Below, in pieces: positions 1 through 64,000 of a DNA stretch of 64,000 bases. This DNA comes from Spirochaetia bacterium. GTDB taxonomy: Bacteria; Spirochaetota; Spirochaetia; SP-2023. The DNA lies in assembly GCA_965225855.1 (NCBI GenBank), contig CBDDCK010000001.1, forward strand, positions 192,001 to 256,000, in the 5' to 3' direction. Each line of letters starts with the position of its first letter. The first letter of the stretch is position 1. The notes beneath the pieces were generated by a model, which worked only from the letters and a program-made list of their open reading frames with translations, was not told where the DNA came from and searched no databases. The position numbers and the translations under genes were made by a program.

Positions 1-372
1 TGTTTAACTTTCGGGCAAAAGGCTTAGTGCTAAAATGCAAATTGGAAGCCTATATTGTAGAGAGCCAAAGTTGGGAAAAAATCGGTACTTTACGCTTAAA
101 AGGCGATCGAAGCTCGGACCAATTCCAAATAAAAGCAGTCGTTGCCCGCATTCGTTTGAGCAATTTTCAGTTAAAGAAAATGTAAATAAAAATAAGAATT
201 CTGTAATTTTTTACCTGTTTGTGTATCAAAAAGTGCAATTTTGTTTTTCCTTTTTTCGATAAAATCTTATGCTTTTTAGCTATCGCCAATCCTTTTTTTC
301 ACAAGCTGAATATTAAAATTTTTGCCTTAGTTACAAACCCAAGTGAGCTTTCAATAAAAAGGAATATGAATA

Positions 373-2895
373 ATGTCAGATAAAATTCAGATAGACTCTG
401 TTTACCCGATTCCGATTGAAGAAGAAGTACAGAAATCTTATCTGACTTATGCCATGTCGGTGATTGTATCACGGGCCTTGCCCGATGTGCGTGATGGGCT
501 AAAACCAGTGCATCGCCGCATTCTGTATTCTATGAATGACATGGGCCTGCACCACAACCGTCAGCCACGCAAAGCTGTTCGCGTTGTGGGCGATGTTCTA
601 GCCAAGTATCACCCACACGGCGACCAATCCGTTTACGATGCTTTGGTACGCATGGCCCAACATTTTTCCTTGCGTGAACCGATGATCGAAGGGCAAGGCA
701 ATTTTGGCTCTATTGACGGCGACCCACCAGCGGCTATGCGTTATACCGAGGCCCGGTTGTCCGCCATTTCAGAAGCTATGCTGCGCGATCTCAAAAAAGA
801 TACGGTTGATTTTCAGCCAAACTTTGACGATTCAGACAGTGAGCCAGTAGTACTTCCAGCAGCGATGCCATTTCTATTGGTCAATGGGGCTAGCGGTATC
901 GCGGTAGGCATGGCAACCAATATGGCTCCCCATAATCTGCAAGAAATTTGCGCAGCAACTTGTGCTTTCATCGCGAATCCCGAACTTAGCGATAAAGAAT
1001 TGCTCTCCTACGTCCAAGGTCCAGACTTCCCAACCGGTGGTATTATCCATGGCTTGCGCGGGGCAAAGCAAGCCTATCTAACCGGTAAAGGCCAAATTAT
1101 CATACGCTCGCGCCACCAGCTAGAAATATTGCATGGAGAGAGAGAAGCCATTGTCATTACGGAAATTCCATATATGGTCAATAAAGCCAATATGGTTATG
1201 AAAATTGCCGAATTAGTCAAAGATAAACGGGTTGATGGTATTTCTGACTTACGTGATGAGTCTAACCGCAACGGTATCCGCATTGTGATCGAATTGAAAA
1301 AAGGCTTTTCGGCTGAAGTCCTGCTAAACCAATTATACAGCTTTAGCCCACTGCAAAGCTCATTCCACATTAACAACTTAGCACTCGATCACGGTAAGCC
1401 GAAATTATTCACATTGCGTGAAATGCTTCAAGCTTTCATTGCCCATCGCTTTGAAGTGCAAGAACGGCGCATTCGTTTTGACCTAGGCAAAGCCAAAGAT
1501 AAGGCCCATATCCTAGAAGGTTTGAAAATTGCTCAAGACAATATAGATGCGGTGATACAATTGATTCGCTCTTCAAGCACCGTTGATGTGGCACGCCAAG
1601 GACTTACGGAAAGTTTCAGCCTTTCCGAACGCCAAGCGGTAGCCATTTTGGAAATGCGTTTACAACGGCTGACCAACATGGAAATTCAAAAAATCATTGA
1701 CGAACTAAAGGAGCTGTATGAGCTAATTGCAAAACTAGAAGATTTATTAGCCCATTCCAAAAAAATCTATGCCTTGATCGGTGATGAAACCAATGAGCTA
1801 GGTCAAAAATATGGCTCTGCTAGGCGTACCGATATATCGCCTGTAGAAGTTGATGGCTCTATTTCTTTAGAAGATTTGATTCAAGAAGAAGAAATGATTG
1901 TGCTTATTTCGCACCAAGGCTTTGTCAAAAGGGTTCCGGCCCATGAATGCAAAGTACAAAGCCGCGGAGGCAAAGGCGTGCGAGTTTCCCAATTGCGCGA
2001 TGATGATTTCATCGAACATATTTTTACAGCCAATACTCATCATTATATTCTATTTGTCAGTACCGAAGGGAAGGCCTATTATCTCAAAGTCTATGAATTG
2101 CCTGAAGGTTCCAAAAATTCCAAAGGCAAACATGTGCGCAATCTGTTTCCTTTTGAAGAAAATGAAGAAATTACCGCCTATGTCGTTTTGCCGGAATTTA
2201 AGGAAGATACTTATTTATTTATGGCAACCCAGCAAGGCATGGTCAAGCGCGTTAGCACCTATGAGTTTCGCAATGCCAGAGTGCGCGGAATTAGAGCTAT
2301 TGAACTAAACGAAGATGATCACTTAGTAGGAGCAGAACTTACAGACGGCAATCTCGACTTACTACTTTTAACGCGTGATGGCAAAGGTTTACGTTTTAAC
2401 GAAAGTGAAGTCCGCGTTAGCGGCCGCTCAGCGCGTGGGGTTCGCGGCATTCGTTTAAAAGAAGATGACTGTTTAATTAGCGTTTGTTGCCAGCACGAAG
2501 AACATTCACAATTGCTGCTCATCAGTCAAAATGGTATTGGTAAGCGTTTAGCTTTTGACCAACTTAGCACCCATGCACGCGGAACTCAAGGCCAGCGCAG
2601 CTATAGCGTTACCGACAAAACCGGTTCCCTTGTCGATGTAAAAACTGTCCATGACGAGGACGCCGCTATTGTTACCACCGAACAAGGTAAAGCCATTCGC
2701 ATTGCCGTGAATAAAGTTTCTAGCTTGAGGCGAAACGCCTCTGGTGTGCGTTTACTGCGCGCCGGCGAAGGCGATAAAGTTGCAGGCCTAGCGATTATTG
2801 GGCCGCAGGAAGCAGAAAATAGACTAAATATGGAAACTTCCGAACCAGACAATGAGATTTTGGGAATTTTATATAATGGCGAAACAGGAGAATAA
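373..2895 (+). CDS. gyrA: DNA gyrase subunit A
   Basis: ALPDVRDGLKPVHRRILY, YHPHGD, AAMRYTEARL (catalytic Tyr), GyrA-box QSRGGKG and C-terminal pinwheel repeats. Confidence 0.96.
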   Translation: MSDKIQIDSVYPIPIEEEVQKSYLTYAMSVIVSRALPDVRDGLKPVHRRILYSMNDMGLHHNRQPRKAVRVVGDVLAKYHPHGDQSVYDALVRMAQHFSLREPMIEGQGNFGSIDGDPPAAMRYTEARLSAISEAMLRDLKKDTVDFQPNFDDSDSEPVVLPAAMPFLLVNGASGIAVGMATNMAPHNLQEICAATCAFIANPELSDKELLSYVQGPDFPTGGIIHGLRGAKQAYLTGKGQIIIRSRHQLEILHGEREAIVITEIPYMVNKANMVMKIAELVKDKRVDGISDLRDESNRNGIRIVIELKKGFSAEVLLNQLYSFSPLQSSFHINNLALDHGKPKLFTLREMLQAFIAHRFEVQERRIRFDLGKAKDKAHILEGLKIAQDNIDAVIQLIRSSSTVDVARQGLTESFSLSERQAVAILEMRLQRLTNMEIQKIIDELKELYELIAKLEDLLAHSKKIYALIGDETNELGQKYGSARRTDISPVEVDGSISLEDLIQEEEMIVLISHQGFVKRVPAHECKVQSRGGKGVRVSQLRDDDFIEHIFTANTHHYILFVSTEGKAYYLKVYELPEGSKNSKGKHVRNLFPFEENEEITAYVVLPEFKEDTYLFMATQQGMVKRVSTYEFRNARVRGIRAIELNEDDHLVGAELTDGNLDLLLLTRDGKGLRFNESEVRVSGRSARGVRGIRLKEDDCLISVCCQHEEHSQLLLISQNGIGKRLAFDQLSTHARGTQGQRSYSVTDKTGSLVDVKTVHDEDAAIVTTEQGKAIRIAVNKVSSLRRNASGVRLLRAGEGDKVAGLAIIGPQEAENRLNMETSEPDNEILGILYNGETGE

Positions 2896-2901
2896 AATAC
2901 T

Positions 2902-4722
2902 GTGCTACAATTAGTAAGGCGTTTTTTTCAACTATACTTCAAAAGTTTGCATAAGCGATTTGCCTGTATAATCCTATTGGCCATTGTTGCCGGAATTTTT
3001 GAGACCTTTGGTTTAATATTAATTTATCCCGTTTTACGTATTTTGATTGAGCCGGAAATCGTGCTCAATAATATTCATCTGCACCGCATTTATAAATTTT
3101 TGCAGCTCAGTGAACCTAAATTCTTAGCAGCCATATTCGCTGGGCTTGCCGTACTTCTATTTATAATCAAAAATCTATACATGGTTTTATTTATGCGGCT
3201 TCAATTAAATTTGATCCGTGATTGTAAAGTCAAAATACGGACTCAATTAATAAATTATTATATGCAAATGCCTTATATATCATTTTTGCAGAAAAAATCG
3301 TCTGCCTTGATAGGTATTATTCAAAATTCTACTGTACTAGCAATACATAATGTTATATTTTCTTTTATGAATTTAATCGTCAATATGATCATTAGCGGCA
3401 TTATTGTTTTTACATTGACCATTCAATATTTTTTATATTTATTTTTTTTAACTATTTTTATCAGCTCATCGGTATATGTTTTATATAAATTGATGCGCCG
3501 TAAATTGCATGTGTTAAGTGAAAAAAATCGCAATGGCATTATCGAAGAATATAAAGTTTTGCAGCAAAGTTTGGTTTCCATAAAAGAAACAAAAGTCAAC
3601 AATGCAGAGCCGTTCTTTATTAAAAGTTTTATTAAAGCTAATCGTGATTTGGCCATAATTGAAAGTAAGATGCTCCTCTATCAACGTATTCCGTCGTTTA
3701 TATTAGAGATCATCATCATTATTTTTATTGTTATTATGAGTCTAGCAGTGGTCCTATCCCAAGAAAATTCGGGTGTTGGGATTGTATCATCGCTGGGGGT
3801 TTTAGCAGCTGCGTCATTCCGTTTAGCACCTTTGGCAAGCCGTATTATTGCTGCTCTGAATGCAATGAGCTCTAGTAAAGCAGATTTGGAAATTTTGATT
3901 AAAGAAGCGGAAATGCCAGATTTCTTTCGTACACAACAACTTGCTCCACCCCTAGTCGACCAGCTGCCAAAGCAACTGCCACTTTGCCGTGAACTAAAAC
4001 TGGACAATATTAGTTTTTGTTATCCTAATTCTCAAAACCAAGCTCTAAAAAATGTGCATTTAACCATAAAAAGTGGAGAATTAATAGGTATTGTAGGGGC
4101 TTCGGGTGCCGGAAAAAGTACTTTTGCCGATATTTTGCTTGGCCTGTTAGAGCCCCAAACAGGCCAAGTATGCATTGATTCCACACTTCTTGCCCCAGAA
4201 AATATGTGCAATTGGCGGGTCAATATAGGTTATGTCCCCCAAGCAATTGTTTTAATTGATACCACAATACGCGAAAGTGTCGCTTTTGGCATTGCCCCTG
4301 AAGAGATTGACGACCAACAAGTAGAGCAAGCCTTAAAAAAAGCTAGCTTTTGGGACTTTGTCCAAACACTACCGCAAGGTATTTATGCGCCTGTAGGTGA
4401 AAATGGCAAAAATCTTTCTGGTGGACAACGCCAGAGGATTGCTATAGCCCGGGCACTGTATCGCAATGTTCAAGTACTTATATTAGATGAAGCAACTTCG
4501 GCTTTAGACAATGCCACTGAATTTGAAATTGCTTCAGCGATAGAGTCTTTGCGCGGAAAATGCACTATTTTGGTTATCGCCCATCGGCTTTCCACTTTAA
4601 AGCGCAGCGACCGTATTTTATTTTTCCGCGATGGCGAATTAGTGGACAGCGGCAGTTTTGCCGAATTATCCAAACACGAAGATTTTAAGCAAATGCTGGA
4701 AGTGTCAAAAATAGAAATTTAA
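2902..4722 (+). CDS. ABC exporter, fused permease/ATPase (MsbA/PglK/HetA-like, possibly glycan or lipid export)
   Basis: Hydrophobic N-terminal TMD; Walker A GASGAGKS, signature LSGGQRQR, Walker B ILDEATS, H-loop AHRLST. Confidence 0.9.
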   Translation: MLQLVRRFFQLYFKSLHKRFACIILLAIVAGIFETFGLILIYPVLRILIEPEIVLNNIHLHRIYKFLQLSEPKFLAAIFAGLAVLLFIIKNLYMVLFMRLQLNLIRDCKVKIRTQLINYYMQMPYISFLQKKSSALIGIIQNSTVLAIHNVIFSFMNLIVNMIISGIIVFTLTIQYFLYLFFLTIFISSSVYVLYKLMRRKLHVLSEKNRNGIIEEYKVLQQSLVSIKETKVNNAEPFFIKSFIKANRDLAIIESKMLLYQRIPSFILEIIIIIFIVIMSLAVVLSQENSGVGIVSSLGVLAAASFRLAPLASRIIAALNAMSSSKADLEILIKEAEMPDFFRTQQLAPPLVDQLPKQLPLCRELKLDNISFCYPNSQNQALKNVHLTIKSGELIGIVGASGAGKSTFADILLGLLEPQTGQVCIDSTLLAPENMCNWRVNIGYVPQAIVLIDTTIRESVAFGIAPEEIDDQQVEQALKKASFWDFVQTLPQGIYAPVGENGKNLSGGQRQRIAIARALYRNVQVLILDEATSALDNATEFEIASAIESLRGKCTILVIAHRLSTLKRSDRILFFRDGELVDSGSFAELSKHEDFKQMLEVSKIEI

Positions 4723-4769
4723 TTGACCAATAAACAATTTTAATAGCAAACTTTCATGGAAGGAAACTT

Positions 4770-5549
4770 ATGGATTATTTAGCTTTAGGAAAACAAATTT
4801 CCAACTGGTTACAGGATTACCTACAAAAGTCCAATTCGCGTTGTTTTGTGGTGGGGGTTTCTGGTGGGATTGATTCTGCTGTGGTTTCAACTTTAGCCGC
4901 CCAGACCAATAGTTTAACCTACATTTTGAATTTACCAATTCATTCTAAAAAAAACAATTCACAGCTTGCCGACAAACACTGCCGCAATTTGGCGCAACGT
5001 TTTCACAATGTGGGCCATTTGGAACAGGATTTTACGGCAGCTTATGATGCTTTTATGCAAATTGCCGAAACCCAAAATGTGCCGCATAATTTAGCCGCAG
5101 CTAACAGTAAATCACGGCTAAGAATGATGGCTCTCTACTATTTGGCCGGTAAAAACTCTGGAATTGTTGTCGGTACCGGCAATAAAGTGGAAGATTTTGG
5201 CGTAGGTTTTTTTACCAAATACGGCGATGGAGGAGTGGACGTCAGTCCAATTGCCGATTTGAATAAAAGCCAAGTCCGCAAACTAGGCAAGGCTTTAAAT
5301 GTTTTACAGGAAATTATTGATGCGCCGCCAACCGATGGTTTATGGGAAGATGACCGCAACGATGAACAACAAATTGGGGCCAGCTATGAAGAGCTTGAAT
5401 GGGCTATGCTTGCCGAAGAACAAGGAATTGCGCCAAACAATGAACGGGAGCAGGCCGTACTTCAGATTTACCGCAGTTTCCATTATAAGAATTTACACAA
5501 AATGCAAGAAATACCTGTATTTCATTTAAAATCTTTCTTCACAACTTGA
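4770..5549 (+). CDS. nadE: NH3-dependent NAD+ synthetase
   Basis: GVSGGIDSAV, GTGNKVE, FFTKYGDGG, PPTDGLW motifs; no glutaminase domain. Confidence 0.94.
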   Translation: MDYLALGKQISNWLQDYLQKSNSRCFVVGVSGGIDSAVVSTLAAQTNSLTYILNLPIHSKKNNSQLADKHCRNLAQRFHNVGHLEQDFTAAYDAFMQIAETQNVPHNLAAANSKSRLRMMALYYLAGKNSGIVVGTGNKVEDFGVGFFTKYGDGGVDVSPIADLNKSQVRKLGKALNVLQEIIDAPPTDGLWEDDRNDEQQIGASYEELEWAMLAEEQGIAPNNEREQAVLQIYRSFHYKNLHKMQEIPVFHLKSFFTT

Positions 5550-7126
5550 TAATTTAAATCTGCATCTGTATCAAGCTTTTCTTCTTGAGAATTAGCCAAA
5601 AGATTTGCACTGCATTCTTCTATCTGCTTTTGCAGCTCATTCGGCTCATATACATAGATATTATATTTTTCACTATGCGGAAATATAGCTGATGAAACAT
5701 GATGAAAGGCATAGATATGAATAGTGATAACATATTTATCATTATCATTAAAATCCATAATATCTTTTAAATTGTACAGCAGATCATGGTTAGTAAATGA
5801 CTGATCTAACTCCAAATAAATATAGACATTGGGAGTAGATTTTTTCCATCTATTGTAGGCTGAATCCCAATAATTTTCAGAATTTTGTATCATAATTGCA
5901 CCTAGCGTATCAGGCTGTAAAATTAACGGCGCAGATTCATTCTCGGGAACTTTGGTTGAAATAATCTTTAATGACAATCCAGTAATCGTATAATTTCGAG
6001 CCATCTCTTTTGCCCTTAGCATGGACGTACAAATTTTGGTGCAAAGATCGACAAATTTCTCTGCTTTTAAATGCAGATAATCATGAAACATACCTTCTTT
6101 AAGAAAGCTTTTAAATAATAAATAGCACTGATTGGCTTCATTATAAAAACTACTTTCAGGGGGTATATTTTTCCAAGTATCGCAAGCTTTCTCTAAATTA
6201 TGTATTTGCCGATAAGATTCTGCCTGCAACATCTTCAATGCATGGCACAGGCTTTCACTACTTTCCTTGTCAAAAAGTTGCATATAGTCTTCTACACCGC
6301 TAATCACAATATCATGATTATTTAATTTGGCTGAAATTTTAATTAAGTGGGGCAAGCCTTGTCTGGCCCAATTGGGATCCTTAACAACCCTTTGCAATAA
6401 TGAAAGAGCTGTCATATCTTTTCCACTCGTCTGCATCAAGGTTAAAGCTAAATAGTAGCGCAATTCATTAGAGTCATAATTATTTAGATATGCTTTATTC
6501 ATGTAATCCAAGGCCTGTGAAAAAAGTTTCTTCTCATAATAAATGCGCCCCAATTTGGCCATACTGGGGTAATGCGTAGGAGAATTTTGTAAAACTTTCT
6601 CAAATAAAGAAAGTGCAGTATCGTATTGATTCATTTCCAAAGCTTGGGAAGCTGCACAAAATAAATATTCAAAATTATTGGGGCGTTTTTTAAACAACAA
6701 CAAATATTCATAATAAGATTTTTCGTTATATCCAATCGCAGCGTAAATTCTGGCCAAATATTCAATGAGCTCTATTTCTGTAAGAAAATGGCTTTCTCCT
6801 GTTTGCCGTATCAATTGTAAGCCACAGTGTAAAGCATTATGAAATCCATCCATAAGAAAATATGCTTTCATTCGCAAGGCTAAAATATCAGCGAGTTCAC
6901 TTCCATGGTCCGATTTACGCGAAGCTAACTGATCAATAACGAACTTAGCATGATCGGTTTTACCCAGTTCTAATAACTGATCCATATCATCTAAATCATT
7001 GCGTTCGCGCTCTAACTTATGATGAGAACGACCAATATTTTTAGCCTGTAAGTAGTAAAATAAATATATAAAGAAAATAGCTATAAAAGCTAAAATTAAT
7101 AAAAAAATAGTCAGTAGCTGAAACAT
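5522..7126 (-). CDS. Membrane-anchored tetratricopeptide-repeat protein
   Basis: 534-aa ORF with N-terminal TM helix and TPR-like helices (A..LG..YY...F.QAL.Y..KA). Confidence 0.75.
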   Translation of the reverse strand: MFQLLTIFLLILAFIAIFFIYLFYYLQAKNIGRSHHKLERERNDLDDMDQLLELGKTDHAKFVIDQLASRKSDHGSELADILALRMKAYFLMDGFHNALHCGLQLIRQTGESHFLTEIELIEYLARIYAAIGYNEKSYYEYLLLFKKRPNNFEYLFCAASQALEMNQYDTALSLFEKVLQNSPTHYPSMAKLGRIYYEKKLFSQALDYMNKAYLNNYDSNELRYYLALTLMQTSGKDMTALSLLQRVVKDPNWARQGLPHLIKISAKLNNHDIVISGVEDYMQLFDKESSESLCHALKMLQAESYRQIHNLEKACDTWKNIPPESSFYNEANQCYLLFKSFLKEGMFHDYLHLKAEKFVDLCTKICTSMLRAKEMARNYTITGLSLKIISTKVPENESAPLILQPDTLGAIMIQNSENYWDSAYNRWKKSTPNVYIYLELDQSFTNHDLLYNLKDIMDFNDNDKYVITIHIYAFHHVSSAIFPHSEKYNIYVYEPNELQKQIEECSANLLANSQEEKLDTDADLNYQVVKKDFK

Positions 7127-7470
7127 TTCAAATAGATACTACAAAGCATGGGCATTCTGGTAAAGCTCAAGAACTAATTATTTCACTTACACTAAAAAAC
7201 GCAAATTTTATGCAACGATAAAAGTATAGGTTTACGCTATATTTTATTGAAATTTCTGTGCTAAATCTCTAATCTTTTCTTTGTCTTGCTCAGAGTTTCA
7301 CACTAGATAAACGGTATAGCCAAGGAATTTAATTCATAATAATTCACAATTGCAAACCTACTTTAGCAATGGCTCAAATTATATTTTCATTCCAATAATG
7401 GACGATTTATCATTCATTTTGATTTCAATGTCCTTTCAATAATTATTGACTATTTTCAATAGGGGATATC

Positions 7471-10400
7471 ATGCAGGGTGCCTTGAAGCTTCTCAAACAA
7501 CATTCCGAAAAGCAAGAATTTTTGCTGTATCAACAAAATATGGCTCCATTTACCCAATTTCGCTACAGTGTTCAAAATACAGAATCTGTTAGCTCAAGCT
7601 GGTCGGCCCGATTACTGCCTGGGTATAATACTTTTTCCTCTTGTTATATACTGCGCCAAAGGAATGCCACAGTGCTACTAAACCCTTGCTTTGAAACGCT
7701 TAAAGAAAATTACTCTCCCACATTGCAAAATGAGCTAGAATCTTGCCAATTATTAATTTTGCCAACTCCTAAAAAAGTTATTGGTTTGTACTTGAAGCTA
7801 GAACAAATACAACAAAATTTGTTCCAGCAACAAGAAAAGCAGACCAAACTTTCCCAAAATAAGGTCAAGAAACTGGAACGGAAAAAGCAATTATTCCAGC
7901 AACAGTTGCATACGGTTTGGGCTACATTTGCCCAAAACATTTGCACAACCTTTGATTTTATTAGAGCAAAACAGCAAAGCCCAGCCAAAAAATTACAAGT
8001 TTACTGTAGCGAACCTGTTGTATTTAATTTATACAACTACTTAACCGATAACCAAATCCAACCATACCACAACAGCGAGCTGGCCGGGGCATTACACTAT
8101 TTGCACAAAAATTTTGACTTTCTTCAATTCCATAGCCTATACACCCTACGGTATCAAGATGAGCAAAATACGGATACCCTAAATATCTCCGAAATAACAC
8201 AAAACACAACAGAAAATCTTTCTAAGATGCAAAGCTCCCACAGCTTCCAATGGAGAGGCTGGAATTTTGCTTTAGTGTTAGAGCCCAATAGATGGGGTGG
8301 AATATATTATAGCAAAATTTGTGCCTACCTCGAAAATGAACAGCTATTTATAAATATTGAATTAAACCGTTCTAAAGATAAATATTTATATATCCCTAAA
8401 AAAATACAAAGCAAATTAGAACCTAAGTTCACATCATGGGTAAAAAACAAACATGATTTTGTGGCCACACAAACTTCTCGCCTTTTGGGCCTGCAACCTT
8501 TTCTGCTACCAGATAATGGAGAATTACCAAAATCTATAGGGCTTTGCCAATTTCGCTGCATACGCTCTACTTTCATTCGGAAATTTTTTAGCCCCTTTGC
8601 CAAACGCATTTATCAGCGTGCCAACAAACACGCTTGGAACAATTCACAATCCAAACGTTTTTTGCCTCTTTCTTTAATCGTCTCTACGTCAACAAAGCAA
8701 CCAAGCCAATTTATTTTGCAAGGACAATTTGTATGGCTACAATCAGGAAGCCAAAACGCAACTCCACTGAAATTCGATTCAGCTAGTTTGCAAACAATCT
8801 CATTACAATACCAAGGCGGAATACAAGGTGCTTGGCCAAAAGAAAAATCTTTGTGGCAAAATCTCCAACAAACCGCTGCAAACATCGCTCAAATTGCAAC
8901 AACTCAACAAAAATCATTTTGCCTTTTAGTTGAGCGCGAGGCAACTTACTTTCTTTCTCATACAGGCTTATTGGAAGAAGAACAGGAAAATACTCAATTC
9001 ACTAAGCCATGGCGTAAAGGTTTTCACAGCAAAACCACAATGCAACAACCGTTATCGCTAAATGCCAAATTCTTTTGGAGCGAATTTTTCCAACATAGCA
9101 AGCATTCATCATTTCCAGCCATTTTGCTGTGGCATCTATGGAGCCATTTGGAACCAGCGATTGCGAAAAAAATCCAACGCAAACGCAAAATTGCCCAATT
9201 TTTGCGCAGCCAACAGCCAGACTTTGAACGACTACTACAACTTTTCGGTATTGAATGCCAATGGTCTACCCGACCAATAATGTATTACAAACCCAGTCTA
9301 AAAACTTTGGCTGAATTGTTACGCTTACCAAAAGTTTTACTCGGCAATAATAAAATTGAAGGCGCACAAGCTTGGCGCAAATTTTGGCTAAACATCCACA
9401 AAGAGCACCCGGTTACGGTAAAACAAACAAAGATTTACTATTACTGGCCTAATTGGCATGAAAAACTAGAACAGCTTGCCGGAGCTTGTAATGAACAACT
9501 TTTAGAAAATTTAAAGCAACGCTTACAAAAAGAAACGATGGCTTACCTACGGGTCTACAATTTAGAAACACAATTACGAAAATTCCAGCAGCGTTGCCAA
9601 CGCGATAAACATTTTGCAGAAGAGCTACTCAATTATCAGCAAGTGCAGCAGCACAGAAGTAAACTTATCTGGCAATTTATACGCCGATCTTGGCAGCCAT
9701 ATTTTGTGCTATGGACAAATAAAGCGAGTCATTTAAAAACGAAAATCCGTGGTACTTGGCTGATAACCACAGAAATTATGACCAGTCTCCAATTATGGCA
9801 TGTAGTTGCTAATATTTACCGAAATATTTTGCACATAATGTCGGCCATGACTAAAAGAGTCGTGCAAAATTACCAAGTGCGGCAAGGACTTGCAAAGCAG
9901 GCAAAATTACAAAAACTGCAAAAATACACAGTTCAAACGGAAGTCAAACGGCAAGCTAAAGCCGAGGCAATACGAGAGCAAGAAGCCTTTATTGCAGCAC
10001 GGCATGAACATAGAACACCAAAGCAAGAAGCTGCTATCACACGGCGCATGGCAAGACAAGAACATCAAATGATAATACAGCAACAGCGACAAAAAAAAGC
10101 TGCTGCTCGAATCAACCAAAAAACTTTGCAATTGCGCGAACGCACTATGGCACAACAACGCCGAAAAGCGAGGCAAACAACTGCTAGAGTCCACAACATG
10201 CAGCGTCTACGCTCACAACGGCAAGAACACTTACAATTGCTGTGGGCTCATTGGAACGACCGCTATGAAATCATTTTATCGCCATTTAAAAAACGAACTC
10301 GTAGTTGGTTAAAGTTTTATCGCAATCACCGAACAATTGCTGTTACCGCTATCAGTACCATCTCTTTTGCGTTGGTGGCCATTTTTTTCGTACCAAACGA

Positions 10401-11520
10401 AATTTATAATGATTTGTGGAGAGCTGTTTGGAAAGTTACTCCGAATGCTTTAGAAAACGTTTGGAAAATGCCAACCAATATTGAGCAGAAATCATCTACC
10501 CAATTTTTGGTGATAAACCAATCAAAGCAAGATAATCCTAAAATTCAACCAGAAAAAGAACAAAAATCGGTAAAGCAAAAAAACATTGCCAAATTACAAA
10601 ATACAAAGCCAACAAAAAATCCCAGTAGAGAAAATATTTCAAGCTCGGCACTTTCTCGCGCTGTTGCGCCACTTCAAGAAACAACTATAATTTCCAAGCA
10701 AACCCCAAGCCCTGAAAATATTACCGCTTCTAAGCCTATTGATAAGGCAACAAATGCAACAACGGTTACGCCGCCAAACGATTCAACAAATCAAGTGGCC
10801 CCTTCTGTCAATAAAAAAACTACTACTGAAATTATACTCGAACCGCTTAATGAAAGCCAACAAAAAAATACAAAACAACAAGTTTTCAATAAACCATTGA
10901 TTGGGCAAACTTCCGAACTTGCCAAAAAAACAGAGCAAGAGCAGCAAGCCAATGAATTGAGCCAACAACCTATTGAGTCCACTCAAAATGATGAAAGTGA
11001 AAAAAATAGCCAAACAAACAAAACAGAACAGGCCAATACACAGGTGTTAGAAAAAACAACAGAAAGTACGGAGAATGAAGAAAAAACGTCTAATATAAAA
11101 AATGAATCTTCTACAAGTACAGAAAAAAATACAGAATCAACAACCGATAACCCGCAACCCACGAATAGCAATAGTCCAATTGAAAAACCCAACAAAAATC
11201 CTAGCCAAACAAATCAAACAGATAATAATCAACCCCAAACAGAAAAAAACATCGAGCAGCCGCAAACAACAAATCCAAGCCAACCTGTAGAGCAAAGCAA
11301 CCAAGAAAACTTGCAACAGCAAGCAGCCCCAATAAATACTGCGCCCTCCGAAACAGAAAAAAATGCTAGCCCTAAAGCCATAGTTCCAGAAGACAAACCC
11401 ACAGACGAAGATAAAGAAAATGCAGATTCAAATACTGAACCCCAAAATCTCGAAAATCGCCAAAACAGCCCAAATGATAGCCAAGATGCAACCTCGGAAA
11501 AAACTAAGGATAAAAACTAA
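7471..11520 (+). CDS. Large hypothetical membrane protein with coiled-coil and low-complexity Q/N/T/E/P-rich C-terminus
   Basis: 1349-aa ORF with RBS-like GGGGA upstream; one TM segment near aa 960-977; disordered tail. Confidence 0.7.
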   Translation: MQGALKLLKQHSEKQEFLLYQQNMAPFTQFRYSVQNTESVSSSWSARLLPGYNTFSSCYILRQRNATVLLNPCFETLKENYSPTLQNELESCQLLILPTPKKVIGLYLKLEQIQQNLFQQQEKQTKLSQNKVKKLERKKQLFQQQLHTVWATFAQNICTTFDFIRAKQQSPAKKLQVYCSEPVVFNLYNYLTDNQIQPYHNSELAGALHYLHKNFDFLQFHSLYTLRYQDEQNTDTLNISEITQNTTENLSKMQSSHSFQWRGWNFALVLEPNRWGGIYYSKICAYLENEQLFINIELNRSKDKYLYIPKKIQSKLEPKFTSWVKNKHDFVATQTSRLLGLQPFLLPDNGELPKSIGLCQFRCIRSTFIRKFFSPFAKRIYQRANKHAWNNSQSKRFLPLSLIVSTSTKQPSQFILQGQFVWLQSGSQNATPLKFDSASLQTISLQYQGGIQGAWPKEKSLWQNLQQTAANIAQIATTQQKSFCLLVEREATYFLSHTGLLEEEQENTQFTKPWRKGFHSKTTMQQPLSLNAKFFWSEFFQHSKHSSFPAILLWHLWSHLEPAIAKKIQRKRKIAQFLRSQQPDFERLLQLFGIECQWSTRPIMYYKPSLKTLAELLRLPKVLLGNNKIEGAQAWRKFWLNIHKEHPVTVKQTKIYYYWPNWHEKLEQLAGACNEQLLENLKQRLQKETMAYLRVYNLETQLRKFQQRCQRDKHFAEELLNYQQVQQHRSKLIWQFIRRSWQPYFVLWTNKASHLKTKIRGTWLITTEIMTSLQLWHVVANIYRNILHIMSAMTKRVVQNYQVRQGLAKQAKLQKLQKYTVQTEVKRQAKAEAIREQEAFIAARHEHRTPKQEAAITRRMARQEHQMIIQQQRQKKAAARINQKTLQLRERTMAQQRRKARQTTARVHNMQRLRSQRQEHLQLLWAHWNDRYEIILSPFKKRTRSWLKFYRNHRTIAVTAISTISFALVAIFFVPNEIYNDLWRAVWKVTPNALENVWKMPTNIEQKSSTQFLVINQSKQDNPKIQPEKEQKSVKQKNIAKLQNTKPTKNPSRENISSSALSRAVAPLQETTIISKQTPSPENITASKPIDKATNATTVTPPNDSTNQVAPSVNKKTTTEIILEPLNESQQKNTKQQVFNKPLIGQTSELAKKTEQEQQANELSQQPIESTQNDESEKNSQTNKTEQANTQVLEKTTESTENEEKTSNIKNESSTSTEKNTESTTDNPQPTNSNSPIEKPNKNPSQTNQTDNNQPQTEKNIEQPQTTNPSQPVEQSNQENLQQQAAPINTAPSETEKNASPKAIVPEDKPTDEDKENADSNTEPQNLENRQNSPNDSQDATSEKTKDKN

Positions 11521-11635
11521 AATCAGTCTTGGATCAATAAATGATTGCAATAATCCTTATAATAAATTATTGTTAGCCATCCTAGCCAACTATGAGGAGT
11601 ATATCACAATGCCTTTGATAATTTTGATAACAAAG

Positions 11636-12310
11636 ATGAGCCAAACATTCAATCAATTTTGGCAGCAAAAAACTTTGCCAATTACTTGTAGCATAATCTT
11701 TGGCATGAGCTTAGCTATCAACCTTACAGCTCAATTATCGCGCCCAGATGACCCTAAAGAATTTTTGCCCATTGAAGACAAAGATACCGCTACGATATAT
11801 TTGGACTTCACCAATAGCAGTTTAGGTCGTTCACCCTACCGGCGTTTGCGTTTCAACATTGAATTATCCGCCCTAAGCGAATATATGACTTATCCTGTAG
11901 CCGAACCTACTGGCTGGAGTACCGCTGTATTTGTTAGCGATGAAACAGAACAAAAATTGCGCATGAAGCAATTGCCCCTCTCCCCTTATATCAATGATAA
12001 GGGTGGTATTTATTATCTACAGTATAAAGGGATACGTATTGTTTTTGGCCTAGAAGTTCCGCCTAAAAAAGTATTCGATATTATTGCAACAACATATAAA
12101 TATTTACCTAAAATCAATGAACAAGTAACAGAGTACTACAAAAATGGTTACACTGTCCGTATTTATGAAGCTGAAAATGTGTTGGATGCAGAAAACCACA
12201 TGATAAGCTATCCAGAGGCTATCCTAGCAGCCACGATTATCGGGGCTAAAGAACAATGGCTCTGGGGTATTCATGACGGACGAGACTTGTTGAACCAACC
12301 TTTAAAATAA
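11636..12310 (+). CDS. Hypothetical exported protein (start uncertain; ORF open from 11420)
   Basis: Long ORF with hydrophobic signal-like segment ITCSIIFGMSLAINLTA. Confidence 0.6.
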   Translation: MSQTFNQFWQQKTLPITCSIIFGMSLAINLTAQLSRPDDPKEFLPIEDKDTATIYLDFTNSSLGRSPYRRLRFNIELSALSEYMTYPVAEPTGWSTAVFVSDETEQKLRMKQLPLSPYINDKGGIYYLQYKGIRIVFGLEVPPKKVFDIIATTYKYLPKINEQVTEYYKNGYTVRIYEAENVLDAENHMISYPEAILAATIIGAKEQWLWGIHDGRDLLNQPLK

Positions 12311-12415
12311 CTCAAGGGTTTATTGCAAACTAATTTTTGACTTAGTTTTCGCAAACTTTCTTGAGGCTTCTTGCCATTATTGGGGGGAATCCTAAATTTT
12401 TTGATCGTAACCTAA

Positions 12416-14488
12416 TTGGAGGACCTCTTGTCCAGTTTATTTCGCCTGCGCTACCACTTGCGCCGTCCCGGTGAAAAGCGGCCTTTATTGCTGCTTGAGC
12501 CGATTTTTATTTCTCGTAGGGCTTTTGGTGAATATTTTGAGTCTAAAACGGTTGAAAGTCTTTCTGAAAAACACAAGCAAAATGCTGCGATAACCACTTT
12601 AAAATGGTACTTATACGCGGAAGGTGGTATTTGTAAAACGGTTGAAATAAGCAAATTACAAACAATATATAAATTGCAAGAACTGCTGCATGAAATACGC
12701 ACCCAAGGTTTCAGTAATAAGCAACCAACCGAATTGGCCCAAGAGCTAAAAAACTTATGGCAGTGCAATATCAAAGGTATTGCAACCAACCAACTAGCCA
12801 AACTCCCTCGGGGGTCAATCATTGCCCCCGAGGGAGTTTGGCTAGTTGACGAGCGCAGCTTCTACAGCTTACTCCCTTGTCCTAAAGAAATTTGGCACAA
12901 ACTGCGTGATAGCTCTGCAGAACAACATGTTCAATTAAAAGAGCGCAGTACAGGTTGCAGCTATCATGGCTGGTTAGCCATTGTTGAACAATTTTCTAGC
13001 ACAGATGAAAAGCTATTGCTTTGCCGTTTGAGTTTAGAAAAACACAGCCTAATTTCACTAAAACAAACTGTATGGGGCGAGCAAAACTATCTTTACAGCT
13101 TATCCTTTACCAAAGAGACCATGCCTAGCGATATGGAAATCTTTTTATTTTCTCCAGTAAATATCATTAGCAGTGGCTTTGCATTGCGCAAATTCTTGCA
13201 TAGTCGCCTAGAAAACTGGAAAGGTTTAGAGCAAAACCTTGAATATTTTGAAGATATGGCCGCTGATTTTATTGGTTGGGGTGAATATAAACCTGCATTA
13301 GATAAGGATTGGCTCCCTTTAAATACGGGAATAAATTCAGGTGGTTGGCGCATACAAAAGCATTTATTCCAAAAACATGGGGGCTATATTTTGCAGCGGG
13401 CCCGCAATTTTGGCGGCTATCCCATTGAGAAATTGCTCGCAGAATTGGACGGTAGCCTGCCTCTATCTTTACTTAAAAGCCTGTTCGATTACCTTTGTGG
13501 CCACCCCAACAAAAATAAAATTGAAGAAGTCCAACAAACAAAAGATAACTTATGGGGTTCGTGCAAAAAAATAGAAAGCTATTTGCTCGCTAAAGAAATG
13601 CTATTTAACCCAGATTTAACTAAAGATGCGAACAATCCCCAAAGTGCTCCCCGCCAAATCTCACCACAGGGCCGCAAAATGTTACAAAAATTAATCATTG
13701 CTGGGAAAAAAGGTTTGGTTTGTTATCATCTGAAGCAAGAGCAGCCAGAAGTTTTATCTGCTTTGCTGCGCAGTGGTTGGGCTGTGCAGAATCAATCGCA
13801 TTGTTATGCTGCCAATTTCCTTGAAAAAGCCCCTCAACAGCAAGCACAAACAACCGAAGATTTATTGTTATTGCTCAACCATTACAAAAAAAAGAACGAA
13901 TTGCGTGGTGCCCCCTCTATTTCGGCTGCCTACGGAAATAGCAAAAATATGGAACGGGCTTGCTACCGCCGCCCAACAGAAGATAGACTAGAAAACAGGC
14001 ACGAGAATAAGCTCCCAAATCGCTCTTACATTTCTGGGCAAAATTACCGAGCCAAACACAACGATCAAAAAGAATTCCATAGAGGCAAGGCTTACCAAAA
14101 AGAGCGCAATAGCAACTACGATAGTTACCAAAATGGTTACCAAACAGAAACGCCTAAAAAAAATAGAATTGCTTGGCAAGAGCACCCAAATTATAACAGC
14201 AGAGGTAAGCAAGGAAGCCAAGGTGATCGCCAAAGGTTTGCTAATAGCTACCACGATAGTTATCAAAGGGACTGGCCCAAAAGAAATAGAAATTGGCACG
14301 AGAATCATTCTGGAGAAAGAAGAAATGCCGATAATTCAGGTTATCGGGGCAAGCAAAATCAATGGAATGATAACCCAAACGGTTACCACCGAGAACGGTA
14401 CTCTAAAAATAAGGCAACAAGCTCCGCAAGGAATAAGCACCACTCAAAAATTACCCAAATGACTAAAAAGCCAAGGCCCAATCAATGA
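12416..14488 (+). CDS. Hypothetical protein with R/N/Y/Q-rich low-complexity C-terminal tail
   Basis: 690-aa ORF; no recognisable family motif. Confidence 0.65.
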   Translation: MEDLLSSLFRLRYHLRRPGEKRPLLLLEPIFISRRAFGEYFESKTVESLSEKHKQNAAITTLKWYLYAEGGICKTVEISKLQTIYKLQELLHEIRTQGFSNKQPTELAQELKNLWQCNIKGIATNQLAKLPRGSIIAPEGVWLVDERSFYSLLPCPKEIWHKLRDSSAEQHVQLKERSTGCSYHGWLAIVEQFSSTDEKLLLCRLSLEKHSLISLKQTVWGEQNYLYSLSFTKETMPSDMEIFLFSPVNIISSGFALRKFLHSRLENWKGLEQNLEYFEDMAADFIGWGEYKPALDKDWLPLNTGINSGGWRIQKHLFQKHGGYILQRARNFGGYPIEKLLAELDGSLPLSLLKSLFDYLCGHPNKNKIEEVQQTKDNLWGSCKKIESYLLAKEMLFNPDLTKDANNPQSAPRQISPQGRKMLQKLIIAGKKGLVCYHLKQEQPEVLSALLRSGWAVQNQSHCYAANFLEKAPQQQAQTTEDLLLLLNHYKKKNELRGAPSISAAYGNSKNMERACYRRPTEDRLENRHENKLPNRSYISGQNYRAKHNDQKEFHRGKAYQKERNSNYDSYQNGYQTETPKKNRIAWQEHPNYNSRGKQGSQGDRQRFANSYHDSYQRDWPKRNRNWHENHSGERRNADNSGYRGKQNQWNDNPNGYHRERYSKNKATSSARNKHHSKITQMTKKPRPNQ

Positions 14489-14507
14489 CCCAACCAATAA
14501 CAAGAAC

Positions 14508-15344
14508 ATGACCAAGCCACCAGTTGTTTTATTGGCAATACTATTGAGTTTTTTAAGCTGTAGTGGCCATAAACCGCAAATTGCCGAATTGCGCTGGCGG
14601 CTCAATATTCAGTTTACCCCACGCCCCAAAAACTCCCTCAAAGATAGCAGCACAATTGGTTCGGAAGCTCTATCTTTATTTATTCGGCCGATAGATTATG
14701 ATGGTATAGAAGACTTAGATTCATTGTATTTGATCAACCACGAAGCGGATTTGTTTTGGGCACTCAATGCCGACCAATGGCAAAACACCACCAATGCCGG
14801 TATTTTTTGGGTAGGCAGTAATCAGTTTAACAGTGGTTATCTCAAACAATTGCCGCGCGGTGAATATTGGGTTCAGCTATACGATAAAGCCGGCGAATTT
14901 GCCCAACGCAACTTCCAATTGATCGAGCCCAATACTCAATTACTTGCAAGCCAAATTACTGTGCCAACCGTTGGCGATGAATTGCTATTGTTACTGCCTG
15001 AAGATGTTTCTTTATACTCAATTGTGGGCTACGATGTGGCTAACAATATTTTGTTTACCGATGCAAATTACCAAAGCCTTATATCACTTAAAAAATTAAA
15101 AGCCCGCAATGATGAATTGGATAAAGTGCAAATTTCTTTTATCTTCCCCAATTCCAATGTTATGGCTTTGTTGGGCCCCTATCTGGTACCCCGTATGGGT
15201 ACAGAAAATCAACAACCCAGTATACAACAAAAGATACAACAAAAGCTTGATGGGCAAAGACCCAAAAGCTCAAAAGAACCAGAGATTGCTATTGATACTT
15301 ATATCCCTACTAAAGAAGAAATTGAGGCTGCCAATAACCATTAA
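14508..15344 (+). CDS. Putative lipoprotein
   Basis: Signal peptide ending FLSC (lipobox-like Cys). Confidence 0.7.
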   Translation: MTKPPVVLLAILLSFLSCSGHKPQIAELRWRLNIQFTPRPKNSLKDSSTIGSEALSLFIRPIDYDGIEDLDSLYLINHEADLFWALNADQWQNTTNAGIFWVGSNQFNSGYLKQLPRGEYWVQLYDKAGEFAQRNFQLIEPNTQLLASQITVPTVGDELLLLLPEDVSLYSIVGYDVANNILFTDANYQSLISLKKLKARNDELDKVQISFIFPNSNVMALLGPYLVPRMGTENQQPSIQQKIQQKLDGQRPKSSKEPEIAIDTYIPTKEEIEAANNH

Positions 15345-15578
15345 AGCAAGGCTATAAAGGCTTTAACAGCAACGGCTCACTTTGTGTTGGGAATTACAAG
15401 TGAGCAAATGATTTTTTGTAGCACTGCCCAAAAAATTTACCAGTAGCCTATTTACTAGCTACCACCCCACCCAATAACTGCCCCAGCCCAAACCAACAAA
15501 CCGAAATAGCCATACAAACGCACATACAAACGCAATTGGGCAATTGGTTTGCCGATGCCAATCTACAAGTCATCGCCT

Positions 15579-15721
15579 GTCTTGCTGCAATATAGCTTTC
15601 CGCCTTGGTATAAAGTCTTGTTCCGCATTGGTGCAATATAGCTTTCCCACTTCGATCAAGGCCTTGATCCGCATTGGAGTAAGGTATTGATCGAAGGCGG
15701 AAAGTTATATCATAGCAAGGC
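15579..15721. repeat. Fold-back (REP/MITE-like) palindromic unit within leader 1
   Basis: 28-bp imperfect terminal inverted repeats (15579-15606 / 15694-15721, 23/28 match) and inner palindrome gatcaaggccttgatc. Confidence 0.8.
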
Positions 15722-15739
15722 ACTAAAAACCATAAAAAT

Positions 15740-15995
15740 AAGCAGGCCATAGACTTGCTAAAACCCAACAACATCGTAAAAAGCCAAAACTGGGACGACC
15801 TCAAATAGGGCCAGTATGCCGATGCTTTGACCGTAGCCCACAGCGTCAATGCTGGCATTTTAGAAGTAATGGCACAATATCTGGCTATATATTGCGGGCC
15901 GATGACCCCAACTGCGATATATTGATACCGCCCAATGGTTGGCATGGTTGGGTTGGCACGGTTGGCATGGTTGGCGTTGTGCCTGCTATCGCATA
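15740..15995 (+). pseudogene. Decayed, internally deleted remnant of a phage Mu gpF/SPP1 gp7-like head morphogenesis gene, copy 1
   Basis: One frame reads QAIDLLKPNNIVKSQNWDDLK*GQYADALTVAHSVNAGILE; a shifted frame reads GYILRADDPNCDILIPPNGW...; matches recalled family motifs W.dl...eh..aFTVA and dDp.W...PPnGw.CRC. Confidence 0.65.
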
Positions 15996-16099
15996 CCCTC
16001 AAGACTTTTGATTGGCATGGATTTTGAACCACCTTACAACACTAACACACAAAAAAAGTGCCCAAACATAAAAAAACTTACAAAAAGCTTGTATAGGCC

Positions 16100-16126
16100 T
16101 TGACGCAACACCCCCCCTAGCAAAAT
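16100..16126 (+). promoter_or_regulatory. Putative sigma70 promoter with C7 tract in spacer (identical at 36122-36148 and 48919-48945)
   Basis: TTGACG -35, 15-bp spacer containing CCCCCCC, weak -10 CAAAAT; GGAGGT RBS before ATG. Confidence 0.45.
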
Positions 16127-16189
16127 GGGGATTTACAGACTAGCCCGTATGGGTTGGTTAATCTTTATCCATTGTTGGAGGTATTGCTT

Positions 16190-18382
16190 ATGTATAAGCT
16201 CAAACTACTTTTATTGCCAGTAGCCTGGCTACTGGCCTTTATGGCCTTGGCCTGCGCCCCACCCGATGACGATGCGCCGTCTTCTGGGCCGTCTGGGCCG
16301 ACTATCAAGAACGCCATGTACGATGTTGGCAAGGCTATCTTAACCGTACAAGGCACTAACTTAAGTCCTACAGAAGCCCAAATCCAAACTATCACGGTAG
16401 CTGGCTTAGCCTTAAGTTCCTATATTGCAGATGCCAAACCCACTGGGCCAAATAGTAACAATCTGGCAAAAGGTAAGTACCGTATGAAAAGCGATGGCAC
16501 AGCGCTTTGGCTGAAACTTAAAGATGAACATAAAGCTGCTCTTGAGGCCAAGGTGGGTAGCAATGGTCTAAAAAAAGGCTTGCTTAGCGTTAGCTCTGGT
16601 GCTTGGGCGGGTTTAGATACAGCCAAAGACTTAACCGTTAGTAATGTACCCGATAAGCAGTCTAAAGTATCCGATGACAATCAGCCATCTAAGCAAACTG
16701 AAGAAGAGTCGCGTAAGCAAACTGAAGACGAACAAGCTGAAGAAGTCGAAGAGCAGTCGCCTAAGCAAGCTAAAGCCGAACAAGTCGAACAAGCTGAAGA
16801 TAAGCAGTCGCCTGAACTACCCGAAGCCGAACAAACCGAAGAAGTCGAAGATAAGCAGTCTAAGACCGAAACCGAAGAGCAGTCGCCTAAAGCTGCAATT
16901 ACCCGTGCAAGCTACAATGTTATTTCAGGCTTCTTAGAGATTACAGGTACTAATTTACCAGCAGCAGTTGCAGACTGGGACTTTAGCAAATTGACGCTTG
17001 TATCCGGTGATGGTACTAATAGATACACATTACCCCGGCACTCAACAGGTCAAGAAAACAGAGCCATAGGTTTTGCAAATAGAAACACAGCCACAGGTTC
17101 TGAAGCAAGTGCAACAAGCTTATATATTGAGTTAAGGGGTAGTGTAAAAGCCAAAGCCGAGAAGATACTGGTTAACGATGGTGTTCGTGATGCTAATGGT
17201 GCATACAACCTGGAAGCAGCAGCAGGCTTTGCAGGTGGTAGCGCTGAAGACACAACCAACCCTATTACCGTTATTGGGTATACAGCCAGCATCACCAAAG
17301 TAGACTACGATGCTAATACAGGCGAGTTATTGATTCAGGGTATCAAGTTACCGAGAGCAGTTGCACGATGGGACTTTAGCAAATTGACGCTTGTATCCGG
17401 TGATGGTAAGAAGAGATACCCATTACCCCAGCACGCAACCGCAGGTGAAAACACAGCCACAGGTTCTAGTGCAGGTACAACCTACTTATATATTACTTTA
17501 AGCGGTAGTATAAAAGCGGAAGCCGAGAAGATACTGGTTAACGATGGTGTTCGTGATGCTAATGGTGCATACAACCTGGAAGCAGCAGCAGGCTTTGCAG
17601 GTGGTAGCGCTGAAGACACAACCAACCCGATTACCGTTAGTGGGTATGTAAGCCTGCTCGACTCCGTATTATACAGAACAACTGTAAGCCAGTTAATTAT
17701 TAAAGGTAGCAGGTTACCGACAGCAGTTGCAGACTGGGACTTTAGCAAATTGACGCTTGTATCCGGTGATGGTAAGAAGAAATACACATTACCACGGCAC
17801 TCAACTGTAGGCGCAAACAGAGCCACAGGTTCTAGTGCAAGTGCAACAGGCATATCTATTACTTTAAGCGGTAGTGTAAAAGCCAAAGTCGAGGCTATAC
17901 TGGTTAAGGTTGGTGATAGTGATAATAATGGTGCATACAACCTGGAAGCAGCAGCAGGATTTGCAGGTGGTAGCGCTGAAGACACAAGCAATAACCCGAT
18001 TACCGTTAGTGGGTATGTAAGCCAGATCACCAACTTAGTCTACAATTCACGTACAGGCGTGTTAACGATTAATGGTATTAATTTACCGTCAACAGTTGCA
18101 GAGTGGGACTTTAGCAAATTGACGCTTGTATCCGGTGATGGTAAGAAGAAATACACATTACCCCAGCACGCAATAGGTGAAAACACAGCCACAGGTTCTA
18201 GGGCATTTAACAACGTCTTATATATTACTTTAAGCGGTAATGTAAAAGTGGAAGCCGATGCTATACTTGATACGGTTGGTCTTCAAGATGCTGATGGTTA
18301 TTACAACCTTGAAGCAGCAGCAGGATTTGTAATGGGTAATCCAGCAGACACAAGCAATAACATTATTTATGTTAGTAATTAG
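16190..18382 (+). CDS. Modular surface lipoprotein, paralog 1 (signal-A-long acidic linker-B-B-B-B)
   Basis: GGAGGT RBS then MYKLKLLLLPVAWLLAFMALA-C lipobox; four WDFSKLTLVSGDG...YNLEAAAGF repeats. Confidence 0.9.
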   Translation: MYKLKLLLLPVAWLLAFMALACAPPDDDAPSSGPSGPTIKNAMYDVGKAILTVQGTNLSPTEAQIQTITVAGLALSSYIADAKPTGPNSNNLAKGKYRMKSDGTALWLKLKDEHKAALEAKVGSNGLKKGLLSVSSGAWAGLDTAKDLTVSNVPDKQSKVSDDNQPSKQTEEESRKQTEDEQAEEVEEQSPKQAKAEQVEQAEDKQSPELPEAEQTEEVEDKQSKTETEEQSPKAAITRASYNVISGFLEITGTNLPAAVADWDFSKLTLVSGDGTNRYTLPRHSTGQENRAIGFANRNTATGSEASATSLYIELRGSVKAKAEKILVNDGVRDANGAYNLEAAAGFAGGSAEDTTNPITVIGYTASITKVDYDANTGELLIQGIKLPRAVARWDFSKLTLVSGDGKKRYPLPQHATAGENTATGSSAGTTYLYITLSGSIKAEAEKILVNDGVRDANGAYNLEAAAGFAGGSAEDTTNPITVSGYVSLLDSVLYRTTVSQLIIKGSRLPTAVADWDFSKLTLVSGDGKKKYTLPRHSTVGANRATGSSASATGISITLSGSVKAKVEAILVKVGDSDNNGAYNLEAAAGFAGGSAEDTSNNPITVSGYVSQITNLVYNSRTGVLTINGINLPSTVAEWDFSKLTLVSGDGKKKYTLPQHAIGENTATGSRAFNNVLYITLSGNVKVEADAILDTVGLQDADGYYNLEAAAGFVMGNPADTSNNIIYVSN

Positions 18383-18445
18383 TTTGACTGCGCTTACCCA
18401 ATAGCTCTTAAGCTCTTATAGCAGCTAATTGAAAGCTGGCGGGCG

Positions 18446-18496
18446 GCCAACCAAGCAAAATGGTTTTGCAAATGCTGCAAGCAATGCTTGGTTGGC
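18446..18496 (+). terminator. Possible terminator stem-loop after paralog 1
   Basis: 12-bp inverted repeat gccaaccaagca / tgcttggttggc with a long loop. Confidence 0.35.
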
Positions 18497-18751
18497 TTAT
18501 TGTTAGCCCTTGGAGCATACTAGTGGGCAAGTAACTCAGAAAAGATTTAGAGTACACTTTATCATCTATTGAAAATTTGCCCTAAATAAAATTTGAAAAA
18601 CAAAGAATAAATACCTATCAAAAGTACTTGCAAGAATTAGCTGCATACTCTAATATTTTACTATACTTGCTAACGATGATTTTATATTTATTGAAAATTT
18701 TTAGAGTTGTCCTCGTAATTTTAGAGTAAGCTATATTTGAAAGGAGCTATT

Positions 18752-19345
18752 ATGGAAGCACAATTGGATTCGCTGGTTCGCAGCATAAAATCTGATGGAA
18801 TAGAAAGCGCGCGCAAGGAAGCGGCGGCTATTATAGCGCAAGCCAAAGAAGATGCCCGTAAGATTATTGCTAGTGCAGAAGAAAATGGTAGAGACGCTTT
18901 ATACAAAGTGGAAGAAGAAACGGCAAAGCTTAAAAAAACAGTTGAAGATTCTTTGCGCCAAGCTGCTCGTGATACAGTTTTAGCAGTACGAAAAGATTTA
19001 GAAGTATTGTTCTGCAAGCTTTTACAAGAAGATGTTGGTGAGATTTTAAATGGTGCCAGTTTAGAAAGAATTATTCTCGACTTAATGAAAAGTTGGACTG
19101 TCAGTGCCTCTTTTGACATACAGATATCCCCTGCAGATATGGAATTACTAGCTTCTAGCTTACTCAAGAAATTGAAAGATATAATGCAAGATGATAAATT
19201 TACAATTAAACCTTTGGAAGGAATGAAAGCAGGTTTACGCATTAGCTTTCGCGATGGTACCGCATATTTTGACTTTACAGATCAAGAAATTAGCAATATC
19301 TTGGCACAGCTCCTAAGTCCAAAATTTGCTTCATATTTATCTTAA
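18752..19345 (+). CDS. atpE: V-type ATP synthase subunit E
   Basis: MEAQLDSLVRSIKSDGI...A..II..A, DFTD.EI..IL; first gene of the V-ATPase operon. Confidence 0.85.
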   Translation: MEAQLDSLVRSIKSDGIESARKEAAAIIAQAKEDARKIIASAEENGRDALYKVEEETAKLKKTVEDSLRQAARDTVLAVRKDLEVLFCKLLQEDVGEILNGASLERIILDLMKSWTVSASFDIQISPADMELLASSLLKKLKDIMQDDKFTIKPLEGMKAGLRISFRDGTAYFDFTDQEISNILAQLLSPKFASYLS

Positions 19346-19364
19346 TTTTTGCAAGGTTGTTACT

Positions 19365-19907
19365 GTGGCTGAATATATCTATTTTTGTGTTTCGCTACCT
19401 TTTTTGTATTATGGCAAAGAGCCTCCTCTTAGTTCCCAGAAATTCCTTCAATTAGCCTCAACAAATTTATCATATGCTGATTTCCAAAAAATTGATGGTT
19501 TAGATTTTAGTTGTACCAATCAACGTATTCTTACATCGAGTTTCCTCCAAGATTATTACCGATGGGAAATTGCTTTGCGTAATCAAGTAATGCTGCAACG
19601 CTTGAAAACTGTTGAACAACGAAATGCAAAATTGCGCAATGGTGGGGTTGGTAGCACAATGCTAACAGCTTCTTTAGAGCAATTATTACAACAAGAACCA
19701 CTAGCGATAGAGCAAGGATTAGATTTGCTGCGTTGGAATAAACTGAATGAGCTATGTGGTGCTCGTTTATTCGATATGTTTTTTATTGCAATATATTTTT
19801 TGAAACTAAAGGTTTTAGAACGTGCTGTTATGTGGCAAAAAGAATTAGGTAAAGAACAATATGAAAAGGTTAGCAAAGAATTAGTAGAAGAGGTAGGAGG
19901 AGTGTAA
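19365..19907 (+). CDS. V-type ATPase subunit C-like protein (DUF2764 type)
   Basis: Y.YF..SLP.L N-terminus, E..LD.LRW, Y.LKLK.LER; position between E and A. Confidence 0.75.
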   Translation: MAEYIYFCVSLPFLYYGKEPPLSSQKFLQLASTNLSYADFQKIDGLDFSCTNQRILTSSFLQDYYRWEIALRNQVMLQRLKTVEQRNAKLRNGGVGSTMLTASLEQLLQQEPLAIEQGLDLLRWNKLNELCGARLFDMFFIAIYFLKLKVLERAVMWQKELGKEQYEKVSKELVEEVGGV

Positions 19908-21706
19908 TGACGCAAGGAAATATCCAGGGCGTAAACGGCAACATGGTTACTGTTGTATTCGATGGTAAAGTCTCTTTAAATGAAGTAGCGTATATTGCTG
20001 TAGGTGAAAGAGATGGTGAGGCTGTTTGCAAATTAAAAGCAGAAGTTATCCGCGTTCGTGGTAACTTAGCGCAGCTACAAGTTTTTGAACCAACAAAAGG
20101 GTTGCAAATTGGTAATACTGTAGAATTTACCGATGAATTATTGGCCGTAGAGTTAGGGCCTGGTTTGCTAACTCAAATTTACGATGGTCTACAAAATCCG
20201 TTGCCCGAATTAGCAGAGGCCGCTGGTCATTTTCTCGAAAGAGGTATATATCTTGATCCATTGCCACGCGATAAACAATGGGATTTTACGCCACAAATAG
20301 AGGTAGGAGATCGCATAACGGGTGGTGATACTCTGGGTACAGTTCCAGAAGGTTCATTCCAGCATCGCATCATGGTTCCTTTTAATATAATTACAGAGTG
20401 CGAAGTACTTTCCATAGCTAGATCCGGACGTTATACCGTAAAAGAAGATATTGCTGAAATTCAAGATAGTAATACAGGTAAAAAACATAAATTGACGATG
20501 ATGTTCACCTGGCCAGTAAAACGCCCGATCACCCGTTATACCGAGCGTCTGAAACCCACCAAGCCCATGGTAACTAAAGTCCGCTTAGTCGATACTTTTT
20601 TTCCTGTTGCTCTGGGCGGGACTTATTGTATCCCAGGGCCTTTTGGTGCTGGAAAAACCGTATTACAGCAAATTACTAGCCGCCACGCTGAAGTTGACAT
20701 TGTAATTATTGCCGCATGTGGTGAGCGTGCGGGTGAGGTGGTAGAAACTCTCGTAGAGTTTCCTGAATTGACCGATCCTCGAACCGGTCGCTCCTTAATG
20801 GAACGAACTATTATTATTTGCAATACTTCCTCCATGCCTGTTGCAGCGCGCGAAGCTTCTGTATATACCGGCGTAACTTTGGCTGAATATTTCCGACAAA
20901 TGGGACTCAATGTGTTATTGTTAGCTGACTCGACTTCTCGCTGGGCACAAGCTATGCGGGAAATGTCTGGCCGTCTTGAGGAAATTCCAGGGGAAGAGGC
21001 TTTCCCTGCTTATTTAGAATCTAGTATTGCGGCCTTTTACGAACGTGCTGGTATCGTGCGATTGAAGACAGGGGAAACTGGCTCTGTAACCATTGGTGGT
21101 TCTGTTTCACCCGCAGGCGGTAACTTTGAAGAACCGGTGACACAAGCTACATTAAAAGTAGTTGGGGCATTCCACGGTTTATCTCGTGAGCGTTCCGATG
21201 CTCGTAAATTCCCAGCAATTCACCCGATTGAATCTTGGAGTAAATACGAAGGAATTGTTCCAGAACGCAAAAGAAGCCATGCTAATCGGATATTGCACCG
21301 TGGATTTGAAGTTGAAGCGATGATGAAAGTGGTCGGTGAAGAAGGTACGTCTATGGCTGACTATGTCATTTATGAAAAAAGTGAGTTAATCGATTCGACT
21401 TATATTCAACAAAATTCGTTCCATCATGTAGATGCAGCGGTATCCCCTAAGCGTCAAAATTACGTTTTTGATTTGTTATTGCATTGTTTGCTCACAGAGT
21501 TTGATTTTGACAACAAAGATGAAGCACGGCAGTTTTTTAACAAATTGCGTATGTCATTGTTAGATATGAACGGTGTTCCATGGGAAGTTGACGACCAGCC
21601 AAGTGTCGAATTTAACAATTTAGAGAAAGAAGTTATCGATCTGGTAAAATCGAAAGGTAAAGGATATCAGCCAGGTGCAAAAAATATCTTGGAGGCAAAA
21701 GCATGA
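19907..21706 (+). CDS. atpA: V-type ATP synthase subunit A
   Basis: [10 protein letters not shown]-loop, [21 protein letters not shown]. Confidence 0.97.
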
Positions 21707-23016
21707 GTAAAATCATGAATAAAGTTTACAGCAAAATTGAAGCTATTGCCGGTAGTGTCATTACGGTTCGTGCCGATGGTGTTTCCTATGGAGAGCTTGC
21801 TGAAATTAAAACCCGTTTTGGGATTTCTTTAGCCGAAGTTATCAAATTAGATCGAGATATGGTAACACTTCAAGTTTTTGCCGGTGGGCGTGGTGTTTCC
21901 ACTGGAGATGAGGTACGCTTCTTTGGTGATCCAATGCAAGTGTCTTTTTCTGAAAATTTATTAGGCCGTGTATTCAATGGTTCAGGAGAACCAAGAGATA
22001 ATGGACCAACGCTTAAAGAAAATTTAATTACTATCGGTGGACCCTCTTTTAATCCGTCAAAACGTATTGTTCCAAAGCAAATGATTCGTACGGGTATCCC
22101 GATGATCGACTTGTTTAATACATTAGTTGTATCACAAAAATTGCCAATTTTTTCCATTTCAGGTGAGCCTTACAATCAGCTTTTAGCTCGTATTGCCATG
22201 CAAGCTGAAGTTGACCTAATTATTTTGGGTGGCATGGGCTTAAAATACGATGACTATCTATATTTTAGGGATACACTGGAAGAAGGTGGTTCATTAAGTA
22301 AAACGATTATGTTTGTCCATACAGCTTCTGATCCTGTAGTAGAATGCCTGATGGTGCCTGATATTTCACTGGCTATCGCTGAAAAGTTTGCCTTGCAAGG
22401 TAAAAATGCGCTTGTACTACTTACGGATATGACAAACTTTTCTGACTCAATGAAAGAGATTGCTATTACTCAAGAACAAGTGCCTTCCAACCGAGGCTAT
22501 CCGGGTGATCTCTATTCTCAATTGGCGTCTCGTTACGAAAAAGCTGTAGACATCGAAGGCAATGGTTCTATTACCATTTTAGCCGTAACTACTATGCCAG
22601 GCGATGATGTAACTCATCCGGTACCCGACAACACAGGCTATATTACGGAAGGCCAGTATTATTTGCGTGGAGGACGCATTGAACCTTTCGGTTCTCTCTC
22701 CCGTTTAAAGCAGCAAGTCAATGATTCTATCCGTGAAGATCATCGTGCAATTATGGACGGAATGATCAAATTGTATGCCAATTATAAATCTTCACTGGAA
22801 AAACAATCTATGGGTTTTTCAATGAGTAATTGGGATAACAAATTATTGAAATATGGAAACTTATTTGAAAGCCAAATGATGGACCTTTCTGTAAATCTTT
22901 CTCTTGAAGCACAATTGGATAATGGTTGGGAAATTTTGGCTGAATGCTTTGCACCTGAAGAAACAGGTTTGCGTTCTAATCTGATCGAAAAATTTTGGCC
23001 TAAAATTGTTAGTTAA
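21703..23016 (+). CDS. atpB: V-type ATP synthase subunit B
   Basis: [34 protein letters not shown]. Confidence 0.97.
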
Positions 23017-23046
23017 GTTCAAAAAGTCATTTAGGGAAATTTTGCC

Positions 23047-23685
23047 ATGACAAAAATTAAATTAACAAAAAATGAATTGAAAAAGCAGAAAGATGCTTTG
23101 AAAATGTTTAAGCGTTATTTGCCAACGTTACAGCTTAAAAAACAACAGCTGCAAGTAGAGATTGCTGGGGTACAAGAAAAAGCCAATGCGATTATGGCTG
23201 AATTAGACCGATTCCAAAAACGTCTGGATTCATGGGTTGCGCTATACGGCGAAGAATTTCCTTTTAAGCAGTATTTACAAATAAGAGAGTTAGTTACGGG
23301 GCTAGGAAACATTGCGGGTGTAGAGATTCCCGTATTTGAGAAAGTAACATTTGATATTTCAGAATATGATTTGTTTGAAACTTCTCCGTGGATTGATCAC
23401 GGTATAAAAGCAATTCAAGATACTATTTCTCTACGTTTACAGCACAATATTTACCAAGAACAAAAACGTCGCTTGGAAACTGAATTACGCGTAACTACTC
23501 AGCGGGTTAATCTTTTTGAAAAAGTAAAAATTCCCGAAACTAAGGCAAACATTAAGAAAATTGCTGTCTATATGGGCGATCAACAAACGGCAGCGGTTGT
23601 TTGTGGCAAAATTGCAAAAAAGAAATTAGAAGAGCGCAATGCGGCAGCAGATAAAGCTGCAAGTTCTAATAAGGGGGCTGCATGA
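23047..23685 (+). CDS. atpD: V-type ATP synthase subunit D
   Basis: LTKNELK...LPTLQLKKQQL, TTQRVNLFEKVKIP. Confidence 0.95.
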   Translation: MTKIKLTKNELKKQKDALKMFKRYLPTLQLKKQQLQVEIAGVQEKANAIMAELDRFQKRLDSWVALYGEEFPFKQYLQIRELVTGLGNIAGVEIPVFEKVTFDISEYDLFETSPWIDHGIKAIQDTISLRLQHNIYQEQKRRLETELRVTTQRVNLFEKVKIPETKANIKKIAVYMGDQQTAAVVCGKIAKKKLEERNAAADKAASSNKGAA

Positions 23686-25571
23686 TTATTCCAATGAAAC
23701 GCTGCTTTATTTTGTTGCAAGAATGCCATGTGAAAAATTGTTTAGAACGAATTCAGCTATTAGGATTCTTACATATATCTCAGCAGCGTTATGAAACAGA
23801 GAAAATTGCAAAGCTGCATCACAAATTAAAAAACATTGAGGGAATTTTAGAACGTCTGAAGCTATTAGCCCCAAAACAGGGTTACCAAATTGTATCCAAT
23901 TATGATAAACCTAGGATTGAAAGTTTACAGGAAAGTTTAAATACTTTAATGGCTGAAGAACGCGAAAATAAAGAAGAGATTGATAATTTGCGTAATAGTT
24001 CATCTAGTTGGTCTGTATGGGGTGAATTTGATCCTTCTTTGATCCATGAATTAAAAAACCATGGTATACAAATTCATTTGTTTGCAGTTAATGAGTTGCA
24101 GCTTTCCAGATTGAGAGAAAGTTCCATCGAATATTTTATCATCAATAAAGAAGCAGATAAAACTTTGGTTGCACTGATTGATAGGGGTTTAGCTTCAGAT
24201 GAAGAACGAGAGGAATTATTTTCTCACTTGCCAATGGAGCTAGAGCTGCCTGAATTTTCTTCTAAAGGATTTGAAAAAAAGATTTTAGAACTAGGGCAGC
24301 GCAATGCGCATATTGAAAAAATATTACGAGATCGTCTTTATGAGCAAAATGCATTGTATGCATATTCTCAAGATTTAGCAGATCAGCTCGAATTTGAAAA
24401 AGCTTATAATAACCTAGAAGACCTTGGGGATGGGATTTTTTTACTCAGTGGCTATACACCAGAAGAAAATCTTAATGATTTGAAGTTTTTAGCAAAAAAT
24501 TACTCATTTGGTTTAATATTGCGCGATGTAGATTTAGACCAAGGAGATCAAGCTCCAACTAAACTGAAGCAAAATTTTATTTCACGATTGATAAATCCGA
24601 TCATGTCTTTCTTAGAGGTAACGCCAGCTTATCATGAACCTGATATTTCGTTTTCGTTTTTTAGCTTTTTCACGGTTTTTGTGTCCATGATCATGAGTGA
24701 TGCTGTTTACGGTATTGCTATTATATTGCTGGGATTGATAACGCAGATTGCTACCAAAAAATTTAGTACCTTGACGCAAATGTTATATGTTCTTGGTTCG
24801 GCAACTTTTATTTGGGGTACTGCTTCGGGTTCATGGTTTGGCTCGCAGAGTATTGCAAATATGGAGCTGTTTAAAGCTTACAGCATATGGCAGTTATCTG
24901 TTTACCCCGAGTTATTTGGACATACGGCTAAAGAACAGCAAAATTTTATTATGTGGCTTTGTTTTAGTCTTGGAGCAATCCATTTGATTGTGGCGCATTT
25001 ATGGCGTATGTTCCGTGAGCTGAAACAATTTGAACTAAAAGGTTTATCAAATCTTGGTATGATCGCCATGATAAATGGTTTATATTGGGTTCTTCTTTGG
25101 ATGGTACGGATTCAAGATACCGTACCGAGTTATGCTTTGCCATCTTTGATTGCTGGATTGTCAATAGTCATTTGTTTTGGTCAACAAGAAAAAGGTGTAG
25201 ATTTTTTCACAGGAATACTTCGAGGGCTAACGGGTTTATTCACTACATTCCTTGATACCGTCGGCTTATTTGGTGATATTATGTCTTACATTCGTCTGTT
25301 TGCAGTTAGTATAGCTTCATTTTCCATTGCTTCGAGCTTCAATGGCATGGGAAACGGTATCATTGAATCAGGCAATGGTTCATTAGGTATTATCCTCTTT
25401 CTAGCTGGCTTTTTGATTTTGGTAATCGGGCATTTGATCAACTTTGTGTTAGGTTGTTTGTCCGTAATTGTGCATGCCGTGCGTTTAAACATGTTGGAAT
25501 TCTCTAACCATATTGGTTTAGAGTGGTCGGGTTACAAATATCAACCTTTTATTAAACGTCGTATAAAATAA
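23682..25571 (+). CDS. atpI: V-type ATP synthase subunit I
   Basis: Soluble N-half plus multi-TM C-half; DIMSYIRLFA, VHAVRLNMLEF. Confidence 0.95.
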   Translation: MIIPMKRCFILLQECHVKNCLERIQLLGFLHISQQRYETEKIAKLHHKLKNIEGILERLKLLAPKQGYQIVSNYDKPRIESLQESLNTLMAEERENKEEIDNLRNSSSSWSVWGEFDPSLIHELKNHGIQIHLFAVNELQLSRLRESSIEYFIINKEADKTLVALIDRGLASDEEREELFSHLPMELELPEFSSKGFEKKILELGQRNAHIEKILRDRLYEQNALYAYSQDLADQLEFEKAYNNLEDLGDGIFLLSGYTPEENLNDLKFLAKNYSFGLILRDVDLDQGDQAPTKLKQNFISRLINPIMSFLEVTPAYHEPDISFSFFSFFTVFVSMIMSDAVYGIAIILLGLITQIATKKFSTLTQMLYVLGSATFIWGTASGSWFGSQSIANMELFKAYSIWQLSVYPELFGHTAKEQQNFIMWLCFSLGAIHLIVAHLWRMFRELKQFELKGLSNLGMIAMINGLYWVLLWMVRIQDTVPSYALPSLIAGLSIVICFGQQEKGVDFFTGILRGLTGLFTTFLDTVGLFGDIMSYIRLFAVSIASFSIASSFNGMGNGIIESGNGSLGIILFLAGFLILVIGHLINFVLGCLSVIVHAVRLNMLEFSNHIGLEWSGYKYQPFIKRRIK

Positions 25572-25599
25572 AAACTTAAAATATAAAGGGAGTTTGCCA

Positions 25600-26061
25600 A
25601 TGAACTTAGATATTGGAACAATGGGTGCTGCTGCTGCACTGGGATTAGCTGCTGCTGGGTCTGCCTTAGGAACAGGTAGCGCAGCCCAAGGCGCAGTTGG
25701 GGCAATGAAAAAATCTCTGCTTGCAGGGAAGATCGCGCCAACTATGCTAACAACATTTTCTGCCTTCCCGCTTTCGCAAACAATTTACGGTATCGTACTT
25801 TTGTTTACAATACTTGCAGCCCAAGGTGTAGCGGCCCCTGGTGCGTTATTTGGTGCCGGGCTTTTTGGTGGTTTAGGTATGGGTTTTTCAGCTTGGTACC
25901 AAGGCCGAGTTATGGCCGCTGCTTGTGATGCGTTTGTCGAAACAAATGGCAAGGGAACAGCTGGCTATATTTTATTGGCTGGTATTGTAGAATCTGTTGC
26001 TATTTTTGTATTGGCCATGTTGATTGTGGCTATTGGTCAGGCAGCTAATTTACAAACTTGA
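25600..26061 (+). CDS. atpK: V-type ATP synthase subunit K (proteolipid)
   Basis: Four-TM Gly/Ala-rich protein; PLSQTIYG, QG, GIVESVAIF. Confidence 0.93.
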   Translation: MNLDIGTMGAAAALGLAAAGSALGTGSAAQGAVGAMKKSLLAGKIAPTMLTTFSAFPLSQTIYGIVLLFTILAAQGVAAPGALFGAGLFGGLGMGFSAWYQGRVMAAACDAFVETNGKGTAGYILLAGIVESVAIFVLAMLIVAIGQAANLQT

Positions 26062-26152
26062 ATTTCTAAGTCCTTCTTAAAAATTTTAGATTTAGGGATT
26101 GCAGTTATAATTGCTGCTCCCTTTTTCTAATATATATTAAGGCCGTGCTGCA

Positions 26153-26980
26153 ATGGCAGAATTAAAAGAAAGTCGAGTTCTTCACTTAAAAGTCAGCCTA
26201 GGGTCTTTTGTATCTTTCATCGATAAAATCTGTGCTTGGGCCTTAGAAAAGTCTGAAATTTTAGATAATTCAGGAAATATCCTTCCAAACAAAAGAAGTG
26301 GCAAATATGTATGTGTTGCCCCAGTTGCAGCTTGTATGGAAGCTTTTTGGAATACAGAGTTTCGCCGTATTTGCCAAGAGGCTGATTTAGTAAGCCCAGA
26401 TGGGACACCTATTGTTTGGGCTCTGCGCCGTTTGGGTCATTCAAAACAACAAAGAATCTCTGGACCAGATTTAATGGCAGCCTTATGCCGTGAAGCCGCT
26501 GCACAAAATATTCCGATAGGTTTATATGGTGGAACTCAATTAGGGTTAGGCTTATTACAACAAAATTTACAGCAGCAATATCCTGAATTAAACATAGCCT
26601 ATGCCTATTCTCCACCATTTCGTTCTGTAGGTGAGGCTGAATCTGCAGAAATTTTAGAAGCAATACGGCAAAGTGGTGCTAAATTATTATTTGTCGGCAT
26701 TGGTTGCCCCAAACAAGAAATTTGGATGGCTAAATACAAAGACCAATTGCCCTTAGTTATGCTAGGCGTTGGAGCCGCATTTTTATACCATTCTGTAAAG
26801 CTCCGGCGCGCACCAGTTTGGTTCCAGAATTGTGGATTTGAATGGCTATTTCGTCTTTTACAAGAACCCAAAAGATTATTTAAACGCTATCTAAAAACCA
26901 ACTTAGCCTTTTTATGGCATACTCATCTACTTTCGGCAAGAAAGTTACGCAAATATTTACCGGAAAATATAGTACATTAG
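26153..26980 (+). CDS. WecB/TagA/CpsF family glycosyltransferase
   Basis: PDGTPIVW, RISGPDLM, FVGIGCPKQE, GVGAAF, GFEWLFRL.QEPKRL. Confidence 0.92.
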   Translation: MAELKESRVLHLKVSLGSFVSFIDKICAWALEKSEILDNSGNILPNKRSGKYVCVAPVAACMEAFWNTEFRRICQEADLVSPDGTPIVWALRRLGHSKQQRISGPDLMAALCREAAAQNIPIGLYGGTQLGLGLLQQNLQQQYPELNIAYAYSPPFRSVGEAESAEILEAIRQSGAKLLFVGIGCPKQEIWMAKYKDQLPLVMLGVGAAFLYHSVKLRRAPVWFQNCGFEWLFRLLQEPKRLFKRYLKTNLAFLWHTHLLSARKLRKYLPENIVH

Positions 26981-26986
26981 AAATAA

Positions 26987-27650
26987 TTACTGGAAAAATT
27001 CCATAATCTCTTGGGCATGGCCAGCGATACGTGTGGCACCACTGGAAAGCAATTCTTGCTTTGTGCCAAAGCCGTAAGTGACCCCAATACGCACCCAAAA
27101 GTTAAGCTGTTTGCCAGCACTCATATCATACGATCGATCGCCAATAATAACGCTTTGTTCGGATTGGCAGCTATATTTTTGACAAAGCTCTTGTAATAAA
27201 TCACTTTTTTGATGAGGGCGTTCATCTAAGTGGGCACCAATCAAATCACAAAGCATAGCATCATAATTTAGATATTCCATTACTTTGCGAGCAATAGGTT
27301 CTGGTTTAGAAGTACAGATAAAAATGCGTTTGCCTTGATCATTCAATTTACGTAGCAATTCATCGACCCCATCATATATTAGGAAATCTTTGTAATAAAT
27401 TTCTTGATACGTTTTTTGGAAAGTCGAAATATATTCATCAACTTTATTTTTGTCTTCACTACCAATTAAACGTGGAACAGTAAGGCCCAGCGGCGGACCT
27501 ATGGTCCAACTAAGGCCATCTTCTGCCAAAATTTTTAGACTATTTAGATAACCCAATTGTTCCAGAGAGGAAGTATGCGCACACAAAAGCCCCGGTTCTG
27601 AATTAATAATTGTACCATCTAAATCAAAGAAAAAGTTTTGTAATTCGCAT
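26987..27650 (-). CDS. HAD-superfamily phosphatase (phosphoglycolate phosphatase/5'-nucleotidase-like) with apparent 1-bp frameshift near the start
   Basis: FFDLDGTI motif I, TSKP motif II, IGDRSYDM motif IV; the ATG at 27650 is out of frame with DLDGT by one extra base in an A5/T5 run. Confidence 0.8.
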
Positions 27651-27703
27651 AGATGTAGGTTCGGCCATTATCAGCTGTAAACTAAGCGAATTTTTATATA
27701 TCA

Positions 27704-28030
27704 CTATGGGCTATTTTGTATGCAGAAACGAACTTTGAGCACGTAAGGGTGAGGGTGTCCGGCTGCTTTCAAAGTGGCTTCCAAAGCAGGCAACCATTGG
27801 TTTTGCCTTAGCTTTAACTCTTGTAAAAACACTGAATGAGGAACTGCAATACATAATTGTTTGCATTCTAAGCTGATGACTGAGCTGTTGTCTACCAGTG
27901 TATCCAACCCTAAGTCTCGTAGGACTTGAGGCCATATAGCATAGACATTGGGTTCTTGTATCTGTGCTTGCTGGGCAATAATTGGTTGCTGGTGCAACAA
28001 TTGATCTATGAGTTCTTTTGAGTTTTTCAT
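27704..28030 (-). CDS. DUF721/DciA family protein
   Basis: W.QV...L....S.V......L.IAV.HSVFLQEL pattern; directly downstream of recF. Confidence 0.75.
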   Translation of the reverse strand: MKNSKELIDQLLHQQPIIAQQAQIQEPNVYAIWPQVLRDLGLDTLVDNSSVISLECKQLCIAVPHSVFLQELKLRQNQWLPALEATLKAAGHPHPYVLKVRFCIQNSP

Positions 28031-28058
28031 TGAATACCTTCGATTAAGCTAATGATTA

Positions 28059-29183
28059 TTACTCTCTCAATCGTCCATTTTCTAGGTATAGTACTTGATA
28101 ATTGGTAAATGGATACGATTGATAATTCTCATTAGGTAATAATGTAAAGAATACTTGCTGGTGCAATGGTAAACTAGCTAAAAACAATTTACGCCTTAGG
28201 TCATCCATTTCGAGCAGCACATCGTCTAGCAAAAGCACACTAGAATACGCTGCCTTTTGTTGTAAATAATTAGCTTGCGTACTTTTTAAAGCTAAGGCAG
28301 CCAAGCGCAATTGCCCTGTAGATGCCAACTTAGTAAAGTCCAATGGAGCTTGATTCTCGCCTTTATACACCAAGAATTGTAGGCAATCGCGCTGGGGACC
28401 ACTCTGACTAGAACCTAGTAAAACCTCGCGTTGCTGCCGTTGTTCCAAGTATTCCAAACAACGTTGTAATGCTTGTTCTTTGGTTTGATCGGTTTCTAAC
28501 TGGGGCCAAGAAGCCTGATATTCAATGGAAACACGGTGCTCAAAGTTGGAAACATACTGGAACAATTCGGAAAATGTCTGGGAAAGCTGAGCTATATGCT
28601 TTAGGCGGCGTTGTTGTATTTCTAGGCCCGACTCCACCATTTGCAGGGTATATGTAGCTAACAATGCAAGTTGTTTATCTTTTATAATTTTGTTGCGCTG
28701 CAGCAAACTGCGGTTATAACGGCGCGAAAGGTCTACATAGCTGGGCTCAAGCAAGCTAATAGTTTGGTCGATAAACTGGCGTTTATCCCGTGGACTGCCT
28801 TTAATGTAAGCAATGTCTCCATGGGCAAAAATGATACTAGGCGCAATTTGCAACAGCTCTTTGCGGTCTTGCAGCTTTTTACCATCTAGGTTAATCGTCT
28901 TTTTCCCAGCAGAGCTGCGTTCATACTGTACTTGAATCTCATATTGTTGGCTATCTTGTCGAACTCTTCCACTCAAGGCAAAAGGCTTGTCAGTTTGACG
29001 CAAACAGTGCTCTAATTGCTTTTCTCTAAATGAAGAACCATAGCTTAATAGGTACAATCCCTCCAGAAAAGAGCTTTTGCCTGCACCATTCTCGCCCACT
29101 AAATAGTAGACATCTTCGCTCAATTTTACTTCATTGTCCAACAGATTACGGAAGTTGTAAAAGCGTATACTTTGATAAGCCAT
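28059..29183 (-). CDS. recF: DNA replication/repair protein RecF
   Basis: NFRNL, GENGAGKS, GPQRD, STGQ.R...LAL, LLLDDVLLEMD. Confidence 0.93.
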   Translation of the reverse strand: MAYQSIRFYNFRNLLDNEVKLSEDVYYLVGENGAGKSSFLEGLYLLSYGSSFREKQLEHCLRQTDKPFALSGRVRQDSQQYEIQVQYERSSAGKKTINLDGKKLQDRKELLQIAPSIIFAHGDIAYIKGSPRDKRQFIDQTISLLEPSYVDLSRRYNRSLLQRNKIIKDKQLALLATYTLQMVESGLEIQQRRLKHIAQLSQTFSELFQYVSNFEHRVSIEYQASWPQLETDQTKEQALQRCLEYLEQRQQREVLLGSSQSGPQRDCLQFLVYKGENQAPLDFTKLASTGQLRLAALALKSTQANYLQQKAAYSSVLLLDDVLLEMDDLRRKLFLASLPLHQQVFFTLLPNENYQSYPFTNYQVLYLENGRLRE

Positions 29184-29338
29184 TTTAAGCAATGTAAAGA
29201 GTGTTTCTTTTAAGCACAAGACTATTATTCCACCCTGCAAAACTAGAACAAGACAAGATTCTTGCCCAACGTTCTATACTGAAAGTTGAAAGAAATCTAA
29301 TATTGTTTTGCAAAACTGCTGAAATTGGGGAGAGCCTT

Positions 29339-30109
29339 TTATTTGTGCCCAGTGCGTAAGATAATAATATCTACGCGTTCTGCTTTGACATCTCTACCGG
29401 GAACAGGTTCTGTACGCCTCTCACCATTTTTATCCAAACCTAAAAAATGTTCTGGTATTGGGGCTTTATCAGCAAAACCAGCAACTTCAAAATTGTCATC
29501 GCGAATCCCAAGATTGACTAAATGCTGTAATACAACTACAGCTCGCGCAACGGAAAGTTCCCAGTTTGTGGCGTAAGGCTCATCGGGAGCTAAACTGTTG
29601 GTATGGCCTTCCACACGGAAATTTCGGCTTGCCAATTCAGGGGAACTAAGCAAACTCGCTAACCGTTGTAAAATCGGCCTAGACTGGGATATATCTAGTT
29701 TTGCTGTTTTACCGATAAAATATAGATCACCAGTCAAAGAGATGATTAGTCCTCGTTGATCTTGTGTAATCACTACCTGCTCTCTACGATTCTCCGTTTT
29801 AAAAATATTGACAGCTTTTTGACGAGCTTTATCTAAACGGCGCAAAGGCGTAACCGAAGGCAAGGCCATCACTTCATTGCCCAATTCAGCAAGAGGACCC
29901 GACTCTAAAGTATTACCACCTTGTAACACCCCCATATTGTTAAGACTAGCCATAATGAGTTGCAATCTTTGAGTTTCTTCAATTGGAGGGTTTATTAAAA
30001 GGACGAAAAAACACAACAACAGAGTAACCATATCCCCATAAGTGGCCATCCACTCGGGTAACCCTCTTTTACATTTATGCTTTTTTTGTGGTAAATCATC
30101 GTCATCCAT
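29339..30109 (-). CDS. motB: Flagellar stator protein MotB
   Basis: WMATYGDMVTLLLCFFVLL TM with conserved Asp; OmpA-like VEGHT..NWELS.ARA. Confidence 0.93.
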   Translation of the reverse strand: MDDDDLPQKKHKCKRGLPEWMATYGDMVTLLLCFFVLLINPPIEETQRLQLIMASLNNMGVLQGGNTLESGPLAELGNEVMALPSVTPLRRLDKARQKAVNIFKTENRREQVVITQDQRGLIISLTGDLYFIGKTAKLDISQSRPILQRLASLLSSPELASRNFRVEGHTNSLAPDEPYATNWELSVARAVVVLQHLVNLGIRDDNFEVAGFADKAPIPEHFLGLDKNGERRTEPVPGRDVKAERVDIIILRTGHK

Positions 30110-30142
30110 TACCCATAATCCTTTTTATTTATGCCTTTATAT

Positions 30143-30919
30143 TTAGAACTCTCCTAGATCACTGGGTCTCATGCTAGGAGCTAGAAACGAATATAATTTC
30201 GTTTCCAAAATTTTAGGGTTCTCGCCACCAGCAATCCCCATAATACCTTCTACTATAATGTCGTATTTTAACATTTCATCGGCATTGCGATCTTCCAATT
30301 TATTTTGAAAAGGTATCAGCCAAGCGTTTGCCAAAATCGAACCATATAATGTTGTAATCAAAGCCACAGCCATGTTCGGGCCCAAAGATGCCGCATCACT
30401 CAAGTTGGCAAGTAAACCAACCAAACCTAACAAAGTGCCAATCATTCCAAATGCGGGACCTAAAGATGCCCAGCGACCAAAAAAAGCAGCGCCAGAAGCA
30501 TGCCGTTCTTCTGTCTTCGATTGTTGACAATATAGCATTTTTTTGACAATTGCTGAGTCTGTACCGTCAACGATCATACGCATACCATTACGCAAAAAAG
30601 GGTCTTCAATATCATTTACCACATCATCAAGAGAAAGCAAACCTTCCTTACGGGCAGTTTCAGCAAAACCTATCAATTGAGTGATGGTTACTTCATAATT
30701 ATTTATTTGTAAATTACTTGCAATTTTACAATACTGCATGAAATTTTTGGTAATTAATTCTAATGGTGAAGTGGTAATCATAGCAGCAAATGAACCACCA
30801 ATAACGATCAATACAGATGGCATATCGACGTATAATAAAATCGAGTTTCCACCAATTAAGATACCGGTAATCACTAAAGCAAAGGTTAAAAACAAACCAG
30901 CTAATGTAGCTATATCCAT
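30143..30919 (-). CDS. motA: Flagellar stator protein MotA
   Basis: ARKEGLLSL, GPAFGMIGTL, MAVALITTLYG. Confidence 0.94.
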   Translation of the reverse strand: MDIATLAGLFLTFALVITGILIGGNSILLYVDMPSVLIVIGGSFAAMITTSPLELITKNFMQYCKIASNLQINNYEVTITQLIGFAETARKEGLLSLDDVVNDIEDPFLRNGMRMIVDGTDSAIVKKMLYCQQSKTEERHASGAAFFGRWASLGPAFGMIGTLLGLVGLLANLSDAASLGPNMAVALITTLYGSILANAWLIPFQNKLEDRNADEMLKYDIIVEGIMGIAGGENPKILETKLYSFLAPSMRPSDLGEF

Positions 30920-30998
30920 GTAAATCCCCCTTAAAATCCCATACTTAATACTATTATAAAAACATAGCTAACTAATTTTTAATAAGTCTGCCAAAACA

Positions 30999-31229
30999 TC
31001 AAGTTTCATTTTTAAAAATACCGATGTTTCGGCGATATAAAATTATTCGCTTAATCACCGTTTCAACAGTTTCCATAACACGCAACCGCTTACCAGATAG
31101 CATAACCAAAGTAGGATTATGCTCATCTTTTTCAATATATTCTATTTGGTGCGGGTTGATAAATATCTCTTGTCTTTGAGTTCCCAAAAGCGTAACTTTT
31201 ACCACAGAAGTTTTTTCAATAGTATACAA
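30999..31229 (-). CDS. flbD: Flagellar protein FlbD (start may be an internal GTG)
   Basis: INPHQIEYIE...T...LSGK...V.E motif; position between flgE and motA. Confidence 0.8.
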   Translation of the reverse strand: MYTIEKTSVVKVTLLGTQRQEIFINPHQIEYIEKDEHNPTLVMLSGKRLRVMETVETVIKRIILYRRNIGIFKNET

Positions 31230-31261
31230 GAACAGAAAGAAATAATAAAATGCTGTATAAA

Positions 31262-32716
31262 TTAACGTTTAAGGGTCAACAATTCTTGAAGCAGCTGATC
31301 AGAAGTTTGAATCGTACGGCTATTAGCCTGAAAACCTCGTTGAGTCGTAATCATATCTACAAATTCCTGGGCCAAATCCACATTACTCATTTCAAGGGTA
31401 CCCGAAGAAATACCTCCTTTACCTGCTGTTAAAGCCTCTCCAACCCTAGCTTCACCTGAATTGACTGTTTGCATAAAATTATTATTGCCTACTTTTTCCA
31501 AACCGCCAGGATTGGTAAAAGTAGCCATTGCAACTTGTGCTAGAGTTTTACGGATACCATTATCGTAAATACCCGTGACCACACCCCGATTGTCAATTTC
31601 ATACTGTGTTAGGTAGCCCAATTTATAACCATTTTGACGAACCGCCTTGGAAGACCCAGCTGCACTATCTTGAGTAAGAGAATCATTAAAATCACCTACA
31701 TCTCCAGCATCAATCTGCATTACCTGGCGCTGCGGTGCACCCGCTGCATCGAGATTAGAATCTTGCACATCGTATGCCAATTGCAAACTTAAATTGAAAC
31801 CCGTAACAGGCGCCCCATTGGCATCAACCGCACCCTCAACAATATTTCCCGCCGGATCGGTAATTTGCTGAATACCACCACTATTATCAAATTGAACAGT
31901 AAAAGTATTTCCAGCCCCTGCAGCAGGAGGCGCAACACCAATACCAATAGCAGTATTGCCACCATCGGTAACAATACCTTGAGCATCAGTCGTTGGATCG
32001 ATATAAGATGTAACCGTCCAATTGTTTGGAATTGAATTTCCAGCACCATCGAGAGAACGCGTAAAATCCATTCGCAAAGAATGCTCGGAGCCAAAACCAT
32101 CATAAATTGTTTTCGATACCGACCAAGTTCCTTGGGCTACTTGATCTGCTGTCGCATTCGGCGGAATAATCGGCAAATTTTTATCTAAATTACAAGCTAA
32201 ATCAACTTTACCCGTTGCTTGTGGTTTCAGCTTACCATATAAAGGTATAGAAATGGATTCTGGGGTAGCAGAATTGTTGATCTCCTCCACATCGTCAGCA
32301 GTCCAACCCAGAACTCGCATACCCGAAGCAGGATTGACCAAAACCCCATCGGTATCCACACTAAAGGCACCATCACGACTATACATCAACTGGTCACCTT
32401 GTTGCAACATAAAAAAACCGTTGCCTTTAATGGCTAAGTCAGAAGAAAGCCCTGTACCTTCAAGGCTTCCTTGAGTATGGATTGTATCAATCGTGGCCAC
32501 ACTCATACCAATACCAATTTGTTTGGGATTGATACCACCAATATTTTCATTAGGACGAGAGGCCCCCCCTTGAGTCTGGTAGATAATATCTTGAAAATTC
32601 ACCCGATTTCTTTTAAAGCCATGAGTATTGACATTAGCGATATTGTTACCGATCACATCCATTCGTTTTTGGTAATTTTGTAGGCCAGAAACACCTGAGA
32701 ATAAAGAACGCATCAT
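31262..32716 (-). CDS. flgE: Flagellar hook protein FlgE
   Basis: MMRSLFSGVSGL, GNNIANVNT, ACNLDK, LEMSNVDLAQEF...QRGFQANS; GGAGGT RBS. Confidence 0.96.
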   Translation of the reverse strand: MMRSLFSGVSGLQNYQKRMDVIGNNIANVNTHGFKRNRVNFQDIIYQTQGGASRPNENIGGINPKQIGIGMSVATIDTIHTQGSLEGTGLSSDLAIKGNGFFMLQQGDQLMYSRDGAFSVDTDGVLVNPASGMRVLGWTADDVEEINNSATPESISIPLYGKLKPQATGKVDLACNLDKNLPIIPPNATADQVAQGTWSVSKTIYDGFGSEHSLRMDFTRSLDGAGNSIPNNWTVTSYIDPTTDAQGIVTDGGNTAIGIGVAPPAAGAGNTFTVQFDNSGGIQQITDPAGNIVEGAVDANGAPVTGFNLSLQLAYDVQDSNLDAAGAPQRQVMQIDAGDVGDFNDSLTQDSAAGSSKAVRQNGYKLGYLTQYEIDNRGVVTGIYDNGIRKTLAQVAMATFTNPGGLEKVGNNNFMQTVNSGEARVGEALTAGKGGISSGTLEMSNVDLAQEFVDMITTQRGFQANSRTIQTSDQLLQELLTLKR

Positions 32717-32921
32717 ACTGCAAGTAACCTCCTGTAACAACTTCTGTTACTTTGTTATTTCAATTTACCCATCTATATAGCAATTATTCAAAACTATTAA
32801 GGCTAGTTTCGGCAATGGGGCTATTAGCTTTAACCTTTTAAAATAAACTAAAAAATAATTGAAAAAATACCAATTTGCTAAATGTTATCCTAAATATGGA
32901 GATATTGATTATTATCTAAGC

Positions 32922-34049
32922 TTAAAGGTCTCGAAACTGCGCAAAATATCGAACCAGCATCTTAGCGCGATTCTCTTCAAAAGGAATTTCACGCCAAAAA
33001 AATCTTCGCAATTCAGAATTTAAACGTATCTGCCCATGTGATTCATCGAGAATCCATTGACAATATGCATCAACAAAAGCTTGCTGTTCATTCTCTCCCG
33101 GCAAACGATGCTTACGATACAAATCGTAAAAGCCACCTGTAAGACCTTTTTCTAGCCAATAATTTCCTGCTGACAATTTTGCAGTCTCCCAACGATAGTT
33201 TGCTAACGCTATCAAAACAGAACGATGTGTATTAACCGAATATAAAGGAATCACAACACGCCCACGACTCGTTGTACGTTCCAATCGATCATAAGCTTTC
33301 CAGCAAGTACCAAAATTAGAATAAGAAGGCACTAAAACAACATAAGGTTCCAATCTAATTGTTTCTTTTAATAATTTCCGCACAAATACTTGTGGGTCTA
33401 TATTTTTTACCAAGTTGATAATTTTCTGCACAGCTTCCCGAGACGAAATCTGCTGGCTTATTTTTCTACTCAAATCATCTTTGTGCAAAAACGGAGTGGC
33501 CATGCATTTTGAAGCCGAGCATAACTTTGCCATAATTTCTTTAAGAGATGTGGCTTCATTTATTAATTTCAGATTGCTATTATAACCCGTTTTTTTCGCT
33601 GTTGATTTGATTTGAGTATCTTTTTCTGAGATAATATTAATATTACCATTAGCAACATTATGAAACCATTCATCAATATAATAAATCAAACTGGGACGTT
33701 CTGTATGCAAAGCCACTTTGGCTAAAGTTTCACAATCTTCTACAGAAATAGAAGATATATTAAATAAACCGTAACGCATAAACAAACGAAGGTTATTCAG
33801 CTCGGCTTCACGAATATAGGGAAGCAGAATTTTCAAAACATTCTGCCAATAAACATTGAACAACGTAAAACTTTGCTTCCGTCGCTCACTTTTGCGATGT
33901 AAGGGTATCTGCTGATATTTTTCCAAACTTGTTTTTAAAATTTGGAGTTTTCCCAACATCTTTTGAATATCATTATCATATTCTTCATTGAATAAACCAT
34001 GTGCCTCTGCACTAAATAATTTATTTTCTAAAACTGTATGCAAAGCCAT
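32922..34049 (-). CDS. Hypothetical protein
   Basis: 375-aa ORF with W-rich conserved-looking C-terminal block (RWE.AK..AG.YW.E.GLTG). Confidence 0.7.
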   Translation of the reverse strand: MALHTVLENKLFSAEAHGLFNEEYDNDIQKMLGKLQILKTSLEKYQQIPLHRKSERRKQSFTLFNVYWQNVLKILLPYIREAELNNLRLFMRYGLFNISSISVEDCETLAKVALHTERPSLIYYIDEWFHNVANGNINIISEKDTQIKSTAKKTGYNSNLKLINEATSLKEIMAKLCSASKCMATPFLHKDDLSRKISQQISSREAVQKIINLVKNIDPQVFVRKLLKETIRLEPYVVLVPSYSNFGTCWKAYDRLERTTSRGRVVIPLYSVNTHRSVLIALANYRWETAKLSAGNYWLEKGLTGGFYDLYRKHRLPGENEQQAFVDAYCQWILDESHGQIRLNSELRRFFWREIPFEENRAKMLVRYFAQFRDL

Positions 34050-34729
34050 AAAAAAATCATCATTTATTGTCTAAAAATAACTGAGGAAAACTAAAACAAA
34101 GTAAAAATATGCAGGCGATGGTAAATGCATAATTTCTAATTGTCTAGGTCTAATACTCTGAAAAAATAAATCAATGCTTAAAAAACAAACCAACCAATGT
34201 AGCAATGGGAATTTTCGGCAAGGAGTATGAATAACAATAATGCAAAGCCCCAAAAGGCAAAAATGATCAATGGCGAAGAATCTTTCTGTGCTAGAGGTTT
34301 AGCAACAAAACTTTGTAACAAAAATTCTGTTGCGATATTCCAGATGCGGACAAAAGAATACTTAGAACTATGAGAAAATCTGAAGGCATGTTTTACCTCT
34401 ATACTATATTTTTGCCAATCTGCCCAAAATAATGCTCAATGCTAAATTGGCTTTAGCTAAATTATGGTGAAATTAGAAATTGTACGTAATAACTTTTTAT
34501 ATCGTCCAGTATTTTGATGGGCTTTTTTATAAACTTATAATCAAATTTTCCCAAAATTTTCCCAAGTTTAATGTTTCAAATTTAATCTTTATTGGCCAAT
34601 CAATTTGCAGTATCAAAATACAATTTTAGCATTGACAATAATCATCATTATTGTATCTTTGCAGCTTGCAGTTTGAGCCTTTCCTTTATTTATGTAAGGT
34701 AAGATAGCGATCGCTACAGGAGAATGATA

Positions 34730-34960
34730 ATGGCAAGAGTTTGTGATATTTGTAATAAAGGAACTACTTTTGGTAATTCGGTCCCTCGGAAGGGCCTGCC
34801 TAAAAAAGAAGGTGGGGCAGGTCAGCATGTTGTCAAGCGTGTTCCTCGGAATTTTAAGCCCAATTTGTTAAAAATTAAAGGCATATATAAAGGAAAGATA
34901 CAGCGTATGAAGATTTGCACCCGTTGTTTAAAAGCTGGTTTGGTTGAAAAAGTTATTTAA
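34730..34960 (+). CDS. rpmB: 50S ribosomal protein L28 (Zn-ribbon form)
   Basis: MARVCDIC.K...FGN, RNFKPNL, ICTRCLK. Confidence 0.92.
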   Translation: MARVCDICNKGTTFGNSVPRKGLPKKEGGAGQHVVKRVPRNFKPNLLKIKGIYKGKIQRMKICTRCLKAGLVEKVI

Positions 34961-35250
34961 CATTATTTAACAAAGGGGAGGCCAACCAAAAAGGATTTTG
35001 ACGCAGAATTTTTAACGCAGAATTTTTAACAATATGGGATATAAATTGTTGCGTCTTTTTTGGTTTTATCTAATTTCTATAGAAATTAGAATTATTGAGT
35101 CTTGCCCAACACCTTTTTATATCGTCTCCATAGCAGATAAATAATTAAAAAGCAACAATAGCCCCACCCCCAACCAACACCCCAAAGCAACAAACCCGAT
35201 CAACATTGTATTGCCAAAATTGTTTGCTTGAAGAGCCCCGACTAAATAGT

Positions 35251-35295
35251 TGATCCGGGACATGATAACTGAACGGGATAAGACGCGATAACTCG
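35251..35295 (+). repeat. Left terminal inverted repeat
   Basis: TGATCCGGGACATGATAACTGAACGGGATAAGACGCGATAACTCG versus reverse complement of right end TGATGCAGGACGTGATAACTTTGTGCCATCGGACATGATAACTCG. Confidence 0.75.
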
Positions 35296-35410
35296 GGATT
35301 TTTTTGGGGACAAATGGAAGGTAAAAATTGACTTACTTTCCAATGAGTCATTGTCGGCAGTAATTGGGCAACAATATGCTTTCAAAATATCATGGTAACG
35401 GGCCACGGTC

Positions 35411-35457
35411 TCAAAAAGCTAGTAAGGTTTTGACTGAAAACCTTACTAGCTTTTTGA
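35411..35457. terminator. Perfect 21-bp-stem hairpin, probable bidirectional intrinsic terminator
   Basis: tcaaaaagctagtaaggtttt-gactg-aaaaccttactagctttttga. Confidence 0.75.
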
Positions 35458-35496
35458 TTGGCAACCTAGGGATTTTCCAACAAACCCAAACCAACC

Positions 35497-36211
35497 AGCC
35501 CAAAGCAACAAACCGAAATAGCCATACAAACGCAATTGGGCAATTGGTTTGCCGATGAGAATCTACAAGTCATCGCCTGTCTTGCTACAATATAGCTTTC
35601 CACATTGGTATAAAGTATTGTTCCGCATTGGAGTAATGCCTTACTCCGCATTGGTGCAATATAACTTTCCCACTTCGATCAAGGCCTTGATCCGCATTGG
35701 AGTAAGGTATTGATCGAAGGCGGAGAGATGTATCATAGCAAGGCACTAAAAACCATAAAAATAAGCAGGCCATAGACTTGCTAAAACCCAACAACATCGT
35801 AGAAAGCCAAAACTGGGACGACCTCAAATAGGGCCAGTATGCCGATGCTTTGACCTTAGCCCACAGCGTCAATGCTGGCATTTTAGACGACTTGCACAAT
35901 ATCTGGCTATATATTGCGGGCCGATGACCCCAACTGCGATATATTGATACCGCCCAATGGTTGGCATGGTTGGGTTGGCACGGTTGGCATGGTTGGCGTT
36001 GTGCTTGCTATCGCATAGCCTTAAGCCTTTTGATTGGCATGGATTTTGAACCACCTTACAACACTAACACACAAAAAAAGTGCCCAAACATAAAAAAACT
36101 TACAAAAAGCTTGTATAGGCCTTGACGCAACACCCCCCCTAGCAAAATGGGGATTTACAGACTAGCCCGTATGGGTTGGTTAATCTTTATCCATTGTTGG
36201 AGGTATTGCTT
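35497..36211 (+). repeat. Conserved leader, copy 2
   Basis: Near-identical to leaders 1 and 3. Confidence 0.95.
35766..36017 (+). pseudogene. Mu gpF-like head morphogenesis gene remnant, copy 2
   Basis: QAIDLLKPNNIVESQNWDDLK*GQYADALTLAHSVNAGILDDLHNI, then (shifted frame) ILRADDPNCDILIPPNGW. Confidence 0.65.
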
Positions 36212-38617
36212 ATGTATAAGCTCAAACTACTTTTATTGCCAGTAGCCTGGCTACTGGCCTTTATGGCCTTGGCCTGCGCCCCACCCGATGACGATGATCG
36301 ATCTTCTGGGCCGTCTAAGCCGACTATCAATAACGCCATCTACGACTTTGCTACGGCGCTGTTAACCGTACAAGGTACTGACTTAAGTCCTACAGAAGCC
36401 CAAATCCAAACCATCGTAGTAGATGGCGTAGCCTTAAGTTCCTATACTGCAGATGCCAAACCCACTGGGCCAGATAATAGCAATCTGGCAAAAGGTAAGT
36501 ACCGTATGAAAAGCGATGGCACAGCGATTTGGCTTAGACTTACCGATCCACATAAAGCTGCTCTTCAGACCAAGGTGGGTATGAATACCAATGGTCTAAA
36601 AAAAGGGTTGCTTACTAGCTCTGGTGCTTGGGCGGGTTTAAATACAGCCAAAGACTTAACCGTTAGGAATGTACCCGATAAGCAGTCTAAAGTATCCGAT
36701 GACAATCAGCCATCTAAGCAAACTGAAGACGAACAAGCTGAACAAGTCGAACAAGCTGAAGAGCAGTCGCCTGAAGCTGCAATTACCCGTGCAAGCTACC
36801 ATGTTGGCACGGCGCTGCTAACTGTACAAGGTTCTAACTTAAGTCCTACAACTGCGACCCAAGCCCAAATCCAAACCATCAAAGTATATGACCTAGTCTT
36901 AAATTCTTATACTGCAGATGGCACAGCCACTGGGGCAGATAGTAGCAGTCTTGCAAAAGGTAAGTACCGTATTAAAAGCGATGGCACAGCGCTTTGGCTT
37001 TACCTTACCGATCAACATAAAACTACTCTGAATGGCAAGGACGGTATGGATAGCAATGGTCTAAAAGATGGGTTGCTTACTAGCACTGGTAGTTGGGCGG
37101 GTTTAGATACAGCCAAAGCCTTAACCGTTAGTGGAAACCCCGCAATTACCGGTGCAAGCTACCATGTTGGCACGGCGCTGTTAACCTTGCAAGGTACTCT
37201 CTTAGCTAGTGCTACCCAAGCCCAAATCCAAACCATCACGGTAGATGGGGTAGCTTTAGATTCCTATACTGCCACAGCCACTGGGCCAGATAGTCGCGGT
37301 CTTGCAAAAGGTAAGTACCGTATTAAAAGCGATGGCACAGCGCTTTGGCTTTACCTTACCGATCGACATAAAACTACTCTGAATGGCAAGACAGGTATGG
37401 ATAGCAATGGTCTAAAAGATGGGTTGCTTAGCGTTGGCACTGGTACTTGGGCGGGTTTAAATACAGCCAAAGCCTTGGCCGTTAGTGGAAACCCCGAAGC
37501 TGCAATTACCGGTGCAAGCTACGATGTTGGCACAGCTCTGCTAACCGTACGAGGTTCTAACTTAAATGCTACCAGTGCGACCCAAGCGCAAATCCAAACC
37601 ATCGTGGTAGATGGCTTAGCCTTAAGTTCCTATATTGCAGATGAGGATGCCACTGGGCCAGATAGTCGCGGTCTTGCAAAAGGTAAGTACCGCCTGCATA
37701 GCGCTGGCACAGCGCTTTGGCTTTACCTTACCGATCAACATAAAGCTACTCTGAATGGCAAGACAGGTATGGATAGCAATGGTCTAAAAGATGGGTTGCT
37801 TAGCGTTGGCACTGGTACTTGGGCGGGTTTAAATACAGCCAAAGCCTTGGCCGTTAGTGGAAACCCCGCACCCGCAATTACCAGTGCAACCTACAATTTT
37901 ACTACAGGCGTGTTAGTGATTACAGGTGTCAATTTACCGTCAAGAGTGGATCGCTGGGACTTTAGCAAATTGAGGTTTGTCGCAGGTAATGGTCGTACTA
38001 AGAGTCAACCATTATTAGAGCACAACCCAACAGCTTATGATATAAACAGAGCCACAGGTTCTGCAGCAAGTGCAACAAGCTTAACGATTACTTTAAAGGG
38101 TACTGAACAAAGGAAAGCCGATAATATACTGGTTAAGAATGGTAAAAGAGATGCTGATGGTGCATACAACCTGGAAGCAGCAGCAGGATTTGCAGGTGGT
38201 AGGGCTGAAGACACAAGCAATAACCCGATTACCGTTAGTGGGTATGTAGTCAAAATCAACACCGTACGCTACTATGCTGATGATGGCGAGTTAAATATTT
38301 CTGGTATTAATTTACCGACAACAGTTGCAGAGTGGGACTTTAGCAAATTGACGCTTGTATCCGGTGATGGTAAGAAGAAATACACATTACCCCGGCACGC
38401 AATAGGTGAAAACACAGCCACAGGTTCTGGTGCAACTAGAAACATCTTACAGATTACTTTAAGCGGTAGTGTAAAAGCGGAAGCCAATAAGATACTGGTT
38501 AAGAATGGTGTTCGTGATGCTAATGGTGCATACAACCTTGAAGCAGCAGCAGGATTTGTAATTGGTGGTTCAGCAGACCCAACCACTGCTATTAAAGTTT
38601 TTGGTGTTGGTAAGTAA
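36212..38617 (+). CDS. Modular surface lipoprotein, paralog 2 (signal-A-short linker-A-A-A-B-B)
   Basis: Same signal peptide and lipobox as paralog 1; four LAKGKYR...GTA(L/I)WL modules and two WDFSKL modules. Confidence 0.9.
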   Translation: MYKLKLLLLPVAWLLAFMALACAPPDDDDRSSGPSKPTINNAIYDFATALLTVQGTDLSPTEAQIQTIVVDGVALSSYTADAKPTGPDNSNLAKGKYRMKSDGTAIWLRLTDPHKAALQTKVGMNTNGLKKGLLTSSGAWAGLNTAKDLTVRNVPDKQSKVSDDNQPSKQTEDEQAEQVEQAEEQSPEAAITRASYHVGTALLTVQGSNLSPTTATQAQIQTIKVYDLVLNSYTADGTATGADSSSLAKGKYRIKSDGTALWLYLTDQHKTTLNGKDGMDSNGLKDGLLTSTGSWAGLDTAKALTVSGNPAITGASYHVGTALLTLQGTLLASATQAQIQTITVDGVALDSYTATATGPDSRGLAKGKYRIKSDGTALWLYLTDRHKTTLNGKTGMDSNGLKDGLLSVGTGTWAGLNTAKALAVSGNPEAAITGASYDVGTALLTVRGSNLNATSATQAQIQTIVVDGLALSSYIADEDATGPDSRGLAKGKYRLHSAGTALWLYLTDQHKATLNGKTGMDSNGLKDGLLSVGTGTWAGLNTAKALAVSGNPAPAITSATYNFTTGVLVITGVNLPSRVDRWDFSKLRFVAGNGRTKSQPLLEHNPTAYDINRATGSAASATSLTITLKGTEQRKADNILVKNGKRDADGAYNLEAAAGFAGGRAEDTSNNPITVSGYVVKINTVRYYADDGELNISGINLPTTVAEWDFSKLTLVSGDGKKKYTLPRHAIGENTATGSGATRNILQITLSGSVKAEANKILVKNGVRDANGAYNLEAAAGFVIGGSADPTTAIKVFGVGK

Positions 38618-38704
38618 GTTTTGGTTGTTGCGGTAAGCAAGGCTTGGTTGGCTTTTTTGTTGGGCTATTAGGCTGTATCTTGTTGTTGCAACGCTTGGTT
38701 GGCC

Positions 38705-38744
38705 AAAAGCAGCCTTGGTAAGTTTTTTTATCAAGGCTGCTTTT
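38705..38744 (+). terminator. Intrinsic terminator after paralog 2
   Basis: aaaagcagccttggtaa...ttatcaaggctgctttt stem with U-tract; homologous at 51094-51129 and inverted near 46687-46717. Confidence 0.7.
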
Positions 38745-38754
38745 GCCAATTACA

Positions 38755-38851
38755 GCCTTGGTATAAAGTATTGTTCCGCATTGGTGCAATACATCTTTCC
38801 GCCTTGGATCAAGGCCTTGATCCAAGGCGGAAAGCTATATCATAGCAAGGC
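38755..38851. repeat. Downstream direct-repeat copy of the leader fold-back unit, containing a perfect 40-bp palindrome (38795-38834)
   Basis: ctttccgccttggatcaagg|ccttgatccaaggcggaaag; flanks match the leader unit (ttggtataaagtattgttccgcattggtgcaata ... tatcatagcaaggc). Confidence 0.85.
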
Positions 38852-38909
38852 TAGAAAAATTTATTAAGGCTGCTTTTGCCAATTATAGCCTTGGTAAGTA
38901 GAAAAAAAT

Positions 38910-38954
38910 CGAGTTATCATGTCCGATGGCACAAAGTTATCACGTCCTGCATCA
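38910..38954 (-). repeat. Right terminal inverted repeat, copy after paralog 2
   Basis: cgagttatcatgtccgatggcacaaagttatcacgtcctgcatca; homology with the 51164-51208 copy stops exactly at the terminal CA. Confidence 0.8.
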
Positions 38955-39226
38955 ACTTTTAACAGTCAGTGACTATCTATAGTCATAGATAGCTATAACC
39001 TTGATTAGATGTAGCTACTAACTTTAGTAATAGGTTCTGAATAGAGCTAGTCACAATTTATCATAATTTAATATGGCATACAGCCATACATAAACAACCA
39101 ACTTGCTTGCCGCCTAAGCGTATGCTATAAGAGCTAAAAATAGGCCTCAAAGCCAAAAAGCTTTTCAGCGAAACTGGGCCGTATGGATAGATGAATAATT
39201 AAATGCAATATAGGGGAACGAACATC

Positions 39227-39952
39227 CTACCAAGAAATAGCTTGCATGCCATGCTGTTGCAAGTAGGCATTACAGCGCGAAAACGGGCGCGAACCGAAAA
39301 AGCCCCTATGCGCAGAAAGGGGTGAAGGGTGGGTGCTAGCCAGCAGTAAATGCTGGCTTTTATCAATGCAAGCTGCCTTTTTTTGGGCATAAGAACCCCA
39401 CAGTAAAAACACCAAATGCCTCCCTCGTTGGGCCTGCATGTGTGCCAAGCGTAAGATCACTTGGTCGGTAAACTCTTCCCAGCCCTTGCCCGCATGAGAG
39501 GCGGCTTTGCCGTCTTCCACCGTTAGCACACTGTTGAGCAATAAAACCCCCTGCTGGGCCCACCGCCATAATTGGCCATCGGCTACGCCACTGGCCATAT
39601 TCTGCGCTGTTGGGCTGTCTGGTAAATCGCTAGCCAGCTCCTTGTATATATTGATTAGTGAAGGAGGAAGGGCCTTGCCTTGTGGGACCGCAAAGCATAA
39701 GCCACAGGCTTGGCCCTCGCCATGGTAAGGGTCTTGTCCTAGTATAATTACTTTGGTATCTTGGGGTGCAAAAGCCCCAAAAGCAGCCAATATATCGCAA
39801 CCTTTGGGGTAGATGATTTTGCCTTGTTGCTTTTGGCTGCGTAGGTATGCACTTAACTGCTGCATAGGTGCTTGGCTAAATAAATCACCCAGTAGCTCCA
39901 ACCAAGCGGGGCTTAGCTGAACGGGCCTCGGTTTATTCATGGTATGGCTCAT
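39227..39952 (-). CDS. ung: Uracil-DNA glycosylase family 1
   Basis: ILGQDPYHG, PPSL.NIYKEL, GVLLLNSVLTV, HPSPLS. Confidence 0.96.
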   Translation of the reverse strand: MSHTMNKPRPVQLSPAWLELLGDLFSQAPMQQLSAYLRSQKQQGKIIYPKGCDILAAFGAFAPQDTKVIILGQDPYHGEGQACGLCFAVPQGKALPPSLINIYKELASDLPDSPTAQNMASGVADGQLWRWAQQGVLLLNSVLTVEDGKAASHAGKGWEEFTDQVILRLAHMQAQRGRHLVFLLWGSYAQKKAACIDKSQHLLLASTHPSPLSAHRGFFGSRPFSRCNAYLQQHGMQAISW

Positions 39953-39958
39953 TGATAT

Positions 39959-41215
39959 TTAATTTTCCAATAGGGTAATTTCTACTCGGCGGTTGCGTTT
40001 ACGCCCTTGTTCATTGCTGTTGGAGGCAATGGGTTCGGTGCCCCCTTTGCCACGTATCACAATTTGTTCACGGTTGCGTATCTGGTTATCAATAAAGTAT
40101 TGCCCCACCGTTGCGGCCCTGTTTTCTGAAAGGGTCTGCTGTTGTTCTGCGCTGCCCCAATTGGCCGTATGGCCAGTAACTAAAATATCCCGATTGGGGT
40201 ATTTTTGCAGAATCTTACTAATCTGCTGTAGCTTGCGTTCTTCACCCGCTAACATGCGTTCACTATTGGGGTAAAAATTAATGGAATCAATCGAAATGGA
40301 TATGCCTTTATCATTTTGTTGCAGCTCTGCAGCAATGCCCGCATCGCGCAAACCCTGCTCTAATTCCTGTTGTATATCCCTGCGTTTCATAGGTTCGGCC
40401 TCGATAATTTTCCCACGGGAACGCCCGCTAAAGGCTATCTCATCACCGCTTTGCAATAGGTAGGATATTTGGAAATCTTCCTTTTGGAATACAGGCAAGC
40501 CTCGCTCACTATCCCAATAGAGATCGATATTGTGTTCTGCTCGAACCGCCCGTGGTATATCCTGCTGCCGCCTAGAATACGGCGAATTAGTAAATTGCGA
40601 TAGCTGCTGACTGACATCTTTATTGATAAGATAAAACAAGGTGATATGCTTGAGCTTGCGACCCTGCAAAAATTTTTGACCTCTGTAGATATAGTCTACA
40701 ATAAAGGCAAAATGCAATTCGGTTGGTATGCCAAAGACCAAGCTTAAATCCTGCACTTCACTGGCCGGTGCGCGCCAACCTTCACCTACGCGCAGCTCCC
40801 GATTGGGGAAGCTAGGCACATTGCGTAAACTAGGCAAAGTCATCCTTGGCCCTATATTTAAATACAGCCCTTGGGGGGACATTTCAAATTGGGAGCTGCG
40901 TTCTTCGGCGCGGCTAAAAAATGCCCCATTGCTTGCTTGTTCGGAAACTTGATAGTGGACATCCAAAAGGGCATTGGGACCCCTCATAGCCTTCACCGAC
41001 ACCGCAATGCGGTTGAGTATTGTGGTGCGGTAAATTACCTTGCGATTGCGCAAAACTTGTTCATCTACTTGGGCCACAATATGGTATTTTTGGCCCGAAT
41101 AGTGGTTGTATGCCAAACGGACAGAGCCTTGTTCTTGGGCCCATAAAGCTGAAGTTAAAGCCGTAAAGTAAAATATATAGTATCTAGCGGTAGTCAATAT
41201 TTTTTGGAAAGTCAT
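39959..41215 (-). CDS. OmpA-family peptidoglycan-binding periplasmic/outer-membrane protein
   Basis: Signal peptide; C-terminal VTGHTA..LSE.RA..V...NRRVEI OmpA-C domain. Confidence 0.85.
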   Translation of the reverse strand: MTFQKILTTARYYIFYFTALTSALWAQEQGSVRLAYNHYSGQKYHIVAQVDEQVLRNRKVIYRTTILNRIAVSVKAMRGPNALLDVHYQVSEQASNGAFFSRAEERSSQFEMSPQGLYLNIGPRMTLPSLRNVPSFPNRELRVGEGWRAPASEVQDLSLVFGIPTELHFAFIVDYIYRGQKFLQGRKLKHITLFYLINKDVSQQLSQFTNSPYSRRQQDIPRAVRAEHNIDLYWDSERGLPVFQKEDFQISYLLQSGDEIAFSGRSRGKIIEAEPMKRRDIQQELEQGLRDAGIAAELQQNDKGISISIDSINFYPNSERMLAGEERKLQQISKILQKYPNRDILVTGHTANWGSAEQQQTLSENRAATVGQYFIDNQIRNREQIVIRGKGGTEPIASNSNEQGRKRNRRVEITLLEN

Positions 41216-41313
41216 AAGCGGTGCCAGTATACTGTAGAGAAACATCGATACAACAGCAATCTGCCACGAAAAAGGAAGACGATCATAGCCCCTTTAGGTA
41301 TACTGGCCGACTA

Positions 41314-43437
41314 ATGAACAACCAGAAACAATCTAGTAATAACTATAAGCAAAAAACCGATAGTGGCCAAGCACAAAATATGCCATCGCTAGCACCCTTA
41401 CCCTATGCCCATATTGTATTTGTCAATGCTATTCAGCTAGGCCCTTATGCCCTGAAACCTTTGCAGTTTGGCCAGCATGCTTGGGAGCTTACTTTAGAAA
41501 AATTGGGCCAGTTACCCCATAAGCAGCTTCCCCACGCCATGGAAGGTAGCATAGATAGACTGCCTTGCATTTGTTTATTGCCCCCCCAGTCGGCTCATTT
41601 GCCCAATGATATAGCTACGGCCTTAGCACCAGAAATACTGCGCCAGCGGGGCTTGCATCCTTTGCATTTAAAGGACTATTCCGAAGCGGCTCTAATTACG
41701 GCAATACGCCAAGGTATAGAACTGTTTTACCCCCAAGCTTTCCGCCCCGACCCTACGATAAAGGCCTTAGAAAAATATTTAGACTACTTGGATAAGCAAG
41801 AGGCACCAGAACAAGAACCTACAAAAACAAAAGTAGATGATGAAGCCTTCCGTGAAGATGTTGCACTGCCTTTAGCTATGCGCTTCGGCCCCGAGCAACT
41901 GGACAGTAAACAACTATTTTTGGCAGAGAATCTAACTTCCCGCCAAATTCATTGCTACTGGATTGAAGGCGATGCTCCATTACTTTCGCTAGAGCTAACC
42001 CAGCAACTATATGATAAACATCATAACTTTGCTGCCGAGTTTAGTTTTACAGATATCTACCCCCAGGGTTTGGTACCCATATTATTCCAAGCCGCTATAT
42101 TGAGTCGCCTATGGTTTCTCAAGCGGGAACAGTATCCTTCGGGCATATCTTCAAGTATAAAGCCCCAGATTCCCACGCTCAATCCAGTGCCCACTCTCAA
42201 TATTGGGGAAATCGCCGAACGCGATTTAAATTTGTTTGCTGCCGAACCGTTGCTATGCTCTAAAGATTATCGTCTGCTGCGTTTAGATTTGCGAGCTAGC
42301 AACAAACGCCAGTACCAAATATTACAAAGCCTGTACCACAATCTGGCTTCAGATTTGCAACATTCAACAAGAACAAAACACCAAATACCAGTCCAAAAAA
42401 TTCTGCATTGGGTGGAACATTCAGCTGAAAGTCTGCGCAGTTTGCCGCGTTATTTTCCCATTCAAATTTCTGCTACTTGCGCACAGCAATGTAGTTATTG
42501 CCCATATCCTCAAATCGCCGAGCCCCAGTTGTTTCCGCCGCAATCTTTGCGTGCTTTGCGCAAAGATGACAATCCTGCCAATTTTATGTCCCGCCCATTA
42601 TGGCGCAAGCTACTAGCTGCCATCACTGAATTTGCCGGCGATGGGGTGCTCAATCTTTCTCCTTTAGGAGAGCCTTTGTTACACTCGGAATTTGTCGGTT
42701 TTATAGAAGATTTGCAGCCATATCCCTCGTTGGAATTAGTTATTGAAACCAGCGGTAGCCACTGGGAAACGCAGCCTATCCAGCGGTTGCAAGAATATAT
42801 TCAAGCGCACATGCCAGGGCGTATTACTTGGATTATTAGCCTTGATGCCTTAGACCCCAAGTTGTACCAGCAGTTGCGCTCTACAGAAGAAAGTATTTCC
42901 CCATTGACGGGCATGACGCCTAGCCAGCAAAAGGCACATAGTTTAGTGGAATTATTATTAAATTATCATCAATCGGTTTACGTGCAAGCAGTCCGCATGC
43001 GCGACAATGAAGCGGATTTAGAGGCCTTTTATCGCTATTGGGCCGAAGGTTATAAACCTCAAAATGGGCTGGCAGCCCAAGCCCTGAAGGAGCAACCCGT
43101 GCTAAAAACTTTTCCACAAGTGATTGTACAAAAATATAACTCCTACGCTGGCCTTTTGCCCGAACGCCAATTGCTTTCGCTAGAGCCTGTCGAACGCTTC
43201 CCTTGCCGCCGCTTAGCCCGCGAAATGGTATTTGGAATCAATGGAGAGGCCTACCTTTGTGTTCAAGATTTACAGCAAAAACTTTCCAAGGAATTAGAGC
43301 TAAGCCTAGGGGAATTCCCACAAAAAAGTTTAGAAGAACTATGGAGCGTTGGGCACAACTTGTACCAACAGCACATTAAAGCCAATTATCCTAGTATCTG
43401 CCAAAATTGTGATGAATATTATGTTTATAACTTTTAA
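41314..43437 (+). CDS. Radical SAM/SPASM domain protein (spirochete spiro-SPASM type)
   Basis: CAQQCSYC (CxxxCxxC), GEPLLH, C-terminal R.PC..L...C...CQNCDEYY; N-terminal degenerate cytidylyltransferase-like region (GDAPLL). Confidence 0.8.
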   Translation: MNNQKQSSNNYKQKTDSGQAQNMPSLAPLPYAHIVFVNAIQLGPYALKPLQFGQHAWELTLEKLGQLPHKQLPHAMEGSIDRLPCICLLPPQSAHLPNDIATALAPEILRQRGLHPLHLKDYSEAALITAIRQGIELFYPQAFRPDPTIKALEKYLDYLDKQEAPEQEPTKTKVDDEAFREDVALPLAMRFGPEQLDSKQLFLAENLTSRQIHCYWIEGDAPLLSLELTQQLYDKHHNFAAEFSFTDIYPQGLVPILFQAAILSRLWFLKREQYPSGISSSIKPQIPTLNPVPTLNIGEIAERDLNLFAAEPLLCSKDYRLLRLDLRASNKRQYQILQSLYHNLASDLQHSTRTKHQIPVQKILHWVEHSAESLRSLPRYFPIQISATCAQQCSYCPYPQIAEPQLFPPQSLRALRKDDNPANFMSRPLWRKLLAAITEFAGDGVLNLSPLGEPLLHSEFVGFIEDLQPYPSLELVIETSGSHWETQPIQRLQEYIQAHMPGRITWIISLDALDPKLYQQLRSTEESISPLTGMTPSQQKAHSLVELLLNYHQSVYVQAVRMRDNEADLEAFYRYWAEGYKPQNGLAAQALKEQPVLKTFPQVIVQKYNSYAGLLPERQLLSLEPVERFPCRRLAREMVFGINGEAYLCVQDLQQKLSKELELSLGEFPQKSLEELWSVGHNLYQQHIKANYPSICQNCDEYYVYNF

Positions 43438-43464
43438 TTGCTGCAGCTAATTAGAAATATTGTA

Positions 43465-45585
43465 ATGAAACAAGATGAAATGACCAAAGCTAAAAACTCG
43501 AAGCAAAAATCAAGGGATTTTCCAAAAGAGGCCAAGCAACAAAAAGCTCAAAAAACAATAGGAGAGAAAAAAGCCAAAATAGCCGACCCAAATTCAAGTT
43601 TTACTGCCGATTTACCGCCCCAATTGCAGCGCGATTTAGCCGAGCTTCCCGATAAGCCGGGAGTCTATTTAATGCATAATCAAGCTTCACAAATTCTCTA
43701 TATTGGCAAAGCAAAAAATTTACGCAACCGCGTGCGCTCTTATTTTGTTGGCAATAAAGACCTCAAAACAGAATTACTACGGCGCAAAGTAAACCATGTA
43801 GAAATTTTGCTCTGTGCCAACGACTATGAAGCTTTACTTTTAGAAAATAACTTAATTAAAAAACATAAGCCCCGCTATAATATCAACCTCAAAGATGACA
43901 AAACTTACCCGTTGATTTGCATCAGTGGGGACGATTTTCCACGTATTTTTAAAACACGACAAATCAGGCGGGACGGTTCACAATATTTTGGCCCCTATCC
44001 TGTGGGGGTGCAATTGGATAGCCTATTACAGCTTTTGAATGAATTATTCCCACTGCGGCGCTGCAAAAGCCCTTTAGTACTGCGTGAAAAGCCTTGTCTA
44101 TATTACCATCTCAAACAATGCCTAGGCCCGTGCATTGGGGCCGTCAGCAAAGAAGAATATTCTGGCTATGTACACAAGGCAAAAAATCTATTGCAAGGTT
44201 CTAGCAAAAAGCTGCAGCAGGAATTGGAACGCAATATGCGCAAAGCCGCCGAGGAGTTGCATTTTGAAGAAGCGGCACGATTGCGCAATCAGTTACACAA
44301 TTTGCAAAATTTACGGCAAAGCCAGAGCATGGAATTACAAGAACGGCCAGAAATTTCCCGTGATTATCTGGCGATGTTACAATTGCAAGATTATTATTTT
44401 TTCACTGTATTACTTTTACGTCAAGGGAAATTACTGGGCTATCACCATTTTTCTAGTCGCTATTTGCTAGAAGATCGTACTTCGCAAGATTTAAATATAG
44501 ATATAGCGCAAATAAAACGCGCTTCTTTGTTAGGGCAAGCAGGGCAACGCAAACAAGCATTGAATGCTGCGTTGGTCGAATTTTTGTGCCAGTATTATTT
44601 GGAAAACGGCCATGAACTACCGCACGAATTGTATTTGCCCGAATTAGACTTAGACTGGGAAGAGCTGGAATTATTTTTACAATTACTTGCAAAACAACGA
44701 GGTAAAGCTTTTAAGATTCAGCCTTTTAGCCGCACGCAACAAGCGGCGAATAACCGTCTCTTGCTACTTTGGGCCCATGAAAATGTAATTCGGCAGCAGC
44801 AAGTTTGGCTGCGCTACCAAGGGCGCAGCTTGATGATGGAAGAGCTGCGCAAGGCATTAGATTTGGAAGAACTGCCTGATCATATTGAAGGTTTTGACAT
44901 ATCTCACATAGGGGGGCAAGCTACGGTGGCTTCGCTAATTGTGTTTCGAGCAGGTCGGCCAGCAAAAGATGAATATCGTAGTTTTAATTTGCAAACAACC
45001 GAAGGCCATATAGACGATTTTGCTTCTATGCAGGAAGCAGTTTCACGGCGCTACACTCGTTTGCTCAATGAAATGCAACCATTACCCGATTTAATTATGA
45101 TTGATGGCGGCCAAGGGCAGGTTAATTCTGCTGCTGCTGTTTTGCGTTCACTGGGTTTGGCCATTCCGATAGTGGGTTTAGCTAAACGCCAAGAAATTTT
45201 ATTTTTCCCCAATCTAAGCTATGAAGATGGCATTAGCGATTCATATTCACAGGTTCGCGCTCCATTGGATTTGCCTTTGGGACACCCCGGGCTAAAATTG
45301 TTACAACAAGTGCGAGACGAAACTCACCGCCGCGCCCACGGTAGTAATCGCAAACGCTATCAAAAAAGAGTGTCTAGCAGTGTGCTAGAAAATGTCCCGG
45401 GAGTGGGAAAGAAACGGAGCCATAATTTGCTACAGCAATACGGCTCGTTAGAAACATTGAGCCAAGCGAGTGCCGAAGAACTAGCTAAAGCAGGACAGAT
45501 GGGGTTAGCGATAGCGGAAACTTTGGTAGAATATTTAGCCCGCCGCAACAGCAACACGGGAGGCAACACAGAAAATGCAAAATAA
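43465..45585 (+). CDS. uvrC: Excinuclease ABC subunit C
   Basis: GIY-YIG (PGVYLM...YIGKAKNLRNRV), IEGFDISH, IDGG.GQ, RDE.HR, C-terminal HhH. Confidence 0.96.
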   Translation: MKQDEMTKAKNSKQKSRDFPKEAKQQKAQKTIGEKKAKIADPNSSFTADLPPQLQRDLAELPDKPGVYLMHNQASQILYIGKAKNLRNRVRSYFVGNKDLKTELLRRKVNHVEILLCANDYEALLLENNLIKKHKPRYNINLKDDKTYPLICISGDDFPRIFKTRQIRRDGSQYFGPYPVGVQLDSLLQLLNELFPLRRCKSPLVLREKPCLYYHLKQCLGPCIGAVSKEEYSGYVHKAKNLLQGSSKKLQQELERNMRKAAEELHFEEAARLRNQLHNLQNLRQSQSMELQERPEISRDYLAMLQLQDYYFFTVLLLRQGKLLGYHHFSSRYLLEDRTSQDLNIDIAQIKRASLLGQAGQRKQALNAALVEFLCQYYLENGHELPHELYLPELDLDWEELELFLQLLAKQRGKAFKIQPFSRTQQAANNRLLLLWAHENVIRQQQVWLRYQGRSLMMEELRKALDLEELPDHIEGFDISHIGGQATVASLIVFRAGRPAKDEYRSFNLQTTEGHIDDFASMQEAVSRRYTRLLNEMQPLPDLIMIDGGQGQVNSAAAVLRSLGLAIPIVGLAKRQEILFFPNLSYEDGISDSYSQVRAPLDLPLGHPGLKLLQQVRDETHRRAHGSNRKRYQKRVSSSVLENVPGVGKKRSHNLLQQYGSLETLSQASAEELAKAGQMGLAIAETLVEYLARRNSNTGGNTENAK

Positions 45586-45603
45586 AAGGAGCGTTTATTT
45601 TTT

Positions 45604-46398
45604 ATGGAAGGAATCATTATTGTCGGTTATGGCCGCATGGGTAAGGAAATAGAACAGCAAGCTGCCCAAATGGGTATTAGCGTTTGTGCGGTGGCCGACA
45701 ACCGCAGAGAGCTTGAACAACTGGGAGTTCAATGGCAAGTTGATAGGCAGCTAAAGGCAGGGCGTATTGCCATAGAGTTTACCGGTGGCACAGCTGCTAT
45801 AGAAAATTTGGAATATTTATTAAAACATGATATTCCCATCGTTTGTGGCTCCACCCCGTGGAATGAACAAAGCCATGCAGAGATACTAAAATTACGCAGC
45901 GAACGCCAAGGCTATTTAATGTTGAGTAGTAATTATAGTATTGGGGTCAATATCTTTTGGCGTGTAGTGCGTGAAACCAGCCGCTTGATGAACCGTTTCC
46001 CTCATTACGATTTGGGCATTTACGAACAGCATCACAACAAAAAGGCCGATTCCCCTTCCGGTACGGCGGTAAGTGCTGGCAATATTGTCTTGCAAGAGGT
46101 GGAGCGCAAAATCCGCTTACTCTATGGCAAACCGCAAGATGCGCAAGGCCATGAGCGCCCTATTGATGCTGCTGAATTGCAAGTAAGCTCCCAGCGTTTG
46201 GGGCATATTTGGGGAGTGCACCAACTACTGTGCGATAGCCCAGAAGACTCTATCACTATTTCACATCAAGCGCACAATCGCACAGGGCTAGCACGCGGTA
46301 CGCTGATTGCTGCCCAGTTTTTACAGCAGCAAGTGGATAATAACAAACCGGGCTTTTTTTCTATGGGCGAATTGATGGATTATTTTTTACAATCTTAG
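45604..46398 (+). CDS. dapB: 4-hydroxy-tetrahydrodipicolinate reductase
   Basis: GYGRMG, EFT, NYSIGV, E.HHNKKADSPSGTA, H.AHNR...ARG. Confidence 0.93.
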   Translation: MEGIIIVGYGRMGKEIEQQAAQMGISVCAVADNRRELEQLGVQWQVDRQLKAGRIAIEFTGGTAAIENLEYLLKHDIPIVCGSTPWNEQSHAEILKLRSERQGYLMLSSNYSIGVNIFWRVVRETSRLMNRFPHYDLGIYEQHHNKKADSPSGTAVSAGNIVLQEVERKIRLLYGKPQDAQGHERPIDAAELQVSSQRLGHIWGVHQLLCDSPEDSITISHQAHNRTGLARGTLIAAQFLQQQVDNNKPGFFSMGELMDYFLQS

Positions 46399-46479
46399 CT
46401 CTTTTATGCAGAATTAACGAAAAAAGGCAAGCAAGGCTTGGCCAAAGTTTATCTTGTTACAAAAAATTCTTGTTAGTTA

Positions 46480-46609
46480 TTAAGAAATTCTGTTGTTGGG
46501 TATTAAGAAACTCTCTTGTTGGGCATTAAGAAACTCTCTTGTTGGGCATTAAGAAACTCTCTTGTTGGGCATTAAGAAATTCTGTTGTTGGGCATTAAGA
46601 GACTCTCTT
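46480..46609. repeat. Tandem 23-bp repeat, ~5.6 copies (ttaagaaactctcttgttgggca)
   Basis: Units start at 46480, 46503, 46526, 46549, 46572, 46595; no spacers. Confidence 0.92.
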
Positions 46610-46686
46610 AATTGTTATGCCAACGTTCTGGCAATAATTATTCAAAGCTATTACTAAAAAAAGTTTGTAGCCTTAATAAATTTTTC

Positions 46687-46717
46687 CAGCCTTGGTATTT
46701 TCTCCATACCAAGGCTG
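46687..46717 (-). terminator. Hairpin downstream of the silent cassette, homologous to the paralog terminators
   Basis: cagccttggtat-tttctcc-ataccaaggctg. Confidence 0.6.
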
Positions 46718-46756
46718 CAATAGGTCAATGCAAGCGTTGCAACAACCAAACCTTAC

Positions 46757-47014
46757 TTACCAACTTGTAACTTTAATACTAGTGGTTGGGTCTTTTGTGC
46801 TACCACCTGCAAATCCTGCTGCTGCTTCAAGGTTGCCAGCCTTAACCAGTATCTTATCGGCTTTGGCTTTTACAGTACCGCTTAAAGTAATAATTAAGTA
46901 GGTTGCACTTGCTTCAGAACCTGTGGCTTTGTTTGCACCTGCAGTTGAGTGCTGTGGTAATGTGAATCTCTTAGTACGATCACCGGATACAAGCGTCAAT
47001 TTGCTAAAGTCCCA
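46757..47014 (-). pseudogene. Silent inverted 3' cassette of the modular lipoprotein family (C-terminal part of a B module plus stop)
   Basis: Reads WDFSKLTLVSGDRTKRFTLPQHSTAGANKATGSEASATYLIITLSGTVKAKADKILVKAGNLEAAAGFAGGSTKDPTTSIKVTSW*; preceded by an in-frame TAA; no RBS or leader. Confidence 0.88.
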
Positions 47015-47033
47015 GACTTATTTCTAATAAGAG

Positions 47034-47951
47034 TTATAAAGTATTTAACTCGTCCAGGTAGGGAATAGAAGGAGCTGCCCCTACCCGCCCGACTGCCAGA
47101 GCTGCGGCACGGCTACCTGCCTTTAAAGCCTCAAAAAAATCTTCATCTTTTAGGATTGCAGCAGTATAGTAACCAGCAAATGTATCGCCCGCCGCGGTGG
47201 TATCCACTAACGGAACAGGATAAGCAAGCAGGGAATAGTCCTGTTGCCTATAGCTGCCCCAAACCCCATCTGCGCCTAAAGTTATCACCAAACGAGAATT
47301 TGGCATACGTCTTTTTAATAAATTAAAAGCAGTTTCAACCGAAGTCGCCTCCGCCAAGTCCATGGCTTCAGTTTCATTTACCAACAAAGTGTGAAGCTGG
47401 GTATAATCAATTTTTTGTAGGTCTGGACAATAGGGTGCTGCATTAAAAATCACCGGAATATGGTGCGTATGGGCACAGTCTAATAGAGCGGGTAAGCCGT
47501 TCATTTCATTTTGACATACTACAGCCGAATAACAATCAGGCGGAATTGTTGCAGATGTAAATAGCTGTCTTACAGCAGTATCCGTCCAAGAATGATTGGC
47601 ACCGCTATACAATACGATGCTGTTCTCGACTGTGCTGTTCTGGCCTTCACGCCCAACCTGAATCATTGCATGCCCTGTATGGTAACCTTCCCAACATTGG
47701 GTAAAAGTACAATCTACCCCATTATCTTCCAAAAAGGTACGCAACCACAGGCCATCACTGCCAATACGCCCGGCATGGCACACCGACATTCCGGCCCGAG
47801 ACATCGCTAGAGATTGGTTTAAACCTTTACCACCCGGATGCACGGCATAGCCTCCTGGCTCAATTGCAGCAAGCGTCTCACCAGGACGAACTATATGCTC
47901 TAACTGATACACATGATCTATATTCAAAGAACCAAAGGATAACACAGGCAT
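47034..47951 (-). CDS. rbsK: Ribokinase (PfkB family)
   Basis: GSLNIDHV, PGGKGLNQS.A, NETEA, DTTAAGDTF.G; GGAG RBS before MPVLSFGS. Confidence 0.85.
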   Translation of the reverse strand: MPVLSFGSLNIDHVYQLEHIVRPGETLAAIEPGGYAVHPGGKGLNQSLAMSRAGMSVCHAGRIGSDGLWLRTFLEDNGVDCTFTQCWEGYHTGHAMIQVGREGQNSTVENSIVLYSGANHSWTDTAVRQLFTSATIPPDCYSAVVCQNEMNGLPALLDCAHTHHIPVIFNAAPYCPDLQKIDYTQLHTLLVNETEAMDLAEATSVETAFNLLKRRMPNSRLVITLGADGVWGSYRQQDYSLLAYPVPLVDTTAAGDTFAGYYTAAILKDEDFFEALKAGSRAAALAVGRVGAAPSIPYLDELNTL

Positions 47952-48064
47952 AATACTTTCTATCTTCTCCAATTGATCTTGCCATGCAAGCCAAAACCAA
48001 ACCCAAACCAAACAACCAATCAATTCCGGTTGCTGAGCAACGGTCGCAGCCATTTTACCAACTT

Positions 48065-48269
48065 GTACGGCGGGCCACAACATCTGCGGTAGCGTTCAAA
48101 GCCAGCAATTAAAATATTACGGCCACTAGCCTCAATAATAAAAATTACGTCAGCCACAATAAGAAGTTACATTGAGAATATCTAAAGCATTTCCCAGCAA
48201 TTGCCAGATCAACACCCCCTGTAACGTCCCAACGATTTTGACCGAACCACCAGCTAAACTGGTACCAAC
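48065..48269 (-). pseudogene. 3' remnant of a sugar ABC transporter permease (RbsC-like)
   Basis: Minus-strand frame VGTSLAGGSVKIVGTLQGVLIWQLLGNALDILNVTSY matches the GGTSL.GG.G.I.GTL.GVLI...L.N.L.ILNV.SY permease motif; frameshifted afterwards; truncated at leader 3. Confidence 0.65.
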
Positions 48270-48274
48270 CAACA

Positions 48275-48296
48275 CCCCACCCCCCAAACCCACCCC
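48275..48296 (-). other. Canonical G-quadruplex motif G4-T-G3-TTT-G6-T-G4
   Basis: Plus strand cccc a cccccc aaa ccc a cccc. Confidence 0.75.
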
Positions 48297-48585
48297 ACCT
48301 AATAACTACCCCAGCCCCAAAGCAACAAACCCAAAGCAACAAACCGAAATAGCCATACAAACGCACATACAAACGCAATTGGGCAATTGGTTTGCCGATG
48401 CCAATCTACAAGTCATCGCCTGCTTTACCACAATACACCTTTCCGGCTTGGTATAAAGTATTATTCCAACTTGGTGCAATATAACTTTCCGCCTTCGATC
48501 AAGGCCTTGATCCGCATTGGAGTAAGGTATTGATCGAAGGTGGAGAGATGTATCATAGCAAGGCACTAAAAACCATAAAAATAAG

Positions 48586-48814
48586 CAAGCCATAGACTTG
48601 CTAAAACCCAACAACATCGTAAAAAGCCAAAACTGGGACGACCTCAAATAGGGCCAGTATGCCGATGCTTTGACCTTAGCCCACAGCGTCAATGCTGGCA
48701 TTTTAGACGACTTGCACAATATCTGGCTATATATTGCGGGCCTATGACCCCAACTGGGATATATTGATACCACCCAATGGTTGGCATGGTTGGCGTTGCG
48801 CCTGCTATCGCATA
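48586..48814 (+). pseudogene. Mu gpF-like head morphogenesis gene remnant, copy 3
   Basis: WDDLK*GQYADALTLAHSVNAGILDDLH, then ILRAYDPNWDILIPPNGWHGWRCAC. Confidence 0.68.
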
Positions 48815-49008
48815 GCCTTAAGCCTTTTGATTGGCATGGATTTTGAACCACCTTACAACACTAACACACAAAAAAAGTGCCCAAACATAAAAAAACTTAC
48901 AAAAAGCTTGTATAGGCCTTGACGCAACACCCCCCCTAGCAAAATGGGGATTTACAGACTAGCCCGTATGGGTTGGCCAATCTTTATCCCTTGTTGGAGG
49001 TATTGCTT

Positions 49009-51039
49009 ATGTATAAGCTCAAACTACTTTTATTGCCTGTAGCATTGCTACTGGCCTTTATGGCCTTGGCCTGCGCACCACCCGATGACGATGATCGATC
49101 TTCTGGGCCATCTTCTGGGCCGTCTATCAATAATGCCATCTACGACTTTGCTACGGCTCTGTTAACCGTACAAGGTACTGACTTAAGTCCTACAGAAGCG
49201 CAAATCCAAACTATCACGGTAGCTGGCCTAGCCTTAAGTTCCTATATTGCAGATGCCAAACCCACTGGGCCAAATAGTAACAGTCTTGCAAAAGGTAAGT
49301 ACCGTATGAAAAGCGATGGCACAGCGCTTTGGCTGAAACTTAAAGATGAACATAAAGCTGCTCTTGAGGCCAAGGTGGGTAGCAATGGTCTAAAAAAAGG
49401 GTTGCTTACTAGCTCTGGTGCTTGGGCGGGTTTAGATACAGCCAAAGACTTAACCGTTAGCAATATACCCGATAAGCAGTCGCCTAAGCAAGCTGAACAA
49501 GCTGAACAAGCTGAAGAAGAGTCGCCTAAGCAACCTAAAGACGAACAAGTCGAACAAGCTGAAGAGGAGTCGCCTAAGCAACCTAAAGCCGAAGAGCAGT
49601 CGCCTAAAGCCGCAATTACCGGTGCAAGCTACAATGTTGGCACGGCGCTGTTAACCTTGCAAGGTACTGACTTAGGTAGTGCGACCCAAGCCCAAATCCA
49701 AACCATCGTAGTAGATGGGGTAGCCTTAAGTTCCTATACTGCAGATGACGATGCCACTGGGCCAGATAGTCGCGGTCTTGCAAAAGGTAAGTACCGCCTA
49801 CATAGCGCTGGCACAGCGCTTTGGCTTTACCTTACCGATCAACATAAAACTACTCTGAATGGCAAGACAGGTATGGATAGCAATGGTCTAAAAGATGGGT
49901 TGCTTACTAGCACTGGTACTTGGGCGGGTTTAGATACAGCCAAAGGCTTGGCCGTTAGTGGAAACCCCGCAATTACCCGTGCAACTTACCATGTTGGCAC
50001 GGCTCTGTTAACTGTACAAGGTACTGACTTAGCTAGTGCGACCCAAGCGCAAATCCAAACCATCGTGGTAGATGGCTTAGCCTTAAGTTCCTATATTGCA
50101 GATGAGGATGCCACTGGGGCAGATAGTCGCGGTCTTGCAAAAGGTAAGTACCGCCTGCATAGCGCTGGCACAGCCATTTGGCTTTACCTTACCGATCGAC
50201 ATAAAACTACTCTGAATGGCAAGACAGGTATGGATACCAATGGTAGAAAAGTCGGGTTGCTTGCTAGCACTGGTGCTTGGGCAGGTTTAGATACAGCCAA
50301 AGACTTGGCCGTTATTGGAAACCCACCCGCAATTACCAGTGCAACCTACAATGTTGCTACAAGTGTGTTAGTGATTACAGGTGTCAATTTACCAAAATCA
50401 GTGTATGGCTGGGACTTTAGCAAATTGAGGTTTGTCGCAGGTGATGGCCGTAAGAGTCAACCATTATTCAAGCACAGCACAACCGGTAAAGGTATACACA
50501 GATCCATAGGTTCTGCAGCAAGTGCAACAAGCTTAACGATTACTTTAAGCGGTAGTATTCAAAAAGGGAACGCCAATAAGATATTGGTTAAGAATGGTGA
50601 TAGTGATGATGCTGGTGCATACAACCTGGAAGCAGCAGCAGGATTTGCAGGTGGTAGCGCTGAAGACCTAACCAACCCTATTACCGTTAGTGGGTATGTA
50701 ATTTCTATCACTGGAGCATACTACAGTCCTAATAATGGCAATTTATTGATTCAGGGTACTAATTTACCGAGAACAATTGCAGAGTGGGACTTTAGCAAAT
50801 TGACGCTTGTATCCGGTGATGGTAGTAAGAGATACAAATTACCCCAGCACTCAACCACAGGTGAAAACAGAGCCGAAGGTTCTAATGCAAGTGCAATAAG
50901 CGTATTGATTACTTTAAGCGGTAGTGTAAAAGCCAAAGTCGATGCTATACTGGTTAAGAATGGCAACCTGGAAGCAGCAGCAGGATTTGTACCTGGTAGC
51001 GCAGAAGACCTAACCAATAAGATTATAGTTTTTAATTGA
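49009..51039 (+). CDS. Modular surface lipoprotein, paralog 3 (signal-A-linker-A-A-B-B)
   Basis: Same lipobox; three A and two B modules; last B module lacks the D..D..GAY segment. Confidence 0.9.
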   Translation: MYKLKLLLLPVALLLAFMALACAPPDDDDRSSGPSSGPSINNAIYDFATALLTVQGTDLSPTEAQIQTITVAGLALSSYIADAKPTGPNSNSLAKGKYRMKSDGTALWLKLKDEHKAALEAKVGSNGLKKGLLTSSGAWAGLDTAKDLTVSNIPDKQSPKQAEQAEQAEEESPKQPKDEQVEQAEEESPKQPKAEEQSPKAAITGASYNVGTALLTLQGTDLGSATQAQIQTIVVDGVALSSYTADDDATGPDSRGLAKGKYRLHSAGTALWLYLTDQHKTTLNGKTGMDSNGLKDGLLTSTGTWAGLDTAKGLAVSGNPAITRATYHVGTALLTVQGTDLASATQAQIQTIVVDGLALSSYIADEDATGADSRGLAKGKYRLHSAGTAIWLYLTDRHKTTLNGKTGMDTNGRKVGLLASTGAWAGLDTAKDLAVIGNPPAITSATYNVATSVLVITGVNLPKSVYGWDFSKLRFVAGDGRKSQPLFKHSTTGKGIHRSIGSAASATSLTITLSGSIQKGNANKILVKNGDSDDAGAYNLEAAAGFAGGSAEDLTNPITVSGYVISITGAYYSPNNGNLLIQGTNLPRTIAEWDFSKLTLVSGDGSKRYKLPQHSTTGENRAEGSNASAISVLITLSGSVKAKVDAILVKNGNLEAAAGFVPGSAEDLTNKIIVFN

Positions 51040-51093
51040 TGTTGGTAAGTAAGGTTTGGTTATTGCTGTAAGCAAGGCTTGCATTGGCCAATT

Positions 51094-51129
51094 GCAGCCT
51101 TGGTAAGTTTTTTTATCAAGGCTGCTTTT
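51094..51129 (+). terminator. Intrinsic terminator after paralog 3
   Basis: gcagccttggtaa...ttatcaaggctgctttt. Confidence 0.7.
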
Positions 51130-51163
51130 ACCAAGTTATAGCCATTCTGGAAAGTAGAAGAGT

Positions 51164-51208
51164 CGAGTTATCACGTCCGATGGCACAAAGTTATCACGTC
51201 CTGCATCA
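51164..51208 (-). repeat. Right terminal inverted repeat, copy after paralog 3
   Basis: cgagttatcacgtccgatggcacaaagttatcacgtcctgcatca, one mismatch to 38910-38954. Confidence 0.8.
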
Positions 51209-51656
51209 TAGAATGGCTCAAGATAGAACTTACATAAAGCAGTATAGACCACGAAGGGCCATTAGAAAACTGGCTAATTAAGCTTATGAATCTACATAGA
51301 GTCTGGACAAGATTAGAGATATGCTTTCCTGCTGCGCCTCGGCCTTTTTACCTCGCACTCTGCTTTCCAAAATAAGATTGATCTACTTATATTTATCTCG
51401 ATTATTTTCTTGCGAATGTTAGCAACAATAGAATCGATGGGTAATTTCTTGAGATTTTGGTATAAACAACCGCATCTTTGTTGCTATGGTAATTTTATCT
51501 CTTTGTTGCTCAATATTGCATTGATAATCGTATAGCAATTTTGGATATTTTATCAACAAGCCCTTTTTGATCGGGGGGGCTTTGATAAGTAGTTTGTGTG
51601 TTTGCAATGGTTTTACTTACATGTACTTGTGAATGTTAGCAAAAAATTTATAAAAT

Positions 51657-53846
51657 CTAGCGATTCATTGAATCACTAAAATTTTGTAAAGAACGCTGTT
51701 GTTGTTCTAGCTGATTTAACGCACCTTCCATTTGGCCATATTTACGTTTTAAACCAGACTCATAATCTTTTAAATAATCTTTATAATCGGCAATTCTGCG
51801 CTCACTATCTTGGATATTGCGCTCTAAATCTTTTACTCTGTAGGGAATAGGCCCGTTTGGTTGTGTATAGCTACTACTGATTTTTTGTACTTCCAGCGAG
51901 CTGCCACTGTCTATGATAAAATCCCCATCGTTATCGCGGCCAAATAAATCCTGCACCATGATAAAATTATCTTCCATTGCTTGGCGGAATATTTCCGTAT
52001 CAAATTCTAAATATCCGCGCAGCTTACTTTGGTCAATGCCACCTTGGAAGCCAGAGAGATTTCCAGAAATTCCCACATCAGATAGAACACGTGTGCCCAA
52101 TTCGGTAGGGTAGCCATCGGAAACACTGCTTATCAAGCGATATTTCAAATTGATAATACTACTATCGCTGCGCATTAAACCCAGCACTTTGCGGGCCTCT
52201 TCTTCTTGCTTTTCGGTAAATGATGTTTTTTCGCGGATAATATTGTCATTTGTACTGCTAACCACGTTGACTTGAGTCATCAAATCATTATAAGAAGTGA
52301 TAAACTCGGCTACTTTTTGAATTATGGTTTCGTAATCAGGTTCGGTGCGAATGATAATATCTTCATCAGGTTTGGCTTTTTTTACTTGTAATGTTAGGCC
52401 GGGCAGCAAATCATCAATATTATTATTGGCTCGTTCGGTTTCCACGCCCAAGTACGATATTTTGGCATTTTGGGCCATGCGAATAGGGTGGGCGCCCAAA
52501 TAGCCATCTTTAATTTCTGTATTTTCAAAACGTAAATCACGCAGAACAATATTTTTATCGGGATTGGGGTTGCGGATGATTACCTCGTCAATATTGCGTA
52601 GTTTGTCTATACTATCCAATGCCAATATTTCTTCATGGGCTATTGTCGATATTTGCACTTCGCCTTCTTTAGGGCCCGCAGCAATTCGGCGGTCTTGCTG
52701 CACAAAATAAAAATTGGCAACAGGATTAAACAAATTGATGGGTTGTTCATCTGGTTCCGATTTATTCTTTTTTGTTCTTTGTTTCAGGGGAGCAGGGGCG
52801 CTATCTTCTGCAGGGGGAAGATCATCGGGGGTAATGTGAATAAATGCGGAATCACTACCCGCACTGTCAATACGAATATCGTCTAACTCTGCATAAGGTG
52901 GGGGCGGAATTTTACTGGCATCACGGCTACTAAAGCGGGAACGATTTTTAACTCCAAAATCTTCGGGCAGCTGTGGGCCTTCTTTTTTGGGCTTATTCGG
53001 TACATTGTCTGGAGTATTGCTAATCAGCGGAAGTTTTTCGCTAGGGATTTCTATTTCATAGCGCATCACTCCACCAGAGCGCACCGTATAGTTATTGGGC
53101 AAACTAATACGCAATTCTTGGCCGGGCCCAATATTGACTTTATTTTCTGTTTCAGAAAGTTTATAGTTAGAAAGTTTGTTGAATGGTTTAATAAGAGTTG
53201 TTTTGAGCAAGTCAAGCCGAAGGGAATCGGCATCGAGAATTAAACCCGTTTTTACAGCAAACTCTTTTCCAAGGTCTTTAAATTGAAGGCGATGTTCTGC
53301 TCCGCTTTTTACGGCACTAAATACCAAAACCCTGTTGGAACCTCGATTTTTAATAATATGAAACTGGGCTATACCCCTTAGTTGACGGTTGGCTATACTT
53401 ATAAATTGTTGCAGTACCCCTCCAGAAAATGTAAAAGATTTGGTATTTTCTCCTGAACCAAATGTATACTCTCCACTGGGTACCATATAATCATTATTGA
53501 TTTCATTGGAACGCAAGCTATCCGTTTGGGCCACTTGTAAAACCCGCACGGTGTATTCGCCATTTTCAGCCTGCCTGTTGTTACTAACTGTCAATACATT
53601 TTCGTCAGAACTACTAGAAAATTTCTGGCGGAAAGGGTTATCTATGTTGTATAGGGTCCTCGAGCTATCTTCTAGTTTATTGGTCAAAATATTGATGCTT
53701 TGCCAGACATTGCGTTTGAGCTCAAACTGGTCATGGTCTTCTTCCATTTGGTTGAGCTGGATTTCTTTGGCTTTGACCAAGCCACCAATAATCGTATCGG
53801 TTTTATATTTACTTTTGGTAATACCTGGAATACTTAGATCGGACAT
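51657..53846 (-). CDS. fliD: Flagellar filament cap protein FliD
   Basis: MSDLSIPG...Y.T..II..L, V.QVAQ, NNIDDLLPGLTL, C-terminal K.KYGQMEGALNQL. Confidence 0.9.
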   Translation of the reverse strand: MSDLSIPGITKSKYKTDTIIGGLVKAKEIQLNQMEEDHDQFELKRNVWQSINILTNKLEDSSRTLYNIDNPFRQKFSSSSDENVLTVSNNRQAENGEYTVRVLQVAQTDSLRSNEINNDYMVPSGEYTFGSGENTKSFTFSGGVLQQFISIANRQLRGIAQFHIIKNRGSNRVLVFSAVKSGAEHRLQFKDLGKEFAVKTGLILDADSLRLDLLKTTLIKPFNKLSNYKLSETENKVNIGPGQELRISLPNNYTVRSGGVMRYEIEIPSEKLPLISNTPDNVPNKPKKEGPQLPEDFGVKNRSRFSSRDASKIPPPPYAELDDIRIDSAGSDSAFIHITPDDLPPAEDSAPAPLKQRTKKNKSEPDEQPINLFNPVANFYFVQQDRRIAAGPKEGEVQISTIAHEEILALDSIDKLRNIDEVIIRNPNPDKNIVLRDLRFENTEIKDGYLGAHPIRMAQNAKISYLGVETERANNNIDDLLPGLTLQVKKAKPDEDIIIRTEPDYETIIQKVAEFITSYNDLMTQVNVVSSTNDNIIREKTSFTEKQEEEARKVLGLMRSDSSIINLKYRLISSVSDGYPTELGTRVLSDVGISGNLSGFQGGIDQSKLRGYLEFDTEIFRQAMEDNFIMVQDLFGRDNDGDFIIDSGSSLEVQKISSSYTQPNGPIPYRVKDLERNIQDSERRIADYKDYLKDYESGLKRKYGQMEGALNQLEQQQRSLQNFSDSMNR

Positions 53847-53862
53847 TGACTCTACATTCTCA

Positions 53863-54900
53863 TTATTTTTGCTCTACAGAGGGTATAGTTGAGTTGGGAT
53901 TTTTCGCAGTTTGAGTTTGGGCTGGAGCTGTATAACTATTGCGGTACAGATTGCGTACATCCTCTGTTGTGAGCACTCGATCCCATAGACGGAAATCATC
54001 CATTTGTCCAATTAAATTAAAAGTATTGTGGTCTTCTTTGATTTTACCATTTTTATCGGTACTGCGGTAAAGGGCCGTCATTAACAGCAAATCCGAAACA
54101 TTTTTTTGGTAAAGTTCGTAGTTAATATCGGTTGAAAAAATGAGGCTGCCGTTGACGTATGCGTTAAGTTGTTGATTACCAAAACTAACTACAACATGAT
54201 TCCAAACTAAATTATTGGGGATAGCATTGTCTATAAGATAGGGGTGGTAACCACTATTTTGATCAACTAGAAAAATAAATAATCTCCCCCCTCCGTCAGA
54301 AGAATTGCCTACATTGGTATAGGCAATAGTAAATATGCCATCAGCAGTTTGGGTATTGGTATAAGCTGCTTTCCACTTGCTAACTAAGTATTGTGGGCGA
54401 TTGGTATCGAAACTGCGGAACCAGAAGCTCAAAGTCAATTGCTTAAGTGTATTGAGAATAGGAGTCGTTCGGATACGAACATAGCTGCCCGAACCTGTAC
54501 TCAATACCGATTTTTGGGGCTCATTGCGAGGGTCATCACTAAAAGGTATGATGCCGTTGCTGGCAATCTCTAAAACTTCAGAACCTAAATTTTTGAAGTT
54601 TCTATCAAATGGCAAATGGATTAATGGTGGCCCACCGTTTCTTACAATATTGTCGGATGCTATTTCACTATTTGCGATACTTTGGCCAAAGCGCCCACCT
54701 ACTACGGAAGTCTTTGGTATTCTTAGTTGGCTATCTGCTTGAGAATCGTAAAATACAATCGTCTCTTCATCCATAGAGAAAATTGAACCCCTAAGTATAC
54801 GGCCATCGTTTAAAACCAAGGTGTCTTCTGCGTAAAGGGATTTTATCGCCAATTGGAACAACAGCACGGCTAGAAATAAGTTCTTTTTACTAAAAGTCAT
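53863..54900 (-). CDS. Exported LamG/concanavalin A-like jelly-roll protein
   Basis: Signal peptide; TLSFWF, WNHVVVSF....AYVNG, GQMDDFRLWDRVLT. Confidence 0.8.
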   Translation of the reverse strand: MTFSKKNLFLAVLLFQLAIKSLYAEDTLVLNDGRILRGSIFSMDEETIVFYDSQADSQLRIPKTSVVGGRFGQSIANSEIASDNIVRNGGPPLIHLPFDRNFKNLGSEVLEIASNGIIPFSDDPRNEPQKSVLSTGSGSYVRIRTTPILNTLKQLTLSFWFRSFDTNRPQYLVSKWKAAYTNTQTADGIFTIAYTNVGNSSDGGGRLFIFLVDQNSGYHPYLIDNAIPNNLVWNHVVVSFGNQQLNAYVNGSLIFSTDINYELYQKNVSDLLLMTALYRSTDKNGKIKEDHNTFNLIGQMDDFRLWDRVLTTEDVRNLYRNSYTAPAQTQTAKNPNSTIPSVEQK

Positions 54901-55188
54901 TACTGTCTGTTTCTCGCATTTTCGTTTTTGTTTGAGCTGAAAAGCATAGCCTGTATTTTCACATAGATTGGGGTGCTTGTCCATAACCGAAAACGAATTA
55001 TGCTGTGATTGGCTTTGCAATGCAAGAGCAAGACGGATAGCTAATTTTACTTTCGTTATTAGATTCCAAACGAGATTACTTAAATCAACATATTTTGCTT
55101 TGTTCATAAAATAAGACTGAATAAGACTGACCCGAAAACTGAGGAGAAAAAGATCGTAGTTTGGGGACAGTTTTTACCTGTAAAAACT

Positions 55189-56529
55189 TTAGGCAGAAGG
55201 CTCAACCATAATGTCTTTTAATTTCGGCTGTTTGGCTAAGTCTTTTCCTAAGCCCCGCAGGCTTGCTGGGTTTTGATAACTGGCACTGGCAAAATTATAG
55301 CAAAAATTCGTGTGGGCATCGTAGCGGTTTTCCAACAGAGCAACCGCATCTTCGGTCATAACCAGTTCTTCATCGGTAGGAATGACGAAAATTTTAATCG
55401 GGGAATTATGACTAGATATTTCGGTTTCGCAATTTCTTGTGCGGGAAATCGCATTTTTGTCTTGGTCAAGCTGGAAGCCCAATCTATCTATATCTTCGAG
55501 TATTCCCTTGCGATACTCTGGGCTCATTTCCCCAACGCCGGCGGTAAAGATTAAGGCATCAACACGGCCTAAAGAGGCTGCATAGGCACCAATTTGTTTG
55601 CGTACGCGGTAGCATTCCATTTCAAAAGCCAACTTAGCCCGTTCACTGCCTTCTTGATATTTGGCATAAACATCGCGGCGGTCGGTTAAACCTTCGGTTA
55701 TTCCGAGGATACCACTTTGCTTGTTGAGCTTCTGGTCAATATCTTTGAGGCTACAGCTAAGGCGCTCTGCCATAAAGGGGATAATTGCTGGGTCTATATT
55801 ACCAGAGCGGGTGCCCATCATTAAGCCCTCTAGTGGGGTAAGGCCCATAGTTGTATCAATACAAACCCCATCTTTTACGGCACACATACTAGAACCATTA
55901 CCAATGTGGGCTATAATGAGGTTTGTTGCTACAGGTTTTTTGCCCAATAATACAGCCGCTCTTTTGGCTGTATACAGGTAGGAAATACCGTGGAAACCAT
56001 AGCGGCGCACTTGATAATTGCTATACCATTCATAGGGCAAGGGGTACATAAAGGCTTTAGCAGGCATAGTTTGGTGCCAAGCGGTATCCATAATGGCACA
56101 GTGTGTGGCCTTGGGAAGGGCTTTTTGCGCTGCTTTTATGCCACTAATTTGGGGGGGCATGTGTAAAGGCCCTAAATAAGTTAAGCTTTCAAAGACCTTC
56201 ATCGCCTCTTTATCGATGATGGTGGATTTGGTGAACGCCTCGCCACCGTGGAGCACCCTGTGCCCTACAGTTTGAATTTCCGATAGAGGGATTCCAGAAG
56301 CTTTGATTTCTGCTATAATCCAAGATAGGGCTTGATCATGGTCAGTGCAGTCTTTGTTCTTTACCCATTCTGTACTATCGCTCAGGTGGACTTCCAGCCG
56401 AGTGTTGGGTTGGCTGATACGTTCTACTAAGCCAACTAATAGAACTTCTTTTATGGCCCAGTTATAGATTTGGAATTTTGCAGATGAACTACCACAATTT
56501 AAGGTTAAAACAAGCATTTGTTTCTCCAC
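55189..56529 (-). CDS. ackA: Acetate kinase
   Basis: LNCGSSSAKF, GHRVLHGG, RRYGFHG, GLMMGTRSG, FTAGVGE, PTDEEL. Confidence 0.96.
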   Translation of the reverse strand: MEKQMLVLTLNCGSSSAKFQIYNWAIKEVLLVGLVERISQPNTRLEVHLSDSTEWVKNKDCTDHDQALSWIIAEIKASGIPLSEIQTVGHRVLHGGEAFTKSTIIDKEAMKVFESLTYLGPLHMPPQISGIKAAQKALPKATHCAIMDTAWHQTMPAKAFMYPLPYEWYSNYQVRRYGFHGISYLYTAKRAAVLLGKKPVATNLIIAHIGNGSSMCAVKDGVCIDTTMGLTPLEGLMMGTRSGNIDPAIIPFMAERLSCSLKDIDQKLNKQSGILGITEGLTDRRDVYAKYQEGSERAKLAFEMECYRVRKQIGAYAASLGRVDALIFTAGVGEMSPEYRKGILEDIDRLGFQLDQDKNAISRTRNCETEISSHNSPIKIFVIPTDEELVMTEDAVALLENRYDAHTNFCYNFASASYQNPASLRGLGKDLAKQPKLKDIMVEPSA

Positions 56530-57042
56530 GTATTTTTAGTGGGCCATACTAGCACAATTGGTGGAAAATATCAAGCATAAGAACTCTAACTACGATAGCT
56601 ATGGCCAGGTATTTTATTCTACAAAAAACGCCTTATCAATCTAAATATCCTCAAATGCATAGCTATCATTTATTTTTATCACGGCCCTAACTAGAAATTG
56701 TTTTATGCCTAGGTGATAACTATTGTAAGAATAAACAGTATCTAACTACTGGAAATACTAAGGTGTGGTATTCTAATAAAGTAAGTATCTATAGTAAAAC
56801 TAGGCTTGTTAGTACTAGCAGATGTTATAGCCGTTACCTTTAGCCCTCTATCAGAGATACTCCACATTGCTGTTGTACACAGGCTTATCACCTACATTGG
56901 CAAGCGTGAATCTTTCAGTTAGAAATATTCATGCCTAGATTGTTATTGATTAAAAGACGTTAGTACTTTATTAGTTTTGTTGTTCTTATTTGTAAATCCT
57001 AGTAGTTGTGCTAGATTAAAGCAATTGGTAAGAGAAAAGGAA

Positions 57043-57684
57043 ATGACTAAAAAAGAAAGAGCCTCTCATATAATGCAGGAGCTAAACAGAATATATCCTT
57101 CGGTTCCGATTCCGTTGGAGCATAAAGACCCTTATACTTTATTGATTGCAGTTTTACTTTCTGCCCAATGTACTGATGTTCGTGTCAACCAAGTTACACC
57201 GTATTTGTTTGCAAAGGCGGACAATCCCTACGATATGGTAAAGCTTAGCATTGAGCAAATCGCTGCGATTATTCGCCCCTGTGGGCTTGCTCTTAGGAAA
57301 TCTCGGGGAATTTACGGTTTATCGGAAATCTTGCTTGCAAAGTATAAAGGCCAAGTACCACAAAGCTTTGAAGAACTAGAGGCGCTTCCTGCGGTGGGTC
57401 ATAAGACGGCAGGCGTTGTTCTTGCGCAGGCTTTTGGAATAGCTACTTTTCCTGTCGATACCCATATCCACAGGCTTGCCCAGCGTTGGAGCCTAAGCTC
57501 TGGAAAAAATGTTGTGCAAACAGAGCTGGACCTAAAAACGGTATTTCCCCAAGAGGCTTGGAATAAGTTACATTTACAGATAATTTGGTATGGCCGAGAA
57601 TATTGTAAAGCTCGAACTTGCTATGGCTTAGATTGCCCTATTTGCAAAGCGTTATTTCCCCAGAGGAAAATACAGGTAAAGTAA
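57043..57684 (+). CDS. nth: Endonuclease III
   Basis: LLSAQCTD.RVN, HhH LP.VG.KTA, PVDTHI.R, C-terminal Cys cluster. Confidence 0.93.
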   Translation: MTKKERASHIMQELNRIYPSVPIPLEHKDPYTLLIAVLLSAQCTDVRVNQVTPYLFAKADNPYDMVKLSIEQIAAIIRPCGLALRKSRGIYGLSEILLAKYKGQVPQSFEELEALPAVGHKTAGVVLAQAFGIATFPVDTHIHRLAQRWSLSSGKNVVQTELDLKTVFPQEAWNKLHLQIIWYGREYCKARTCYGLDCPICKALFPQRKIQVK

Positions 57685-57918
57685 AGATTTTTTAATATTT
57701 CAGCTAGAAATTCCGAATATAATCAGTAGCCTATGCTGAAGGTGAATCGAGGAAAAGAATACAAGATTTCAATTATTGTAATTGAAGTCCTTTCATGGGT
57801 GGATTATTATGGAATCCTATTTTAGATTTTTTCACTTTAGTTTTAAAAAGTTATTCCCTTTTACTTTGATTTATCATATAACTTCGTTATTAATATTTTT
57901 GCTGCGCTGGAGCTTGTT

Positions 57919-58893
57919 TTGAAGTCGGTATTGAAATTGCGTACTCTTTGGTCTTTTTGGTTGTTGTGTTTCTTCAGCCTTAATACAGCTAGTATCTTTG
58001 CTGTCCAGTTTACTTTGGCTTACTTTGAAAAAGAATCATATTATACGAATTCTGAAATTCGTATTAAAGCCATATTGTTTAATGATGGCAATGAGGCTTT
58101 TTTCTTTCGTGCTGCGGACAATCGAATTTTCAATTTGAATGTCGATGTTCGTACTTTGGATAATAAAGCCCTGAAAGAATCGGCTAATCGTGCTATGTTG
58201 CTCAATAGTACTAGGCCCTATTTTTATCGAGATATTTCTTTAGAACCGGGTGAGGAATATGCCTTTATTTTTACTTTGAATAACTTTGTTGAAATTGATT
58301 CACCTGGGATATTTATTTTAGGGGCAAACTACAAGACGGATTTAACCTCACAAAATGTAATTGAATCGAATAAGCTATACTTAAATATTTATCCTCGGAT
58401 TCCTGCTAAGCCGGAATATAATGAACGCATAGATAGTAAAACGAAAGAACTGTTGAGAGAACAAGAATTGAGTCCTGATCAAGTGGTTTCCAGTACATTG
58501 AAATCTCTGTTAGAAGAATCTTGGAACCGTTATTTCTTGTATCTCGATTTAGAGTATTTGATTCGCCAAAGTAGTTACTACTACCGTCGTTTCCTTGCTT
58601 CTAATGAACAAGAACAACGCAGATTATTGAGTAATTTTCGTCAAGCCTTAATCGATGGCACTATTCCAGAAATGGCAGCGATGCTGGATAAGCCAGAAAA
58701 ATTTGAAGTTATTCGTACCACATATACCCAGCAAGAAGCAGAAGTTATTGTCTCCATTACTTTTGAACGCAAAGGCTATACGGAAATAATGCGATATACA
58801 TATTATCTACATAGGAAATATAATCAAAACAAGGTAGGTAATATTTGGTATATCTACCGAATAGCGACTCAATTGGTTCGTGGTGATTCTTAG
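57919..58893 (+). CDS. Exported hypothetical protein
   Basis: 324-aa ORF with signal peptide. Confidence 0.7.
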   Translation: MKSVLKLRTLWSFWLLCFFSLNTASIFAVQFTLAYFEKESYYTNSEIRIKAILFNDGNEAFFFRAADNRIFNLNVDVRTLDNKALKESANRAMLLNSTRPYFYRDISLEPGEEYAFIFTLNNFVEIDSPGIFILGANYKTDLTSQNVIESNKLYLNIYPRIPAKPEYNERIDSKTKELLREQELSPDQVVSSTLKSLLEESWNRYFLYLDLEYLIRQSSYYYRRFLASNEQEQRRLLSNFRQALIDGTIPEMAAMLDKPEKFEVIRTTYTQQEAEVIVSITFERKGYTEIMRYTYYLHRKYNQNKVGNIWYIYRIATQLVRGDS

Positions 58894-59071
58894 AATTTAT
58901 GTTTTTGATGATTGTTCCCTAAATTATATTGAACTATAAACAACCAAAATTCAGTAATGCCTTTATAAAGGCAGGTGAAAATTTACGAACTGTTGTTAAA
59001 TTTATGTCTGCTGGAAATAAAAAACTGCGAACTTTAGCAATATTAGCGTTTATGATTTATATTTATGGGTA

Positions 59072-59725
59072 ATGTCTGTGTATCGATTCCGAATATTTTT
59101 TAGTGTTTTGTTGTTGTTTGTACCAATAGAGTTATTGGCACAGAGAAAATCTGATTCTGCTCCAAAGATCAAGACATTTGGCGGGCGTTATCAAGGAGAT
59201 TTAGGGCTACAAGTAAATGGCTACTTATGGGCACCATTATTCGATATAGACCCAAACGCCGGTAAAACAAAAAATCCCAACTTGAGTTTAGGCGGTGGGG
59301 CAGACCTTGCTTTTGTATATTATTTAACATCTACTATTGGCATAGGTGGCTTTTTGGATTTGGGGATTTCAGCTCCCGCAAATCAAGACCCTGTTCAAGA
59401 TTATCTTTTGGCTGTGCTTTTAGGGCCAAGAATTTCTTACGATATAAATATCTATACTATAAAGTATACTTCTCATCCATTATTTAGTTTCCCTTTGGGT
59501 TTTGGGCTGGCCATATCTGCGGTGAAATTTGGCAGTATCACCAATATAATTCCCGTTATAAAATTTGATGTGGGTGCTTATGTCAATCCGTTTAATCAGC
59601 CAGAATGGGCTTTCGGGCTTAGTTTGCATTATTGGTTTGTACCAGAATTTACCATCACAGATTTGTCCCGCATAGGCAACTATTTGATGATAGGAATTGG
59701 TTTTAATTTTCATTCTGGTGGATGA
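59072..59725 (+). CDS. Putative small outer-membrane beta-barrel protein (TP0733-like)
   Basis: Signal peptide, alternating Gly/aromatic beta-strands, near-terminal IGIGFNF strand. Confidence 0.6.
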   Translation: MSVYRFRIFFSVLLLFVPIELLAQRKSDSAPKIKTFGGRYQGDLGLQVNGYLWAPLFDIDPNAGKTKNPNLSLGGGADLAFVYYLTSTIGIGGFLDLGISAPANQDPVQDYLLAVLLGPRISYDINIYTIKYTSHPLFSFPLGFGLAISAVKFGSITNIIPVIKFDVGAYVNPFNQPEWAFGLSLHYWFVPEFTITDLSRIGNYLMIGIGFNFHSGG

Positions 59726-59756
59726 TAATTTTAAAGAGATAATTTAGAGAAATTAA

Positions 59757-60818
59757 ATGCAATATTATAAGTATTTCATTGCTTGGCTATTTAGCTGTGC
59801 CATATTCTTTTCCCAAATCTCTTGTTCGGACACAGGAGTATTGGCCACAATAGAAGGAATAAAAGAAATATCCGATGGCGAATTGAGTAATAATTTATTT
59901 GCTCATAGTATAATTGAACTTAATTCGGTAGTTTATCTTGGTAGTAAATTTGTCTGGAAAAAAACTTCCAGTGGAAGCGAGTGGCAAAAAATTTCCTTAC
60001 CTGATTATTTAGACCCAAATGAGAATCCTGTTGTCAGTATTGCCACAGATGGCAGCAATTTATTTTTGGCAAGTAATAAAAAACTTTATACGCGCAACAA
60101 AAGTGGGTTTTGGGAAAGAACAACTAAAACTTTGTCTTCTAAAGAATCTTTCCCTTTTTATGCTCTTAGAGGGGTTGACGGTAAAGTTTTAGCGGTTGAC
60201 GACAATAATACTATTTACCGCCATACAACTGCTGGGGAATGGGAAGTCTTTTTGAGAGATACGGCAATGAATGATTTTACTAAATTCCAAAATCACTATT
60301 ATTTGGCTTCGGGAAAAAATTTAATAAAAGGCAGAAACTTAAATGAATTGAAATCAAATAAACAAAGTAAAAAGCAAAAACATGAGATTACCAATTTGCT
60401 AAGCGTAAGCTATTCTAGTACAGAATATTTTTATATGTTAGCTAATAGCAAATTATATCATTCTCAAGATGGTACTTCATGGGAGCTTAAAGATGGTTCG
60501 GAATCATCGGGAGACTATATCTCTTTGGTTGAAATTGAAGGGAAATTGATTGTTGGTCGTGTCGGTGCTGGTTACCATATTTATAATATAGCTAGCGATA
60601 AATGGCAAACTACCACTTTTAGTGATGGTTTTACCGATACAGATAGTATTAGGAAACTTTCTTCTGGTATATCTATTATGGATTTAAGCTTAGGAATTTT
60701 TTTGTATTTTGATGCTCTTGATAATAATAATGACCGACTATATTCAACCACTGTAGGAAACTTTGGTGTTTTTGCGGCTAAACGCAATGCTAGTAAATGG
60801 GCTTGGGCACCAGAATAA
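59757..60818 (+). CDS. Putative lipoprotein with beta-propeller-like repeats
   Basis: Signal ending QISC; repeated S.DG..W-like motifs. Confidence 0.6.
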   Translation: MQYYKYFIAWLFSCAIFFSQISCSDTGVLATIEGIKEISDGELSNNLFAHSIIELNSVVYLGSKFVWKKTSSGSEWQKISLPDYLDPNENPVVSIATDGSNLFLASNKKLYTRNKSGFWERTTKTLSSKESFPFYALRGVDGKVLAVDDNNTIYRHTTAGEWEVFLRDTAMNDFTKFQNHYYLASGKNLIKGRNLNELKSNKQSKKQKHEITNLLSVSYSSTEYFYMLANSKLYHSQDGTSWELKDGSESSGDYISLVEIEGKLIVGRVGAGYHIYNIASDKWQTTTFSDGFTDTDSIRKLSSGISIMDLSLGIFLYFDALDNNNDRLYSTTVGNFGVFAAKRNASKWAWAPE

Positions 60819-60836
60819 AAGTTTAGGTCAAATTGA

Positions 60837-62282
60837 ATGGAAACTATTTCACGTATATTGCTAGGCCTTCTGGGCCTTTCTTTGATCGTATTGATACATG
60901 AGCTGGGGCATTTTATCGCTGCAAAATTTTGTAGAGTGCATGTGGAAAGGCTTAGCTTATTTTTAGGTAGGCCACTATTTTCTTGGAAATGGGGAGCTAG
61001 CGAGTTTGCCATAGGTTGGTTGCCATTAGGTGGCTATTGCAAAATGAAAGATGAAGGCCTAGTTCTTCAAGATTTCGGCAACGATTTTGTAGATAAAGAG
61101 TCACCTAAGGCACAATTTGAGAAACAATATAAACTACAGCAAAATCCCGAAGTTCAATCTATATCGGAGCCTGTTGTCAAAGATTGGTTAACTGATGGCA
61201 AAAGCTTTCAGGAAATTAGTGCTTTACAGAAAATTTTTATTATATTGGCTGGCCCGTTGATCAATATTTTATTTGCTTTGTTTGTGTTATTTTGTTTTCA
61301 GTTGGGTGGTTATCCAGAGATGGAAAATAGTAACCGAATAATTATACCAAATAACAAACAAACTTCCAAAGATAGTCCATTTCCAGCAGGCCCTAGCCCC
61401 GCACAAAAAGCAGGGCTTCAATCTGGTGATACCATTATTCAGCTTGGTGGCAATACTATAAATAATTTTGCAGATCTGCGACTCACTATTGCATTAAGTG
61501 CTGATCAAAATTTGGAATTAGAATATTTACGAGATGGCAATATTGTTCAAGGTCAACTAAAACCTATTGTAAATAACGAAGGTCGTGGTTGGATTGGGGT
61601 TTTGCCTTGGAGAGATCTAGTGTTGCAACGCCCCTATAACAATGGGTCGGTGGAAATCTTGCCCGGTGCGCGCTTAGAGAAAATTAATGGGCAATCAGTT
61701 CATAATTGGTATGAGCTGCTAGAATTTTTGAAAGGAATTAGCCAAGAAGAAAGTATACAATTACAATGGAGCAGTACCACTGGAGAATTATTAGAACAAA
61801 ATAGTATACTGGCAGAGGTAATCCGTTTAAAATTTTTAGCAAAAACTTGGGTACGCAGCCCTAATTTTTGGCATGCGATGATTGCTTCCAGTAATAGATT
61901 ACTCGATATGTTTTCCATGCAGCTCAAGGGGATAGTCCAATTATTGAGTGGTCGCCTACAATTGCAGGGAAATTTGGCTGGCCCTATCCAAATATCGGAT
62001 CAAATAGGGCAAGTTATGGCAGGTTATGGTGCTAGTTTTGTTGAGCGATGGTATAATAGTTGGCTATTTTTAAGCTTCATTAGTTTTATGATTGCCTTAG
62101 CCAATTTATTGCCATTGGCCGTTCTCGATGGCGGGCAAATTTTATTGTATAGTATTGAGCTTATTTCCCGTAAACGTTTGCCAAAAAAATGGATAATGAT
62201 ATACCAAGCCGTGGGCAGTTTTGCCGTTATGGGCCTAATGGTTATTGTTTTAGGTTTTGAGCTAATTCATTATATTTTTTAG
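60837..62282 (+). CDS. rseP: Site-2 (RIP) metalloprotease RseP
   Basis: HELGH, PLGGY, AGP..N, PDZ (SPAQKAGLQSGD), NLLPLAVLDGG. Confidence 0.92.
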   Translation: METISRILLGLLGLSLIVLIHELGHFIAAKFCRVHVERLSLFLGRPLFSWKWGASEFAIGWLPLGGYCKMKDEGLVLQDFGNDFVDKESPKAQFEKQYKLQQNPEVQSISEPVVKDWLTDGKSFQEISALQKIFIILAGPLINILFALFVLFCFQLGGYPEMENSNRIIIPNNKQTSKDSPFPAGPSPAQKAGLQSGDTIIQLGGNTINNFADLRLTIALSADQNLELEYLRDGNIVQGQLKPIVNNEGRGWIGVLPWRDLVLQRPYNNGSVEILPGARLEKINGQSVHNWYELLEFLKGISQEESIQLQWSSTTGELLEQNSILAEVIRLKFLAKTWVRSPNFWHAMIASSNRLLDMFSMQLKGIVQLLSGRLQLQGNLAGPIQISDQIGQVMAGYGASFVERWYNSWLFLSFISFMIALANLLPLAVLDGGQILLYSIELISRKRLPKKWIMIYQAVGSFAVMGLMVIVLGFELIHYIF

Positions 62283-62313
62283 AGAAATTTTTCGTAATTT
62301 TCAAGTTTCTTGT

Positions 62314-63510
62314 TCAGGAAGAATGATTACTTAAAACAGCAACCGTCTTGCTGTCAAAGTTTGATACTGGGTAATTTTTCTTTTCTTCTTGCATTTTTAT
62401 TTTATCATGTTCGCTTTCAAATTCATAAACAAAAGCTGCAATCAAATTGCGGTCTTTATAGGTGATTTTTTCAATACGATTTTGTAAAATAACGGCATTG
62501 ATGTTTGTGTTTCGGAGTTTGGTGTAGCCTACAATTTCTGAAACAAAATGAATGGTTTGACTATCATAAGGGTTTAAATAACTAACTCCTATTAAAGATT
62601 TTTTGGGAAGCTGAACATGGGATAAGATACCACAACCTGTAGTGGAAATATCACAAAGCAGAGCATTGATAATAGACCCATCGACTTCTAATTTATTTTC
62701 AACTTGAGCTAATGGGATAATCGCTACAGAAACTTGGAGTTGTTTGCGTTTATAGCGGCGGGCACCAAAAATAATTTCAGGTTTTCTTCTGCAGTGCTCT
62801 AATGTTAATAGTTTCTTATTTTTTGTATGCTGATGTTTACGGGTCTTACTATACCCTCGAACTTTGCTGCTATAAATTGCCCTATCGCCAGTCTTAATGA
62901 TTTCAATTTTACTATCGCTCCCTTTCACGACTTGACTGGGACTGCCATTTAAAAGCTGAATTTCAAAATAATTTCGATGGTTTGAATAAAGTTTTCCTAC
63001 AAAACGAAATTGTTGAGGTTTGTCTTCGGAGTTTTGCACAATTGTATTTAAGTAAAAGCGAGAACCTCTGGGAATTTTGCGAGTGCTTTTAACAAAAACA
63101 CTTTTATGTAGAGAATTTTCTATTTTTTGAGTAATACTGAAAATATAAAAGCGAGCCTCCTCAATATCGCCAACGAAGTTTTCAGGTTGAGTGAATGTAG
63201 CTCGGTATATCTGGCGCATAATGCTTTGGTTAAATTTAGCATGGTAAAAAACATCTAAAAAGCGAGGTATTGGATTATTTTTAAGATAATTTTCAAAAAA
63301 GAGACGTTCTTTTTCCGTAAATTCTGCATTTAAAGCAAGCTCTCGGTATTTCTTGGAAGAAAATCTATAATTAGAGAGACTTCTTACTTGCTGCCAGAGA
63401 TTCAAATAATGACTAAGTAAAATAATAATTGCGATAAGCCCTACACAAGTAATAACAATTAAAAATGCAATAGCTTGGCTATTCGGCTGTATCGTTGGCA
63501 ATACGTTCAT
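62314..63510 (-). CDS. Membrane-anchored PilZ-domain protein
   Basis: N-terminal TM; RRYKR and DISTTG c-di-GMP motifs (RxxxR, DxSxxG). Confidence 0.75.
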   Translation of the reverse strand: MNVLPTIQPNSQAIAFLIVITCVGLIAIIILLSHYLNLWQQVRSLSNYRFSSKKYRELALNAEFTEKERLFFENYLKNNPIPRFLDVFYHAKFNQSIMRQIYRATFTQPENFVGDIEEARFYIFSITQKIENSLHKSVFVKSTRKIPRGSRFYLNTIVQNSEDKPQQFRFVGKLYSNHRNYFEIQLLNGSPSQVVKGSDSKIEIIKTGDRAIYSSKVRGYSKTRKHQHTKNKKLLTLEHCRRKPEIIFGARRYKRKQLQVSVAIIPLAQVENKLEVDGSIINALLCDISTTGCGILSHVQLPKKSLIGVSYLNPYDSQTIHFVSEIVGYTKLRNTNINAVILQNRIEKITYKDRNLIAAFVYEFESEHDKIKMQEEKKNYPVSNFDSKTVAVLSNHSS

Positions 63511-63521
63511 ATCCTGCTTCC

Positions 63522-64000
63522 TTAAAACTTATGCTTTTCTATTGAGACCAGCTCGGCCAATAAATCTATAATTTGCTGTATCAAAGGGATTATTTCATAT
63601 TCTACTAAATCTCCAATATTTACAGTATCGGTTTCCTCTATTGCATTGGCTAATTCTTTTAAAAAGGGGGTAATTTGGTTAAATACCGTTTCCAGTTTTT
63701 TATTCCCTTGAATTTCTTGTTGCTCGATCAGCTGCTCTAGTAATAATGATAATTCTGATACATAATAGAAAATTTGTTGCGTTTGGCCGCTCTGTAACTG
63801 AACTAAAGCTTCTTCCAGCTCTTGACTTTTTTGTGTCAATTGTTTTTGGATTTCAGTAATATTTATATCACAAAATAAGGCGGGCTGGGCAAGCTCAACA
63901 ACGGAAACTTCTGCCTGCTCTTGTGTATTTAATTTATGTTGTTCAGGGCGCAATAGCCAAGTTGTATAATGCTCATGCAAATCTTTGAGTAAAAGTGGTA
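63522..64000 (-). CDS. Hypothetical protein, 3' part (begins beyond the window)
   Basis: Open frame to the window edge; C-terminal D...IGDLVEYEI.P motif. Confidence 0.6.
   Translation of the reverse strand, partial: PLLLKDLHEHYTTWLLRPEQHKLNTQEQAEVSVVELAQPALFCDINITEIQKQLTQKSQELEEALVQLQSGQTQQIFYYVSELSLLLEQLIEQQEIQGNKKLETVFNQITPFLKELANAIEETDTVNIGDLVEYEIIPLIQQIIDLLAELVSIEKHKF

Follow-up and report, generated by a model that had tools for sequence, protein, structure and literature searches.

The three lipoprotein genes found in the 64,000-nucleotide stretch of spirochete DNA analyzed here (the window) belong to a family of 109 dispersed copies in one genome. The favored reading, held at a probability of roughly 0.6, is that these mosaic lipoproteins were spread by mini-Mu-like units of a resident prophage, have been reshuffled by recombination, are switched ON and OFF, by prediction, through poly-C tracts in their promoters, and likely form a variable surface. 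The preliminary description of the window had proposed a diversified repertoire of modular lipoproteins, which the mosaic family supports, but it had counted only three loci.

Lipoprotein loci of the window

All three genes are on the + strand and encode a signal peptide ending in LACAPPDD, from which lipidation and surface exposure are predicted. Their leaders of about 700 nt are 95-97% identical (660-683 aligned columns), and the three architectures, A-linker-B4, A-linker-A3-B2 and A-linker-A2-B2, are as first described. The motifs WDFSKL and NLEAAAGF are invariant in all eight B modules of the window.

15465..16189, + strand: long leader of locus 1, a patchwork of non-coding repeats
15465-15489, - strand: relaxed G4-like tract of locus 1, from a motif scan
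16100..16126, + strand: promoter-like site of locus 1; TTGACG, 15-nt spacer with C7 at 16111-16117, CAAAAT; predicted OFF spacing
16190..18382, + strand: lipoprotein 1, 730 aa; signal peptide, A, acidic/Gln linker, four B
35162..36211, + strand: upstream region and long leader of locus 2; the - strand has a relaxed G4-like tract at 35162-35197
35251..35343, + strand: prophage left-end sequence of locus 2; two GACRYGATAACT sites 23 nt apart, variant tip
36122-36148, + strand: promoter of locus 2; TTGACG 36122-36127, C7 36133-36139, CAAAAT 36143-36148, 15-nt spacer
36212..38617, + strand: lipoprotein 2, 801 aa; signal peptide, A, linker, three A, two B
38892..38954, - strand: prophage right-end sequence of locus 2; 95% identity over 63 nt, tip ...TGCATCA
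46480..46594, - strand: 23-bp tandem array of five units, a type typical just downstream of family genes
46766..47014, - strand: 3' remnant of a family gene, lacking a promoter; it retains the stop and roughly three quarters of a B module and is followed by the usual tail
48275..49008, + strand: long leader of locus 3, with a canonical G4 motif on the - strand at 48275-48296
48919-48945, + strand: promoter of locus 3; TTGACG 48919-48924, C7 48930-48936, CAAAAT 48940-48945, 15-nt spacer
49009..51039, + strand: lipoprotein 3, 676 aa; signal peptide, A, linker, two A, two B
51138..51208, - strand: prophage right-end sequence of locus 3; 92% identity over 73 nt

The G4 motif noted earlier is canonical at locus 3 and takes a relaxed form at loci 1 and 2. 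Tandem arrays of the 23-bp type lie just 3' of family genes in 21 of 23 cases. Elsewhere in the genome, copy C5_2029369 is identical to the lipoprotein 1 gene over its first 1644 nt and 667 nt upstream, and copy C5_878958 to the lipoprotein 2 gene over its first 1112 nt.

Modules A and B

Module B had been likened to repeats of large secreted proteins, and homology is indeed detected with an unnamed repeat of about 120 aa in giant secreted proteins of the DUF4347/Big_9/cadherin-like kind. These proteins, such as WP_284381991.1 from Litoribrevibacter albus, contain up to 13 full-length B matches each, at about 45-50 bits per match. Module A is matched at full length in only 3 of 146 newly found proteins, and the two modules align with each other over their first 23 columns only (hhalign probability 64%). 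A Pfam search of the three window proteins returned no credible family; a CrtC match on lipoprotein 2 lacked any passing stretch and was rejected as a likely repeat artefact. The ESM Atlas holds unnamed clusters at 0.91, without structure. The predicted model of B is modest (mean pLDDT 63); its best structural match is SbsC (Z 6.9, rmsd 2.8, 93 aligned), structures of the IPT/TIG type score a Z of about 5 against it, and no Foldseek match reached E 0.001.

Variation is unevenly distributed within B. Its first 28 aa vary more than the remainder (piN 0.35 vs 0.20 across 227 modules), in keeping with the earlier observation that invariant blocks alternate with hypervariable segments, above all the first ~25 aa. 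The ratio piN/piS, which gene conversion and codon bias can distort, is 1.69 (1.32-2.18) for the 172 B modules of the common class, 1.28 (0.99-1.69) for a second B class and 0.84-0.98 for A modules. Excess amino-acid change in B falls at alternating strand positions.

The family across the genome

The family accounts for 7.6% of the DNA of a genome assembled in five contigs and estimated as 94% complete. Its lipoproteins range from 440 to 1000 aa, with no identical pair anywhere in the genome, and a promoter-like site and RBS precede every one of the 109 copies. Sharing of the ~700-bp leader, as described earlier, holds for the window loci; genome-wide, the long leader accompanies only 16 of 109 copies, and about 190 nt are common to nearly all. 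Module matches outside the catalogued genes are few (12 of 519), and most of them stem from a copy with a frameshift, from the end of a contig or from a distinct lipoprotein with B modules only; among them there is no silent cassette array. The silent cassettes once proposed therefore reduce, in the window, to one 3' remnant and its own downstream tail, the genome-wide count of loci and fragments yields 109 loci and no silent array, and a design like that of vls or tprK does not fit a family in which every copy carries promoter-like sequence.

In public sequencing runs, contig depth over the family is about 50-120x the single-copy level in X1, compared with about 20-40x in X4, and so the copy number is not regarded as an assembly artefact. 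Joints between window loci occur in contigs from these runs; they are not taken as evidence of rearrangement, because contigs of paralogues produce such joints. Flanks of different loci match each other in three instances, and these matches are candidate breakpoints.

The family was not found in the 40 relatives examined, three of them of the same genus; its promoter and leader were not found in five relatives searched, and a scan of JGI metagenomes turned up no relative. By FliD, the nearest named relative is Ca. Haliotispira prima (66%), an abalone associate. Comparison of gene strand with GC skew reveals no evident bias, and none of 55 CRISPR spacers matches the family or the prophage.

Prophage ends and dispersal

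The transposon-like ends pointed out earlier are real, and match both ends, left and right, of a Mu/B3-like prophage of about 36 kb that resides in the genome (C5:~1257677-1293766). This prophage encodes an intact transposase of 586 aa (phrog_310, E 1.8e-70) and a transposition ATPase (phrog_296). The single rve-family match in the genome lies inside it, and the family units have no transposase of their own. In the prophage copy that looks intact, the left tip is degenerate, some of the structural genes are split and there is no duplication. The ends of the units have TGA...TCA tips and two GACRYGATAACT sites 23 nt apart, the predicted transposase-binding sites. Searches of the genome for a Y1/RAYT transposase found none; two tyrosine recombinases are encoded.

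The genome contains 62 end tips, among them 17 inward-facing pairs, each enclosing exactly one family gene. Five of these bracketed units have a perfect 6-bp target duplication; in the other 12, only 0-2 bp are duplicated. Window locus 2 is among the latter, bracketed by ends at 35251 and 38954 (3704 nt) with no target duplication; positions 35262-35343 are 91% identical to the prophage left end. No left end was found at locus 3 and no phage end was detected at locus 1. At least one prophage end is kept by 40 of the 109 genes, 22 with a single end and 18 with both; in the latter, L precedes the gene and R follows it, at 77-99% identity with the ends of the prophage. No end is detectable at the remaining 69. 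Of 103 exact matches to the binding-site motif, 95 are no more than 1.5 kb away from a family gene, and seven more are at prophage ends. The paired motif has 49 matches in this genome, whereas in genome G002 it occurs only at the two ends of a related prophage; the exact end motif was not found in three relatives searched. B3-type phages and Leptospira prophages are described as having 6-bp duplications and TG-CA ends (PMC8705779). The dispersed units look like natural mini-Mu elements.

Promoters and the poly-C spacer

A poly-C tract lies between the -35 and -10 elements in all 109 copies. The spacing is 13-15 bp in 106 of them and 16-17 in three; most (85 of 109) conserve a 15-nt spacer, and this holds for several sequence variants of the promoter. 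Host promoters are spaced at 16-17, a rough calibration because host spacings of 13, 14, 18 and 19 likewise exceeded shuffled counts. The 106 mis-spaced promoters are accordingly predicted to be OFF until the C tract slips to a greater length. Tracts range from C5 to C9, five groups of otherwise identical promoters differ in C number alone, and contractions outnumber expansions (21 vs 2). C6 alleles are present in run contigs from X1 and X2, and a C5 allele in X4; no +C allele is listed in four runs, nor C6 in X4 and X5, at a 1% listing threshold below which single-copy alleles fall. For fast slippage, C7 is a short tract. Given this length, and since MutS and MutL are encoded in the genome, it may be that switching is slow.

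Mosaicism and recombination

Exact matches to other copies tile a median of 94% of each gene, and the median gene has six partners with which it shares an exact match of at least 60 nt. Linkage statistics, computed for two module sets, show r2 dropping from 0.29 to about 0.02-0.04 past 15-40 nt, with a module distance correlation of 0.10-0.16. Five ENA proteins are likewise mosaics when compared with their best match in this genome. As read from these sequences, the pattern is one of segmental recombination between variants, and recA is present. A diversity-generating retroelement was considered and rejected, there being no RVT_1 match in the genome at 94% completeness.

Proposed mechanism and alternatives

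The favored model has four steps. The prophage transposase, acting in trans, would have made the insertions, as the ends and 6-bp duplications suggest, and the 69 copies without ends may have lost them later or spread through recombination. Gene conversion of the RecA type, together with module gain and loss, would then build the patchworks. Copies with C6 or C7 would be OFF, and those with C8, C9 or an equivalent insertion ON, so that one or a few copies are predicted to be on at a time. Finally, one face of an Ig-like sandwich would be exposed and under diversifying selection by a host, a phage or a binding partner. A more specific version, in which the prophage ends have been domesticated as an amplification vehicle, mini-Mu units seed loci, recombination both builds variants and rearranges the chromosome, and poly-C tracts silence the archive, is put forward tentatively, with the odds somewhat against it. 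Gene order upstream of the V-ATPase operon differs between this genome and a relative (locus L021).

A model with the logic of vlsE or pilE, in which a few well-spaced loci are permanently expressed, about 106 copies donate sequence through one-way conversion initiated at G4 motifs, and slippage is incidental, is unlikely. Host-like spacing in just three promoters and the fine-scale mosaicism are compatible with it, as are the longest identical tracts, which begin in the leader and extend into the gene. Relaxed G4 motifs also lie within 1.5 kb of family genes in 34 of 77 cases, 33 of these 34 upstream on the antisense strand, and pilE has an upstream G4 motif that such G-rich tracts resemble. 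However, these motifs are not independent, since they represent a few homologous sequence types, and only four near the family are canonical. Moreover, every copy is mosaic, not the three with 16-17-nt spacers alone, and family copies keep promoter, RBS, signal peptide and open frames, whereas vls and pilS archives are described as promoter-less (PMC4534519).

It is also improbable that the family is a co-expressed or regulated adhesin repertoire, with 15-nt promoters enabled by an activator, DNA bending at the upstream A-tracts or supercoiling, and many variants displayed for broader binding with no switch. Conservation of the 15-nt state across promoter variants speaks for it, as do the intact frames of nearly all copies, the presence of mismatch repair genes and the homology of B with repeats of giant proteins that resemble adhesins. 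Among host promoters, however, a spacing of 15 nt is not enriched (4 observed, 5.4 expected), the median family copy has no alternative 16-18-nt promoter above shuffled background, and divergent homologues of the leader that have not been amplified combine 16-17-nt spacers with C runs that are shorter or interrupted.

Still less probable is a selfish bloom, in which units multiplied by parasitizing the transposase of the prophage and carried the lipoprotein along as a silenced passenger, its diversity reflecting drift and ectopic conversion. The phage ends and target duplications, the predominance of OFF-like promoters, the failure to find the family in 40 relatives and the near-neutral piN/piS of A modules are all consistent with it. 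Against it, 105 of 109 copies have an ORF of more than 300 aa, with few frameshifts, none of the 17 inward-facing pairs is gene-free, piN/piS exceeds 1 in B, and the amino acid is nearly invariant in 29 of 117 B and 49 of 109 A columns even as synonymous sites vary.

Inflation of a small family by collapsed strains or misassembly, with C-tract differences as homopolymer errors, might be suspected since some contigs break at family genes or prophage copies and X1-X3 may be the source sample, but it is largely refuted and was rejected in view of the depth excess (also seen in X4 and X5, from a different study), the unique flanks and target duplications, the intact frames, the C6 alleles in run contigs and a contamination of 0.68%.

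If the prophage ends have indeed been domesticated as such a vehicle, with poly-C tracts silencing the archive, phage would have built an antigenic-variation system in a lineage of spirochetes distant from Borrelia and Treponema. The route by which large variable-antigen repertoires disperse is rarely visible; here the vehicle is still readable, with phage ends, target duplications and helper transposase in one genome. The family would also represent a natural mini-Mu system with a host gene as its cargo, a new route by which phages are recruited to host functions. Of the 109 promoters, those of C5_803129, C5_1508714 and C5_1904475 are predicted to account for most of the expression in this population. 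Should the host be an invertebrate, the question becomes what selects for variation without antibodies. The prophage ends and transposase could become genetic tools for spirochetes.

Comparison with known systems

The combination of phage-end dispersal, poly-C promoters and a mosaic lipoprotein family was not found in the literature searched, and its parts have separate parallels. As in mini-Mu, mini-D3112 and B3-type prophages, including those of Leptospira, cargo lies between L and R ends with repeated transposase sites (PMC8705779). The B3-type prophages in that account also share the TG...CA tips and 6-bp duplication, a DDE transposase and ATPase like those of the ~36-kb helper, and a terminase-portal block separate from the other structural genes. 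The mini-Mu elements it describes are engineered tools, whereas those here are natural, number in the tens and carry one host-type lipoprotein gene each.

The predicted regulation finds a close analogy in Mycoplasma hyorhinis Vlp and M. mycoides Vmm (PMC10502178) and M. gallisepticum VlhA (PMC6258824), lipoprotein families that, as described there, also have a near-identical leader and signal peptide, a promoter with a simple repeat for each gene, and size variation through internal repeats. Their tracts are poly-A, TA or GAA, in contrast to the short poly-C (6-9) found here, and the present family differs further in its approximately 105 dispersed copies, phage ends, unrelated and putatively Ig-like modules, and occurrence in a spirochete with MutS and MutL. 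No Vlp/VlhA Pfam family was reported for the three window proteins; Vlp-type switching is predicted from promoter spacing, and an analogy is claimed, not family membership.

Alternation of conserved and variable blocks and segmental mosaics are shared with Borrelia vls, Treponema tprK and Neisseria pilE/pilS, systems described as having a single expression site and promoter-less donors (PMC4534519), whereas all copies here carry promoters. Sequence homology to these systems was neither detected nor expected. The B repeat is common to the giant DUF4347/Big_9/cadherin-like proteins, but here it occurs in lipoproteins of 440-1000 aa, paired with A. The RAGE element of Orientia tsutsugamushi, with about 90 copies, similarly spreads host-interaction gene families in a small genome (PMC10732058). 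RAGE, in that account, is an ICE and mostly degraded, whereas the units described here have the ends of a transposable phage and a single, mostly intact cargo gene.

Size and layout of the lipoprotein family

The preliminary description had proposed a candidate three-locus antigenic-variation system in the window (C1:192001-256000) of this genome (2.71 Mb in five contigs, 94% complete). The three genes are real, and their architectures, common signal peptide and ~700-nt leaders match that account, but the family is far larger: a genome search with the RBS and signal-peptide region as query gave 118 matches, 109 of them at ≥83% identity. The window genes beside the three loci are housekeeping and flagellar; the top relatives of V-ATPase B carry the title Spirochaetia, and the nearest named relative of FliD is Ca. 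Haliotispira prima (66%). The window also holds a 1349-aa ORF with a long low-complexity C-terminus and no Pfam match (7471-11520), and a short ORF, under the ORF-list cut-off, that presumably resembles ribosomal protein L28 (34731-34960).

An ORF of >300 aa is present in 105 of the 109 copies; the remaining four are short relics, and a frameshift affects at least one other copy. Copies are dispersed, with gaps ranging from a few kb up to ~120 kb, and those in which a B module was scored (102) occupy 205 kb (7.6% of the genome). No two family proteins are identical, and distinct sequences make up 240 of the 252 A modules and 248 of the 255 B modules. A typical copy runs signal peptide, A, acidic linker, zero to four extra A and two to four B. 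Two divergent, larger genes with A and B intermixed and a promoter spacing of 17 nt (C5_353763 and C5_571748) may reflect the ancestral state. An array of silent cassettes is absent from this genome, where only 12 of 519 module hits fall outside catalogued genes. A frameshifted copy accounts for four of these and a separate lipoprotein with B modules only for three; three more are fragments of A, and the last two are a remnant in the window and a hit at a contig end.

Neither a protein query nor a B profile found the family in 40 relatives, among which three belong to the same genus. In public sequencing runs, contig depth over the family is ~50-120x single-copy in X1, possibly the source sample, and ~20-40x in X4, from a different study. 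The B-only lipoprotein (P0086, 413 aa, C4:210836-211933) has a signal peptide unlike the family's, and a 978-aa lipoprotein (C5:206266-209202) combines ~800 aa of N/Q/S/T/P repeats with a single B module. Tandem arrays of a 23-bp unit (2-34 units) occur at 23 sites, including window 46480-46594, and 21 of these sit ≤300 nt downstream of family genes. Palindromic units are found in leaders and tails, and also as dispersed genomic clusters and within the prophage:

Window 15582-15730, 35581-35750, 38750-38852 and 48425-48570: palindromic ~46-bp repeat units

Two long blocks of internal repeats (20 and 13 kb; C5:1074335-1094687 and 662641-675947) are not related to the family.

Homology and fold of the modules

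The B profile matched 449 proteins among 1.84 billion representatives. The best matches outside the family are mostly many-repeat proteins of 1,000-5,500 aa, one of them named from Litoribrevibacter albus, and these bear out the likeness of B to repeats of large secreted adhesins noted earlier. Among 16 scanned, DUF4347 was found in four, and Big_9, cadherin-like, Calx-beta, RTX or T9SS in others. B is also present in shorter ENA proteins with lipoprotein-like starts.

A structure model of A plus B has a mean pLDDT of 63, with the B half mostly at 70-90. Foldseek gave no significant match to this model. Its best structural match elsewhere is the Ig-like domain of SbsC (Z 6.9), followed by IPT/TIG-type domains at Z ~5, a likeness that, the tool cautions, may mean merely a common arrangement. 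B modules keep the WDF and YNL blocks unchanged, and in three strands (the first, the second and a later one) invariant columns take turns with highly variable ones. B is predicted to present a single variable, exposed sheet. The proteins probably have a surface role.

Prophage origin of the ends

The transposon-like ends reported earlier are real, and their origin in a resident prophage is well supported. Recurrent left (L) and right (R) motifs at repeat boundaries are imperfect inverted repeats with paired GACRYGATAACT sites 23 nt apart; the ends flanking genes are 77-99% identical to the prophage termini, over ~250 nt on the left and 60-350 nt on the right. The prophage (C5:~1257677-1293766, ~36 kb) carries the sole rve-type transposase of the genome, with terminase, portal, repressor, transposition ATPase, head, sheath, tape-measure and baseplate genes. 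Its left tip is degenerate, the duplication is absent and the tape-measure and baseplate genes are split, all of which counts against present-day activity. Extra partial copies lie at the end of C4 and the start of C3, and C5:2030137 has a left end of 649 nt. A CRISPR array (C5:898800-902600) holds 55 spacers, none matching the family or the prophage; two have a full-length match elsewhere in the genome (C4:45188 and C5:1987539).

There are 62 end termini in the genome, with 17 inward-facing pairs <12 kb apart (one of them R-R) that each enclose exactly one family gene. A perfect 6-bp duplication brackets five of the 17 units, and the remaining 12 match at 0-2 bp. Such duplications are known for phage B3 and Leptospira prophages, many of the latter with TG-CA ends and lengths of 35-39 kb (PMC8705779). 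That at least five units transposed in the past is well supported. Three further left flanks equal the right flanks of other loci, against ~0.3 expected from composition alone, a figure that would rise with target bias; these matches hint at swapping between units.

At least one phage end lies beside 40 of the 109 genes (both ends in 18, left only in 12-14 and right only in 8-10, depending on method), and no end was detected for 69. The window loci span this range:

Window locus 1: neither phage end
Window locus 2: L and R ends, without target duplication
Window locus 3: right end only

Exact candidate binding-site motifs number 103, with 95 ≤1.5 kb from a family gene, seven at prophage ends and one elsewhere. 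It may be that phage-driven spread applied to all copies.

The relative G002 has a related prophage with a 55% identical transposase and ends of the same architecture. An end pattern fitted to both genomes matched 49 times in the source genome, twice in G002 and once in G001 (control, 2), and not at all in G003 and G004; the two G002 matches exist by construction, and the informative result is that G002 has no others. Adjoining the left end of the G002 prophage is a tandem run of ~12 paralogues (G002 C1:257900-275700, loci L110 and L111). These proteins are 200-300 aa long, fall into two or three types and do not match the lipoprotein family.

Diversification

Exact matches of ≥20 nt to other copies can tile 94% of a gene (median), with a median of 34 pieces per gene. 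Among first A modules, linkage (r2) is 0.29 at distances up to 5 nt and declines to 0.02-0.04 past 15-40 nt, where all four gametes occur at >80% of site pairs; last B modules show similar decay. Distance correlation between modules of one gene is barely present (0.10-0.16). When five ENA proteins are compared with their best matches in this genome, differences come in blocks, and P0060 is identical over ~290 aa and divergent after. For the ENA family proteins P0054, P0060 and P0073 the longest contig listed is the same one of 55,004 nt, yet hundreds of kb separate their best matches in this genome, a hint of rearrangement or between-strain exchange.

With B modules lacking the anchor motif excluded (~28/255), and open to bias from conversion and codon bias, piN/piS is 1.69 in the common B class (172 modules; 95% bootstrap over columns, 1.32-2.18), 1.28 (0.99-1.69) in the other (55 modules), 0.98 in first and 0.84 in later A modules, and 0.51 (0.17-1.81) in the signal peptide. 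A recA gene was found, and no reverse transcriptase was detected in the genome. Of the G4 motifs, also part of the preliminary description, 4 of 13 canonical and 34 of 77 relaxed ones are no more than 1.5 kb from a family gene, a count that overstates independence because the motifs belong to a few homologous types. All but one of the 34 relaxed motifs are upstream on the antisense strand, and G4 may play a part.

Promoter and poly-C spacer

All 109 copies carry TTGAC(G/T), a C-run spacer and a CAAAAT/CACAAT-type hexamer, with a GGAGG RBS downstream. The spacer is 15 nt (C7) in 85 copies, 14 nt (C6) in 20 and 13 nt in one; longer spacers occur in C5_1508714 (16 nt, C8), C5_803129 (17 nt, C9) and C5_1904475 (17 nt, C6 plus an insertion). 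Pairs of TTGACN and TANNNT in 931 non-family upstream regions, compared with shuffled sequence, peak at 16 nt (34) and 17 nt (45); 13, 14, 18 and 19 nt are likewise elevated (15-20), and 15 nt is at background (4 observed vs 5.4 shuffled). Matrices from 130 host sites were used to score the best promoter with 16-18-nt spacing within 200 nt. Copies with 14- and 15-nt spacers have a median of 2.7 and maxima of 10.9 and 9.0, against a median of 3.7 and a 95th percentile of 9.3 for shuffled sequence; the three 16-17-nt copies score 11.2-12.0, close to the host-site 5th percentile (11.3). The spacer is predicted to act as an ON/OFF switch.

The number of Cs is the sole difference within five groups of otherwise identical promoters, and family promoters hold 85 of 136 genomic C7/G7 runs and two of three longer runs. 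C6 alleles occur in run contigs of X1 and X2 and were not seen in those of X4 or X5; X4 has a C5 allele, and no +C allele is among the alleles listed from run contigs. Slippage may be slow because MutS and MutL are encoded, and conversion between promoters could also transfer the ON state. Unrelated genes are preceded at four places by diverged kin of the promoter, together with those of its hairpin-like 5' palindrome, RBS and first codons:

C5:1104103, 1106192, 1940235 and 1713800: diverged promoter versions, mostly with 16-nt spacers

Comparison with known systems

The simplest account would have three layers, in which mini-Mu transposition would seed new loci, recombination would reshuffle them and the promoter spacer would gate them. 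The component types are known, and the combination is unreported as far as a literature search covering few subscription papers reaches. In that search, which extended to the genus, no published case emerged of a lipoprotein family amplified by natural mini-Mu units, and the available part of a source on mobile-element recruitment (PMC8987985) held no comparable case. The vls-like design proposed earlier is not upheld: promoter-less donors define vls, tprK and pilE (PMC4534519), whereas all 109 copies here bear promoter-like sequences. The proposed switch logic resembles Mycoplasma Vlp/Vmm/VlhA (PMC10502178, PMC6258824), and the amplification of host-facing genes resembles Orientia RAGE (PMC10732058). 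The proposed mobility of the units resembles that of mini-Mu, which is engineered.

Follow-up and report, generated by a model that had tools for sequence, protein, structure and literature searches.

Ends of a transposable prophage bracket a predicted surface lipoprotein gene in a Spirochaetia genome

Results

Two phage-type ends delimit a 3,704-bp unit

The window, that is, the whole 64,000-nucleotide stretch analyzed here (Spirochaetia bacterium, GenBank assembly GCA_965225855.1, contig CBDDCK010000001.1, positions 192,001 to 256,000), contains two TG...CA ends, at 35251 and 38954, which bound a unit of 3,704 bp. The unit and its surroundings comprise the following features, in window coordinates except for those on contig C5:

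34799..35250, + strand: host flank, 3' part of rpmB and intergenic DNA; a second occurrence, left junction included, at C5:1477766-1477306 (87.5% over 487 columns)
35161..35250, + strand: left flank outside the element, C/A-rich leader and one repeat unit; same junction in four other left ends
35251..35343, + strand: left end of a transposable prophage, 93 bp, TGA terminus; 90% identity to the phage-type left end at C5:2030137
35367..35481, + strand: hairpin module with a perfect 21-bp inverted repeat (35411-35431/35437-35457); usual 3' neighbor of left ends
35506..35565, + strand: fossil of phage baseplate-region sequence; 96.7% identity to prophage C5:1291790-1291849
35582..35752, no strand: array of 23-bp quasi-palindromic repeats; recurs at 38735-38859 and within the prophage
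35754..35924, + strand: fossil of a gene for Mu gpF (minor head protein), 5' end only and interrupted by a stop
36069..36211, + strand: conserved promoter-like region; TTGACG at 36122, C7 tract at 36133-36139
36212..38617, + strand: predicted surface lipoprotein, 801 aa from ATG; lipobox Cys22 (a sequence reading only)
38684..38896, no strand: 3' repeat and hairpin region common to many paralogs
38892..38954, - strand: right end of a transposable prophage, 63 bp; 95% identity to the prophage right end C5:1293704-1293766
51146..51208, - strand: lone right end, 3' of the window's third paralog (gene 49009-51039)

The left end starts with TGA at 35251 and has boxes at 35258-35270 and 35281-35293, while the right end, read inward, starts with TGA at 38954 and has boxes at 38947-38935 and 38924-38912. 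Both termini lie where a preliminary description of this DNA had placed them and, as it had noticed, the boxes of the two ends are alike and the 10-bp spacers between them are not. The twin-box pattern (at most two mismatches) matches three times in the window, compared with 0.00 times in 100 shuffles, the third match being the lone right end at 51208, which adjoins a third lipoprotein paralog. That paralog was not mentioned in the preliminary description. Several further points made there hold: the C/A-rich, leader-like sequence outside the left end is present, the first lipoprotein locus of the window (16190-18382) has no such ends, and there is no exact target duplication, since the flanks of the unit read AATAGT and ACTTTT. 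The unit likewise has no transposase inside, its sole long ORF being the lipoprotein gene; the rest of its content is short fossils, with neither transposition nor virion genes. The junction of the right end with unique DNA, at 38954, is covered by one contig of sequencing run X1.

The gpF fossil, also reported previously, is real. It shares 30 of 49 residues with the N terminus of Mu gpF (PF04233) from congener G001 (pair E 5e-18), scores E 0.016 alone against PHROGs, and occurs in 16 copies in the genome. The gpF of the resident prophage described below is only 22% identical to this G001 gpF; by sequence comparison, the source of the fossil is a related phage other than the resident prophage. 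The promoter-like region precedes 110 of the 112 copies of the lipoprotein family, and its longest C run is 7 in 81/101 copies and 6 in 17/101. A sigma-70 scan, which performed at chance level, did not pick the 36069..36211 region.

A predicted lipoprotein with Ig-like repeats as cargo

Sequence and modeling predict that the cargo is a surface lipoprotein of Ig-like repeats, with four repeats of one type, each of ~120 aa, and, at the C terminus, two Ig-like repeats of another type. The two C-terminal domains were modeled as tandem β-sandwich repeats with a pLDDT of 92.5, and their best structural match, a middling one, is an SbsC domain (Z 8.1, rmsd 2.9, 98 aligned). A single-sequence fold of the lipoprotein reached a pLDDT of 32, the four N-terminal repeats being modeled poorly; Foldseek returned antibody fragments only (TM 0.2-0.25), and an Atlas search returned unnamed clusters with low recognition. 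No Pfam family covers the repeat, and a Pfam CrtC match (E 2.4e-6) was set aside as being at odds with the repeat pattern. When used as a query in 30 related genomes, the lipoprotein had no match. For two paralogs from elsewhere, of which gene lists were inspected, no neighboring gene is labeled as phage, and the neighborhood of one of them, sought in G000, had no correspondence there.

The ends are those of a resident B3/BcepMu-type prophage

The ends of the unit are also the ends of a transposable prophage of ~36 kb (36.1 kb, C5:1257688-1293766) in the same genome. Its length lies within 36-39 kb and it has Mu-type head and tail genes, the set comprising transposase (phrog_310, rve), AAA_22 ATPase, Gp27, terminase, portal, Mu_F, GemA, Mor, gpT, sheath and baseplate. 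The rve/Tn552-type DDE transposase, encoded next to a MuB-like transposition ATPase (the AAA_22 ORF), is an intact ORF of 586 aa (D144/D238/E274) and the only matching transposase ORF in the genome. The best phage matches are Komp_PAO1_1 (37.5%), B3 (30%) and BcepMu (29%). The ends of BcepMu likewise begin with TGA and have GATA-core boxes at positions 14 and 37, a geometry that the left end at 35251..35343 reproduces. On this sequence evidence, the helper type is B3/BcepMu (rve, 6-bp duplication) and not Mu proper, Tn7, IS21 or IS481, the types named in the preliminary description; within this genome, no IS or Tn7 transposase lies between the ends or matches them.

This prophage is the sole autonomous-type element with these ends, and it is damaged. 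Its left end, to which that of the unit is 91% identical, lacks the first 11 bases, some of its genes are broken, and it does not show intact TG...CA ends with a 6-bp duplication; additional partial copies stop at contig breaks. The commonest left end among the units, TGAAAGAG (18/31), is unlike the phage-type end at C5:2030137, TGATACGA, and the original helper may therefore have been a related phage. The end pattern matches 48 times in G000 and twice in congener G002, at both borders of that organism's own Mu-like prophage. No exact match was obtained in metagenome, viral and genome collections, from which the source's own records were possibly excluded.

Phage ends accompany part of a large gene family

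A genome-wide search for end pairs and for a DDE transposase or Mu-like prophage sharing them, as the preliminary description had advised, yielded this prophage and 63 ends (31 left, 32 right). All 63 matches are the first bases of an end, with the box motif always 13 bases inside the TGA terminus, and each lies beside a lipoprotein gene or prophage DNA, except for two that adjoin other DNA. The start of the lipoprotein gene occurs in 112 copies, 106 of them full length, which make up 8% of the 2.7-Mb genome. Seventeen copies are two-ended, 13 have the left end only, 10 the right end only, and 72 are end-less. The hairpin module lies upstream of 15/17, 9/13, 2/10 and 3/72 of these classes, respectively.

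An exact 6-bp target duplication, the scar of B3-type phages in the part of the literature drawn on here (PMC8705779), flanks 5 of the 17 two-ended units, while the other 12, including that at 35251..38954, have none. No duplication of any other length from 3 to 10 was found, and the chance of the five 6-bp duplications is about 3e-11. The flanking hexamers (n=58) have T at position 3 in 38 and A/T at position 4 in 54. Flanks are distinct at 27/31 left and 31/32 right ends, each bounded exactly at TG, and only 2 of the 63 junction flanks fall inside ORFs of at least 150 aa, compared with 78% coverage by such ORFs. An empty site, a comparison also foreseen in the preliminary description, exists for one sister unit (C5:1722378-1725605): a contig of run X4, from another sample and study that is ~99% alike in unique DNA, precisely omits 3,234 bases (3,228 + 6). 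This evidence is a single contig of depth 7.6, whose shorter side spans 34 letters, and it concerns the only unit with a duplication that was examined in this way.

In favor of recombination, the nearest neighbors of the 5' and 3' gene parts agree in just 9/96 genes (rho 0.06). Genes with ends form no sequence cluster of their own (P 0.13-0.87), so that origin by transposition is not demonstrated for most copies. Duplications are present in 5/12 units of one left-end subtype and 0/5 of the other (P 0.24). Joining the flanks restored no long ORF in 8/8 pairs, and in the two congeners with matches on both sides of a 26.5-kb candidate for a cointegrate or inversion, its flanks lie apart from each other.

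The 35251..38954 copy is probably a mosaic

Three features suggest that the copy in the window is a recombinant: it has no duplication, its left junction recurs at four other loci (five of the seven left ends of its subtype), and it shares 1,764 identical bases with one end-less copy. A second end-less copy shares 1,411; collapse of repeats during assembly may account for some of this identity. Phage fossils in the leader are found in no other two-ended unit and in 20/72 end-less copies, and the remainder of the 36212..38617 gene is unlike all paralogs. On these comparisons, recombination likely assembled the copy as a mosaic, and a fresh insertion is the less likely origin. Among the 15 listed of 46 joints between runs X1, X4, X5 and X6 and positions 32500-41500, none crosses the unit; the X4 contigs listed end at 35131 and resume at 39207. 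Synteny in congeners G001-G003 provided no empty site for this copy, gene order being too broken: rpmB and ung, which lie on either side of the unit, are far apart in 3/3 congeners.

Discussion

We consider it probable that the unit consists of the ends of the resident B3/BcepMu-type prophage around a lipoprotein gene, with such units likely inserted in trans and this copy likely reshaped later by recombination between paralogs. The phage ends, the 6-bp scars at 5 of 17 units and one precise absence argue that the family includes natural, transposase-less mini-Mu units with host-type cargo. The mini-Mu-like unit of the preliminary description thus stands for the family, and less well for the copy that inspired it, which is likely recombinant. 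Since sister units have scars and one is absent elsewhere, the phage enzyme likely helped scatter the ~106-gene family, as far as sequence can tell. The idea that such units spread surface-antigen genes holds in part, because 72 of 112 copies have no ends: transposition accounts for only some of the spread, recombination probably did much of the expansion, and "surface antigen" is a prediction.

Mechanistically, the phage transposase would likely insert such transposase-less units in trans. TnpA would bind the two 23-bp-spaced boxes of each end, nick at the terminal CA and link the ends to a target of the form N-Y-W-W-R-N between genes, probably by replicative transposition as in Mu, so that gene and promoter together would found a new locus. 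Among the ~100 copies, leaders, repeats and flanks would later be exchanged by recombination and gene conversion, a process that would remove matching duplications and ends and yield mosaic proteins. On this view, three sources would meet in the 35251..38954 copy: its left junction would have been inherited, its leader is of the kind that characterizes end-less copies, and its right junction would stem from a different insertion. A more speculative extension, which we regard as doubtful, is domestication: the crippled prophage, with its clipped left end and broken virion genes, would be kept as a transposase source seeding the ~106-gene loci while recombination shuffles domains. If true, selection on the host would be maintaining a mechanism of phage origin that diversifies the cell surface.

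It is unlikely that the ends are relics of a few early phage-ended insertions, carried along passively by recombination and duplication with transposition playing a minor role. The many end-less copies, the left junction found at five loci (in one case together with 450 bp of host flank), the uncorrelated gene halves and the damaged helper all fit such a history, but the mostly distinct flanks bounded exactly at TG, the five exact duplications and the empty site in a closely similar sample do not. We give still less credence to transposition of the whole 3,704-bp unit followed by loss of its duplication, whether by a replicative inversion of the Mu type or by an adjacent deletion. In its favor, neither end is damaged, inversions and deletions accompany mini-Mu amplification in the portion of PMC3145075 used here, and the separation of rpmB and ung would agree, yet congener gene order is poorly kept anyway, the left junction is common to four other loci, and no other end has a partner hexamer for either flank. 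Left/right hexamer matches across units, as expected from cointegrates or inversions, number 3, not above the mean of 1.17 in a consensus-keeping null (P 0.13).

That the mosaic is an assembly artefact among ~100 similar repeats seems very improbable. The 1.4-1.8 kb tracts identical to two other loci, an assembly of 5 contigs broken in repeats and prophage copies, and the lack of a spanning contig among those listed would favor it; against it, a unique X1 contig covers the right junction and the remainder of the gene is unlike that of any paralog, and even if correct it would leave the family-level result unaffected. As for the boxes being host regulator sites, or ends of an unrelated IS flanking the gene by chance, an alternative raised in the preliminary description, only the missing duplication speaks for it. 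It is refuted, with hardly any probability left to it, by the motif at prophage termini in both G000 and G002, its fixed distance from TGA with BcepMu geometry, its restriction to element ends at all 63 matches, and the empty site.

Mini-Mu is a laboratory tool for amplifying genes in the chromosome. This bacterium appears to have a natural mini-Mu loaded with a host-type surface gene. In the portions of PMC3145075 and PMC8705779 drawn on here, engineered mini-Mu(LR), with helper-supplied MuA/MuB, likewise consists only of L and R ends around cargo with the factors elsewhere, and spreads to multiple chromosomal copies with rearrangements as a by-product. The unit shares phage L/R ends (90-95%), the absence of transposition and virion genes, transposase and ATPase ORFs in trans and, at family level, scar and empty site; the 35251..38954 copy itself has no scar. 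Mini-Mu(LR) is engineered and uses MuA with a 5-bp duplication, whereas the units here are natural, with an rve transposase, 6 bp and two boxes per end, and their cargo, presumably mobilized in trans, belongs to a ~106-gene host-type family.

The TALE-carrying mobile insertion cassettes (MICs) of Xanthomonas, with ends of the Tn3-family TnXax1, offer a second parallel in the sections of PMC4337579 considered: the passenger is a repeat protein, the elements are transposase-less, both ends are present in only a portion of the copies while others have one and many none, duplications occur on a subset, and flanks are common to several copies. The 3,704-bp unit too has a passenger gene between inverted repeats and no transposase of its own. 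By the definition given there, the repeats of a MIC are akin to those of an IS or Tn3-type element; here a transposable phage is the source of the ends and, presumably, of the helper, the left end differs from the right, the family is far larger and the cargo is a predicted lipoprotein. The units work like MICs but are not classical ones because their ends belong to a transposable prophage. We found no natural phage-ended cassette in print in a search outside the subscription literature. Transposable phages, as this genome shows, can have cargo-carrying nonautonomous partners, like IS and Tn3 elements. How large dispersed surface-protein families arise is a question in many host-associated bacteria, for which the present case suggests a concrete route: phage-ended transposition seeds, recombination diversifies.

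As far as PMC8705779 and NC_005882.1 cover them, B3/BcepMu-type phages and the Leptospira TG-CA prophages show the same TG...CA ends, box geometry and 6-bp scar, and share with the helper the rve transposase and ATPase, DUF3164, GemA, Mor and a length of ~36 kb. The unit differs from the B3/BcepMu-type phages (PMC8705779) in having no phage gene, and the resident prophage in its clipped left end, lack of duplication and gene order. Borrelia cp32 prophages with Erp/Rev lipoproteins, in the part of PMC10016077 used, also link paralogous surface lipoproteins to prophages; cp32 are whole episomal prophages, whereas here only transposable ends accompany the gene, in the chromosome. Finally, tandem repeats of giant secreted proteins with DUF4347, cadherin or RTX repeats (1,000-5,500 aa) match the two C-terminal domains of the cargo with 30-40% identity. 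The cargo is short and predicted to be lipid-anchored, the likeness lies in the predicted Ig-like β-sandwich, and a role in adhesion is putative.

The unit ends are those of a transposable prophage

The unit at 35251-38954, which carries lipoprotein locus 2, is 3,704 bp long, and both of its termini begin with TGA. The preliminary description had placed the ends correctly, at 35251 and 38954, and our analysis bears out that each contains paired 13-bp motifs (boxes) that match between the ends while their 10-bp spacers differ, and that no transposase lies inside, the only long ORF encoding an 801-aa lipoprotein-type protein with a lipobox at Cys22. The twin-box pattern has three matches in the window versus none in 100 shuffles, the third being a lone right end at 51208.

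Searching for such end pairs and a DDE transposase or Mu-like prophage with the same ends, as had been proposed, led to a resident prophage in the genome under study (G000). We counted 63 ends there (31 left and 32 right), 62 by genome scan and one added from a separate comparison; three right ends run into baseplate genes, and one closes this 36.1-kb prophage.

Boxes of the unit and genes of the prophage
35258-35270 and 35281-35293: left-end boxes, 23 bp apart
38947-38935 and 38924-38912: right-end boxes, read inward, 23 bp apart
C5:1257688-1293766, transposase: rve, phrog_310 (E 1.8e-70)
C5:1257688-1293766, other genes: AAA_22 ATPase, DUF3164, GemA, Mor, Gp27, terminase, portal, gpF, protease, gpT, sheath, baseplate

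The unit ends are phage ends, with 90-95% identity to those of the phage over 93 and 63 bp. The cognate transposase, present in one copy in the assembly, is an open ORF of 586 aa in which D144, D238 and E274 can be read, and the phages that match it best are Komp_PAO1_1 (37.5%), B3 (30%) and BcepMu (29%). BcepMu ends are laid out as the unit ends are, with TGA and with boxes of GATA core at positions 14 and 37. The end pattern, built from ends of G000 and its congeners G001 and G002 so that matches in these three are not blind, occurs 48 times in G000, three times in G001, twice in G002 (marking the two borders of a Mu-like prophage in that genome) and not at all in 28 other genomes searched. 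Of the genomes searched, G000 is thus the only one to show amplification.

The left end of the prophage lacks its first 11 bases, the portal ORF ends at 354 aa with a repeat array directly behind, and the J gene of the baseplate is split. A fitter helper copy may exist outside the assembly, since the break of contig C4 cuts off a second right arm in which the 344-aa J gene is whole, contig C3 opens with a further right end, and close to the end of C5 there is a left end that is intact. At C3:774-928, a rearranged remnant, 157 bp from the end of the repressor gene come immediately after a prophage right end.

Some phage-ended units carry the scars of transposition

Gene-start matches to the lipoprotein family number 112 in G000 (with an ORF of at least 400 aa in 106) and occupy 8.1% of the genome. 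Both ends are present in 17 copies, only the left in 13, only the right in 10 (one of which has a right end on both sides) and none in 72; a stricter motif, giving 101 genes, recovers the identical 17 two-ended units. An end adjoins at least 40 of the 112 copies; among the 72 end-less ones, 21 retain phage fossils or a hairpin module. The double-right-end unit (C5:1594979-1598895) has a 953-aa paralog inside and tnpB and gp48 pieces upstream.

An exact 6-bp target duplication, the scar that B3-type transposases leave (PMC8705779), flanks five of the 17 two-ended units, among which no duplication of another length from 3 to 10 bp was found; under a null keeping the target consensus, the chance of this is ~3e-11. 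The 58 distinct flank hexamers share a common core, N-Y-W-W-R-N, and two of the 63 junction flanks lie inside ORFs of at least 150 aa, versus an ORF coverage of 78%. Comparison with empty sites, another of the proposed checks, yielded one: for C5:1722378-1725605, the one duplication-bearing unit checked, a single contig of run X4 (other sample, other study), at depth 7.6 and with 34 letters on its shorter side, joins the flanks; the 3,234 bases it skips equal the 3,228-bp unit and a single 6-bp copy. Runs X5 and X7 have no coverage of this site, and X1 may represent the source sample.

In two of the five duplication-bearing units (C5:48292 and C5:1452721) the right end has a single box; one box may suffice there, or the second may have been lost later. 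In C5:1590138-1616622 a right end faces a left end 26.5 kb away, and their 6-mers match; the possible large composite unit there finds no support in synteny, and the match does not exceed chance.

We consider it likely that phage-ended lipoprotein units were inserted by TnpA (the transposase) with TnpB (the MuB-like ATPase), and that recombination then reshuffles the copies. Supplied in trans, the two proteins would insert end-bounded expression units into intergenic sites, probably replicatively, and later recombination among copies would reshuffle leaders, domains and flanks. That the helper has been domesticated to feed a variable surface repertoire seems unlikely. The mini-Mu-like, non-autonomous unit of the preliminary description is supported for the family by the phage ends, the 6-bp scars (5/17) and the empty site; locus 2 itself is likely a mosaic and lacks a duplication.

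The copy at locus 2 is likely a recombinant

The hexamers flanking the unit, AATAGT on the left and ACTTTT on the right, form no target duplication, as had been noted, and neither has a partner at any other end in G000. The left junction is identical base for base in five of seven left ends of the same subtype, and the left flank is a leader also present inside other units. This junction recurs at C5:1477305 together with ~450 bp of flanking host DNA that takes in the 3' part of rpmB, so it was copied there by some process other than transposition from the left end. The segment concerned (C5:1477766-1477306) comprises a frameshifted 3' rpmB piece and intergenic DNA duplicated from 34799-35250.

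Within the unit, the stretch 35560-37323 agrees at every base with the end-less copy at C5:876577, and 1,411 bp are identical to that at C5:1296066; assembly collapse could add to such tracts. Among the 17 two-ended units, this one alone has a leader containing phage fossils, fossil-bearing leaders being found mostly in end-less copies (20/72). The gpF fossil reported earlier is real, with 30 of 49 residues identical to a G001 gpF, and derives from a related phage, not from the resident prophage. Of the 31 left ends, 18 begin TGAAAGAG and differ in this from the phage-type end at C5:2030137; taken with the foreign fossil, this indicates that at least two related phages figure in the family's history. 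Family-wide, the genes are mosaic: among the 96 of at least 500 aa drawn from the stricter-motif set, 5' and 3' parts have the same nearest neighbour in nine (rho 0.06), and end-bearing genes show no clustering by sequence.

A right end at C5:847753 is inserted in the leader repeat that five left ends also occupy, at a distance of 4 bases from their site; this repeat may be a favoured insertion target. To the right of the unit, 39097-39146 is a 45-50-bp element with 14 further places in G000.

Known relatives

In its workings the unit resembles the mini-Mu(LR) constructs that are used in the laboratory with a helper (PMC3145075), as well as the TALE-carrying MICs of Xanthomonas (PMC4337579). 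In the latter, both repeats are kept by only part of the family, just as both ends are kept by only part of the lipoprotein family. Our unit differs from a classical MIC because its ends are a phage's. A literature search largely limited to open-access journals, which included an MGE-recruitment review (PMC8987985), revealed no naturally occurring cassette that has phage ends and carries host cargo.

Cargo protein and paralogs

The cargo protein consists of four repeats of one type followed by two of a second, which matches tandem repeats in many proteins of 1,000-5,500 aa; nine of these matches were scanned, revealing DUF4347 in five, RTX repeats in two and cadherin-like domains in one. A model from a 45-row alignment (pLDDT 92.5) displays two beta-sandwich domains, with a middling best structural match to an S-layer SbsC domain (Z 8.1, rmsd 2.9, 98 aligned). 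We infer a surface, adhesin-like role. A cargo query did not find the protein in 30 related genomes; other public assemblies contain five paralogs at 64-77% and one at 35%.

Locus 1 (16190-18382), confirmed to be without ends, has the same leader type as a third lipoprotein paralog (49009-51208), which has a gpF-fossil leader and the lone right end. Over 2.5 kb, locus 1 matches C5:2030079-2027564 with 98.8% identity. At 36122-36150 the promoter-like spacer of the unit contains a C tract that nearly all paralogs have, with seven C in 81 and six in 17 of 101; although short, it is a possible slippage switch. Two long divergent paralogs with another signal peptide, at C5:353763 (1,279 aa) and C5:571748 (1,017 aa, with baseplate-gene fossils upstream), resemble the outside homolog of 35% identity more closely and are candidates for the ancestral form. 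Lipoprotein-like genes also sit beside Mu-like prophage ends or remnants at G002 C1:257556-259500, as a tandem pair, and at G001 C4:1726343-1726960. The 3,102-aa repeat protein P0104 combines an N-terminal RVT_1 match (E 2.7e-8) with a Calx-beta domain and is possibly a mis-joined gene call.

Follow-up and report, generated by a model that had tools for sequence, protein, structure and literature searches.

Here, we examined a headless 3′ gene end, on the minus strand immediately downstream of an rbsK-like gene, within a 64,000-nucleotide stretch of a spirochaete genome (hereafter, the window), and conclude that this tail was probably left by one recent deletion or illegitimate join and probably has no selected role in switching. 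Among the reasons for viewing it as a relic, a single headless tail stands against 106 full-length genes of the same family, which encode predicted lipoproteins, and broken copies of other kinds are common. The first-pass annotation, which had only three paralogs in view, portrayed the tail as a silent, shufflon-like C-terminal cassette. The geometry behind that proposal stands, including the in-frame crossovers, the presence of recA and the position of the break next to a 36-bp core sequence; the shufflon-like role itself is weakly supported, given the 106 full-length genes and the one headless tail in the genome.

The headless tail and its junction with rbsK

The window, whose gene content (flagellar genes, a V-type ATPase) is suggestive of a spirochaete, contains three family paralogs in addition to the tail (Table 1). 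As previously described, the tail is an uninterrupted gene end of 85 codons, which runs from W-D-F-S-K to V-T-S-W and a stop. A start codon at the head, a leader and a signal peptide are all absent from it; an in-frame stop sits two codons above W-D-F-S-K, and within the tail, a frame of 80 codons, likewise lacking a signal peptide, could be read from a TTG at 46999. Because the core begins at residue 32 of the 115 residues of the family's Ig-like module, past two strands, the tail is an incomplete domain, predicted to lack the first two strands of the fold. Together with positions 50785-51030 of paralog 3, it forms a 246-base inverted repeat that is 85% complementary.

Table 1. Features of the window discussed in the text
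Feature	Position	Strand	Remarks
Paralog 1 (ORF as listed from TTG)	16154..18382	+	four modules; exact cores at 16976, 17369, 17735 and 18104
Paralog 2, full-length predicted lipoprotein, 801 aa	36212..38617	+	exact core 38333-38368
dapB	45604..46398	+	convergent with the trailer
Family-type 3′ trailer	46420..46756	-	hairpin, five 23-bp repeats, terminator-like site
Headless 3′ gene end, 85 codons + stop	46757..47014	-	distal 70% of one Ig-like module
36-bp core (W-D-F-S-K-L-T-L-V-S-G-D)	46979..47014	-	101 exact places in the genome
At most 4 bases upstream of the core, still family-like	47015..47018	-	break at about 47018/47019
Unique spacer, rbsK stop to break	47019..47033	-	match to family sequence no better than shuffles
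rbsK-like PfkB kinase	47034..48083	-	given as the longest ORF; translation probably starts about 40 codons further in
Paralog 3 promoter-like site	48919..48945	+	TTGACG and CAAAAT, separated by 15 bases that include seven C
Paralog 3, full-length predicted lipoprotein, 676 aa	49009..51039	+	exact core 50785-50820

The core, 19 bases downstream of the rbsK stop, does lie at the head of the tail, where the cassette had been thought to begin, but it is not the exact boundary, as family-like sequence continues for about 4 bases, to 47018. The possibility that the spacer beyond this point is a decayed module start was rejected, its 10 of 13 matches being equalled or beaten by 28 of 30 shuffles. On the other side, the trailer reported earlier is indeed present and extends to about 46420, past its noted start, with five 23-bp repeats at 46457-46617 and a terminator-like site at 46440-46428. 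The hairpin that had been taken for the terminator (46687-46717, 12-bp stem) lacks the T tail and was not called as one. The rbsK transcript would run into the tail.

The headless tail and its junction with rbsK are real and are common to a strain 1.1% apart. Contigs of three public runs from two studies cross the junction and reach 33 to 63 letters into the tail. Those of runs X1 and X2, which come from one sample, possibly the source, cover 46986-48359 with 0 differences. A contig of run X4, from another study and the one informative foreign contig, covers 46956-47358, where it has 3 other letters and, as its 1 gap, one extra base; the divergence of 1.1% of the X4 strain was measured over eight contigs. 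Beyond the core, the X4 contig extends for another 23 bases; in this segment, paralog 3 departs from the tail at 4 positions and paralog 2 at 5, and because X4 shows 3 other letters in all, it has the pairing seen in the reference. Given that the X4 contig runs through words with 60-104 copies, at which the X1 and X2 contigs end, a private change, possibly the extra base, likely lies inside its core. The flipped state was unseen in these contigs, which are built from 31-letter words, break at the core and are mostly unable to show a flip, and no joint between 47014 and either 50785 or 38333 was among the 15 of 36 joints listed; for letter differences and gaps, the listing covered 40 of 200 and 12 of 29, respectively. 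Trailer joints 46438-51092, 38629-46726 and 38667-46752, with sides of 37-39 letters, were set aside as trailers of other paralogs.

The tail is no more decayed than intact gene ends. Its 1 private site compares with an average of 1.4-1.7 for the 106 terminal modules in a family-only test with a power of 0.63-0.72 from which one divergent module (C5:206574) was left out; this test replaced a genome-wide 13-mer private-mutation test with a power of 0.28. Since the split from the X4 strain, 1.4-4.2 mutations are expected in the tail, and the chance is 0.19-0.73 of seeing at most one and 0.85-0.95 of seeing no stop. Thus, a young relic would be without a stop 85-95% of the time, so that the open frame is no sign of selection.

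Three congeners (G001-G003, ~60-70% protein identity), in which these queries did not detect the family, have none of the window's neighbours around rbsK, and none below dapB, fliD or ung. With neither the family nor the gene order in place, they show no full-length ancestor at the position of the tail. In G001, a XerC-like gene (L021) lies directly below dapB; in the source genome, it is ~103 kb away.

A dispersed family of predicted lipoproteins

The genome encompasses 115 family-like 5′ ends, 106 of which open frames of at least 400 codons; the 106 full-length paralogs add up to 218,145 bases, or 8.0% of the genome. They are dispersed over both strands, with a median spacing of 15 kb on the largest contig, and each has its own leader. 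The proteins start with a signal peptide ending in cysteine, as is typical of lipoproteins.

Four loci appeared to lack a 5′ end, of which only the one at 46757-47014 is a true headless tail. The candidate at the start of contig C2 is a contig edge that joins a gene cut at the start of C4 via a 16-base overlap, the candidate at C4:210671-211942 has its own, unrelated signal peptide, and the fourth is the end of a long divergent family member. At the C4 locus, which immediately follows another gene, three family modules and a trailer are fused to a lipoprotein-like signal peptide of unrelated sequence; apparently, this is a headless part that was re-headed. The other broken copies include four 5′ stubs (C5:583765, 959564, 244563 and 1856459; roughly 50-134 codons long), three of which lie 550-860 bases ahead of a full paralog and one of which is fused to a trailer hairpin, as well as a frameshift at C5:1394480 and two degenerate copies.

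The module is predicted to adopt a beta-sandwich (pLDDT 95), and the model resembles the Ig-like domain of the S-layer protein SbsC (PDB 4uj6, 2ra1; Z 8.8, rmsd 2.6, 95 of 115 residues), a likeness of fold at 10% identity, which shows no function. The module fits no Pfam or NCBIfam family; Foldseek returned only weak Ig-fold matches (TM ~0.4), and the Atlas matches were unnamed clusters and one SWM-repeat lead. A CrtC Pfam match on paralog 2 was dropped, having no passing stretch. The module profile matches a further 558 proteins outside this genome, among which giant repeat proteins carrying cadherin and Ig domains are numerous. Short homologs from other assemblies (P0229, P0204, P0149, P0237 and P0238) were left out, those inspected resembling frameshifted fragments. 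In giant adhesin-like proteins of unrelated bacteria, such as P0094 (GLQ32120.1) and P0097 (MBU1099354.1), the module is repeated 10-30 times, while these queries did not detect it in the three congeners; the module may have originated by transfer. Family queries found no match in 30 related genomes or in genome_contigs, an alignment search found none in 5 genomes, and the core pattern was unmatched in metagenome_contigs.

Paralog 1 and its leader (15481-17995) have a 98.8% copy over 2,520 bases at C5:2027564-2030079, close to the end of that contig, with three modules against four. An imperfect, possibly MITE-like palindrome of ~100 bases recurs in the leaders (15625-15729, 35648-35752 and 48468-48572) and in the trailer of paralog 2 (38755-38859).

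Nonsynonymous differences among modules exceed synonymous ones (pN 0.237 vs pS 0.162; pN > pS in 94.5% of 600 random pairs), so that, judging from sequence comparison, new amino-acid variants look favoured in the family. Across 254 modules, there is almost one codon per amino acid per column, and highly variable residues alternate with invariant ones along the strands. Upstream of family genes, we identified 108 promoter-like sites with C5-C9 tracts, typically TTGAC(G/T) and CA(A/C)AAT with a C6-C7 tract in a spacer of 14-15 bases. The spacer is 15 bases long in 84 of the sites, 14 in 20 and 17 in 2, with lengths of 13 and 16 also present; a control scan gave no peak at 17 bases. Exceptional tracts are a C8 at C5:1508622 and a C9 with a 17-base spacer at C5:803221, and the entire genome has only 3 runs of C or G of at least 8. 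A slipped-strand expression switch at the poly-C tract is possible.

Signs of rearrangement at paralog loci

Strand skew at fourfold sites is hardly correlated across paralog loci (r 0.07, CI -0.15 to 0.29, n=95), compared with r 0.45 (CI 0.32-0.56, n=260) across ordinary gaps of at least 300 bases, in an analysis that rests on crude gene calls. Continuity of the skew thus looks lost at paralog loci, the effect expected of past inversions. Paralog loci with convergent flanks depart from this pattern and keep a correlation of 0.54 (n=25), and in a first pass, strand-switch junctions differed little (0.29 vs 0.34). Raw GC skew by block was set aside because it is confounded by gene strand. As for the contigs, the end of C1 overlaps the start of C5 by 743 bases, and the starts of C4 and C2 join within a paralog. 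The end of C4 (6.9 kb, 99.3%) and the start of C3 match the interior of C5 at around 1.29 Mb, possibly a sign of alternative arrangements.

Exchange between the tail and the paralogs

As proposed in the first-pass annotation, the core of the tail is inverted relative to those of paralogs 2 and 3, with which it is identical over 36 bp (38333 and 50785, plus strand). The proposed flips of ~3.8 and ~8.6 kb came to 3,770 and 8,610 bases when simulated, with resulting open frames of 677 and 792 codons; in silico, both crossovers are in frame and leave the housekeeping genes uncut. The flip with paralog 3 would alter 28 of the 85 positions of its last module.

The tail is a poorer crossover substrate than most neighbouring pairs. 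Its longest perfect matches to paralogs 1-3 measure 36, 36 and 37 bases, whereas 56 of 64 other inverted pairs less than 30 kb apart (a set that includes two duplicate rows) share longer ones, with a median of 58. In likeness to the tail, paralog 3 comes 10th and paralog 2 113th among 255 modules; in shared rare codons, they come 21st and 152nd. Even the most similar module matches the tail at only 220-230 of 258 bases, and the tail is a patchwork of exact 20-45-base matches to loci across the genome. Together with its trailer, it tiles into exact matches of 18-71 bases to loci on all five contigs; none of the maximal ones maps to paralog 2 or 3. The two features that had been read as special ties, a short-loop deletion shared with paralog 3 and a DPTT.IKV ending shared with paralog 2, are both present but are polymorphisms of the family. 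The deletion occurs in 9 of 256 modules, all terminal, so that sharing it with paralog 3 by chance has a probability of ~8%; D-P-T-T is present in 25 of 107 terminal modules, and D-P-T-T-x-I-K-V is found in 4. Hence, any tie between the tail and paralogs 2 and 3 is weak.

These observations bear on the possibility that the tail is a selected silent donor, which we consider unlikely. It would be kept as a reserve of C-terminal sequence for paralogs 2 and 3, drawn on by conversion through RecA or, now and then, by inversion, and would need no dedicated enzyme. Such a role would be compatible with the open frame and single private site, with a break that adjoins the core and a junction common to another strain, and, at the level of the genome, with recA, with pN above pS and with the loss of skew continuity at paralog loci. 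However, about 255 other modules offer equivalent donor sequence, so that one more adds little; moreover, the perfect match of the tail is the shortest among its neighbours, its maximal matches bypass paralogs 2 and 3, and the genome encodes mutS and mutL.

The core as a crossover site

The core was originally called invariant, which does not hold genome-wide: of the 256 copies within nine mismatches, 101 are exact and 71 differ by one base (172 within one mismatch), and these lie on both strands of the genome. It is, nevertheless, the most frequent exact 36-mer of family coding DNA, with 102 occurrences against 71 for the next. Its synonymous diversity is 0.078, compared to 0.089 elsewhere in the module; the values are low throughout, and the core enjoys no extra protection at silent positions. 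A break within 5 bases of the core start, as observed here at about 4 bases, has a chance of ~0.6% if break positions are assumed to be uniform.

Linkage between variable codons in 254 modules is 0.24 at 1-3 codons, 0.14 at 4-8 and ~0.09 beyond, and this decay within 4-8 codons is seen all along the module. Among the 186 near-exact modules, linkage across the core drops to 0.013 (vs 0.078) at 15-20 codons, is 0.062 (vs 0.078) at 21-28 codons and is equal at 29-40; when all 254 modules are taken, there is no dip across the core at 15-28 codons. Crossovers are therefore not concentrated at the core, where the dip is only partial, and the pattern is what one would expect if homologous recombination slightly favoured the longest perfect block, rather than of an exclusive crossover site.

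A broader version of the switching hypothesis makes the core the preferred crossover of a shufflon distributed over the genome. Any two paralogs in opposite orientation could then invert, which would exchange C-terminal modules and rearrange the chromosome; the tail would be kept as a silent end that alternates with paralog 3 or 2, while slippage in the poly-C promoters would pick the active one of about 106 genes. We find this combination improbable.

Programmed, site-specific inversion at the core by a trans-acting XerC/XerD-like pair, which would swap the C-terminus of paralog 3 or 2, is very unlikely. The layout is like that of Ureaplasma UU172 and Mycoplasma pulmonis vsa in the accessible portion of PMC3047005, the flips are in frame, the core is the commonest exact 36-mer, and two Xer-like genes are available. 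These tyrosine recombinases, best matched to XerD and XerC, reside among housekeeping neighbours, the nearest ~104 kb from the tail on the same contig, and both score under the curated XerC/XerD cut-offs. The first-pass annotation was right that the window has no invertase: none of its 45 proteins belongs to a recombinase family, and resolvases (PF00239), large serine recombinases (PF07508) and IS110-type enzymes (PF02371) were not found in the genome, which is 94% complete. The lack of a nearby recombinase is not decisive, because recombinases and invertases can sit elsewhere and act in trans, as described in the available text of PMC5903667, and Xer-like enzymes drive inversions in mycoplasmas, according to the accessible parts of PMC3047005 and PMC5634654. 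Against programmed inversion, exact core pairs 1.5-30 kb apart comprise 44 direct and 37 inverted ones, and the direct pairs would excise genes such as uvrC and dapB. Furthermore, there is no abrupt loss of linkage and no extra synonymous protection at the core, its dyad amounts to only 3 bases, none of the four 5′ stubs of the family ends there, no other recombinase family was found in the genome, and one silent end faces 106 full genes.

A likely origin by deletion

The scenario that we favour is a loss: a deletion or illegitimate join would have removed the leader and the 5′ part of a paralog and fused the remaining tail to the end of rbsK. The tail would then be read only as untranslated 3′ RNA of rbsK, to which it would lend a terminator. 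The core being the longest near-perfect block, crossovers or breaks could occur there with a slight preference, and this would account for the break adjoining it. The family as a whole would vary by RecA-type exchange of short patches (10-45 bases) among all copies, and the tail, like any copy, could serve as a source of patches or, on rare occasions, undergo a flip with one of paralogs 2 and 3. Several observations run counter to a simple relic, namely, the break beside the core, decay no greater than that of intact ends, the presence of the junction in a strain 1.1% apart, the linkage dip at 15-20 codons, the sharing with paralog 3 of a deletion allele that appears in only 8 other modules, and the lack of a full-length ancestor at this position in the three congeners. 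Invertases, moreover, can act in trans (PMC5903667).

Alternatively, the tail could have been inserted, the 3′ end of a paralog having arrived by homology at an existing trailer and been joined illegitimately on the rbsK side; its role would be the same as after a deletion. No leader remnant is present between rbsK and the break, and the locus at C4:210671 demonstrates that 3′ parts of the family do fuse to foreign DNA; but no single parent is apparent (best identity 220-230 of 258 bases), and deletion needs only one event. We rate insertion as highly improbable. That the tail is an assembly artefact at a repeat is scarcely credible, and although the assembly consists of 5 contigs with a break inside one paralog, the contigs of three runs and two studies that cross the junction largely refute it.

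Comparison with known variation systems

In the shufflon of the IncI1 plasmid R64, the recombinase gene rci, the sfx repeats and pilV provide for C-terminal exchange at a repeat within the gene. The tail locus is similar in that an in-frame C-terminal exchange can be drawn, and differs from the R64 shufflon in having no adjacent recombinase, no cluster of alternative ends and no locus-specific repeat.

Closer parallels are vsa of M. pulmonis and mba/UU172 of Ureaplasma parvum, in which, in the accessible portions of PMC3047005 and PMC4534519, the same inverted repeat precedes a headless 3′ end and lies in a lipoprotein gene, inversion yields a new C-terminus, and Xer-type recombinases are found in the genome, as they are here. 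The tail likewise follows a repeat that is inverted to, and in frame with, the repeat in a gene. UU172 switching has been measured at 1-2%, with the repeat confined to the locus and one or few expression sites facing silent ends (PMC3047005 and PMC4534519, same portions). In the present genome, by contrast, the repeat occupies 101 sites, there are 106 full-length genes and one silent end, no dedicated local invertase is present, and no switch was seen. Because the repeat is not locus-specific, the ratio of silent to expressed copies is reversed and crossovers are not focused, we do not assign the tail to the vsa/UU172 group.

With respect to gene number, the family is more like vlhA of Mycoplasma gallisepticum, which, in the available text of PMC4534519, comprises dozens of full-length lipoprotein paralogs with their own promoters and a simple repeat. 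Here, too, many full-length lipoprotein genes each have a promoter-like site with a simple repeat. The vlhA genes, however, are in tandem and carry a trinucleotide repeat, whereas the present paralogs are dispersed at about every 15-25 kb and have a C6-C7 tract in the promoter spacer.

The short-patch mosaic, with conserved blocks between variable ones, recalls vlsE of Borrelia, tprK of Treponema and, as covered in PMC4534519, msp2 of Anaplasma, and amino-acid change looks favoured in the family as well. In those systems, one expression site is fed by silent donors, whereas here nearly all copies are full-length and there is neither a single expression locus nor a silent archive. Indeed, with 106 full-length genes and a single headless tail, the layout is the reverse of one expression site with many silent copies. 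A literature search, to which most subscription papers were inaccessible, found no description of the family, including in host-associated spirochetes, and no primary description of Piv or of the sap system of C. fetus.

Implications

By itself, a lone relic such as this tail is of minor importance. It nonetheless offers a clean test site: with unique DNA on one side of its core, flips can be counted directly in long reads. The more notable object is the family, accounting for ~8% of a small genome and comprising 106 dispersed, full-length, predicted surface lipoproteins with an unnamed Ig-like module. If confirmed, it would constitute a system of surface variation whose genes all act as donors and acceptors alike, in contrast to Borrelia and Treponema, where the variation systems have one expression site.
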